Shown: piece by piece, positions 1 to 31,501 of the stretch
Position numbering within the stretch: position 1 is the stretch's first letter
How the letters are laid out: every line of letters starts with the position of its first letter
Assembly (NCBI GenBank): GCA_002793635.1
Contig: PFEM01000036.1
Span: forward strand, 1-31,501
From: Candidatus Shapirobacteria bacterium CG10_big_fil_rev_8_21_14_0_10_48_15
GTDB lineage: Bacteria > Patescibacteriota > Microgenomatia > PFEM01
Direction of reading: 5' to 3'
Length of the DNA stretch: 31,501 nucleotides
Translations under genes and position numbers: made by a program
The notes under the pieces: model-generated
Database searches by the model: none
Told to the model about the DNA's origin: nothing
What the model saw: only the letters and a program-made list of their open reading frames with translations

Positions 1-2010
1 GTCGGTGGCTTGGGATTGGTGTTCTTGCCCCTAACCTTTCATTTTTTTGGTAACTTTTGGGACAAGGGTTACAGTTTAAGCAAAATTATTGCCTTGCTGG
101 TCATTAGTTATTTCGTCTGGTTGCTGGGCAGTTTAAAAATCCTCCCCTTTACCAGCCAAACGATTTGGTTGATCGTCACCCTGGCGACCGGGTTTAATTT
201 CTGGTTATTTCGCCGCCAAACCAAAACCGTCAAAAAGTTGGTTCACACCCACCAAAGAATTTTTATTTTTGAAGAGGCGCTTTTTTTGGTGGCCCTGCTT
301 TTTTGGGCCTGGATACGCGGCTTCCAACCCAATATTCAGGGCCTGGAAAAATTCATGGACTACGGCTTTGTCAACTCCATTTTACGGGCGCGTTGGTTTC
401 CGCCGGCGGACATGTGGCTGGCCGGCAAAAGTATCAATTATTATTACTTCGGCCACCTAGCAACCGCGGTTTTGACTAAGTTATCCGGTCTTGACTCGGC
501 CATTACCTACAATCTGATGATGGCTCTGTTGTTTGCCTTCACCATGACCGCCAGTTTTACTTTTGGCAGTAACCTTTTTGCCGTCTTGAAAAAAAATGAC
601 AAGAAAACAAAAAAGATTGCTTTTGCCGGTTTGGCGACGGCTTTGTTGGTCAGCCTAGGCGGCAATTTGCACCCGCTTTATTGGTGGCTGACCAACCATA
701 ATTTTTCGGCTTACTGGTACCCGGACGCCACCCGGTTTATTGTTGAAAAGTTCGGGGCCGCGGACAACACGATTCATGAATTCCCGCTTTACAGTTTTGT
801 GGTGGCTGACCTGCACGGCCATCTTCTCAACCTGCCTTTCGTCTTACTCTTTTTAAGCCTGGTATTAAGTTTTTTCTTTACTCGGTCGCCCAGGGCGACT
901 CGATTAACTCGATTAACTTGGTCAACTCGATATCTTGGTATCTCGTTGCTCCTCGCCGTTTTCTTTATGACCAACACCTGGGACTTCCCCATTTACTTTT
1001 TGATTTTTGGCCTCGCTACCCTTTATCTCAATTTCACCCGTTATCGCCGGCCAACTCAAGCTTTGGGCAGCAGCGCCCTAACTGGCTTGATCTGTTTGGG
1101 GTTGGCCCTGCTTTTTTCTCTACCCTACCATCTTCATTTTGAAAACATCACCCAAGGAGTGGCCTTGACAGATTTTCACTCGCCTGTCTGGATGCTGCCG
1201 GTTTTGTGGGGTTGGCCACTCATGTTGACTTTGACTTTTATCGGCTTTTCTTTCTGGAAAAAAAACCAATGGCAAAACACTGATAACGTGGTTCTCATTA
1301 TGGTAGGCGTCAGTTGGCTGTTAATCCTGATCCCCGAGTTTATCTATGTCAAAGACATCTATATCCACTCTCACCAGCGGGCCAATACCATGTTTAAGCT
1401 CACTTACCAAGCCTTCGTGATGTTCGGCCTGACCGCCCCCTACATTATCCTTAGAGTCATTTCAAATCTTAAAAACAAACTTATTAAGGCTTTGCTTATC
1501 ACTGCTTGCCTATCGCTTATCGCCTTTATTGCCATTTATCCCCGCTTTGCCATCCGTTCTTATTACGGTCTCAAAAATTACCAAGGCCTCTACGGCCTCA
1601 CTTATTTACAAACCAGCTACCCAGATGACTACCAGGCGATTTTGTGGTTTAGGGAAAATATTAGTGGTCAGCCGGTCATTGTTGAGGCCGTCGGCGAAAG
1701 CTACACTGACTTTGCCCGCGTCAGCGCCAATACCGGTTTACCGACCATTTTGGGCTGGCGGGTCCACGAGTGGTTGTGGCGCGGCTCCTTCGATGAAGCC
1801 GGTAAACGCACCGATATTGTCCAGCAAATTTACGAAGCCGCCGATCCGCAGCAAACGAAGCAATTGCTACGGCAATACCAAGCAAAATATATTTTTATCG
1901 GCGCTTTGGAAAGACAACAATACGTTAACCTTAATGAAGAAAAGTTCCGTCAGTTAGGCGAAGTGGTTTTTGCTTCCGGAGAAACCAAAATTTACCAGCT
2001 GGTTAATTAG
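1..2010 (+). CDS. DUF2298-family multi-pass membrane protein (putative GT-C glycosyltransferase), 5' end probably outside the window
   Basis: Frame is open from base 1. Motifs EKFMDYGF, PPADMWLAG-SINYYYFGH, IHEFPLYSFVVADLHGH, NTWDFP, NTMFKLTYQ and TGLPTILGW match DUF2298 proteins as I recall them; many TM segments. Confidence 0.85.
   Translation, partial: VGGLGLVFLPLTFHFFGNFWDKGYSLSKIIALLVISYFVWLLGSLKILPFTSQTIWLIVTLATGFNFWLFRRQTKTVKKLVHTHQRIFIFEEALFLVALLFWAWIRGFQPNIQGLEKFMDYGFVNSILRARWFPPADMWLAGKSINYYYFGHLATAVLTKLSGLDSAITYNLMMALLFAFTMTASFTFGSNLFAVLKKNDKKTKKIAFAGLATALLVSLGGNLHPLYWWLTNHNFSAYWYPDATRFIVEKFGAADNTIHEFPLYSFVVADLHGHLLNLPFVLLFLSLVLSFFFTRSPRATRLTRLTWSTRYLGISLLLAVFFMTNTWDFPIYFLIFGLATLYLNFTRYRRPTQALGSSALTGLICLGLALLFSLPYHLHFENITQGVALTDFHSPVWMLPVLWGWPLMLTLTFIGFSFWKKNQWQNTDNVVLIMVGVSWLLILIPEFIYVKDIYIHSHQRANTMFKLTYQAFVMFGLTAPYIILRVISNLKNKLIKALLITACLSLIAFIAIYPRFAIRSYYGLKNYQGLYGLTYLQTSYPDDYQAILWFRENISGQPVIVEAVGESYTDFARVSANTGLPTILGWRVHEWLWRGSFDEAGKRTDIVQQIYEAADPQQTKQLLRQYQAKYIFIGALERQQYVNLNEEKFRQLGEVVFASGETKIYQLVN
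880..945 (+). repeat. Composite in-frame repeat: 15-bp palindrome, 9-bp-unit array and 8-bp units
   Basis: ACTCGGTCG CCCAGGGCG ACTCGATTA ACTCGATTA ACTTGGTCA ACTCGATAT, then CTTGGTATCTCG; palindrome GTCGCCC-A-GGGCGAC at 885-899; encodes TRSPRATRLTRLTWSTRYLGIS. Confidence 0.85.
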
Positions 2011-3004
2011 TCAGCCGCTTGACCACCATGCGGTGGATTTCCGACCAGTCGGTGCGGGGCATCAACACCCATTGGAAATCATATTGAGTCGAAGCGGGCG
2101 GGTTAACCAAAAGGTCTTCCAAACCAGCCGTTTTAATATTGGCCGTTTTAAACTGGAGCGCCAATTGGGCCAAACCAAAATACGCTGACGGTGGGACATC
2201 AGTCTTAATACTTTGGTTAAAAACTTCATACAGTAATCGTAGTCGCTTCCCGTCGCGCAATGTTTCCCAAGATAGCAGCTTTTTTCGAATTGCCGTGATA
2301 ATTTGTTGCTGGCGACGGGAACGGGCAAAATCCGTACCCTCTTCTCCTTCAGCAAAACGGCTGCGAACGTATTTTAGGGCGCGTTCACCGTCCATTAATT
2401 GCAACCCTTTTTCAAAGTGAAGATGTTCATAGCGGCACTGATAGTTGCTATCACCACTGCATTCATCATTTTCCTTACCCGGAATCGGGTAGCGGTAGTC
2501 GTCAAACGCCCGTTCGACGTCTACCGGCACGCCGCCAAGCGTGTCGATCACTTGACGAAAACCACCGAAATCAAGCAGCACCGCGTAATGAATCGGCTGG
2601 CCCAAAATTTCCCCCACCACCTTTTTTGACTCTGCCAGACCGCTACCAGGCTGATTTTTCTCTGCATAATGATAGACTGTGTTAAGCTTGGCTCTCATCG
2701 CTGCAATCCAGATATCCCGCGGCAAAGAAAGCAACCATGATTCGCCGCTGGATTGATCAAGCGAAAAGAAAATCAGCGTATCCGTCAAATCTTGGCCACT
2801 ATACGCTTCGCCAGGGACCCCCAGAAGTAAAAAGTTGGTCCGGCCAGCCGTACTGGCGACCGATTGCTTGGCCCCCAAAACCAGCCGCTGCAAGCGGCTA
2901 CCAAGCGCATAAAAAAGCGCTGTCAAACCCACAAAAACCAAAACCACAATCAAAATTTGACTAATTTTTGGGACAAATCCCTCTTTAGAGTATCTTGGCA
3001 TCAT
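2003..3004 (-). CDS. LCP (LytR-CpsA-Psr) family glycopolymer-peptidoglycan transferase
   Basis: N-terminal TM; NFLLLG, LTDTLI, SLPRD, GERALKYVRSR, DFARSRRQQ motifs; SD-like AGGAG upstream on the minus strand (3013-3017). Confidence 0.92.
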   Translation of the reverse strand: MMPRYSKEGFVPKISQILIVVLVFVGLTALFYALGSRLQRLVLGAKQSVASTAGRTNFLLLGVPGEAYSGQDLTDTLIFFSLDQSSGESWLLSLPRDIWIAAMRAKLNTVYHYAEKNQPGSGLAESKKVVGEILGQPIHYAVLLDFGGFRQVIDTLGGVPVDVERAFDDYRYPIPGKENDECSGDSNYQCRYEHLHFEKGLQLMDGERALKYVRSRFAEGEEGTDFARSRRQQQIITAIRKKLLSWETLRDGKRLRLLYEVFNQSIKTDVPPSAYFGLAQLALQFKTANIKTAGLEDLLVNPPASTQYDFQWVLMPRTDWSEIHRMVVKRLTN

Positions 3005-3012
3005 GTTAGAAT
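3004..3012 (+). promoter_or_regulatory. Extended -10 promoter (TGtTAGAAT) 6 nt before the pcrA ATG, overlapping the LCP start codon
   Basis: TG at 3004-3005, TAGAAT at 3007-3012, ATG at 3019, no SD. Confidence 0.6.
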
Positions 3013-3018
3013 GCTCCT

Positions 3019-4869
3019 ATGCTTGGACGCTCCTCTATTTTAGCTCACCTTAACCCCCCTCAACAAGCGGCGGTCACCTATGGCGAAGGACCGTTGCTGA
3101 TTTTGGCTGGTCCAGGATCAGGCAAAACCCGCGCGCTCACTCACCGGGCTGCTTATTTGATCAAAGAAAAACAAGTGCCTCCCGAAAATATTTTGCTACT
3201 GACTTTCACCAACAAAGCCGCTGACGAAATGAAGATTCGTTTGCAAAAATTGCTCGTCCCCTCGGTCAACTCGGTCAACTCGGTCAACTCCGCCTCCCTC
3301 CCGTTTGCCGGGACTTTCCATTCTTTTTGCGCTCGGGTCTTGCGACGCTACGGCCAAGCGATCGGGATTCCCCCCGGCTTTACCATCTACGACACCAGCG
3401 ACCAAAAGGAAGCGATCAAGCAGACCTTAAGGAAGCTTAATTTCTCGGAAAAGAAGTTGGCGCCGACGGCGGTTCTCAAAACGATTTCTCAAGCCAAAAA
3501 CGAAATGATTACCGCTACCGAATATCCTCAATATGCCCGTGGCCCTTGGCAACGGGACGTCGCCGAGATTTATCTGGCCTACGAAAAAATGCTCCGGCAA
3601 TATCAAGCCTTAGATTTCGATGATTTACTGCTAAAAACCGTTCAACTTTTTCGCAGCCACCCGGAAGTTTTAGCCAACTATCAAAACCAGTTCCAATATA
3701 TTCTGATTGATGAATATCAGGATACCAATCAGGCTCAATATCTGTTGACTCGCCAACTGGTCGGCAAGTGGCGCAATTTGTGCGCGGTCGGTGACGCCTC
3801 GCAAGCCATTTATGGCTTTCGTGGGGCCAACTACCGCAATCTTTTAACCCTGCAGCAAGATTTTGTTGATCTTAAGACCATCAACTTGGAGCAAAACTAC
3901 CGCTCTACCCAAACGATTTTGAGCGCCGCCAACGCGATGATCAAAAAAAATGCCAGTCATCCGGTGTTAAACCTGTGGACGCAAAATGGCGCCGGCGACC
4001 CGGTCGCCTTATACGAAGCTCGTTCTGAAATCGATGAAGCCGACTTTATTGTCAATACGGTCGCGACCCAAACTTTGCGCCAGCCGTCGTTTTCCCCGGC
4101 TGATTTTGCCATCCTCTACCGTACCAACGCCCAGTCAAGGACCCTGGAAGAAGCCTTTCTGCACGCCGGGTTGCCTTACCGGCTGGTCGGCGGCACCCGC
4201 TTTTATGACCGCAAAGAGATCAAAGATTGCCTGGCTTATTTAAAATACTGGACTAATCCGCAAGACAAGGTTGCTTTCAAAAGAATTGAACAAATCGGTA
4301 AGCGCCGGGCAGAAAAATTTCTTAAATTTAAGGAAAAACAAGCTCCATCCCTATCAACGCTCAAATTATTGGACAAAATTTTGCAAACAACCGCTTATTT
4401 GGAGCTGTTTGATTCCCAAAGCGAAACCGATCTGGCCAAGCTGGAAAACATCAAAGAGTTGCGCTCGGTTGCCACCCAGCACCCTGACTTAACCAATTTT
4501 TTGGAAAACGTCGCTTTGGTGGAACAAGAAAACGGAGTTGACCAAGTTAATCAAGCTGACCAAGTTAATCAAGGGGTAACGCTGATGACCGCTCATGCCG
4601 CCAAAGGGACCGAATTTCCGATCGTGTTTGTGGTTGGCTTGGAAGAGGGTCTTTTCCCTCATTCCCGCAGTTTGCTGGAAAAAGACAAAATTGAAGAAGA
4701 AAGACGACTGTTTTATGTGGCCATGACGCGGGCCAAAAGCCGACTGTTTCTTTCGTACGCCCGCCGCCGGCTTTACTTTGGCCAACGTACCAGCAACCCT
4801 CTCTCCCGCTTTGTCAACGACATTCCCACTGACTTGCTCGAGTTTATCAACGAAAGTTTGCTAGAATAA
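3019..4869 (+). CDS. pcrA: UvrD/PcrA superfamily 1A DNA helicase (short 2B region, no C-terminal domain)
   Basis: AGPGSGKT (Walker A), TFTNKAA, GTFHSF, IDEYQDTN, VGDASQAIYGFRGA, LEQNYRS, YRTNAQSR, TAHAAKGTEF, EERRLFYVAMTRA. Confidence 0.95.
   Translation: MLGRSSILAHLNPPQQAAVTYGEGPLLILAGPGSGKTRALTHRAAYLIKEKQVPPENILLLTFTNKAADEMKIRLQKLLVPSVNSVNSVNSASLPFAGTFHSFCARVLRRYGQAIGIPPGFTIYDTSDQKEAIKQTLRKLNFSEKKLAPTAVLKTISQAKNEMITATEYPQYARGPWQRDVAEIYLAYEKMLRQYQALDFDDLLLKTVQLFRSHPEVLANYQNQFQYILIDEYQDTNQAQYLLTRQLVGKWRNLCAVGDASQAIYGFRGANYRNLLTLQQDFVDLKTINLEQNYRSTQTILSAANAMIKKNASHPVLNLWTQNGAGDPVALYEARSEIDEADFIVNTVATQTLRQPSFSPADFAILYRTNAQSRTLEEAFLHAGLPYRLVGGTRFYDRKEIKDCLAYLKYWTNPQDKVAFKRIEQIGKRRAEKFLKFKEKQAPSLSTLKLLDKILQTTAYLELFDSQSETDLAKLENIKELRSVATQHPDLTNFLENVALVEQENGVDQVNQADQVNQGVTLMTAHAAKGTEFPIVFVVGLEEGLFPHSRSLLEKDKIEEERRLFYVAMTRAKSRLFLSYARRRLYFGQRTSNPLSRFVNDIPTDLLEFINESLLE
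3258..3292 (+). repeat. 9-bp-unit element, copy in pcrA
   Basis: CCCCTCG GTCAACTCG GTCAACTCG GTCAACTCC G; encodes PSVNSVNSVNSA. Confidence 0.92.
4533..4576 (-). repeat. 9-bp-unit element, inverted copy in pcrA
   Basis: Minus strand reads CCCCTTG ATTAACTTG GTCAGCTTG ATTAACTTG GTCAACTCC G; the plus strand encodes GVDQVNQADQVNQG. Confidence 0.9.
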
Positions 4870-4873
4870 GAGG

Positions 4874-5809
4874 GTGGCTCAACATCCTTTACAGTCTCAA
4901 GAGTGGGCTGAATTTCGGACCAAAACCGGTGTCAAAGTCGTGCGGCTAAAAAATTTTCAGGTTTTTTTTCACTCCATGCCTAAACTGCCTTATACGGTCG
5001 GCTATTTACCCAAATCAGCCTTGCCCACCCAAAAGGAGTTTGACGAGCTTCTCAAGATTGGCCAGCAGCAAAAGGCAATTTTTATTAAAGTCGAGCCTAA
5101 CTTAAATTTTCCGGCCGGGCGGGTAAACCAACAAGTTAGACAATTTTTACTGCAGTCTTGCCGACCGGGCGAAGACCACTTTCACCGTTACACTTTCCAG
5201 CTGGATTTGACCAAACCTGAAGAGGCCCTGTTAGCGGCTATGAAACCCAAAACCCGTTACAATATTCGCTTAGCCGAGCGCCGTGGCGTCAAGGTCATCC
5301 CCGATAAATCAGCCCAAGCGTTTGCCACTTATTTGCAGTTAATGTGGGCCACGACACAGCGCCAGGGTTTTTACAGCCACACCCGACAGTACCACCGCTT
5401 GCTTTGGGAGACTTTTAAAGACACGGATATTTATCAGCTTTTTTTGGCCAAATACAAAAATAAGGTCTTGGCCGCCTACGTTTTTTTCGTCTACGACCAA
5501 GTGCTTTATTATCCTTACGGCGCCTCCAGCCGTGAACACCGCGAAGTGATGGCGCCGCACGCGCTTTTTTGGGAAGCAATCAAGTTTGGCAAACAAAAAA
5601 ATTGCCGGCTTTTTGACATGTGGGGCAGCCTCGGCCCGGAGGCTGACCCCCAGGACCCCTGGTTTGGGTTTCACCGCTTCAAAGCCGGCTTCGGCGGCCA
5701 GCTGCGGGAATCCATCGGCGCTTATGATCTGGTGATCAACCCTTGGCTTTATCGGGTTTACCAAATCGCCAACAAATTGCGCTGGGTGATTTTGAAATTG
5801 AAAAAGTGA
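4874..5809 (+). CDS. FemABX-family peptidoglycan bridge aminoacyltransferase (lipid II)
   Basis: HPLQSQEWAEFR, IFIKVEP, DLTKPEEALLAAMKPKTRYNIRLAERRGV, YYPYGAS, WEAIKFGK, FDMWG, FHRFKAGFGG. GTG start. Confidence 0.9.
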   Translation: MAQHPLQSQEWAEFRTKTGVKVVRLKNFQVFFHSMPKLPYTVGYLPKSALPTQKEFDELLKIGQQQKAIFIKVEPNLNFPAGRVNQQVRQFLLQSCRPGEDHFHRYTFQLDLTKPEEALLAAMKPKTRYNIRLAERRGVKVIPDKSAQAFATYLQLMWATTQRQGFYSHTRQYHRLLWETFKDTDIYQLFLAKYKNKVLAAYVFFVYDQVLYYPYGASSREHREVMAPHALFWEAIKFGKQKNCRLFDMWGSLGPEADPQDPWFGFHRFKAGFGGQLRESIGAYDLVINPWLYRVYQIANKLRWVILKLKK

Positions 5810-6729
5810 CTGATCTTCGCCAAACATCCCAATATGCCCACTATCTTCGGTTGCAAGGCTGGCAAGTAAACAAAATCAATGGCGCTTATATTTTTATTCG
5901 CAAACTATTTGGCATTTCTATTGTTAAAATCCAGCGCGCCCCAATCACCCCTGAGGCGTGCGCAGCATTCCCGAGGGGTGTTGGGATAATCTACCTCGAG
6001 CCCCTAAACAAAAAACAAATTCCTCCCGGCTTTAAACTCAAAAAGACAACATTCTTACCCAGCAAAACTTTGGAAATTAATTTAAAGCAATCAGAAGAAA
6101 AAATTTTGCAACAAATGAAAAAAGACGCCCGCTATGCCATCCGCCAAGCACAAACGTCTGGCATCTCGGTATATCACAATATCGGGATATCGGGATATCG
6201 TCGCGCTTGGCGCCAGTCTACCCCCTGGCGACGCTGGGTACCCAGTCTCAAAAGCCTGCAAAATCTTCATGCTACCTTTGGCAAAAATGCCTGGTTTTTA
6301 GCGGCCGTGGTTCATCACCAAATTATCGCGGGAACAGTCATTCTCATCGCCGCTCGCCGGGCCTACTATTATTATGCTTTTACCGGTCGCCTGGGACGAC
6401 AGCTTTTGGCCCAGTATTTGCTGGTTTGGGAGGCAATCAAGCAAGCCAAAAAAATTGGTTGCCAAGAACTTGATTTTGAAGGGCTTTATGACCAACGCTT
6501 TCCGGACCAGTCTTGGCGCGGTTTTAGCCATTTTAAGCAGTCCTTCGGTGGCCGGGAAATCGAATATCCCGGGTGTTTTGGAAAATTAGTGCGTTCGGAG
6601 CAAACTTTTGATAAATTTTTTCGCCTCACTGCTTTCTTCAAAAACACGGCTTTTTTCTTCAGGCGTTACACTGGCAACCAAATCCTTACCTGCAAAAAAT
6701 TGATCATGGGCTTTTTGATAAAAATCTGA
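5806..6729 (+). CDS. Second FemABX/GNAT-family protein; probable GTG start at 5806; last 48 codons antisense to the next gene
   Basis: GTGA overlap with the upstream stop. DLRQTSQYA, KTLEINLKQSEEKILQQMKKDARYAIRQA, YLLVWEAIKQAKKIGCQELDFEG, HFKQSFGG. Confidence 0.8.
   Translation: MTDLRQTSQYAHYLRLQGWQVNKINGAYIFIRKLFGISIVKIQRAPITPEACAAFPRGVGIIYLEPLNKKQIPPGFKLKKTTFLPSKTLEINLKQSEEKILQQMKKDARYAIRQAQTSGISVYHNIGISGYRRAWRQSTPWRRWVPSLKSLQNLHATFGKNAWFLAAVVHHQIIAGTVILIAARRAYYYYAFTGRLGRQLLAQYLLVWEAIKQAKKIGCQELDFEGLYDQRFPDQSWRGFSHFKQSFGGREIEYPGCFGKLVRSEQTFDKFFRLTAFFKNTAFFFRRYTGNQILTCKKLIMGFLIKI
5946..5980. repeat. GC-rich palindromic (REP-like) segment within the femAB-like gene
   Basis: CACCCCT (5946-5952) pairs with AGGGGTG (5974-5980); encodes ITPEACAAFPRGV. 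Confidence 0.5.
6160..6199 (+). repeat. Degenerate 8-bp tandem repeat within the femAB-like gene
   Basis: GGCATCTC GGTATATC ACAATATC GGGATATC GGGATATC. Confidence 0.75.
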
Positions 6730-6816
6730 TTGACGCCAACGGATAAGCAGTTCTTTGGGGTTGTCGATCCTTAACTTATCCGACTCTTGGGGAGCATTTT
6801 CTTCCGATGCAGACAT
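6586..6816 (-). CDS. 76-aa charged hypothetical protein, probably leaderless
   Basis: ATG lies 5 nt after an extended -10 (TGaTATAAT, 6822-6830) with TTGCAA at 6846-6851; helical, charged composition. Confidence 0.6.
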   Translation of the reverse strand: MSASEENAPQESDKLRIDNPKELLIRWRQSDFYQKAHDQFFAGKDLVASVTPEEKSRVFEESSEAKKFIKSLLRTH

Positions 6817-6821
6817 AAGGC

Positions 6822-6851
6822 ATTATATCAAAAAACAATTTTCGCTTGCAA
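6822..6851 (-). promoter_or_regulatory. Sigma70-type promoter of the 76-aa ORF
   Basis: TTGCAA-N18-TATAAT with an extended TG. Confidence 0.6.
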
Positions 6852-6868
6852 TCTTGCTTTTTTTACCA

Positions 6869-6932
6869 AGAAAAAAGGCAAGACACAAAGCCCAACATCA
6901 GCCATCGCTGATATCAAGACCGGTCTTGCCTT
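6869..6932 (-). terminator. Long hairpin plus U-tract after the lipoprotein gene
   Basis: AAGGCAAGAC/GTCTTGCCTT 10-bp stem (6875-6884/6923-6932), inner ATCAGC/GCTGAT stem, T-run on the minus strand. Confidence 0.6.
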
Positions 6933-6953
6933 AGTGGCGCTCCGAACAACGGG

Positions 6954-7364
6954 TTAAAGGGGAGTCACCGTGGTTGCTGGAGCCGCTGTTGGCGACGGTG
7001 GAAGCGACTGGTTAGGCAATTGCCACCAAGCCAAATGAACCGTAACATCACCGTTAGCCGCCTTTATTACTTCTCCCTCTGCTCGGGCGTTGCTCCTAGC
7101 AAAACCCCTGTTTTTGATCAGCGTAATCTCGGTAGTGAAGGTCACTACAAAGTTCCCGCGATCAAGCAGAAAAGAGTGGGTCACCCCGTCCTGGGTAACC
7201 ACGGCTAATTCCGCACCCAAAGGGATCTCGCCCTCCTGAACCACCTGCAAAAGGAAAAGCCTGGGACACGCCTTCTCAACGATTCGCGTTACCTCGACGA
7301 CTTTTGGCTGGCAACCAGCCAACCAAACGGCGAGCAGCGCCACTGCGAACAACCAACGCTTCAC
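6954..7364 (-). CDS. Predicted lipoprotein, unknown function
   Basis: GTG start with SD GGAGG 8 nt upstream; signal peptide MKRWLFAVALLAVWLAG-C (lipobox LAGC); VVEVTRIVEK; Pro/Thr/Ala-rich C-terminus. Confidence 0.8.
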   Translation of the reverse strand: MKRWLFAVALLAVWLAGCQPKVVEVTRIVEKACPRLFLLQVVQEGEIPLGAELAVVTQDGVTHSFLLDRGNFVVTFTTEITLIKNRGFARSNARAEGEVIKAANGDVTVHLAWWQLPNQSLPPSPTAAPATTVTPL

Positions 7365-7405
7365 TGCAGTCTCCTCCCCGTCAAATTAACGAGCCACTAA
7401 ACCCT

Positions 7406-7433
7406 ATAATATCAAAACTGCTCCAGAAGTCAA
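7406..7433 (-). promoter_or_regulatory. Candidate promoter of the lipoprotein gene
   Basis: TTGACT-N16-TATTAT with TG extension, immediately after the helicase-nuclease stop. Confidence 0.45.
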
Positions 7434-7435
7434 CT

Positions 7436-10312
7436 TTATCGCCACGCTTCGCAGATCAATTTGAAGTCGCAAAAGCGGCACCAAATCCCCGGGTTAGGCT
7501 TAAAGTCGCTGTGATTAATTTGCTCAGCAATTTCAATAATCGCTTGTTTGTCTTTTTCTAATTGAGCGGCCGTCCGTTGCGTCGACTTCTTCTCGCCGGT
7601 TTGCAAAAAGTAAAAACTCAAAATGACGTCCTCCGGCGGCTGGTTGTAAATTCCCTGATCGGTAACGGCTAAGGCGTAGATCGTCATCTGCAGACTGCGG
7701 TCAACTCGCTTTTGCTCCCAGGCCCGACCAGTTTTATAATCAATAATTTCCAATTTGCCACCCTGACGGTCAACCCGATCCAAACGACCCCCCACCTTCA
7801 GATCCGCCGCGACCCTAATGGCAAACCCCTGTTCCAAAGCCAACGGCAAATTTTGCGGGTCATATTCTTGCTGGTAAAATTTCTTCAGCATTTTTGCTCC
7901 CCGATTGCGCGTCTTGCGCTCGTGATCGGCGTTCGTAAGGCCGGCCGTAGACCAATTTTTGGCAAACAACACCAGCAAATCCTGCTCGGTCGGCTGGCTA
8001 CCCTGTTTGGCTTGCTGATAAAAATCCCGCAACGTGTTGTGCATGGTCGTCCCAAAAGTGAGCGTTGCCGACGGCAGAGTCGGAATCCGTTGCCAATAGC
8101 GATAACGGTACTGCAGCGGGCAGGTGGCAAAAACGTCGATCTGGGAAAAAGAAAGAAAATTAACTGCCGGCTGATCACTGACGACTAATGATTGTTTTTC
8201 TTCCTGGGGTTTTTGATAATCGAAAAAAGTTAATTGTTGGCTTTGACCTTGAATTTGCTTCTGGCTAATGATTTTTTCTCCCAAAGTTTCAGCAACAAAA
8301 GGAGAGAGCTTGATTTTGCGCCGGCCCTCACCGTAATAATCAGCGGCGGTTAGCCAAAGCCGGTTTCGGGCACGGGTCAACCCCACATAAAACAACCGCC
8401 GTTCTTCCTGCAAATGATAATCACCTTCCGGCAGAATCTCTTTAATCAGCTCATCAGGAATAGGGATTTGTTCCTGCCGTTCCCTGGTAGGAAAACGACC
8501 ACTAACTAAATTAACCAAAAAAACCACCGGAAATTCCAAACCCTTGGCAGAATGAATGGTCAACAGATTAACTTTATTTTCCGCTACCCAGTCAGTCGTA
8601 CCGGCCAATGGCGATTCGCCTCTTTCCATCGCCAGACTAATCCAGGCCACCGTTGCCTGAACTGACGCGTCTTCATGAGCTGCCTCGTAGGACTTCAGCC
8701 GGTCAAACAGTTTGGCAATGTTTTGCGCCTGCTTTTCCTGGGCCACCGTTTTATAATCTGTCAATTGCTCCAATAAACCCGAATCCTGCAAAAAATAATA
8801 AAGAATCTGACCGGCCGTTTCTTTGACCAGTAAATCCAAATGCCGGTGGACCATCTGCACAAATTTTTTAATTTTTTCTCTAGCTTCCTGATTCAAAAAA
8901 ACTTGGTCCGCTTGTTCACAGGCTTCAAAAAAAGCCATGTTTTGGCGCCGGGCGAAGTTACTGATCGCGGCCAGATCGCGGCCGGAAAGACCAAAAACGC
9001 CCATGGACAGCACCCGATACACTGCTGGCCCGTCCTCAAAATTATCCAGGAGTTTCAGATAAGCGATCAGGTCTTTGACCTCCGGCTGGCGAAACAATTG
9101 GCCCGGCCCTAAAAACTGGTAGGGAATCCCCGCCCGCGACAGCGCCCGGGTAAAAGCCTCAGCATGATTATTGGCCCGAACTAAAAGGGCAATATCCTGA
9201 TACTGATACTTTTTTTTGGTCAAGCCGCTAATTTTTTTGGCCACCGCCTCCGCTTCGTCTTCCAACCGACCAGTCAAAATCAACTTAATCGGCTGGCCAA
9301 CCACCTGACGGGCTGAAACCAATTTTTTATTAATCTTTTCCTTAACTTCCAAACGATCCGGATTATTGTGCTGAATCAGCTGGTAAGCTCGATCCAAAAT
9401 TTCTTGGGTGGAGCGATAGTTTTGCGTCAGGGTGATTAATTTAGCTTTGGGAAAATTACGACGAAACTGGATGACATTGGCAGTAGCTGCTCCTCTCCAA
9501 CGATAAATTGCCTGGTCATCATCCGCCACAACTGTTAAGTTGGCCTGTTTGCCCGCCAGAAGCCGGACCAGCTCATTTTGGGCGATGTTGGTATCTTGAA
9601 ACTCGTCGATCAGCAAGTATTTAAACTTCTGTTGATATTGCCGCAAAATATTAGGTCTGGTGCGAAACAGTTGCAAAACCCGAGTAATCAGATCGCCAAA
9701 GTCCATGACATCCTTTTGCGTTTTTAATTCCTCATAGGTTTGGTAAGCGGTCGCTAATTCCAGATATTTCTTTTGGTTATCAGTTCCTAGTTGTAAGCTA
9801 TTGGCCTTTACCCAGTGAACATATTCGCTGGGCTGGATGTCTTCATCTTTCAGTCGGGAGAAATGCTGCAACAGGCCCTCAACAAATTGGGTCGGATTGC
9901 CAAGTGGCCGGTAATAACCAAGCTTGAATTTAAACAAATGATTGATCAAAAATTGGGTGGTTTCTGCGCCGCCCATCAGCTGGTAATTGGCGTTGAGGCC
10001 AATTTGCAGGGCTTCTTGACGCAAAACCCGATCGCAAAAAGAGTGAAAGGTGCTAATCCACATGTCCGTATAGCCGTAAGGCATCGCCAAATCGACCCGC
10101 TCCTCCATTTCCCCGGCGGCTTTATCCGTAAAAGTGAGTGCCAAAATTTCGGCTGGCTTGAGTTTTTTGCTGACAATCAGGTATTTAATTCTTTCGGTGA
10201 TGACCGTGGTTTTACCGGTACCGGCGCCGGCAATCACCAGTAACGGTCCCTGACCATAACGCACCGCCGCCCGCTGCTGCGGATTGAGCTTTTTTAATTG
10301 GTTTTTATTCAT
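7436..10312 (-). CDS. UvrD-type helicase fused to a C-terminal PD-(D/E)XK nuclease with four Cys (AdnA/AdnB/AddA-like)
   Basis: AGAGTGKT, TFTDKAA, STFHSF, IDEFQDTN, TIHSAKGLEF, EERRLFYVGLTRA; C-terminal FSQIDVFATCPLQY, GRLDRVD, IIDYKTG, CRFCDFKLIC. Confidence 0.92.
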   Translation of the reverse strand: MNKNQLKKLNPQQRAAVRYGQGPLLVIAGAGTGKTTVITERIKYLIVSKKLKPAEILALTFTDKAAGEMEERVDLAMPYGYTDMWISTFHSFCDRVLRQEALQIGLNANYQLMGGAETTQFLINHLFKFKLGYYRPLGNPTQFVEGLLQHFSRLKDEDIQPSEYVHWVKANSLQLGTDNQKKYLELATAYQTYEELKTQKDVMDFGDLITRVLQLFRTRPNILRQYQQKFKYLLIDEFQDTNIAQNELVRLLAGKQANLTVVADDDQAIYRWRGAATANVIQFRRNFPKAKLITLTQNYRSTQEILDRAYQLIQHNNPDRLEVKEKINKKLVSARQVVGQPIKLILTGRLEDEAEAVAKKISGLTKKKYQYQDIALLVRANNHAEAFTRALSRAGIPYQFLGPGQLFRQPEVKDLIAYLKLLDNFEDGPAVYRVLSMGVFGLSGRDLAAISNFARRQNMAFFEACEQADQVFLNQEAREKIKKFVQMVHRHLDLLVKETAGQILYYFLQDSGLLEQLTDYKTVAQEKQAQNIAKLFDRLKSYEAAHEDASVQATVAWISLAMERGESPLAGTTDWVAENKVNLLTIHSAKGLEFPVVFLVNLVSGRFPTRERQEQIPIPDELIKEILPEGDYHLQEERRLFYVGLTRARNRLWLTAADYYGEGRRKIKLSPFVAETLGEKIISQKQIQGQSQQLTFFDYQKPQEEKQSLVVSDQPAVNFLSFSQIDVFATCPLQYRYRYWQRIPTLPSATLTFGTTMHNTLRDFYQQAKQGSQPTEQDLLVLFAKNWSTAGLTNADHERKTRNRGAKMLKKFYQQEYDPQNLPLALEQGFAIRVAADLKVGGRLDRVDRQGGKLEIIDYKTGRAWEQKRVDRSLQMTIYALAVTDQGIYNQPPEDVILSFYFLQTGEKKSTQRTAAQLEKDKQAIIEIAEQINHSDFKPNPGIWCRFCDFKLICEAWR
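8164..8194 (-). repeat. Degenerate 7-bp tandem repeat in the helicase-nuclease linker
   Basis: Plus strand CTGCCGG CTGATCA CTGACGA CTAATGA TTG; encodes QSLVVSDQPA. Confidence 0.6.
9776..9803 (+). repeat. Degenerate 7-bp tandem repeat in the helicase domain
   Basis: GTTATCA GTTCCTA GTTGTAA GCTATTG; the minus strand encodes ANSLQLGTDNQ. Confidence 0.6.
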
Positions 10313-11333
10313 GAAGGACTTTCCCGTCTTGCTTGGCCGGGGTCAGGGTTTGGACGGAAGTCAATTTTTGCCCCATCAGGGTAAATTCCTGATTGACATT
10401 GGCCATTTGGTTGTAGGAATTAGTGACGTGTCTACCCAAGACGCCCAGCGTGCCGGCCAGCTTTTGATAATCCTTTTGAATCGCCCGTAATAGCGAAAAA
10501 ACTTGACGCGATTGCTGCTCAATTTCTTTACCTTCAAAAGAAAGCATAATCACCTGTAAGTTGGCATACAACGTGTTGGGAGAAACCGGATAAACCCGCT
10601 TTTGGCGAGCATATTCCGTCAGCGGGAGATCATTAACCGCTTCATAGTAAATTGGTTCCGAAGGAATGTACATCAGGGCAAAATCCATCGTGCCCTCCTC
10701 AGGCAAAATATATTTGGCCGCAATATCATCAATATGCTTTTTAACATCCCGCGAGAAATCACGGTGAGCTGCTTTGCGCTCTTCTTCCGACTCGGCTGCC
10801 ATCATTTTTTGAAAATTTTCCGCCGGAAATTTGGAGTCAATCGGCAAAATGCCGGCATCCGTTTTGATCGCCGCGTCTACTTTGGCACCACTTTTAAAAG
10901 CGTATTGGAGAAAAAAACTGTTTTTGGGAAACATTTGCGAAATCAAATCCTTCAGCACTTGCTCCCCAATATTGCCCCGCAACTTGGGACTGCGCAGATA
11001 GTCTTGCAGTTGCTTCATGGACAAAGAAAGTTCCGTAAATTTCCCGGCTTCACGCTGGACTTGAGCCATCAGTCGGGCCGCATTATCCAAACGCTGATTA
11101 AGCTCTTGGTTACTTTTTTGCAAAGTGTCGTTGAGGTTTTTGTTACCGCTGCTTAGGGCCTGGTTTAACGTCTTGGTCGTGTTTTCCAAAGAGGTCTGCA
11201 TGGACTTGAGCCACGCGGTCAGGGTGTCATCCGGCTTTTGCTGGGCCAGCTTATTCAGCCGACGGTTAAGAAAATAAACGGCGGCGGCCACCACCACCAC
11301 CAGCAAAACGGCAATCAAATAAGGCTCGTTCAT
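10305..11333 (-). CDS. rmuC: DNA recombination protein RmuC; probable start at 11333 (MNEPY)
   Basis: N-terminal TM and coiled coil; RGNIGEQVL, IDSKFP, FALMYIPSEPIY, VYPVSPNTL. Extended -10 TGtTAGAAT (11344-11352) lies 10 nt before this ATG. Confidence 0.9.
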   Translation of the reverse strand: MNEPYLIAVLLVVVVAAAVYFLNRRLNKLAQQKPDDTLTAWLKSMQTSLENTTKTLNQALSSGNKNLNDTLQKSNQELNQRLDNAARLMAQVQREAGKFTELSLSMKQLQDYLRSPKLRGNIGEQVLKDLISQMFPKNSFFLQYAFKSGAKVDAAIKTDAGILPIDSKFPAENFQKMMAAESEEERKAAHRDFSRDVKKHIDDIAAKYILPEEGTMDFALMYIPSEPIYYEAVNDLPLTEYARQKRVYPVSPNTLYANLQVIMLSFEGKEIEQQSRQVFSLLRAIQKDYQKLAGTLGVLGRHVTNSYNQMANVNQEFTLMGQKLTSVQTLTPAKQDGKVLHE

Positions 11334-11374
11334 CGCGTCTTTAATTCTAACAAAGGCTGGGTTAAAATCAAAGC

Positions 11375-11704
11375 ATGCCGCAACGCCGCAAAAACTTTCT
11401 TCCCACGCTAATTTTAGCCATTTCATTTTGGGGAGTGGGGGGGTGGCTGGTTTGGTCACAACCGCCCAACAGTCATTTTTGGATTGGCTTGTTTTTGCTG
11501 ATGCTTTTTTTCGCCTTGTTTTTAACGGCGGCGCTCATTTTTAACCACTCTGGCCGGGGATTATTGCTGGCTTTATTTACCGTCAGCGCGCTTTTGCTGC
11601 GCCTTTTTCAAATCGGCCACCCGCTTAATTTGGCCATACTGGCGGCGATTTTTATTATTCTGGGCATTGCCTTGGCGAAAACCCCACCAAAAGCAAGCCG
11701 CTAG
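11375..11704 (+). CDS. Small 4-TM membrane protein
   Basis: Four hydrophobic segments with a basic N-terminus; TAAAAT 6 nt before the ATG. Confidence 0.75.
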   Translation: MPQRRKNFLPTLILAISFWGVGGWLVWSQPPNSHFWIGLFLLMLFFALFLTAALIFNHSGRGLLLALFTVSALLLRLFQIGHPLNLAILAAIFIILGIALAKTPPKASR

Positions 11705-14677
11705 AACCAAAAAGCCCAGATATTCCAACCCTTGCGGCCAGAAAAAAATCCAAGGCCGTTGGCCCTCATTGTTCAGCTCCCAACCATTGGCCCAATTATT
11801 AATCAGCACGTGTTTCAGCAATTTAGGCCCTCCGTCTTCCCAACCAAGGGCCAGCCAACCAGAGTCAAAACTTTGATCAAAAAACAAGCGCTTGTTTTTT
11901 TGATCAATGGGCGCTAGCCACTGATAGTCAACAGGAAAAATTTTGACCGCTTTCAGTTGGTTAACCGACGGGACTTGCCCAATTGAATAATTGCTAAGAT
12001 TCAAATCAAAACCTTTTTCGCCTGTTGACTGAGGTGGAATTAAAAAAAGCTGCGTTTTAAAATCAGCCCCCTCGTGTAATTTAATGTCCAAATCACAGCG
12101 TCTTGTCTGATAATTGGTTAGGCAAAAACGAATCGGTAAACCCTGGATATTCTTTGATTCCACTAACAATGCATAACCCTGATTATGTAGCAATTGGGGA
12201 TAGTAAAAGGTATCGCAAAGGTTACCGTTTTGCGAAAAATATTCAATATATTGATTATCATCAGCGCCGGTAATTTTTCTGAAGTACTTTTGCGGGGCAA
12301 TCCCACAGCTGGTATCTTGACGCTGAAGCACCGGCAAATTACCCAAGCTCCCTTCCTGCAAAAGACTTATTGCCTCTTCATTACTGTTTTGTTTATAAAA
12401 GGTCAAGCTGAGTTGGCGAACTTTAAGTTCTGTGTAAGCGTTGGCCACTAAGGAAAATTGCAGCTGATAATTTGCCGCACCACCAACTATTTCAAAAAAT
12501 GGATAATCATATCTCTGCGCTGCACACCGCCCCAAACGATTATCGAATAGGCAAAAGTTAGCATCGCCCTCTTTTAATAAATCAACTTTTAACCAAAGAT
12601 TTGCCTCGTTAAGGGGCAGGGGCAGCTGGAAAAGCGGTAATTTGACACAGGCATTTGCTGCTTGGGCCGAAAGTTTAAACCCCCTACCAGCATCAAGCAA
12701 ATCATAAGCAAAACTTTGGTCTAGCAAAATCGGGCCGCAATTCTCCGGAAAAAGAAAAAACTTCTCAAAATCTACCTTGATGACCTTTTCCGGTCGAGTT
12801 AATTGTAAAGCTGTTTTTGCCGGCAGCTGGCTAACGACCTTGTCGTAATTAGCCCCGACAATTTCCTCCGTAGACTGCAGATTATAAATCTTGTTATTTT
12901 GTAAATTACCTACCTTATAAATACTGATCTTGGGACCAAATTTTTTGGCCAGTTGAAACTCGTTTTGCTGACTCAAAATAACTTTAGTCTCCTCGAAAAG
13001 CAAAACTTTTTGGTCGTGGTTGGGGTCAAAAATATTTTCGTCCAGCAAGATCCAGTTAATATTATATTTTTGCACAAAAGACGAAAGCAAAGACGAATTT
13101 TGAGAATAAAGCGCGTAACTTAGCTCTCGATAGGCTTCCTGGTTATATTGGGACCAACGGTCAAACTCTCGATCCAAAAGAGGTTGCTTAAGACCAAACC
13201 ACAAAAAACCAGCGCCCTGGTAGCCCCAACCATAATAATTCCAACCCCACAAATCAGGCATCGGCAACTTCAAAATGCGACCGGCGGTTTGCTGATCAAA
13301 CCAGGCAAACATTTCAAAATACTCATTGGGAATTTTAATTCTCATTTGCGGACTAACTAAATAACCAGCAAAAGCCGGCCGCATGTAAAAAATCAAACTG
13401 CCGGTAATTATCGCCGCTACCAACAACGAAATTATTTTCCTTTTGGCAAATAGAACTCTAACTGCCTGACCGAAAAAAATTGCCTCTACAAAAATCAACA
13501 AAATTGAAAATTTAGTAAAAGGAAAGCGCAAAATTTCTCTTGCAAGAGACCAACGGCCGATAAGCCAACTGTAGATTGGTGACAGCAGGGGGTTCAGAAT
13601 CATCATGAAGAAAAACAAAAAAATAAAGACCGGCAGCCAAGAGACTAACACTACCTCTTTTTTAAACAGCGCCGTTGCCAAACCGACCGCCACTAACAAA
13701 AAAAATAGGTATCCCAAAAAAGACACCTCGGGATTATTAAGGTGAACTTGCCATGCACGTAAAAGTGGTCCAAACCCAACTTCTGGTTGGTAAACTTGCC
13801 AATTAAACAGGAAGCTTTTAAATAACGCTACCTCTGCCAAGCCGCTGAATTCCTGTCCCTGAGCAATCGCCTCATCGGTAAAAAGCTGGTGAATTTTAGA
13901 AGCTTCCACTTCCCCACTGTGTCGGCAAACATAGTAAAGATTCGGCCCGAGCCAAAAAAAATTAGTTACCAAAATGGCAAAAAACAGCAAAAAAATTCTT
14001 TTCCGCAAAAAAATCTTTTGAGGGGAAAAAATCAAAAAGCCAGCCAGATACAAAACAACGACTACTAAATAAACATAAAAAAGGGTGGCGGTGTGCGCCA
14101 TTGGTGCTGCCAAAAAGCTAACCAACCCGAAAAGCAGTAGACAATTTTTCTTCCCTGTTTGGATGAATTGAGTCATTAGTAAAAATAACCAGCCTAGGGC
14201 GGCGTACTGGGTGGCAAACATTTCCAAAGGGACAACAAAATGTTGTACTGTCCCCAAATTAAGGAGGTAAAAAAGTGCTCCCAAAAAGGCTGGTATGTTT
14301 TGCCGCCAAGCAACTTCTCTTTCAAAAACAATTTTTTTAAGAAAGGAATAAACTCCCAGAGGGCCCAAAAGCAGACAAACAAAAAAATAAAAATAGCGCA
14401 AAAAGGAGACGGGCAAAAGTAAAGAAGCCAGAAATAAAAAAATCAGCCGCGGCAATTCCGCAGCATGGGCTTGAGAAGCCGTTGCTCCCAAACCTTGATG
14501 CTCTTGCCAAGCACCGCTGATCGCCCGCCCAAAACCTAAAGAAAAGCTAAACTCCGGGTGAAGTGTGTCCCAACCGGTAAGCCACGTCCCGGGGGAATAA
14601 TTCCGCACGCAAATAATAATGGCTATTAGGGCAATTAAAGCCGGCCAAAAACTTGCCTTTTTGAAAATTTTCCTCAT
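11573..14677 (-). CDS. Large GT-C-type membrane protein (AftD/YfhO-like) with a big extracellular domain
   Basis: GWDTLHP early loop, about 12 TMs, WGYQGAGFLWF, LLDREFDRW, C-terminal HVLINNWANGW plus TM. The family assignment is a recalled resemblance. Confidence 0.65.
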   Translation of the reverse strand: MRKIFKKASFWPALIALIAIIICVRNYSPGTWLTGWDTLHPEFSFSLGFGRAISGAWQEHQGLGATASQAHAAELPRLIFLFLASLLLPVSFLRYFYFFVCLLLGPLGVYSFLKKIVFEREVAWRQNIPAFLGALFYLLNLGTVQHFVVPLEMFATQYAALGWLFLLMTQFIQTGKKNCLLLFGLVSFLAAPMAHTATLFYVYLVVVVLYLAGFLIFSPQKIFLRKRIFLLFFAILVTNFFWLGPNLYYVCRHSGEVEASKIHQLFTDEAIAQGQEFSGLAEVALFKSFLFNWQVYQPEVGFGPLLRAWQVHLNNPEVSFLGYLFFLLVAVGLATALFKKEVVLVSWLPVFIFLFFFMMILNPLLSPIYSWLIGRWSLAREILRFPFTKFSILLIFVEAIFFGQAVRVLFAKRKIISLLVAAIITGSLIFYMRPAFAGYLVSPQMRIKIPNEYFEMFAWFDQQTAGRILKLPMPDLWGWNYYGWGYQGAGFLWFGLKQPLLDREFDRWSQYNQEAYRELSYALYSQNSSLLSSFVQKYNINWILLDENIFDPNHDQKVLLFEETKVILSQQNEFQLAKKFGPKISIYKVGNLQNNKIYNLQSTEEIVGANYDKVVSQLPAKTALQLTRPEKVIKVDFEKFFLFPENCGPILLDQSFAYDLLDAGRGFKLSAQAANACVKLPLFQLPLPLNEANLWLKVDLLKEGDANFCLFDNRLGRCAAQRYDYPFFEIVGGAANYQLQFSLVANAYTELKVRQLSLTFYKQNSNEEAISLLQEGSLGNLPVLQRQDTSCGIAPQKYFRKITGADDNQYIEYFSQNGNLCDTFYYPQLLHNQGYALLVESKNIQGLPIRFCLTNYQTRRCDLDIKLHEGADFKTQLFLIPPQSTGEKGFDLNLSNYSIGQVPSVNQLKAVKIFPVDYQWLAPIDQKNKRLFFDQSFDSGWLALGWEDGGPKLLKHVLINNWANGWELNNEGQRPWIFFWPQGLEYLGFLVLAACFWWGFRQGNAQNNKNRRQYGQIKRVADLKKAQQKRADGK

Positions 14678-14736
14678 AAAGTTGTTTCATTTTTTGATTG
14701 TCCCAAAACACAAATTTCTTTTTGTTTTAAGACAAT

Positions 14737-14750
14737 CAGGCATCATCAAA
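14737..14750. repeat. Left arm of a 14-bp inverted repeat
   Basis: CAGGCATCATCAAA is the exact reverse complement of 15964-15977. Confidence 0.7.
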
Positions 14751-14771
14751 GCAACTCCATTTTCTCTGGCG

Positions 14772-14800
14772 AGAAAAGAAGACAGCCAAGGGCTGTTTTT
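14772..14800. terminator. Short, possibly bidirectional intrinsic terminator
   Basis: ACAGCC-AAG-GGCTGT with T-rich tracts on both strands. Confidence 0.5.
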
Positions 14801-14811
14801 CCTGATTGCTT

Positions 14812-14877
14812 GGTCGAGAGACCGCCGTAATGTTTTCTGTTCTTCACTGAACAGCACATCCTCGGCGGTCCCCGACC
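14812..14877 (-). other. 66-nt nested hairpin 3' of the 324-aa gene
   Basis: GGUCGGGGACCGCCG/CGGCGGUCUCUCGACC outer stem, AUGU/ACAU middle and CUGUUC/GAACAG inner stems; a G-U wobble favours the minus strand. Confidence 0.65.
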
Positions 14878-14891
14878 TTGACGTTTCGCAA

Positions 14892-15866
14892 CTACTCCGC
14901 GTTGGTCTTGACCAACGTCCATTTGGATAGGTCAGTAGCTTCGATCCTAAACTTCTGGTAGTAGTGAGTGCTCGCGTCGAAAAGCACAACATAAGTCGTT
15001 GAGCAACCCAACGCGCCACAATTTGTGGAGGATTGCGCCGCATCTTTCACTTGCGAACTGGCCTGCAGTTGCTGCAAAAACCAATTGCTAGACACGTAGG
15101 CGCCTGGTTGGAGCTTCGACCAGATCGCATGGCCAGCCCTAAAGCCGGTAACCTTCGCGGTCATATTCAGGTCCGTATCTACCAGACCATCGTCGATACG
15201 CCCGCGGATCACCACCAGATAGTTAGTCCCTGACATGGGCTCCATGGCCAGTAAGACATCGCCCAACTGGATGTTACCCTCTCCCATGGAGAAGTAAGCA
15301 AAACCACCTTCGGGAATGTTGGCCGAGTGTGTCATCTCAACGCTGGGAATGACCCACGCGGCACTGGCGTCCAGAATCCGGCCCGGTTCGGCGATCAGCC
15401 ACGCAGACTCTGGGTTGATGACCTTAACGGCCTTGACGGGCGTCCGAAAGAGCGAGCCAATCATCGGCAGCCCTACACCCACAGTCATGACCCCAGTGGT
15501 CGTCACCGGCGTCGTGGCTACCATGGATACGGAGCTAAACCCCATCAGCCGTGCCACTTCGGTCGCCACCACCTGGGCAACAGCGTCTTCAAATTGGGCT
15601 GTTGCGTCTGGCGTAGGCATTGGGGTAGCCGTTGGCGGGACCGGCGTCACCTCGACAACACGCGTGACTTCCTTCTCGACCTCAACAGCTTCCTTGGCCA
15701 CCCGTGTCACTTCGACCAGCTTCTCCTTGGTCACAACGACGGTTTGTTCGACGACCTTCTCCGGGATTGGCCTCGTCCAACCCGCAATGCCAACAGCAAC
15801 CAAAACCACCACGACGATGACAACAGCTCCCGAAACAAGCCACACAACCCACCTTGGAATATTCAT
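14892..15866 (-). CDS. Membrane-anchored secreted protein of unknown function with VEVTR repeats and a Pro/Thr linker
   Basis: SD AGGAGG; N-terminal TM; VVEQTVVVTKEKLVEVTRVAKEAVEVEKEVTRVVEVTPVPPTATPMPTP; C-terminal CGALGC pair. Confidence 0.85.
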   Translation of the reverse strand: MNIPRWVVWLVSGAVVIVVVVLVAVGIAGWTRPIPEKVVEQTVVVTKEKLVEVTRVAKEAVEVEKEVTRVVEVTPVPPTATPMPTPDATAQFEDAVAQVVATEVARLMGFSSVSMVATTPVTTTGVMTVGVGLPMIGSLFRTPVKAVKVINPESAWLIAEPGRILDASAAWVIPSVEMTHSANIPEGGFAYFSMGEGNIQLGDVLLAMEPMSGTNYLVVIRGRIDDGLVDTDLNMTAKVTGFRAGHAIWSKLQPGAYVSSNWFLQQLQASSQVKDAAQSSTNCGALGCSTTYVVLFDASTHYYQKFRIEATDLSKWTLVKTNAE

Positions 15867-15933
15867 GTTGCCTCCTGAATCGCAGTTAGACGTCTACCAA
15901 ACTATTCGGCAGATCGTCGGCGGGGAACGCTTT

Positions 15934-15957
15934 ATTATACTAAAGGAGAATTCTCCT
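15934..15957 (-). promoter_or_regulatory. -10 box TATAAT with a 14-bp perfect palindrome in the spacer
   Basis: ATTATA at 15934-15939 on plus; AGGAGAATTCTCCT at 15944-15957; -35 poor. Confidence 0.55.
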
Positions 15958-15963
15958 GTTATT

Positions 15964-15977
15964 TTTGATGATGCCTG
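15964..15977. repeat. Right arm of the 14-bp inverted repeat
   Basis: TTTGATGATGCCTG. Confidence 0.7.
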
Positions 15978-16130
15978 TTAAAGTGCTTCAGCCAACCCAT
16001 CACTTTCGCCAACGAAAGTTAGCATTCACTGAAACGGCCTGATTTAAAATCAGGGAGAGAATTAGCATTAAGCTAATTCTGTCGCTGACACCAAATCAAA
16101 GGAAAATTGTTTAAGGTACTGGGCAGAAGA

Positions 16131-16745
16131 CTAATTTTGCTTTTTTAAAAACAGGCCTGCCCCGCCCAACAAAGCAGCGGCGGCGGCGGCGGCTAAAAAG
16201 TTAAAACCGGCTTCGGGAATTGCCGCGCCAAGAATCCGGGCATCAATGCAAAATTGACTGCCATTTTCGTCCTGGTGGCCGGATTCGGCTCTGGCCTTAG
16301 CCCAATTGGTGATGCAAAAGAGGCCTTTGCCTTTAATCTGCTCACCCCCGGCAACTTTAGCCCGGATATTGAATTGCTTGCCCTCGCCTGCCTTCAACTC
16401 GCCGATTTTCCACTGCAACTGTTTTCCCTTCCACTCACAATCATCAGAACAAGCGGTAAAATTAATGTCGTCAGGAAGATAATCAAAAACCTCAATATTT
16501 TTCAAAGTCTCCTCACCGCTATTTTTGACAATAAGGCGAAATTCCACTTCATTATCGGCCACAAAAGTCGCTTGGCTGGCCGTCAGGTGATCCTGAAAAT
16601 CAGTTTTACCGGGGAACTTCACTTCTTTATCAACCACAATTTGTTTTGCGAGCGCTTCTTCGCCATACATTTCCGCCTGCACTACTCCTGCCAAGCTTAA
16701 AAAAACAATCAGCAAAATGGTTAAAGCAAAAAATTTCTGCTTCAT
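16131..16745 (-). CDS. DUF11-domain surface protein with a sortase-type C-terminal signal (IPEAG)
   Basis: Signal peptide; VEFRLIVKNSGEETLKNIEVFDYLP and LQWKIGELKAGEGK (DUF11-like); IPEAG followed by a hydrophobic stretch and KK. Confidence 0.8.
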   Translation of the reverse strand: MKQKFFALTILLIVFLSLAGVVQAEMYGEEALAKQIVVDKEVKFPGKTDFQDHLTASQATFVADNEVEFRLIVKNSGEETLKNIEVFDYLPDDINFTACSDDCEWKGKQLQWKIGELKAGEGKQFNIRAKVAGGEQIKGKGLFCITNWAKARAESGHQDENGSQFCIDARILGAAIPEAGFNFLAAAAAAALLGGAGLFLKKQN

Positions 16746-16773
16746 TTTTTGGGGGCAACTTTATCTATAGGTT

Positions 16774-16802
16774 ATTTTATAAGAACAAAACCCGAATGTC
16801 AA
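16774..16802 (-). promoter_or_regulatory. Sigma70 promoter of the DUF11 gene
   Basis: TTGACA-N17-TAAAAT on the minus strand. Confidence 0.75.
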
Positions 16803-16810
16803 CCCGCTTA

Positions 16811-17572
16811 TCATCTCGCCACGGACAGGGCCAGCGGGACGGCAGTAATGATCAGCCGCTGCCAAGTGGTGCCTGGCGGCCAACAGGTTTGCAAAACCAG
16901 CTTCTCCTGCTCAAAATCAATTTTCAAAAAATCCGTTTCGCTGGCCGCCACCACTTGCTTAGCCGTCACTCGGTAAACATAAAGGTCCTGATGGTAAAAC
17001 AGGTTGACTTGATCACCCAATTCCAGCTCTTTTAAAAGGTAAAAAGAAGCTTCAAAATCAGCCACCCGCCAGAGATAATCAATCGAGTGGCCAAAAAGAT
17101 AAATCGTCCCGCCCTGACCGGGGAAAAAACTGCCGGCAGCATGAGCCACCCCACTTTTCAACGCCCCCTGGTAAGCTTTTTTATCCCACACGGAAACATC
17201 AGCGGCAATGGCGCTATTAAGGTTAATTTTGGGAACCACGATGCTAAATTGTGAATCAACGGGCTGGAACCATTCCAAGTCAAGCTGCCGCCGGGAGTCG
17301 GCAAACTCGGCCTGCAACGAATCAACGGCTGGTTTTGGCCGGGCAGCCAAATTCCTGGCCCACCCGCGCGTTTCCAAAATTAGCAAGGGCAATAAAAAAA
17401 ACAGCAAGCCGCCCGCCGATACCGTCAGCAAAAAATGGGCCAAAAACTTTGACCAGTTAAAGGCGGCTCGCTGGCTGATATGCCAGACCTTACTTTTTTC
17501 CAACGCGAGGGGTAAGCAAACTTCACCCGCAAGCGGAAAACCATCACGATAAATAATCACTTCTTTAATCAT
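16811..17572 (-). CDS. Sortase
   Basis: TM anchor; GVAHAAGS-FPGQGG-IYLFGHS, LQTCWPPGTTWQRL (His/Cys/Arg triad). Confidence 0.92.
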   Translation of the reverse strand: MIKEVIIYRDGFPLAGEVCLPLALEKSKVWHISQRAAFNWSKFLAHFLLTVSAGGLLFFLLPLLILETRGWARNLAARPKPAVDSLQAEFADSRRQLDLEWFQPVDSQFSIVVPKINLNSAIAADVSVWDKKAYQGALKSGVAHAAGSFFPGQGGTIYLFGHSIDYLWRVADFEASFYLLKELELGDQVNLFYHQDLYVYRVTAKQVVAASETDFLKIDFEQEKLVLQTCWPPGTTWQRLIITAVPLALSVAR

Positions 17573-17608
17573 AAAACTATAAGCTAATTTTATCTTTTAA
17601 ACTGAAAA

Positions 17609-17637
17609 TTGACAAGTTTTCAAACAAATGTCATACT
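17609..17637 (+). promoter_or_regulatory. Sigma70 promoter of the TrpR-like gene with a TGACA/TGTCA dyad
   Basis: TTGACA-N17-CATACT with extended TG; TGACA at 17610-17614 and TGTCA at 17629-17633. Confidence 0.65.
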
Positions 17638-17641
17638 TTAA

Positions 17642-18016
17642 ATGATAAAAGTCATGCAGCTTTCCAAACGAAAAGTTATTAGCAAAACGCCAAACCAGTT
17701 TTTTAACTTTTTGTACCAATTAGTCGCTGATATTCGCAACCCGCGCGAAGCAGAAAGTTTGCTTAAAGACCTGCTTAAACCAGTAGAATTAAAGATGGTT
17801 GCCCGCCGGCTGGCGGTGGTTTATTGGCTGGACCAAAATCGCAGTTACAACGAAATCAAAAAAGGCTTGTCCGTTTCCACCGCCACCGTGGCCACTCTTG
17901 CTAAACAGCTCAAGGAGAAAAAGGGCTTTGCGATCGCTTTGGAAAAAATTAAGGCGGAGGAATGGGCGGGGCGCTGGGCACAAAAGATCAGCCATAAATT
18001 TAAAATTCGTCCCTGA
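17642..18016 (+). CDS. TrpR/YerC/YecD-family helix-turn-helix protein (start may be the Met at 17654)
   Basis: LKDLLKPVELKMVARRLAVVYWL-NRSYNEIKKGLSVSTATVA. Confidence 0.85.
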   Translation: MIKVMQLSKRKVISKTPNQFFNFLYQLVADIRNPREAESLLKDLLKPVELKMVARRLAVVYWLDQNRSYNEIKKGLSVSTATVATLAKQLKEKKGFAIALEKIKAEEWAGRWAQKISHKFKIRP

Positions 18017-18034
18017 TCTGTTAGAATTAGCTTC

Positions 18035-19447
18035 ATGGACAAAAAATTCTACGTTACCACCCCGATTTATTATGTCAATGACCAGCCTCATATTGGTCAT
18101 ACCTGCACGACTCTGGCGGCAGACATTATCGCCCGCTACCATCGGCTTTTGGGCGAAAAAGTCTTTTTCCTAACCGGCACGGATGAACACGGCGCTAAGG
18201 TTGCTCAGGCGGCTAAAAAAGCCGGGCTTCTGCCGCAGGACTTTTGCGACCAAGTTTCCCAAAGCTTCCAAAACATTTGGCCACAATTAAACATCAAGTA
18301 TCATTATTTTGTCCGCACCACCAACCCTGATCATAAAAAAATCGTCCAGGCAATGCTGCAAAAAATTTACCGGCGCGGCGATATTTATCAAGCCCAATAT
18401 CAAGGCTACTATTGTGTCGGCTGCGAAAAATTTATTACCGAAACCGAACTGGTTAATGGCCGCTGCCCGTTACACCCCAAGCAAAAAATCCAAAAGCAGT
18501 CGGAAAAAAACTACTTTTTCAAATTATCAGCTTATGTGCCTTCTCTAATCAAAGCCATCGAAGATGAAAGCGATCCGCATCACTATGAAATCATTCCGGA
18601 ATCCAAAAAGCGGGAAGTACTCAGCAAGCTTAAAGTCGGGGTGGCCGACCTCAGCGTTTCCCGCGCCCATGTCGCGTGGGGCATCCCGGTTCCTTGGGAC
18701 GAAAAGCAAACGATTTACGTCTGGTTTGACGCCCTCTTAAATTATTACAGCGCCCTGGAGATTAACCACCAAAAAAAGTTTTGGCCGGCTAATGTTCATG
18801 TTGTCGCCAAAGACATTCTCTGGTTTCACACGGTTATCTGGGAAGCCATGCTCTTGTCTGCCGGTTTATCCTTGCCCAAAACTATTTTTATTCATAGTTT
18901 CTATACCGTCGCCGGACAAAAGATGAGCAAATCCCTGGGCAACGTCATTACTCCCCACCAATTGCTGGAAAAGTTTGGTATTGATGGAACCAGGTACCTG
19001 ATTGCTGCCAATTTTCCTTATAGTAGCGACCGGGACGTGAGCTGGCAAAAATTTGATGAAAAATTCAACGCCGACTTAGCCAACGGTTTGGGTAACTTGG
19101 TGGCGCGCATTGCCAAGCTCTGCGAAAATTCCCAATTGAAGTTTGAACCGGCTAAGCCGGGCTGGGATCGGCGTTATCAAAAATATTTGGCAAAATATCA
19201 GCTAGAGCCGGCACTGAAGCTCGTTTGGCAATGGATCAGCCGGGCGGATCAGCAAGTCAACCAAAATCAGGTTTGGCAGCAAAAGGGAGCGGCCCTGAAA
19301 AAATCTTTGCAGTCTCTGGTGGCGGACATTCGCCAAATTGCTTATCACCTGCAGCCATTTGTGCCCGAAACTGCCGCCAAAATAGCCAAGCAGTTTGCCG
19401 GGCCGGCCATCAAAACCCAACCGCCCCTGTTCCCCAGATTAAAATAA
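18035..19447 (+). CDS. metG: Methionyl-tRNA synthetase, short form without the C-terminal tRNA-binding domain
   Basis: FYVTTPIYYVN, HIGH, TGTDEHG, CxxC/CxxH knuckle, YVWFDAL, KMSKS; TGtTAGAAT 7 nt before the ATG. Confidence 0.97.
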   Translation: MDKKFYVTTPIYYVNDQPHIGHTCTTLAADIIARYHRLLGEKVFFLTGTDEHGAKVAQAAKKAGLLPQDFCDQVSQSFQNIWPQLNIKYHYFVRTTNPDHKKIVQAMLQKIYRRGDIYQAQYQGYYCVGCEKFITETELVNGRCPLHPKQKIQKQSEKNYFFKLSAYVPSLIKAIEDESDPHHYEIIPESKKREVLSKLKVGVADLSVSRAHVAWGIPVPWDEKQTIYVWFDALLNYYSALEINHQKKFWPANVHVVAKDILWFHTVIWEAMLLSAGLSLPKTIFIHSFYTVAGQKMSKSLGNVITPHQLLEKFGIDGTRYLIAANFPYSSDRDVSWQKFDEKFNADLANGLGNLVARIAKLCENSQLKFEPAKPGWDRRYQKYLAKYQLEPALKLVWQWISRADQQVNQNQVWQQKGAALKKSLQSLVADIRQIAYHLQPFVPETAAKIAKQFAGPAIKTQPPLFPRLK

Positions 19448-19475
19448 TTATTAGCCATCAGTTATAATTAAACCC

Positions 19476-20993
19476 ATGGGCAAAAAATTAAGGCAAATGC
19501 TTAACAAACATCCCCGACGGGTGCGACGGGCTCTGGAAATGTTGCCGGGCACCACGGCCTGGCTGATCATCCTGTTCCCTTTCTGGGGAGCTTTTTTCAT
19601 GCCCAGAATCGTGGCTTATTTCACCATCGCCTTTTTGGTGTTTTGGTTTTACCGTTCTTTTCTCGGGGCCTGGCTGGGCGTCAAGGGTTATTGGCGTATC
19701 AAACAGGCGGAAAAAACTAACTGGCAAAAAAAATACCGGCAAAGCCATCCCGACGGCCAAGCTGAATGGGACAAAATCCGTCATTTGATCGTGATTCCCA
19801 ATTACAATGAAGCCGTGGTCAAGCTCTCCCAAACTTTAGATCATCTGGTTTGCCAAAAGGATATTAATCTCAAGCAGCTCTGGGTGGTGCTGGCGATGGA
19901 AGCAAGGGCCAAAGACGCTCACCAGCGCGCCAAAATTCTGCTGCGCCAATATCAGGGACATTTTGGCCAGTTGATAGCGACTTTCCACCCGGCGGATATT
20001 GTCGGCGAAGTTAAAGGCAAAGCTTCCAACGAAACCTGGGCAGCCAAGCAAGCCAAAAAATTATTAGTTGACCAAAAAAACTTCGGTCTTCGTCACGTCA
20101 CGATTACCACTTGTGACGCTGACGCTTGCTTCCACCCTCAATACTTTTCTGCCCTTGCCTATCACTTTCTGACCAACAAAAACCGCTTTCTGCGCTTCTG
20201 GCAATCACCCATGTTCAATCACAATAACCCTTGGCATTTACCGGCTTTTGTGAACATTGTCAGCACTTTAAGCAGTGTCTTGCACTTGGCCTTTATTCAA
20301 GAACCGGAAAACTTGTTTTTAAACTATTCCACTTATTCGGCCTCTCTCAAAATGATTGACGCCGTCGGTTATTGGGATACGGACATTATTCCCGAAGACT
20401 GGCATATTTTTCTGCAGGCTTTTTTTCACCAACAAGGCAAGATTGAAGTCGAACCCATTTTTTTGCCGACTAGCTTGGATGCGCCGGAGGCCAAAACTTA
20501 TTTTGGCACGCTCAAAAATCGCTACGAGCAGTGCAAGCGTCATGCCTGGGGCGCCAGCGATATTCCTTATGCCATTGAACAAGCTATCAATCATCCGGAA
20601 ATTCCCCGCTGGAGCCGCTTCTTGCGCGTCTACAAAATTATCGAGTGCCACCTTTTGTGGCCGACCAATTGGTTCATTCTGACTTTAGGCGGCTGGGCGC
20701 CGACTTTGGTTAACCCAGTTTTCAGTCAAACTAATCTGGGATACAACCTGCCTAAAATCGCCCAAACCATCTTAACTATTTGCCTGTTTTTTTTGGTCAC
20801 CGCCATTACTCTGGACTTGATTTTGCGCCCTAAAAAAGAGCCGATTGCCTGGTGGCGCTATCTGAAAGAATATCTGCAATGGGTCCTGATGCCCGTCGCC
20901 ACTTTGCTGATGGCGATTATTCCGGCTTTGGACGCCCAAACCAGACTGATGCTGGGCAAAAGACTGGAATATCGGGTGACAGAAAAGGTATAG
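19476..20993 (+). CDS. GT2-family membrane glycosyltransferase
   Basis: VIPNYNE, TCDAD, IIPEDWH, QCKRHAWG (QxxRW-like); flanking TMs; TATAAT 7 nt before the ATG. Confidence 0.85.
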   Translation: MGKKLRQMLNKHPRRVRRALEMLPGTTAWLIILFPFWGAFFMPRIVAYFTIAFLVFWFYRSFLGAWLGVKGYWRIKQAEKTNWQKKYRQSHPDGQAEWDKIRHLIVIPNYNEAVVKLSQTLDHLVCQKDINLKQLWVVLAMEARAKDAHQRAKILLRQYQGHFGQLIATFHPADIVGEVKGKASNETWAAKQAKKLLVDQKNFGLRHVTITTCDADACFHPQYFSALAYHFLTNKNRFLRFWQSPMFNHNNPWHLPAFVNIVSTLSSVLHLAFIQEPENLFLNYSTYSASLKMIDAVGYWDTDIIPEDWHIFLQAFFHQQGKIEVEPIFLPTSLDAPEAKTYFGTLKNRYEQCKRHAWGASDIPYAIEQAINHPEIPRWSRFLRVYKIIECHLLWPTNWFILTLGGWAPTLVNPVFSQTNLGYNLPKIAQTILTICLFFLVTAITLDLILRPKKEPIAWWRYLKEYLQWVLMPVATLLMAIIPALDAQTRLMLGKRLEYRVTEKV

Positions 20994-21008
20994 TCTTTAA
21001 TCAAGGCA

Positions 21009-22337
21009 ATGAATCAATTTACTGCCAGCTTGTGGGGAGACGAAGGTTGGGCCGTCAATTTAGCGATTAAACCCATCTCGCAAATCATCAAAATCGTCAG
21101 CCGGGATACTTCCCCGCCCTTTTATTATCTTTGGGAGCACCTCTGGCTGAAAATTTTTGGCACTTCGGAGGTGGCCATTCGCAGCTTGTCTTTTTTCTTT
21201 TTTGTCCTCACTGTTTTGGTCGTTTTTTTGATCGGCCGTCATTTATGGGACAAAAAAACTGGTTGGCTGGCGGCTTTGCTGACCTTGACCAATCCCTTTT
21301 TGTTTAGTTACGCCTTCGAAGGCCGCATGTATGCCTTGCTCGTTTTGACCAGTACTTTGTCCGTTTACTTCTTCCTCAAAAAGCAGCGCTGGGGGTTTAT
21401 TTTGGCCACGACCGCGGCGCTCTACACCCACCACTTCGCCATTTTTATCGTCATCTGGGAAGGCCTGTGGGCAATTTTTGCCCTCCTTCGCGAGCGCCAC
21501 GCTACGAAGGGCGCTGCTAAACGTCGGCTGCTGCCTTTTCTACTGATCGGCTTGCTCTACCTACCTTGGCTTTCCCCTCTTTATTATCAAACCTCGCTGG
21601 TGAGCAGTGGCTTTTGGCTGGGCAAACCAGAGTTCAAAGACCTTTTTAAAACTGCCAGTAAATTTTTGGTTGGCAGTGACCAACCGAATCTTTATCAACA
21701 AATTGCCCTGGGGGCTTTACTGCTGACCCTAGCCGTGCGCCGCTGGCTCTCCAACGCGGCGGTTAACTCGATTAACTCGGTTAACTCGATTAACTCCGCT
21801 TTCCTGTTTGGCTGGTTTTGGACGCCGTTGTTGCTGAGCCTGACCATTTCTCAATTTTTTCAGTCAATTTTTTATGATCGTTACCTACTGCTGGCAATCC
21901 CGGCAGCAACCTTGCTGATCGCCTCGCAGCGACGCCGTTTTTCCTGGCTGCTGATTTTGGTGGCCGTCGGCTGTTTGTCGATCATTAACTATGATTACTT
22001 TTGGCACCCGACCAAGCGGCCTTTTCGCCAATTGGCCGAATTTATCAAAGCCGAGGCCGCTGGTTTACCCTTGATTAACTACAACGCCGCTTCACACCAC
22101 CTGTGGGAAACAAAATATTATGGCCTTGAGGCCCCCATCTACAGTCCCCAGCCGTTGCCCTTTTATACCGGCACGGCGCTGATGAATGAAGGCGACATTA
22201 TTGCCACTTTGCCCGACCAATCACCCATCGGGGTGATCACCAGTGCCTCAGTTGCAGAAGTCCGACTCCCCGGCTATCATTTAGATCAATACCATCAAAT
22301 TGATTCCCTGAAACTTTTATGGATGGTCAAAAACTAA
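21009..22337 (+). CDS. GT-C (GT39/PMT/ArnT-like) glycosyltransferase
   Basis: SLWGDE, DTSPPFYY, EVAIRSLS, EGRMY, YDRY motifs; multi-TM. Confidence 0.85.
   Translation: MNQFTASLWGDEGWAVNLAIKPISQIIKIVSRDTSPPFYYLWEHLWLKIFGTSEVAIRSLSFFFFVLTVLVVFLIGRHLWDKKTGWLAALLTLTNPFLFSYAFEGRMYALLVLTSTLSVYFFLKKQRWGFILATTAALYTHHFAIFIVIWEGLWAIFALLRERHATKGAAKRRLLPFLLIGLLYLPWLSPLYYQTSLVSSGFWLGKPEFKDLFKTASKFLVGSDQPNLYQQIALGALLLTLAVRRWLSNAAVNSINSVNSINSAFLFGWFWTPLLLSLTISQFFQSIFYDRYLLLAIPAATLLIASQRRRFSWLLILVAVGCLSIINYDYFWHPTKRPFRQLAEFIKAEAAGLPLINYNAASHHLWETKYYGLEAPIYSPQPLPFYTGTALMNEGDIIATLPDQSPIGVITSASVAEVRLPGYHLDQYHQIDSLKLLWMVKN
21480..21512. repeat. 33-bp in-frame palindromic (REP-like) insertion
   Basis: GCCCTCCTTCG-CG-AGCG-CCA-CGCT-A-CGAAGGGC; begins on a codon boundary, 11 codons (ALLRERHATKG). 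Confidence 0.65.
21762..21797 (+). repeat. 9-bp-unit element, copy in the GT-C gene
   Basis: GTTAACTCG ATTAACTCG GTTAACTCG ATTAACTCC, then GC; encodes VNSINSVNSINS. Confidence 0.92.
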
Positions 22338-23788
22338 GTAAATTTTTTTCTCGCTGGTGGTTGGTGCTGATCTTGATCGCCACGGCCTTGCTACGCTTTC
22401 CCTCCCTGTTTGAGCCCTTCACTTATGGCGATGAGGGCATTTACTTAACGTTGGGGCAAGCCCTACGGAAGGGACTGGTTTTTTACCGGGACATCCATGA
22501 CAACAAGCCGCCCTTGCTTTATCTTTTGGCCGCCGTCAGCGGCAGCTTTGGCCACTTCCGCTTGCTGCTTTTTTTCTGGAGTTTTCTCACCATCTTGGTA
22601 TTTTACGAACTTTGCCTGCAGCTGTTTGCCAAAAACCGTCGGGCGGTAGCCACGGCTACCACGATCTTGGCCGTCCTCACTAGCCTGCACACCTTTGAAG
22701 GCAACGTGGCGAACGCCGAAAACTTCATGATGCTGCCGACACTCTTCGGCTTTTATCTTTTTGTCAAAATCCGGTCACAACCAGCCGCTTTTTTACCATG
22801 GCTAGCGATAGGGAGCTTGTTTGGCTTGGCCACGCTGTTTAAAGTCCCGGCGGCTTTTGATTTTATTGCCCTGTTGGCGCTTTATACCACTGTCAACCGC
22901 AAAATTAAGACAAAATTTTTCCAAAATGGCCTGTTCTTAACGGCTGGCTTCAGCCTGCCGATTTTATTTTCCTTTGCTTACTATGCCGCCAAAAACAGTT
23001 TGCCCGCCTATTGGATAGCCGCTTTTAGCCAAAACCTGCCTTATCTTTCTTCATGGGGGAGTGACCAGCCGCAAGCAGGCAGCTTACCCATCGCTTTGTT
23101 GACCCGCGCCGGTCTGCTGGCAATGGTGGTAGGACTCATTTTTTGGCAGCGGCAAAAAATTAGTCTGGCCGCCAGTTTAGCTATTTTTTGGTTTGGGTTT
23201 AGCCTGTTTGCTGCGCTGCTCTCCGGTCGGCCCTACCCTCACTATTTGTTGCAAACCATCCCTCCTTTGTCTTTGACTTGGGGACTAATCTTTGCCAAAA
23301 AGAATTTCGCCAAGTTAATTCCAATTGGCTTGACCCTGACCCTAATCACCAGCTTTTTAACTTTTAAATTCTGGCATTACCCCAACTGGAGCTATTACCA
23401 AAATTTTTACCAATACGCCTTGGGCGGCAAGGACAAGCAGGCCTATTGGCTGAAGTTCGGCGACCACACGGTGGCCATCTATGAGCTAGCGCGGTATCTG
23501 CAAACCCATACTCAACCGGAGGAAAAAATTTTTATCTGGAGTAACCAACCGTCAGTTTACGTCTTGGCCAAGCGGCTGCCGGTTGGTCGCTACTGCACCG
23601 CTTATCACATTCAGGACTTTGACAAGCAAGGTACGAGCCTCCGGCAGGTCAGCGCCCAGCCACCCCGCTTCGTGGTGGTAGAAAAAAGCTTGCCTTACCC
23701 CGCCCTGGAAGCATTATTACAAACTAATTATCTTTTTGACCAACAATTTGGCCCTTTTGCCGTCTACCATCGGGTTATTACCGGTTAA
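22319..23788 (+). CDS. GT-C (GT39-like) glycosyltransferase
   Basis: YGDEGIY, YRDIHDNKPPLLY, ANAENF, LFKVPA, RPYPHY; multi-TM. Confidence 0.85.
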   Translation: MDGQKLSKFFSRWWLVLILIATALLRFPSLFEPFTYGDEGIYLTLGQALRKGLVFYRDIHDNKPPLLYLLAAVSGSFGHFRLLLFFWSFLTILVFYELCLQLFAKNRRAVATATTILAVLTSLHTFEGNVANAENFMMLPTLFGFYLFVKIRSQPAAFLPWLAIGSLFGLATLFKVPAAFDFIALLALYTTVNRKIKTKFFQNGLFLTAGFSLPILFSFAYYAAKNSLPAYWIAAFSQNLPYLSSWGSDQPQAGSLPIALLTRAGLLAMVVGLIFWQRQKISLAASLAIFWFGFSLFAALLSGRPYPHYLLQTIPPLSLTWGLIFAKKNFAKLIPIGLTLTLITSFLTFKFWHYPNWSYYQNFYQYALGGKDKQAYWLKFGDHTVAIYELARYLQTHTQPEEKIFIWSNQPSVYVLAKRLPVGRYCTAYHIQDFDKQGTSLRQVSAQPPRFVVVEKSLPYPALEALLQTNYLFDQQFGPFAVYHRVITG

Positions 23789-23808
23789 TATGATAAAATT
23801 GGCGGGCA

Positions 23809-24117
23809 ATGAAAAAGGTAAACATCATTTTAATTTTGGCCCAATTAGGCGTTATGGCGGCCACCTGGAGGTTACTGCCACCCCAACTACCCTTATTTTA
23901 CAACCGGCCGTGGGGAGAAGACCAGTTGACGATCCCGCTTGGCCTACTGCTGCTGCCCGGACTTTCCTTGCTGGTACTCATCAGTAATTTCTTTTTTCTC
24001 ACCTTGGTACCCGAAGCTAACAAACTGCCCGCCCAAATTCTGAACAGCGCCAGTGCTGTTTTTGCCCTGATTTGCTTGTTAACCCTAACCAAAATTATCC
24101 TGCTGGTCACCTTATGA
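23809..24117 (+). CDS. Small membrane protein (DUF1648-like)
   Basis: LPPQLPLFYNRPWGEDQL between TMs; TGaTAAAAT 9 nt before the ATG; ATGA coupling to the next gene. Confidence 0.7.
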   Translation: MKKVNIILILAQLGVMAATWRLLPPQLPLFYNRPWGEDQLTIPLGLLLLPGLSLLVLISNFFFLTLVPEANKLPAQILNSASAVFALICLLTLTKIILLVTL

Positions 24118-25226
24118 ATTGGTCACTGGCCAAAAATCTTATTTTGGCACCCCTGTTGGTGGCGGCGGCCATCGCCTGTTTGGCCACCCCTTTAATTATT
24201 TTTCTTTACCGGCGACTGGGTTGGCTTGATGATCCCCAAAAAACCAAGCGCCCCAAAGACACGCACACCGTTCCGGTTCCCAGGGGTGGGGGGCTGGCAA
24301 TCTTTTTGGCTGTGGCCATTGCTTCGCTTATTTTTCTCCCCCTTGACCAGCCCCTCAAGGCCATTCTGGCCGCCGCGGCCGTCATCGCTTTGACCGGCGC
24401 GATTGACGACCGCTTTGATCTCAACCCCTACCTACGCTTGGCGATTGGCTTGTTGGCGGCCGGCATCGTGGTGGCCGCGGGCATTGGGATTGCTTTTATC
24501 ACCAACCCTTTAGGCGGCCTGATTCACCTCGACCAACCGCAAATTCATTTTCAGCTGTTCGGCAAAATTCGTAGCCTCTGGATTTTGGCTGATCTTTTTG
24601 CCCTTGGCTGGATTGCCTTTTTGATGAACATTGTTAACTGGGCCAAAGGCTTTGACGGCCAACTACCGGGGATCGTCGTGGTCGCCGCTTTGACCATTGC
24701 CCTGCTGGCCCTTAGTTTTTCCGCCGACGTCACGCAATGGCCCGTCACCATCCTGGCCGCGATTACCGCCGGCGCCTACCTGGGTTTTTTGCCCTTCAAC
24801 TTTTACCCCCAAAAAATTATGCCCGGTTACGGGGGCGGGGCTTTGGCGGGGTTTTTACTGGCGGTTTTGGCGATTCTTTCGACCACCAAAGTTGGGACCG
24901 CCATTGTCGTTTTGGGAATTCCTTTTATTGATGCCCTTTACTCCATCATTCGCCGGCTGGCTCAGGGTCGTTCCCCGGTCTGGGGCGACCGCGGCCATCT
25001 GCACCACAAAATCCTTGATCAATGGCATTGGGGGAAACGGCGAACCGCAATTTTTTACTGGCTCGTGACGGCCGGCTTGGGAAGCTTAGCTTTAGGTTTG
25101 CACCGTCTGCAAAAGTTGTATACAATGGTGATGTTAGCCGTTTTAATCGGAGGTTTATTATTGTGGTTCAACTTCTTTTCCAGCTGGTCCGGTCGATCCG
25201 GCCGCGCCAGGCGCTCAAAAATCTAA
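24114..25226 (+). CDS. WecA/TagO/MraY-family polyprenyl-phosphate sugar-1-phosphate transferase; probable start 24114
   Basis: PVPRGGGLA, GAIDDRFDL, MNIVNWAKGFDG, FNFYPQKIMPG, DRGHLHH. Confidence 0.88.
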   Translation: MNWSLAKNLILAPLLVAAAIACLATPLIIFLYRRLGWLDDPQKTKRPKDTHTVPVPRGGGLAIFLAVAIASLIFLPLDQPLKAILAAAAVIALTGAIDDRFDLNPYLRLAIGLLAAGIVVAAGIGIAFITNPLGGLIHLDQPQIHFQLFGKIRSLWILADLFALGWIAFLMNIVNWAKGFDGQLPGIVVVAALTIALLALSFSADVTQWPVTILAAITAGAYLGFLPFNFYPQKIMPGYGGGALAGFLLAVLAILSTTKVGTAIVVLGIPFIDALYSIIRRLAQGRSPVWGDRGHLHHKILDQWHWGKRRTAIFYWLVTAGLGSLALGLHRLQKLYTMVMLAVLIGGLLLWFNFFSSWSGRSGRARRSKI

Positions 25227-26089
25227 GCCTGCTTGCCCCCCTGATTTTTTCAGGGAACTTGCTGATCCCCCAAAAGCTTCTCCTTAGCCTCTGGGCAATT
25301 TTCATTTTTACCATTCTCACCTCGTCGGTTTATCTGATCAACGATCTGGCCGATTTGGAACAAGACAAAATGCATCCTTTCAAAAAAAACCGGCCCCTCG
25401 CCTCGGGCAAGCTACCGATACCGATCGCCGTTTTTGCCATGATTATCAGCTTGGTCACCGCCTTGTACTTAGCCTATCTTCACAGTTTCTTTTTCTTTTT
25501 AAGCCTGATCGCTTATCTGGCCCTGCAACTTATCTACACTTTTTATTTAAAAAATATTATTATCCTCGACGTGCTCGCGATTGCGAGCGGTTTTGTGGTG
25601 CGCGTCTATGCCGGCGCTTTTGCCATCAACGTCCACATGGAAGTCTGGTTTCTGCTCTGCGTCATCTCTTTGGCCCTGTTTTTGGCTACCGGCAAACGGC
25701 GGGCGGAACTGGCCATGCTCAACGAACAAGTCGCGCCAAAATATCGCAAAACCTTAAGTTTTTATACGCCAGACTTGCTGGATGCCTACCTGGCCATGTT
25801 TGCCAACTCGGCTTGGCTGGCTTACGCCTTGTTTACTTTTTTTGCGCCACCGGTGCCCACCCAGCATTTAAAATTGCTTACTTTTTTGCCGATGACGCTG
25901 GCCGGCATCAGCAAACTGCTCATGCTGACTGTTCCCATCGTCATTTTTGGCATCATGCGCTACATGATGGTCGTTTATCAGGGAAGCCGGGCCGAAGTGC
26001 CGGAAAGAGTCCTGCTGTCCGACAAAGCCCTGCTGGGGTCAGTGAGCCTTTGGGGAATCCTAGTCGTGATGATTATCTACGGTTTTTAG
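25163..26089 (+). CDS. UbiA-family decaprenyl-phosphate phosphoribosyltransferase-like protein; probable GTG start at 25163
   Basis: RPRQALKN, YLINDLADLEQDKMHPFKKNRPLASG, YTFYLKN, GKRRAE; SD GGAGG (25149-25153) 9 nt before an in-frame GTG. Confidence 0.85.
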   Translation: MVQLLFQLVRSIRPRQALKNLSLLAPLIFSGNLLIPQKLLLSLWAIFIFTILTSSVYLINDLADLEQDKMHPFKKNRPLASGKLPIPIAVFAMIISLVTALYLAYLHSFFFFLSLIAYLALQLIYTFYLKNIIILDVLAIASGFVVRVYAGAFAINVHMEVWFLLCVISLALFLATGKRRAELAMLNEQVAPKYRKTLSFYTPDLLDAYLAMFANSAWLAYALFTFFAPPVPTQHLKLLTFLPMTLAGISKLLMLTVPIVIFGIMRYMMVVYQGSRAEVPERVLLSDKALLGSVSLWGILVVMIIYGF

Positions 26090-26979
26090 TCCTTAACCAG
26101 TTCGCTGTAACTCCCGGAAATCCAGCCTTCTTGGTCAGTGGCATACTCAATTTTGTGCCAGCCATTTTTTGTTTCGTCCAAATAGGGGAAGGTTTGGCCA
26201 GGTTCTACCCGCGCTACTTCGGCAGCATCGGTCGAGGCTTCTTGCCTGACCCGCAACCAGCCAGTCGGCGTGTCTTTGACGCGCACATAGGGTTTTACCG
26301 CCTCTGTTGCCTCGGCCGTTTCTGCTTTCGTCATCTCTGCCTTCACCTCTGCTTCAATTTGAGCGCTTTCACTGGCCTCCTGAATCCCTTCAATTTCCCT
26401 AGGCAGTTGGACATCGAGGACCAGCTTATAGCCAACAATCGTTTGGGCCGTCACCTGACGCTCTTGGTAACCAGGAGAACTGATCACCACTTCATAGCTG
26501 CCCGGGGGCTGGTCTTCAATCACCAGCGGCGCAAACCCTCTTGGTTCCCCATCAATTTTGACCACTGCCTGATCGGGCAAGGAAACGACGGCCAAAAAAG
26601 CCTGGTCGCGGCTGTTGATTTTTTCCAAAGTCAGCACTTCCCCCCCCGATTCGGCATCATTGGGGCCCAAAAAGCGGCTGATGGCGACCCTCACTCCCGA
26701 GGACAAATTAACTTTACCTTCCCAACTGGTCAGGCCATTTTCGGTTGACTCCGGCACTAGCCTGACGCTGTGCTCGCCAGACTCAAGCTTGTCGTTAACC
26801 AGTCCGGCCGCACCCGTAACCCCTATCTGGGTACCGTCAACAAAAACCACCGCACTGGGAATCGTGGTAACTTGAAGCGCCGCCGGCGAGTGGCGATCCA
26901 AAATTTTTGTTTTAAAAACCAGCCCCACCAAAGATAACCCCAACACTACGACCGCCACCATTAGCCAGCTTTTTTTCAT
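26086..26979 (-). CDS. PEGA-domain protein with a C-terminal bacterial SH3 domain; probable start 26979 (MKKSW)
   Basis: N-terminal TM; LQVTTIPSAVVFVDG and VSLPDQAVVKIDG...PGSYEVVISSPGY (PEGA); TPTGWLRVR...GWHKI...EGWISG (SH3b). Confidence 0.85.
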   Translation of the reverse strand: MKKSWLMVAVVVLGLSLVGLVFKTKILDRHSPAALQVTTIPSAVVFVDGTQIGVTGAAGLVNDKLESGEHSVRLVPESTENGLTSWEGKVNLSSGVRVAISRFLGPNDAESGGEVLTLEKINSRDQAFLAVVSLPDQAVVKIDGEPRGFAPLVIEDQPPGSYEVVISSPGYQERQVTAQTIVGYKLVLDVQLPREIEGIQEASESAQIEAEVKAEMTKAETAEATEAVKPYVRVKDTPTGWLRVRQEASTDAAEVARVEPGQTFPYLDETKNGWHKIEYATDQEGWISGSYSELVKD

Positions 26980-27002
26980 CGCAAGGCGAAGAATAGCACA
27001 AA

Positions 27003-27031
27003 TTGCCACTCCAAGGCAAATTTGGTAAAAT
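27003..27031 (+). promoter_or_regulatory. Promoter of tRNA-Cys
   Basis: TTGCCA-N17-TAAAAT with TG extension, 8 nt before the tRNA 5' end. Confidence 0.7.
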
Positions 27032-27039
27032 GCAGTTGC

Positions 27040-27110
27040 GGTCAGGTGTCGGAGCGGCTACGAAGCGGTCTGCAAAACCGCGCACAGGGGTTCAACTCCC
27101 CTCCTGACCT
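27040..27110 (+). tRNA. trnC: tRNA-Cys(GCA), CCA not encoded
   Basis: Acceptor GGTCAGG/CCTGACC plus T73; anticodon arm GCGGT-CTGCAAA-ACCGC; T arm AGGGG-TTCAACT-CCCCT. Confidence 0.95.
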
Positions 27111-27111
27111 C

Positions 27112-27340
27112 TTAGGGCTTAATAATTTCCGTTTCCTTTTTTCTTTTAAAGAACAAAAAATCGTCGCCAAGCGACTCAAAATTAATGATCAAAAACTAGC
27201 CGATCTCGTTAAGAAAAAACTAAAAATTATCAAAATCAACCAACCAAAGGCACTTTAAAAAAGAAAAAATTAAAAGAGACTTCAGCATCATGATCTTCAC
27301 GCCTGCTCAATTCCTCCAATATTTAAGAAGTCAAAACTAA
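27112..27340 (+). pseudogene. Probable decayed PIN-domain toxin fragment
   Basis: No start codon; two frames give ...IVAKRLKINDQKLADLVKKKLKIIKINQ and TNQRHFKKEKIKRDFSIMIFTPAQFLQYLRSQN*, resembling PIN middle and C-terminal segments. Confidence 0.5.
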
Positions 27341-27353
27341 GCCTTGCGAAAAG

Positions 27354-27382
27354 TTGACTTTTGGGGCTTTTTTTGCTAAGAT
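27354..27382 (+). promoter_or_regulatory. Promoter upstream of the M23 gene
   Basis: TTGACT-N17-TAAGAT with TG extension. Confidence 0.65.
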
Positions 27383-27394
27383 TAGTGCCAGTTG

Positions 27395-27425
27395 AATCCT
27401 CTTGAACATCCAGGAGGATTTTTTT
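27395..27425 (+). terminator. Terminator-like hairpin in the M23 leader
   Basis: AATCCTCTTG/CAGGAGGATT 10-bp stem (one G-U) followed by a T-run. Confidence 0.55.
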
Positions 27426-27446
27426 GTGGCCTAAATAAGCCACCTT

Positions 27447-28148
27447 ATGCAATTCAGCCTAACTTTTGGCAAACAGCAATTGGCGGTCAGTTTGAGCCGC
27501 AAACGCGGTCGTCCCCGCAACCCTTCTTGTTACCGCCTGCATCAATTGGTTGCTTACCTGAAACGGCTCGTGACTGATAAACATCTGGCCGGTCATCCGG
27601 CTAGCCGGGTACTGCGTCGGGTGTTTGAAAACGGTAAAATCAAAAAAGCCCTTGGCTTGAACTTGGCGGGGTTAATCTTGTTAACTGGCTTGGCGACCCC
27701 GACCGAATCGATTCTCAAAAATAATAGTGAGACGGAAGAAATTGTTTCTCTGACCGTCAATGCCCAAGAAGTGGAAACGGTTACCCAACACACTGTTCGC
27801 CTCCCTTTGGACAGTTTTGTCATCACTCAAGGTTATAGCTTCTTCCACCGTGGGGTGGACCTAAAAGAAGTGACCGGCGCGCCGATTTACCCGATCATGG
27901 ACGGCACGGTGGAGGCGGTTTTTGACCTTCACTTTGGTTACGGCAAGCACCTGATTATCAATCACGGCTCGGGCCGCAAAAGCCTTTACGCCCACTTAAG
28001 CAAAATTATTGCCCAAAAAGACCAAGCAGTGGACAAAAATACCGTCATTGGGCTGGTCGGTTCAACCGGACTGTCTACCGGCTCTCACTTACACTTGGAA
28101 ATCTGGGAAGACGGCCGTCCGCTCAACCCCCTGGTGGTGCTGCAATAA
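27447..28148 (+). CDS. M23-family metallopeptidase with an N-terminal extension and TM
   Basis: HRGVD (HxxxD), GYGKHLII-H, YAHL, STGLSTGSHLHLEI. Confidence 0.92.
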   Translation: MQFSLTFGKQQLAVSLSRKRGRPRNPSCYRLHQLVAYLKRLVTDKHLAGHPASRVLRRVFENGKIKKALGLNLAGLILLTGLATPTESILKNNSETEEIVSLTVNAQEVETVTQHTVRLPLDSFVITQGYSFFHRGVDLKEVTGAPIYPIMDGTVEAVFDLHFGYGKHLIINHGSGRKSLYAHLSKIIAQKDQAVDKNTVIGLVGSTGLSTGSHLHLEIWEDGRPLNPLVVLQ

Positions 28149-28157
28149 CTGACCATC

Positions 28158-28184
28158 AAAAAACCCGCTTGCGCGGAGTTCTTA
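28158..28184. terminator. Terminator between convergent M23 and groEL
   Basis: A6-flanked AAC-CCGC-TTGC-GCGG-A-GTT hairpin. Confidence 0.5.
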
Positions 28185-28212
28185 GTTAAAAGTTATAAGC
28201 TACCAGTTATCA
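28178..28212 (+). repeat. Intergenic degenerate 7-bp tandem repeat
   Basis: GTTCTTA GTTAAAA GTTATAA GCTACCA GTTATCA. Confidence 0.65.
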
Positions 28213-28218
28213 GCCCGC

Positions 28219-29844
28219 CTACATTCCCATCCCGCCCGGCATTCCCCCCCCAGGCATTTGGTTTTTCTCTTCTTCAGGAATATCGGTGATGAGGCCCTCA
28301 GTCGTGAGAATCATGGTCGCGACGGAAACGGCGTTTTGCAACGCGGTCCGGGCCACTTTGGCCGGGTCAATAATGCCCGCTTTAATCATGTTGACATACT
28401 GACCAGCCAAAACATCAAAGCCCGTCCCCACCGCGGCTCTGCTAATATTGGCGACCACCACCCCGCCGTCTTCACCGGCATTTTTAGCCAGCAGGCGCGT
28501 CGGCGATTCCAAAGCTTTTTTCACCAGTTGCATGCCCGTCAGCTCATCGCCACTGGCCATACCAAAGTCAATCGCTTTGGCGGCTACCAGCAGCGTCACC
28601 CCGCCACCCGGCACAATGCCTTCTTCGATTGCCGCTTTGGTCGCCGCCACCGCATCCTTAACCCGCTCCTGCTTCTCCTTCATTTCTATTTCTGAAGCAG
28701 CGCCCACTTCAATGACCGCCACCCCGCCGGACAGTTTGGCCAGCCTCTCTTCCAATTTTTCGCGATCAAATTCGGAAGTCGTCCGGCTCACTTCAGCCTT
28801 AATCTGGTTAACCCGGGCACTGATCTGACTCTTGCTACCCTTACCACCAACAATAAGCGTGTTTTCTTTGTCCGTCGTCACCCGGTCAGCCTGACCCAAG
28901 TCTTCCACCATCACGTCCTCCAGTTTACGGCCAGCGTCTTCAGAAATGACGGTGCCGCCGGTCAAAATCGCGATATCTCCCAGCATTTCCTTACGCCGAT
29001 CACCAAAACCGGGCGCCTCGACCGCCAAAACATTGAAAGTCCCCCGCAATTTGTTGACGACCAGCGTCGCCAAAGCCTCCCCCTCAACTTCATCGGCAAT
29101 AATCACCAAGTTTTTGGAAACTTTAACCAGCCTCTCTAAAAACGGCAGCAACTCTTGGATTGAAGAAATTTTTTTGTCCGTCAGCAGCAAATAAGCATTT
29201 TCAATCGACGCTTCCATCGTGTCGGAATCGGTGACAAAGTAAGGGGAAGAAAAACCCTTGTCAAACTCCATGCCTTCTTTGTAGTCAATCGTGATCTCCA
29301 AACCTTTACCCTCTTCAACGGTCACGACCCCGTTGGGACCAACCTTTTTAAGCGCCTCGGCGATCTTTGCCCCAATCAGTGAATTTTGGGCCGAAATGGT
29401 GGCTACTTGAGTGATCATCTCATGGCTATCCCTCACGGGCTTGGATTGCTTTTTAATCGAAGCGACCGTCTGCTCCGCTGCTTTTTCAATCCCTTTGTTT
29501 AAAATCATCGGGTTGGCCCCGGCGGCAATATTTTTGATACCCTCCTCGACAATCGCCTGCACCAAAATCGTCGCGGTGGTCGTGCCGTCACCGGTGGCGT
29601 CATTGGTCTTTTCCGCGGCTTCTTTGACCAATTGCGCCCCCATATTTTCAAACGGATCTTTCAGGTCAATTTCCTTGGCCACCGAAACCCCGTCATGCAC
29701 GACGGCCGGCGCCCCCCATTTTTTGTCCAGAGCAATGTTGCGGCCCTTAGGGCCTAGGGTGGTCCCCACGGCCTTAGCGACCGTGTCCACGCCAACTTTT
29801 AATTTTTCTCTGGCTTGTTCAGCGTAAATTAGTTGTTTCGCCAT
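28219..29844 (-). CDS. groEL: Chaperonin GroEL
   Basis: [35 protein letters not shown]-rich tail. Confidence 0.99.
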
Positions 29845-29845
29845 T

Positions 29846-30154
29846 TTATTGCGTCACTGCCAAAACGTCTTCAAATTTAACAAAAATATATTCTTGACCG
29901 GAAATACCCAGTTTAAATTCGTCGCCCCCCCACTTTTTGTAAATCACCACGTCCCCCAATTTAAACTCGGGCACAATTTGTTTACCCTTGTCAGTTGTTT
30001 GGGCTTTGCCCATGGCAATCACTTTCCCTTTTTGAGATTTTTCGTCGTGAGTATCCGGAAGGACTATCCCCGTGGCCGTTCTTTTTTCCATTTCCACTGG
30101 TTCGATCAGCGCATAGCCGGCCGTGGGTTTGATGTTTAGTTTAGTCGTCGCCAT
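29846..30154 (-). CDS. groES: Co-chaperonin GroES
   Basis: [37 protein letters not shown]; adjacent to groEL. Confidence 0.97.
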
Positions 30155-30168
30155 TATTTTGAAAAAAA

Positions 30169-30187
30169 ATTATCACTTGGTGATAAT
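30169..30187. promoter_or_regulatory. Candidate operator in the groES leader
   Basis: ATTATCAC-TTG-GTGATAAT dyad between the promoter and the start codon. Confidence 0.55.
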
Positions 30188-30194
30188 GATTGCT

Positions 30195-30223
30195 ATTATA
30201 AAAACTTGCTTGAAAAATGTCAA
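30195..30223 (-). promoter_or_regulatory. Consensus sigma70 promoter of groESL
   Basis: TTGACA-N17-TATAAT on the minus strand. Confidence 0.85.
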
Positions 30224-30238
30224 GGGTTAGATAGTACG

Positions 30239-30295
30239 TGGCTGCGCGCAGATGTGATTGTTGGTGACCCGTAGGTCTCACATTGCGCGCAGCCA
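30239..30295. other. 57-nt long hairpin 3' of the small Cys/His ORF
   Basis: TGGCTGCGCGCA-G-ATGTGA / TCACAT-TGCGCGCAGCCA (18 bp with one bulge); GACC-CGTA-GGTC hairpin inside the loop. Confidence 0.75.
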
Positions 30296-30327
30296 GTCTC
30301 CCGACGGCAGTTTAACTCACTGACAGA

Positions 30328-30510
30328 TTATTCGGTGCTCCCAGCCCTGTGTGACCCAGGAGGGCCGAATCTTTCAGCGCGTTCGCGCTGCCTCCTGGCG
30401 TGGCCGTTTTCCTTTGGACTTGGGTGCCGCTCGCACCACGCCTTATGACGACCAGCGGTTCCTCCGCACAGTGCACAAATATCCAGAACATGGATCTGGG
30501 CCGGTGCCAT
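30328..30510 (-). CDS. 60-aa putative zinc-binding small protein
   Basis: SD GAGGAGG 6 nt before the ATG; CALCGGTAGRHKAWCERH (CxxC-x5-H-x3-C-x2-H). Confidence 0.6.
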   Translation of the reverse strand: MAPAQIHVLDICALCGGTAGRHKAWCERHPSPKENGHARRQRERAERFGPPGSHRAGSTE

Positions 30511-30545
30511 TGGGACCCTCCTCTTCGAAAATCAGTGTCGGGAGA

Positions 30546-30573
30546 ACAAAAAAGACAAGCTACCCTGTCTTTT
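30546..30573 (-). terminator. Terminator-like hairpin in the leader of the 60-aa ORF
   Basis: Minus strand AAAAGACAGG-GUAG-CUUGUCUUUU, then UU. Confidence 0.5.
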
Positions 30574-30658
30574 CAGCCCTCCCGCCCGACTCGCCTCGCG
30601 ACTCGAAGCGGGCAGACTTGTCTTACCAGCAATTATTAATGAACTTACTATGGGATAA

Positions 30659-30687
30659 ATTTTAACCATTTATTCCCATTTTGTCAA
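30659..30687 (-). promoter_or_regulatory. Sigma70 promoter driving the leader and the 60-aa ORF
   Basis: TTGACA-N17-TAAAAT on the minus strand. Confidence 0.75.
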
Positions 30688-30802
30688 GGCCAACATGACA
30701 CTAATTCCCAAAAGCAACCCTGGCAAAAGCGTCAAGATAGATGAAGCAATATTAGCACGAATTCTACGTCATCAAAAAATATCATTTTTGATTAACTAAT
30801 AG

Positions 30803-30831
30803 TTGACATTTAAAATTATTTTTGCTATCGT
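30803..30831 (+). promoter_or_regulatory. Promoter of the TA operon
   Basis: TTGACA-N17-TATCGT with TG extension, 9 nt before the ATG. Confidence 0.65.
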
Positions 30832-30840
30832 GTTGCTAAG

Positions 30841-31113
30841 ATGAATATTCTCGCTATCAATATTATCCCTGTTACCAAGGCTCGAGCCAAACTTGGTGAT
30901 TTGGCCAAAAAAGTCGCCGGTAAAAACTACGTTGTTCTCACTAAGGGTGGCAAACCTGAAGCGGCCTTGGTAGATATTGACTACCTGACTGAGTTGGAAA
31001 AAGAAGTCGAGAGAATTTATCAAAAAACTTTTATTGATCCTCGATTGCTGCCTTTAACTAGAGAATTCTCCAACCAGGAAATCAAAGCGTGGCTAAAAGA
31101 AGATCAGCTTTAA
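30841..31113 (+). CDS. Phd/YefM-family antitoxin
   Basis: IIPVTKARAKLGDLAKKV...YVVLTKGGKPEAALVDIDY. Confidence 0.9.
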   Translation: MNILAINIIPVTKARAKLGDLAKKVAGKNYVVLTKGGKPEAALVDIDYLTELEKEVERIYQKTFIDPRLLPLTREFSNQEIKAWLKEDQL

Positions 31114-31501
31114 GAAAAAAGGCTTTTTTGGACTCCAGTGTTTTGTTCACGGCGGTCAACTCGTTGAGCGGCGGTTCGGCCAAGCTGTTTACTCTCAAAA
31201 ACCTCCAATTGACAACTTCGCCATTGGTGTTAACCGAAGTGGAAAGAAATGTTCGCCAAAAGTTAGAGAATTATCATCTTAAGAGATTTTTTCTTTTGGT
31301 AAGCAAACTAAAAATTACTGATCAAAGGCCAGATTTAAAGTTAACCAAACAAGCCACTCGGATAATCATTAAAAAGGACGCGGCTATTTTGGCGGAAGCC
31401 AAAAAATCCAAAGCTAATTTTTTGCTTACTTTAGACAAAAAGCATTTCTTGACACTCACTGCCAGAGCTTTTGCAAAACCTCAAAAAATACTCACCCCGA
31501 A
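31089..31501 (+). CDS. PIN-domain (VapC-like) toxin, runs off the window; probable GTG start at 31089
   Basis: Stop-free frame: FLDSSVLFTA...TEVERN...KDAAILAEAKKSKANFLLTLDKKHF...ILTP; overlaps the antitoxin stop. Confidence 0.88.
   Translation, partial: MAKRRSALRKKAFLDSSVLFTAVNSLSGGSAKLFTLKNLQLTTSPLVLTEVERNVRQKLENYHLKRFFLLVSKLKITDQRPDLKLTKQATRIIIKKDAAILAEAKKSKANFLLTLDKKHFLTLTARAFAKPQKILTP

Follow-up and report, generated by a model that had tools for sequence, protein, structure and literature searches.

Short tandem arrays of one nine-base unit dispersed through the genes of a Microgenomates-type CPR bacterium

The stretch of DNA considered here, called the window, comprises 31,501 nucleotides from a groundwater bacterium of the Microgenomates type (CPR), whose genome (G000) has a size of 573 kb and is 89% coding. 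Within the window, four short arrays of tandem units of the form RTYAACTYG are found inside protein-coding genes, one of which carries two of them in inverted orientation to each other:

894..945, + strand: array 1, in a DUF2298 membrane-protein gene (1-2010)
3019..4869, + strand: pcrA/UvrD-type helicase gene, identified by the Pfam domains UvrD-helicase and UvrD_C and by alignments
3256..3292, + strand: array 2, in pcrA (3019-4869)
4533..4576, - strand: array 3, in pcrA, in reverse orientation
21762..21798, + strand: array 4, in a PMT_2 glycosyltransferase gene (21009-22337)

In array 1, a degenerate unit is accompanied by three 9-mers (903-929) and two 8-mers (930-945); its reading frame is +1 with respect to the unit and gives RATRLTRLTWSTRYLGIS (RLT/RLT/WST), and it adds nine residues when compared with the orthologue in G001, an array-free relative from the same family. 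Array 2 starts with the degenerate unit GTCCCCTCG, followed by two copies of GTCAACTCG and by GTCAACTCC, and encodes VPSVNSVNSVNS, with VNS occurring three times. It represents an insertion of 8-11 residues with respect to the pcrA orthologues and carries a V>I polymorphism between strains at 3274. In the PcrA model, whose overall quality is low (mean pLDDT 62.8) and which was used for the N-terminal array only, array 2 is predicted as a low-confidence coil with a helix on one side and a strand on the other. The four units of array 3 (4534-4569) lie between CCCCTTG and CCG; on the gene strand the array reads GVDQVNQADQVNQG, which gives the DQV/NQA series (4525-4569), and it brings no net gain in length with respect to the pcrA orthologues. 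In both pcrA arrays one end is CCCCTYG and the opposite one GTCAACTCCG; their lengths, 35 and 44, differ by 9 nt. Regarding array 4, its four units alternate between GTTAAC and ATTAAC, terminate with AACTCCG, and encode VNSINSVNSINS (VNS/INS), which is a clean insertion of 12 residues (36 nt) when compared with the closest relative, P0121 (80% identity), and with all other family members.

An earlier, sequence-only reading of this window had described the four arrays as copies of one polar 9-bp element, and its positions and reading frames for them, the common ends and 9-nt difference of the pcrA pair, and the AACTCCG end of the glycosyltransferase copy were all borne out. Two consecutive RTYAACTYG units, allowing at most one mismatch, are matched 10 times in the window and never in 100 dinucleotide shuffles. 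At the scale of the genome, exact two-unit matches number 12, compared with 0 under a third-order Markov model and at most 2 under the codon-shuffled null named in the earlier reading, those being in stretches left unshuffled. Single units are also in excess (78 observed, about 45-47 expected), an excess made of the units within arrays; outside arrays they are not enriched, and for this reason an uptake word like DUS or USS was rejected. The isolated word RTYAACTCCG occurs four times in the genome, with a random-looking placement. By eye, the unit bears some resemblance to the Tn5 target consensus and the IHF site, being one position off each.

The genome-wide list holds about 14 clear arrays, 18-54 bp in length, on 11 contigs. 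All but one of the 14 are intragenic, in hosts with Pfam domains, the sole intergenic array being that on contig C9 (4510-4554). The hosts are housekeeping or core genes, such as those for PcrA (twice), ribosomal protein L24, and two tRNA synthetases, one of class I and one of class II; further hosts encode a P-type ATPase, a formyltransferase, an M16 peptidase, and others.

The arrays are read in frames F0, F1, R0, and R1 of the unit and never in F2 or R2, which have TAA or TGA inside, so that one RTYAACTYG unit yields four different peptide series, in both orientations. Because the arrays occupy exactly the four stop-free frames, they are a DNA-level repeat filtered by selection and not a protein motif, in agreement with what had been proposed from the different peptides in the window. 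The strict 9-bp unit proposed at that time fared less well: it describes the RTYAACTYG arrays, but 8-base GTATCTYG units lie inside five arrays, whose frame is shifted within, and a sixth array has the 8-base variant GTATCGCG. The word GTATCTYG occurs 16 times genome-wide, five of them within arrays.

As for the array edges, flank logos built across genomes have a partial unit, CTYG, before most arrays and, on the 3' side, a weak trace of the unit; they display neither terminal inverted repeats nor a clear target duplication. Judged from these flanks, the edges resemble repeat units in decay rather than element termini. Hence, the polarity and shared ends claimed earlier hold for CTCCG, found at the end of 6 of the 14 arrays, and for the preceding CTYG, but the ends are not uniform. 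Edges that decay to partial units are also typical of purely local slippage arrays.

Relatives without arrays reveal what the arrays do to their hosts. G001 is 56-70% identical to this genome, and at 12 sites, those covered by an alignment, the net change with respect to it is +9, +11, -2, +10, +10, +18, +1, 0, -1, +6, +2, and +1 residues. About half of the arrays are therefore net insertions of 6-18 residues, and the others overwrite variable loops, leaving their length unchanged. The expectation that the arrays make new loops in proteins thus holds in a wider sense, as they create or overwrite loops in conserved proteins, the cleanest case being the PMT_2 insertion. The nearest ProRS relative also lacks the array. 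In the databases searched, the range from 99% down to about 80% identity is devoid of relatives (pcrA, PMT_2, and ProRS drop from 99% to 71-80%), and consequently no empty site is available at the DNA level.

Strain variants of this genome are available from over 20 groundwater metagenomes. One strain contig, L019, is 99.84% identical to the window over 14,869 bp, from which it differs by 15 SNPs and one indel; this sole indel is one whole 9-bp unit in array 3 (4548-4556), which confirms the anticipated polymorphism in unit number. In L019 both pcrA arrays measure 35 nt and are identical to each other at 31 of 35 positions, flanks included, and the two PcrA protein variants have 613 and 616 aa. 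Arrays contain two of the L019 SNPs, and a third is 2 nt away from one, an enrichment with a Poisson P of 0.008 for the two and, when 9-nt flanks are counted, of 0.001 for all three. Contigs of four runs over positions 600-5000 display SNPs in arrays and no indels, a comparison of contigs and not of reads, in which rare variants would be lost. Overall, at least five arrays were compared between strains, and a single one differs in unit number.

Across the class, two-unit arrays are present in 2 of the 401 genomes sampled, and the other 399 have no two-unit match; the two array-bearing Microgenomates genomes, G000 and G016, have them at different sites. Multi-site arrays of the RTYAACTYG unit also occur in MAGs of Falkowbacteria, Gammaproteobacteria, and Verrucomicrobia, and homogeneous arrays of GTCAACTCG, ATCAACTCG, and ATTAACTCG are found as singletons in many unrelated phyla. 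In view of such singletons, a unit of the RTYAACTYG type may simply be slippage-prone. No phage vector is apparent, as viral contigs gave four single matches, three of them in giant-virus MAGs.

Short tandem repeats in which the same unit is dispersed over a genome have been known since 1990, with STRR described first and LSSR and TAACTGA repeats later. The STRR of heterocystous cyanobacteria are reportedly families of heptamers, each with tandem copies of one short unit scattered over many sites; these cyanobacterial units of 7 nt are chiefly intergenic, and their mechanism is unexplained. One of them, STRR2 (TTGGTCA), is contained in the unit variant TTGGTCAAC. LSSR, in the account of Mrazek, Guo, and Shah (2007) as relayed in PMC4679880, are tandem units of 5-11 nt, longer than expected by chance and phylogenetically sporadic; as relayed there, units that are a multiple of three are tolerated in coding regions, and slippage is proposed for the changes in length. 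The arrays resemble LSSR in unit size, in a length beyond chance in this genome (TRF scores of 47-74), in their sporadic distribution, and in the one-unit indel of array 3, which is the kind of change expected from slippage. However, LSSR are a statistical class, whereas here one unit family is found at about 14 sites, mostly in essential genes, and recurs in other phyla.

The TAACTGA direct repeats of Beggiatoaceae, Cyanobacteria, and Bacteroidetes form arrays of 2-6 copies at many sites and are patchy across phyla (MacGregor 2015, PMC4679880). The same paper reports no evident transfer mechanism and notes that stop-bearing frames limit where copies survive; these heptamers are mostly intergenic, just upstream of start codons, and a regulatory role is proposed for them. 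The arrays have in common with them the core TAACT-G and the use of one dispersed, patchy, and frame-limited unit, but differ in being 9-mers, intragenic in 13 of 14 cases, and without positional relation to gene starts. The occurrence at many unlinked sites (about 14) is that of the STRR and TAACTGA type, while the heptamer and the intergenic location are not. This genome also has three (TAACTGA)3 arrays, and its 7-base repeats accumulate between genes.

Rickettsia palindromic elements are said to be selfish DNA inserted in frame in essential genes, to which they add surface segments; they are palindromic and of a fixed length of 100-150 bp, whereas the arrays are shorter (18-54 bp), vary in unit number, and as a rule are not palindromic. 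Unlike the tandem repeats of Borgs (PMC9879509), the arrays have one unit common to all sites. We read the arrays as a variant, with a unit of 9 bases and mostly intragenic, of the repeats of LSSR/STRR/TAACTGA type. The earlier suggestion that they are possibly undescribed has to be narrowed accordingly, since dispersed same-unit short tandem repeats are published (PMC4679880); the 9-base, mainly intragenic form was not found in print.

In our opinion, with a probability of roughly 0.55, the arrays constitute one dispersed short-tandem-repeat family, made of RTYAACTYG and the derived 8-base GTATCTYG, that is selfish or neutral DNA, spread by copying between sites and varied by slippage. New sites would be seeded by copying from an existing array and not grown from a local seed, possibly by template switch or short-patch conversion at CTY microhomology. 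Selection would then purge the copies that break the frame, bring a stop codon, or fall outside a tolerant loop, and this purging would explain why a 9-base unit survives within genes of so densely coding a genome, while its 7-base repeats accumulate between them. Unit number and sequence do vary among near-identical strains, as replication slippage combined with relaxed constraint would predict. The GTATCTYG words within arrays and the CTCCG ends common to sites argue for copying between sites; no donor-recipient copying event was caught in the comparisons made. A stronger version, possible though doubtful, regards the arrays as products of an undescribed, sequence-specific, polar copy-and-insert process, anchored at CTCCG and with a variable number of units, that would write one 9-base unit into essential genes in several phyla (Patescibacteria, Gammaproteobacteria, and Verrucomicrobia).

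It is unlikely that the arrays are a non-autonomous mini-element mobilized in trans, e.g., by RAYT-like HUH transposases of the Y1 type, which would imply true transposition and a defined polar end. The patchy distribution across phyla and the conserved CTCCG end fit this idea, as does the presence of Y1_Tnp genes in all five multi-array genomes (one-sided Fisher P = 0.046 when compared with array-free genomes of the order); yet, these genes are also in 10 of the 21 array-free genomes of the order, so that the co-presence seen for REP/REPIN and RAYT is lacking. Moreover, the nearest homologues of the Y1 protein of G000 are in the array-free G008 (60%), G017, and G021, before G016, so that the two array-bearing Microgenomates do not have them in common, and the hairpins flanking the two Y1 genes (C2 8731-9447 and C28 15093-15683, with products of ~200-240 aa) are unrelated to the RTYAACTYG unit. 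On these grounds the specific RAYT/TnpA link of the sequence-only reading was dropped. The arrays share with REP the condition of short dispersed repeats in a genome with RAYT-like genes and flanking hairpins, but a REP is a hairpin outside genes that matches its own RAYT, whereas the arrays are intragenic and mostly not hairpins. The single-stranded DNA of array 4 folds as a hairpin (z = -4), arrays 1-3 do not fold better than shuffles, and three of the five array strands folded have no hairpin; a REP-like reading, which holds for array 4 only, was consequently rejected. Further points against a mini-element, such as a MITE or IS-derived element, are the variable array length and the want of inverted ends and of a clear target duplication, together with the absence of reverse transcriptase, of the TnpB zinc ribbon (PF07282), and of IS256 (PF00872) and IS4/5 (PF01609) transposases from the small array-bearing genomes, which are 82-86% complete, so that gene absence there is not proven.

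Quite unlikely is the independent origin of each array in place by replication slippage, with convergence due to a slippage-prone or polymerase-favoured unit. The polymorphism in unit number, the partial units beside arrays, the homogeneous singletons of unrelated phyla, and the attribution of 5-11 nt LSSR to slippage (Mrazek et al. 2007, as relayed in PMC4679880) all agree with it. However, our own arithmetic predicts about 0.5 chance seeds of 13 nt in the genome, compared with about 14 sites with one unit, and in the nearest relative (80% identity) the empty PMT_2 site has no seed and no likeness to the unit except GTT. In addition, several sites have the derived 8-mer and the CTCCG end in common, and 399 of the 401 genomes of the class have no two-unit match.

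Very improbable is a reiterative templated synthesis at DNA breaks, of telomerase or reverse transcriptase type, or the footprint of a transposase that duplicates 9 bp. The constant 3' end with unit number varying toward the 5' side would suit it, as would the replacement of sequence by about half of the arrays, reminiscent of break repair with resection; in addition, 9 bp is the length of the target duplicated by several DDE transposases. Nevertheless, genes with RVT_1, Transposase_mut, or DDE_Tnp_1 are absent from G000, G016, G402, and G403 (82-86% complete), and no long master or template array exists at contig ends, beside N gaps, or elsewhere in G000. The reverse transcriptase domain PF00078 (RVT_1) is likewise absent from G000, G016, and G401 and from the array-free G001 and G009, by a search that finds its target in 3 of 14 control genomes, so that neither the linked gene suggested by the sequence-only reading nor the enzyme that a retroelement origin (DGR, retron, telomerase-like) would require was found. 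Finally, the idea that selection maintains a repeat at the protein level, or that the arrays are an artefact of assembly, has only the in-frame location in its favour and is refuted by the four peptide series from one DNA unit, the intergenic C9 array, and the recurrence of the arrays in independent assemblies and in the contigs of four separate runs.

To our knowledge, how one unit reaches many sites or phyla is unexplained for STRR, LSSR, and TAACTGA repeats alike. The dispersed family described here offers a compact test case, with about 14 sites in 0.57 Mb and conserved hosts, in which orthologue alignment reveals insertion or overwriting, and in which the sole length difference between two strains over 14.9 kb is an array unit. 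If the copy-and-insert process were true, mobile DNA would gain a new, ultra-small class, and new protein loops would have a general source. For the organism, such repeats remodel loops of the core machinery in a reduced genome, such as those of PcrA, L24, tRNA synthetases, and the P-type ATPase.

Short tandem runs of the 9-base unit RTYAACTYG, here called arrays, occur at four sites in the window, exactly where the sequence-only reading had placed them, and their translation returns the three peptide series that it had claimed (VNS/INS, RLT/WST, and DQV/NQA). When up to one mismatch was allowed, the two-unit pattern matched 10 times in the window, against none in 100 dinucleotide shuffles. 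The arrays are listed here, with "8-mer" denoting the 8-base variant GTATCTYG.

Array 1, 894-945, forward strand: one degenerate unit, three 9-mers, and two 8-mers, in a DUF2298 membrane-protein gene.
Array 2, 3256-3292, forward strand: the degenerate unit GTCCCCTCG followed by three GTCAAC units, in pcrA.
Array 3, 4533-4576, reverse orientation: four units, in pcrA.
Array 4, 21762-21798, forward strand: four units, GTTAAC and ATTAAC by turns, in a PMT_2 glycosyltransferase gene (Pfam).

The window also carries, at 6179-6200 within the second FemAB-like gene (5743-6729), a perfect eight-base array, (ATATCGGG) x2.8, directly preceded by CATCTCGGTAT, which is similar to the 8-mer.

The assembly that holds the window, G000 (572,848 bp, 40 contigs, 86% complete), has a gene content typical of CPR (Patescibacteria) of the Microgenomates type. 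When the unit was defined more loosely, about 14 clear arrays were found across 11 contigs, along with a few borderline two-unit ones. Thirteen of these are intragenic, and their hosts have firm Pfam domains: PcrA (twice), DUF2298, two PMT-type glycosyltransferases, a class I tRNA synthetase, prolyl-tRNA synthetase (ProRS), ribosomal protein L24, a P-type ATPase, an M16 peptidase, a class V aminotransferase, a radical SAM protein, and a formyltransferase. The intergenic one, on contig C9 (4510-4554), has a gene on either side and adjoins a stop codon. Exact two-unit matches number 12 in G000, compared with 0 under a third-order Markov null and at most 2 under a codon-shuffle null, the latter located in stretches left unshuffled. 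Single units show no excess in G000 apart from those within arrays, which rules out a dispersed word of the uptake-sequence kind.

Regarding the coding frames, two of the six frames of RTYAACTYG contain stops, namely YAA (TAA if Y is T) on the unit strand and TRA on the opposite one. Translation of the genic arrays showed that all four stop-free frames are used (giving V/I-N-S/L, L-T-R/W, Q/R-V-N/D, and K/E-L-T/I), and the two stop-bearing frames never are; moreover, the 8-mer changes the reading frame within some arrays (on contigs C23, C30, and C40). The use of four different frames excludes a protein-level repeat, and the pattern is the one expected of DNA that lands irrespective of frame, with selection acting as a filter afterwards. 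The unit strand is antisense to the host gene in 10 of the 13 genic arrays of G000, and in 15 of 19 when six from G016, a second array-bearing Microgenomates genome, are included (binomial P = 0.02). This bias could stem from a strand-biased generating process or from better tolerance of the antisense peptides.

The effect on the host proteins was assessed against G001, an array-free member of the same family and the nearest species-level relative (56–70% protein identity), of which almost the whole assembly was used. It was aligned to every array-bearing G000 protein. Where the alignment covered the array, which was so at 12 sites, the G000 proteins show net length changes of +9, +11, -2, +10, +10, +18, +1, 0, -1, +6, +2, and +1 residues, with well conserved flanks at every site, so that about half of the arrays add a loop, and the rest overwrite an existing variable loop at unchanged length. 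Array 4 is the best case of insertion: in P0121, the closest relative of the host protein in a collection of 5.8 billion proteins (80% identity), the sequence RRWSSN-KAVFLLGW faces RRWLSNAAVNSINSVNSINSAFLFGW in the window, a gap of 12 residues that equals four units, and the P0121 DNA at this site has no unit-like sequence except GTT. The ProRS array behaves in the same way against a 77% identical relative. In PcrA, alignments place array 2 as an insertion of 8–11 residues between a helix and a strand, and in a structure model that is poor overall this stretch is a low-confidence coil between confidently predicted structure.

More than 20 metagenome runs from groundwater and aquifers contain the window. 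Some PcrA variants (613 residues, 99% identical) are short of exactly one array 3 unit and have a V-to-I change in array 2. A contig of one such strain, L019, is 99.84% identical to window positions 1-14869, with 15 substitutions and a single indel, a 9-bp deletion (4548-4556) within array 3. Two substitutions (3274 and 4544) fall within arrays, which make up 0.9% of the aligned stretch, and a third (3293) lies two bases beside one (Poisson P = 0.008 for the two inside, and 0.001 for the three when 9-nt flanks are counted). Contigs from four runs show more transitions at R/Y positions (4556 and 4564) and frequently stop at arrays. Thus, the arrays change faster than any other part of their host genes, and their unit number changes too; a length difference between strains was seen at only one of at least five arrays compared. 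The sequence-only observation is confirmed, and the core of that reading, a slippage-amplified process that acts on DNA and creates or rewrites loops, proved right.

Across the order (23 genomes) and a sample of the class (401 genomes), the two-unit pattern was found in the same two genomes, G000 and G016; a reversed control pattern gave 0–1 matches per genome. G016 is a metagenome-assembled genome (MAG) of a different family, syntenic with G000 at 55–70% protein identity. Its arrays have the same units and frames, with two at contig ends, and occupy different sites; the orthologous M16 peptidase has its array at another place. When one genome from each of 185,579 species was scanned for the three-unit pattern, 86 stretches were returned, mostly single, homogeneous arrays in many phyla that are taken as a background of 9-base microsatellites. 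A few genomes have many sites: the Verrucomicrobia MAG CALLYA01 (more than 40), Falkowbacteria SI037S2_bin7 (6), and the 1.3-Mb Gammaproteobacteria MAG SRP178699_co1_170 (5). The last two (contigs L177-L182 and L183-L187, respectively) hold heterogeneous dispersed arrays, mainly intergenic or within short ORFs, and those of Falkowbacteria are flanked by 8-mers RTTAACYG. In the Verrucomicrobia MAG, ATTAACTCG arrays form part of composite arrays that also contain the related units ATTCCCTCG, ATTACCTCG, and ATTAAATCG and two hexamers, ATTTCG and ATCCCG; all stop-free frames are read, and many arrays are at contig ends. Example sites are as follows.

Contig L061, 6363-6416.
Contig L076, 4166-4255.
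Contig L037, 3307-3333.

Several features are signs of copying between sites. The 8-mer GTATCTYG has 16 copies in G000, which is near chance level, and five of these sit in arrays at different loci, beside 9-mers; a sixth array, on C30, carries GTATCGCG as a variant of it. In L019, the two inverted pcrA arrays are identical at 31 of 35 bases, counting the CCCCTYG and CCG flanks. Other array-bearing genomes have variant units of their own, RTTAACYG in the Falkowbacteria MAG and ATTCCCTCG, ATTACCTCG, and ATTTCG in the Verrucomicrobia MAG. Such lineage-specific variants, common to several sites, are explained more easily if arrays were copied inside a genome than if each had grown independently in place. 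The proposal of shared polar ends stands in part: CTCCG ends 6 of the 14 arrays of G000, a further sign of copying. In a set of 25 arrays drawn from five genomes, CTYG is retained on the 5' side (C in 19, T in 18, Y in 24, and G in 21), but not the AA of the full unit, and the 3' flank keeps only a weak unit remnant. The edges look like decaying or partial units rather than the termini of an element. Borg tandem repeats (PMC9879509) also have partial-unit edges; unlike the RTYAACTYG family, they have their own unit at each locus.

A link to a RAYT-like transposase or a reverse transcriptase, as suggested from the sequence, is unsupported. The RVT_1 domain had no match in G000, G016, or the Verrucomicrobia MAG, no TnpB-type domain was found, and IS256 and IS4/5 transposases were not detected in the four small array-bearing genomes, all of these being incomplete genomes in which absence is unproven. 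Genes with the Y1_Tnp domain (about 200–240 residues) occur in all five multi-array genomes, and G000 has two of the IS200/RAYT-like kind outside the window.

Contig C2, 8731-9447, forward strand: Y1_Tnp gene.
Contig C28, 15093-15683, reverse strand: Y1_Tnp gene.

Each lies between its own inverted hairpins of 15–17 nt, which differ between the two genes, a RAYT-like layout. These hairpins are unrelated to the unit, and 10 of the 21 genomes of the order that lack arrays also have Y1_Tnp genes (12 of 23 for the order when G000 is counted). The closest homologues of the G000 protein, ranking above that of G016, are found in array-free genomes. Array 4 is the only one whose hairpin folding exceeds that of shuffles; no phage vector appeared, and no master array was seen at contig ends or gaps.

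G000 also contains 62 period-7 arrays (TRF); about half of the 33 that score at least 36 lie outside long ORFs, in a genome that is about 89% ORF. On C37 (about 9140-9188), a stretch of poly-C, 45 bases or longer, adjoins an assembly gap. Three of the heptamer arrays are (TAACTGA)3.

Contig C25, 17155-17176: 21–22 nt, inside a long ORF (about 480 aa).
Contig C25, 18850-18871: likewise.
Contig C14, 950-974.

TAACTGA is known as a dispersed direct repeat in Beggiatoaceae, Cyanobacteria, and Bacteroidetes, for which horizontal spread is suspected and the mechanism was called not evident (PMC4679880). According to the summary of Mrazek et al. 2007 in the same paper, repeats with 5–11-nt units are sporadic among prokaryotes and mostly heptamers, and units in coding regions are multiples of three. 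The 9-mer family obeys this rule. The 9-mers are the repeat class able to persist within the genes of a gene-dense genome, and the RTYAACTYG arrays belong, as a variant with a 9-base unit and mainly intragenic sites, to a known kind of bacterial repeat whose mechanism is unexplained. As for their origin, we give somewhat better than even odds (about 0.55) to an account in which new arrays would be copied from existing ones, a step we infer, slippage and substitution would then alter them, and selection would keep those read in stop-free frames within tolerant loops.

Follow-up and report, generated by a model that had tools for sequence, protein, structure and literature searches.

The window analysed here, 31,501 nucleotides in length, is an entire contig of a 573-kb assembly (86% complete, 14% missing) of a groundwater member of the Patescibacteria (Microgenomates-type), within the Candidate Phyla Radiation. 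Three modules, A, B and C, lie on its minus strand at 7, 15 and 30 kb, 8-15 kb apart and with conserved genes between them. The original prediction described them as ORFan modules, each with its own sigma70-like promoter, a strong Shine-Dalgarno (SD) site and a 57-66-nt hairpin just past the stop codon, and took the hairpin for either a recombination substrate of a cassette-like acquisition route or an RNA signal. The places and strand of all three modules are confirmed, -35/-10 matches (promoter-like) and strong SD sites were located for each, and the hairpins are found at 6875-6932, 14812-14877 and 30239-30295. The features are as follows.

Module A
7406..7433, minus strand: promoter-like site, TTGACT-16-TATTAT with a TG extension, directly past the stop codon of an AddA-like helicase gene
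7373..7377, minus strand: SD site GGAGG, 8 nt before the GTG start, pairing energy -11.0 kcal/mol
6954..7364, minus strand: gene A, 136 aa, lipoprotein-type N-terminus (LAGC), ORFan
6868..6932, minus strand: hairpin A (6875-6932) with U-tract (6868-6874)

Module B
15964..15977, minus strand: upstream arm of a 14-bp inverted repeat (CAGGCATCATCAAA), between the motif GCACTTTAA, which it closely follows, and the -35 hexamer, which begins just downstream of it
15934..15962, minus strand: promoter-like site, ATAACA-17-TATAAT
15871..15876, minus strand: SD site AGGAGG, pairing energy -10.3 kcal/mol; GGAGGTG at the same place in most close orthologues
14892..15866, minus strand: gene B, 324 aa, with an N-terminal membrane anchor, a variable linker and a conserved C-terminal beta domain of ~185 aa
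14812..14877, minus strand: hairpin B, 66 nt, three-tiered, -41.9 kcal/mol, the strongest gene-3' hairpin of the genome
14772..14796, minus strand: small second hairpin, ACAGCC-CTT-GGCTGT, with a U-rich tail
14737..14750, minus strand: downstream arm of the same 14-bp repeat, the two arms bracketing unit B

Module C
30659..30687, minus strand: promoter-like site, TTGACA-17-TAAAAT
30540..30617, minus strand: leader upstream of the SD site, with a GC-rich hairpin (30584-30617) followed by a terminator-like hairpin and U-run (30540-30583)
30517..30523, minus strand: SD site GAGGAGG, 6 nt before the ATG, pairing energy -12.5 kcal/mol
30328..30510, minus strand: putative ORF C, 60 aa, Cys/His-rich, ORFan
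30239..30295, minus strand: hairpin C, 57 nt, -37.2 kcal/mol, no U-tract

Shared anatomy and genome setting

Folding energies of -32 to -42 kcal/mol (z of -6.9 to -8.8 against shuffles) place hairpin B first, C second and A third among the 199 gene 3' ends that are followed by non-coding DNA, a set in which hairpins overall are not enriched over intragenic controls. Because of G-U pairs, the hairpins are more stable on the sense strand than on the antisense strand, by 10.8 (A), 6.0 (B) and 1.7 (C) kcal/mol; hairpin A, which consists of an outer stem and a 12-bp inner stem with four G-U pairs, folds at -32.1 kcal/mol in sense versus -21.3 kcal/mol in antisense orientation. Compared with one another, the three hairpins display no common sequence and give no structural alignment, and their tails differ, only hairpin A being directly followed by a U-tract. 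The form of an intrinsic terminator, i.e., a stem-loop with a U-tract, is seen at 6868-6932 and at 14772-14796, but not at the main hairpin B or at hairpin C. The small second hairpin is likely to be the actual terminator of unit B, so that hairpin B exceeds the structure needed for termination. Each of the three hairpins is single-copy in the assembly, where other repeated palindrome families are present; membership in a REP, BIME or MITE family was rejected, each hairpin matching only itself.

The modules stand out because most genes of this genome lack an SD site, many are apparently leaderless, and few are followed by a strong 3' hairpin. SD sites are not enriched genome-wide, in agreement with the predicted scarcity among the backbone genes, and pairing of -9 kcal/mol or stronger is found for 3.6% of genes compared with 1.5% of intragenic controls. 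A TAnAAT peak ending 7-10 nt before the ATG (37/279 genes) points to leaderless mRNAs, and many genes of this genome indeed look leaderless. Ribosomal-protein genes within their operon use SD sites, which identifies the SD as a native signal. A strong SD and a strong hairpin are associated (3/12 versus 3/182 genes, Fisher p 0.003, with thresholds picked after the data were seen). A gene for RNase III is present, and Rho and RNase R/II were not found in the 86% complete genome; the runs that hold the sequence are all DNA (24/24). The genome appears to have two modes of gene expression, one comprising the majority of genes, which are leaderless or SD-less with weak 3' structure, and the other a few SD-driven genes that have leaders and very stable 3' hairpins and mostly encode envelope or secreted proteins.

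The high GC of the modules is real, the genes ranking at the 96th, 99th and 100th percentile, but follows from amino-acid composition, since observed and expected values are close (0.550/0.551, 0.565/0.539 and 0.607/0.636, expected from the amino acids under the genome's own codon usage). In codon usage, genes A and C show little resemblance to the ribosomal-protein genes (3rd and 7th percentile) and gene B an unremarkable one (25th percentile), and codon bias therefore gives no support for high expression.

Genes A, B and C and their orthologous loci

Genes A and C are true ORFans, specific to the lineage and located at junctions that vary between relatives. The product of gene A bears a weak resemblance to a prealbumin-like beta-sandwich repeat, an allele carries an in-frame 3-nt deletion at 7282, and no homologue was detected beyond its own species cluster. 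Among relatives, the slot after AddA is empty in six and holds unrelated genes in six others, including a toxin-antitoxin pair. ORF C likewise has no homologue outside its own species cluster and was not found upstream of groES in 13 relatives. It is possibly not protein-coding: open frames exist besides the annotated one, which is not favoured by codon usage, and gene callers choose either frame. The leader of module C gave no match to Rfam, and the conserved groES promoter (30195-30223) has its -35 hexamer 16 nt past the end of hairpin C.

Gene B, in contrast, is no ORFan, having 79 homologues at 41-59% identity, and sits not between housekeeping genes, as had been proposed for all three modules, but in a conserved sortase/GT-C cluster. 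In 12/12 DNA loci and in four gene tables a GT-C-like gene follows it directly, and it is usually preceded by a sortase and a DUF11 or small protein. The family is uncharacterised, restricted to Patescibacteria and without a match among solved structures; its C-terminal domain has 47 invariant columns and the motifs NxPEGGF, RGRIDD, GHA and TNCGAxGC, the last containing the invariant CGAxGC.

An SD-led orthologue of gene B is present at 11/13 orthologous loci, and at eight of these 11 a hairpin starts +7 to +17 after the stop codon. Ranked against control windows of their own locus, these hairpins fall within the top 1-6%, their sequences are mutually unrelated, and several are followed by U-tracts; the two distant leaderless orthologues have neither SD nor hairpin. 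The orthologues, too, are higher in GC than their own loci. In three relatives of the same order the B slot is occupied by non-homologous membrane-anchored genes, each with a strong hairpin after it (U-tract in 2/3). A fourth gene of the same pattern was found on another contig of the genome (C18:2901-3464), encoding a secreted protein of 187 aa with AGGAGG and a hairpin of -32 kcal/mol. Its orthologues in three relatives all have AGGAGG, and their 3' ends carry a hairpin of -31.7 kcal/mol at +10 in one case, a pair of shorter GC-rich hairpins in another and a weaker hairpin in the third. Both gene B and the C18 gene keep the layout at their orthologous loci.

Unit B is further bracketed by the perfect 14-bp inverted repeat, which was matched by 0/300 shuffles. 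The sequences flanking B are complementary in several lineages, though they differ between lineages. The upstream arm, 70-110 nt before the start codon, closely follows a conserved GCACWTTAA motif, and the downstream arm is located just past the terminator in the window but right after the stop codon elsewhere, at exactly +1 in L006, L109, L013, L014, L009 and L003. No bracketing repeat is present at 6/12 B loci. That a conserved long-range element encloses gene B, with arms that vary by lineage yet stay complementary, is a tentative reading, possible rather than probable. If true, it would place such an element around a whole protein gene in Candidate Phyla Radiation bacteria, where it could form an mRNA 5'/3' stalk for RNase III processing or end protection, cf. 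rRNA precursors, or could alternatively delimit a gene-sized invertible or exchangeable DNA unit. The latter would fit because the same slot holds non-homologous genes in relatives. As regards an invertible, phase-variable segment at unit B, the flanking repeat is present, but only one orientation is seen, with no inverted form in ten assembled contigs and the contigs of four runs (contigs drop rare variants), and the B cluster contains no recombinase gene.

Origin and function of the layout

The anatomy of the modules, its rarity in the genome, its conservation for gene B and the C18 gene, the absence of integron features and the lineage-specific status of A and C are what the sequence data show. 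We consider it probable that A, B and C are independent, leadered, SD-dependent transcription units whose hairpins act on the RNA as terminator, insulator or 3' stabiliser. Each unit would have its own promoter, a transcribed leader, a strong SD, one short ORF and a very stable stem-loop just past the stop codon. The hairpin would most likely work on the RNA by ending or pausing transcription, could shield the downstream gene from read-through (the GT-C gene in the case of B, the regulated groES promoter in that of C), and may block 3'-to-5' exonucleases, so that a short mRNA lasts. The layout would be inherited with the gene through evolution and carry no mark of the route by which the gene arrived. 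A function in termination or stabilisation is what we infer from position and folding, and high or autonomous expression of mostly envelope proteins is the presumed reason for the layout. The RNA signal offered as an alternative in the original prediction fits the recurrence of hairpins at orthologous positions with unrelated sequences, and their sense-strand stability.

The prediction's other reading, a cassette route, taken here as integron-like or other site-specific recombination in which the 3' hairpin would be a single-stranded, folded attC-like site, failed every test run and is largely refuted; we regard it as extremely improbable. The hairpins do lie 3' of a single ORF and within the attC size range at 57-66 nt, hairpin A contains one internal GTTGGGC, and A and C are lineage-specific. 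However, an RYYYAAC/GTTRRRY core-site pair is found at the ends of 0/3 hairpins, B and C are without any core site, and RYYYAAC...GTTRRRY pairs number 4 in the window versus 5.7 in shuffles. No integrase is encoded in the window, as had been stated, and no IntI in the 86% complete genome, whose only two tyrosine recombinases are Xer-like, scoring 250 and 165 bits as XerD versus 128 and 61 bits with the integron-integrase model TIGR02249 (cut-off 265 bits). The units are not promoterless, not arrayed and share no common sequence, and B is fixed in position across orders. Population contigs reveal no alternative junctions: for each module, 10-12 assembled contigs were compared, together with contigs from four further runs, and none has an empty-site or inverted form. 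Synteny across the lineage, which had been named as an outcome that would speak against acquisition, is what is found for gene B; A and C do prove to be additions specific to the lineage, at variable junctions.

The architecture might instead mark imports, with A, C and perhaps the B/GT-C segment acquired laterally through illegitimate or homologous recombination of the ordinary kind; in a genome that is leaderless and poor in operons, a gene from outside has to carry its own promoter, SD and terminator, hence the likeness of the modules. This explanation, which overlaps in part with that of self-contained units, we hold to be doubtful. The restriction of A and C to their own species cluster argues for it, as do their synonymous codon usage, atypical for length (z of -3.5 and -2.5), the empty or differently filled slot after AddA, and the lack of C upstream of groES in the 13 relatives. 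C also adjoins a toxin-antitoxin pair, and some strains have an IS1595-type transposase inserted next to it at ~30751. The B family is found in only 1/23 genomes of the order, and the window's GT-C does not group with that of a same-family relative, but AU tests do not reject its grouping with same-order copies (p 0.28). Distant lineages keep the architecture of B and the C18 gene, which is thus no import signature in itself, the high GC is not compositional foreignness, and no donor was found for A or C. With AddA of the compared relatives only 57-66% identical, gain or loss at any point along the long branches would explain the 'empty sites' equally well.

It is unlikely that the hairpins and the inverted repeat of B are RNA processing sites at which RNase III cuts the stems and frees a stable monocistronic mRNA from a longer transcript, a reading modelled on the flanking stems of rRNA precursors. 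The enzyme is encoded in the genome, the main hairpin B is separate from and additional to the small terminator, and the B-flanking complementarity recurs in several lineages with different sequences. However, the window's upstream arm lies just upstream of the predicted -35 and would be transcribed only through read-through from the DUF11 gene, 12-14 bp over ~1 kb make a weak long-range helix, and half of the B loci (6/12) have no bracketing repeat. Mere coincidence, with three unrelated ordinary long terminators grouped by eye, would account for the differing tails and the missing sequence or structural alignment, but is very improbable given that these are the three strongest of 199 gene-end hairpins, all after SD-led genes on one 31-kb contig, and that the layout recurs with the orthologues of B and the C18 gene.

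The analysis thereby disposes of an attractive claim that lacks support, namely that an uncultured bacterium with a reduced genome acquires cassettes by a new route. The remaining finding is modest but useful: a layout of SD and 3' hairpin that is kept with its gene over long evolutionary distances can guide the calling of gene starts and operons in Candidate Phyla Radiation genomes, and the gene B family is picked out for study as a conserved, uncharacterised partner of a sortase/GT-C surface cluster.

Comparison with known systems

The modules resemble integron gene cassettes with attC in that one short ORF precedes an imperfect palindrome of ~60 nt, but differ in having no R/L core sites, IntI or array, in having their own promoters, and in that one gene is syntenic across orders. 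REP/BIME-type and MITE-type palindromes are likewise stable extragenic palindromes at gene ends; the present hairpins, however, are single-copy and do not belong to the genome's repeated palindrome families. Rho-independent terminators and mRNA-stabilising 3' stem-loops share with the hairpins a GC-rich stem-loop a few nt past the stop codon, more stable on the sense strand, and the U-tracts after hairpin A, the small second B hairpin and several orthologous hairpins. Here, in contrast, the stems are nested and, at 57-66 nt, exceed the usual length two- to threefold, the large hairpins B and C are without a U-tract, and the gene ends of the genome are otherwise not hairpin-enriched. The setting of gene B is similar to the sortase-linked surface-protein clusters of Gram-positive-type envelopes in its order of sortase, LPXTG/DUF11 protein, B and large GT-C-like membrane protein, but B differs in lacking an LPXTG signal, being anchored instead by an N-terminal helix, and in belonging to an uncharacterised, Patescibacteria-only family.

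Gene order and shared module architecture

The assembly comprises 572,848 bases in 40 contigs and is 86% complete, with the window being the entire contig C1. Homologues of the window genes are listed under the names Microgenomates, Woesebacteria, Gottesmanbacteria and Patescibacteria, and Pfam scans gave the following gene order.

Gene order in the window
DUF2298, LytR, UvrD, two FemAB genes
module A, AddA-like helicase-nuclease, RmuC, 1034-aa GT-C-like membrane protein
module B, DUF11-LPXTG protein, sortase
Trp-repressor-like gene, MetRS, several glycosyltransferases, UbiA, SH3/PEGA protein
tRNA-Cys, M23 peptidase, GroEL, GroES
module C, Phd/PIN toxin-antitoxin pair

Modules A, B and C, whose ORFs encode 136, 324 and 60 residues, had been described as sharing a promoter-like site, a strong Shine-Dalgarno site (SD) and a hairpin after the stop codon, and all of these elements are present.

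Promoter-like sites and hairpins of the modules
7433-7406, minus strand: promoter-like match, module A
15962-15934, minus strand: promoter-like match, module B
30687-30659, minus strand: promoter-like match, module C
6875-6932, minus strand: hairpin A, −32.1 kcal/mol
14812-14877, minus strand: hairpin B, −41.9 kcal/mol
30239-30295, minus strand: hairpin C, −37.2 kcal/mol

Pairing of the SDs with the anti-SD has energies of −11.0 (A), −10.3 (B) and −12.5 kcal/mol (C), and the hairpins have z-scores of −6.9 to −8.8 relative to dinucleotide shuffles. Genome-wide there is no SD enrichment, a pairing energy of −6 kcal/mol being reached by 9.4% of 477 genes versus 9.8% of intragenic controls. TAnAAT hexamers concentrate 7-10 nt ahead of ATG starts across the whole genome (37 of 279 genes); window examples precede 3019, 4874, 18035, 19476, 17642 and 16811-17572. 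Taken together, the hexamer peak and the lack of SD enrichment indicate that many genes of this genome appear to be leaderless; none of the papers searched joins leaderless, Shine-Dalgarno and Patescibacteria. Gene 3′ ends likewise show no excess of hairpins (median −15.1 kcal/mol, versus −17.1 in coding sequence), and the three strongest hairpins at 199 gene ends are, in order, those of B, C and A. Strong hairpins accompany strong SDs in 3 of 12 genes versus 3 of 182 (Fisher p 0.003, with thresholds picked after the data were seen). The ranks and this association establish that the original observation was real: the shared architecture exists and is rare in this genome.

No sequence is shared among the hairpins, or between any of them and another site of the genome, and no Rfam family matches in the three modules. 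A MAFFT alignment of the three contained no common sequence or structure, which would make a covariance model meaningless; hairpins were instead scanned by folding energy across the genome. The genome does hold two families of repeated palindromes, to neither of which hairpins A, B and C belong: one of the form CACCCCTGGGG...CCCCAGGGGTG, and a longer one with arms GCAGCACGAG...CGAGTGCTAA within a CCCGC...GCGGG stem. Their sites fall into a first group (C20:13095-13169, C30:1616-1694, C25:27261-27340 and C27:7363-7432) and a second (C32:9829-9909, C18:3705-3777 and C20:19471-19549).

Gene B, its conserved position and its bracketing repeat

Gene B had been taken for an ORFan, a view overturned by 79 homologues with 41-59% identity. 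The family shares a conserved C-terminal domain of ~185 residues, with 47 invariant columns among 21 sequences. A B homologue lies directly upstream of the GT-C-like orthologue in every readable locus (12 DNA loci and 4 gene tables), usually preceded by a sortase gene and a gene for a DUF11 or small protein. The B orthologue is SD-led in 11 of 13 orthologous loci; with one exception the SDs of these 11 are GGAGGTG-type and lie 5-7 nt ahead of the ATG, and in 8 of the 11 the strongest downstream hairpin starts 7-17 nt past the stop. Measured against control windows of their own locus, these hairpins rank within the top 1-6%, and their sequences are unrelated across lineages. The two most distant orthologues do not adjoin the GT-C gene, are leaderless in appearance, and have neither SD nor hairpin. 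The AlphaFold model of B has a mean pLDDT of 75.5; a search for its function from structure gave no PDB match at E 0.001, and the matches in the AlphaFold DB are all uncharacterised proteins.

Unit B is enclosed by a perfect 14-bp inverted repeat (15964-15977 and 14737-14750), a length reached in 0 of 300 shuffles. At orthologous loci in other lineages, 8-13 nt right after the stop can pair with a site lying 70-110 nt ahead of the ATG: 13 bp at locus L006, 12 at L109 and L013, 9 at L014, and 8 at L009 and L003. The upstream site follows a GCACWTTAA motif in L006, L009, L013 and L109, as does the upstream arm in the window, and the repeat sequences vary from lineage to lineage. RNAduplex of the whole flanks yielded global duplexes no better than shuffles, and inverted repeats were tested in exact and anchored form instead. 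By the anchored test the repeat is significant at four loci (L006, L109, L013 and L014), borderline at L003 (0.049) and short of significance at L009 (0.068); six loci lack the bracketing repeat. Candidate explanations are a 5′/3′ stalk in the RNA, with which we note that the genome encodes RNase III, or a unit at the DNA level. A second, AT-rich hairpin of the form TTCACCTTAGTAAATAA...TTAAGATGAGAGT-ATG lies immediately before the GT-C start codon (14678-14736) and recurs in L006, L009, L014 and L109; the GT-C gene has no SD.

Within the order, a profile search finds the B family in 1 of 23 genomes. The DUF11/GT-C slot of three same-order relatives holds membrane-anchored genes of 232-306 aa, each followed by a strong hairpin, with a U-tract in two of the three; homology of B to these slot genes was considered (hhalign E 0.09) and is not claimed. 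A GT-C phylogeny was used to ask whether B descended vertically or was replaced laterally. The placement of the window's copy is not settled by a tree built from the GT-C N-terminal region, and AU tests reject neither its grouping with same-order copies lacking B (p 0.28) nor that with B-linked copies (p 0.10 and 0.26). B may therefore have been replaced laterally, alone or together with GT-C.

Gene A, ORF C and their junctions

The lineage-specific character proposed for all three modules does hold for A and C, which have no homologue outside their own species cluster. A word search of 5.8 billion proteins and an exhaustive phmmer search matched gene A to its own species cluster only, the one exception being a weak similarity to a prealbumin-like repeat in a giant surface protein. 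Gene A has a lipoprotein-type N-terminus and a synonymous codon usage atypical for its length (z −3.5), and one allele carries an in-frame 3-nt deletion (7282), which fits its being coding. The order UvrD, FemAB, AddA, RmuC is kept across the order. Six relatives have nothing in the FemAB-AddA gap, and in another six it is occupied by unrelated genes, among them a toxin-antitoxin pair.

At 6586-6851 on the minus strand, a near-consensus promoter (TTGCAA-18-TATAAT with TG) lies 5 nt before the ATG of a 76-aa ORF without Pfam match, which overlaps the 3′ end of the second FemAB gene in antisense orientation. In two relatives (G001:C28:1746-5696 and G023:C1:72414-76367) one open frame of ~1320-1370 aa makes up the AddA-like gene; compared with the window's protein it has ~350 additional residues inserted near position 270, which may be an intein or a domain insertion. 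The motif (V/E)EVTR(I/V)(V/A) occurs in 2 of 620 genome ORFs, A (6954-7364) and B (14892-15866), just past the membrane anchor, and is absent from B orthologues elsewhere; homology of A and B is not claimed from it, the likeness being too short (BLASTP E 0.068).

For ORF C no homologue was found, and the ESM Atlas gave no usable match and a low-confidence model. Two same-strand and two antisense frames are all open in the region; gene callers pick either frame, codon usage does not separate the candidates, and ORF C is at most a putative protein-coding gene. A search upstream of groES in 13 relatives did not find it, though the groES promoter and an operator-like palindrome are conserved there. 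This promoter, TTGACA-17-TATAAT, and the palindrome of the ATCGTCACTTGAAAGTGATAAT type that follows it lie within 30155-30223 (also loci L034-L046); the palindrome is kept throughout the order and differs from a CIRCE element. In some strains an IS1595-type transposase replaces the Phd/PIN pair from ~30751 outward (L089, L095), and in the assembly the end of C20 and the start of C24 hold related IS ends.

Mobile cassettes or transcription units

The original prediction saw in the modules a cassette-like route of acquisition, with the 3′ hairpin as a recombination substrate or RNA processing signal. No attC-type core sites bound any of the hairpins, and the only tyrosine recombinases of the genome are XerC/D-like. 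The fixed position of the B homologue upstream of GT-C speaks against insertion of B as a cassette. The high GC is predicted from the Ala/Gly/Pro/Val/Arg-rich protein composition under the genome's own codon usage, and the GC of B orthologues exceeds that of their own loci everywhere. A, B and C occupy the same place and orientation in every fetchable same-species contig, and in four additional groundwater runs the contigs cover both A and B and show no junction at the borders; neither empty sites nor inverted forms were seen among contigs, which is weak evidence as contigs cannot show rare variants. In this population B's Pro/Thr-rich linker (15482-15621) has two alleles, 9 substitutions and an in-frame 3-nt deletion apart, and no variants were seen within hairpins A or B.

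Two lines of evidence argue for function at the RNA level. G-U pairs make the sense strand of the hairpins more stable than the antisense strand, by 10.8 (A), 6.0 (B) and 1.7 kcal/mol (C). A fourth gene of the same type (C18:2901-3464) encodes 187 aa with a signal peptide and has AGGAGG and a hairpin of −32 kcal/mol; its orthologues in three relatives all have AGGAGG, followed in one by a hairpin of −31.7 kcal/mol at +10, in one by two shorter GC-rich hairpins and in one by a weaker hairpin. With the B orthologues, this indicates that the layout is inherited with the gene in two independent families. We infer that the most likely role of the hairpins would be termination, insulation or mRNA stabilisation. 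The B family is old and fixed in position, A and C were added recently at junctions that vary, and the modules are best read as leadered, SD-dependent, hairpin-bounded transcription units rather than mobile cassettes.
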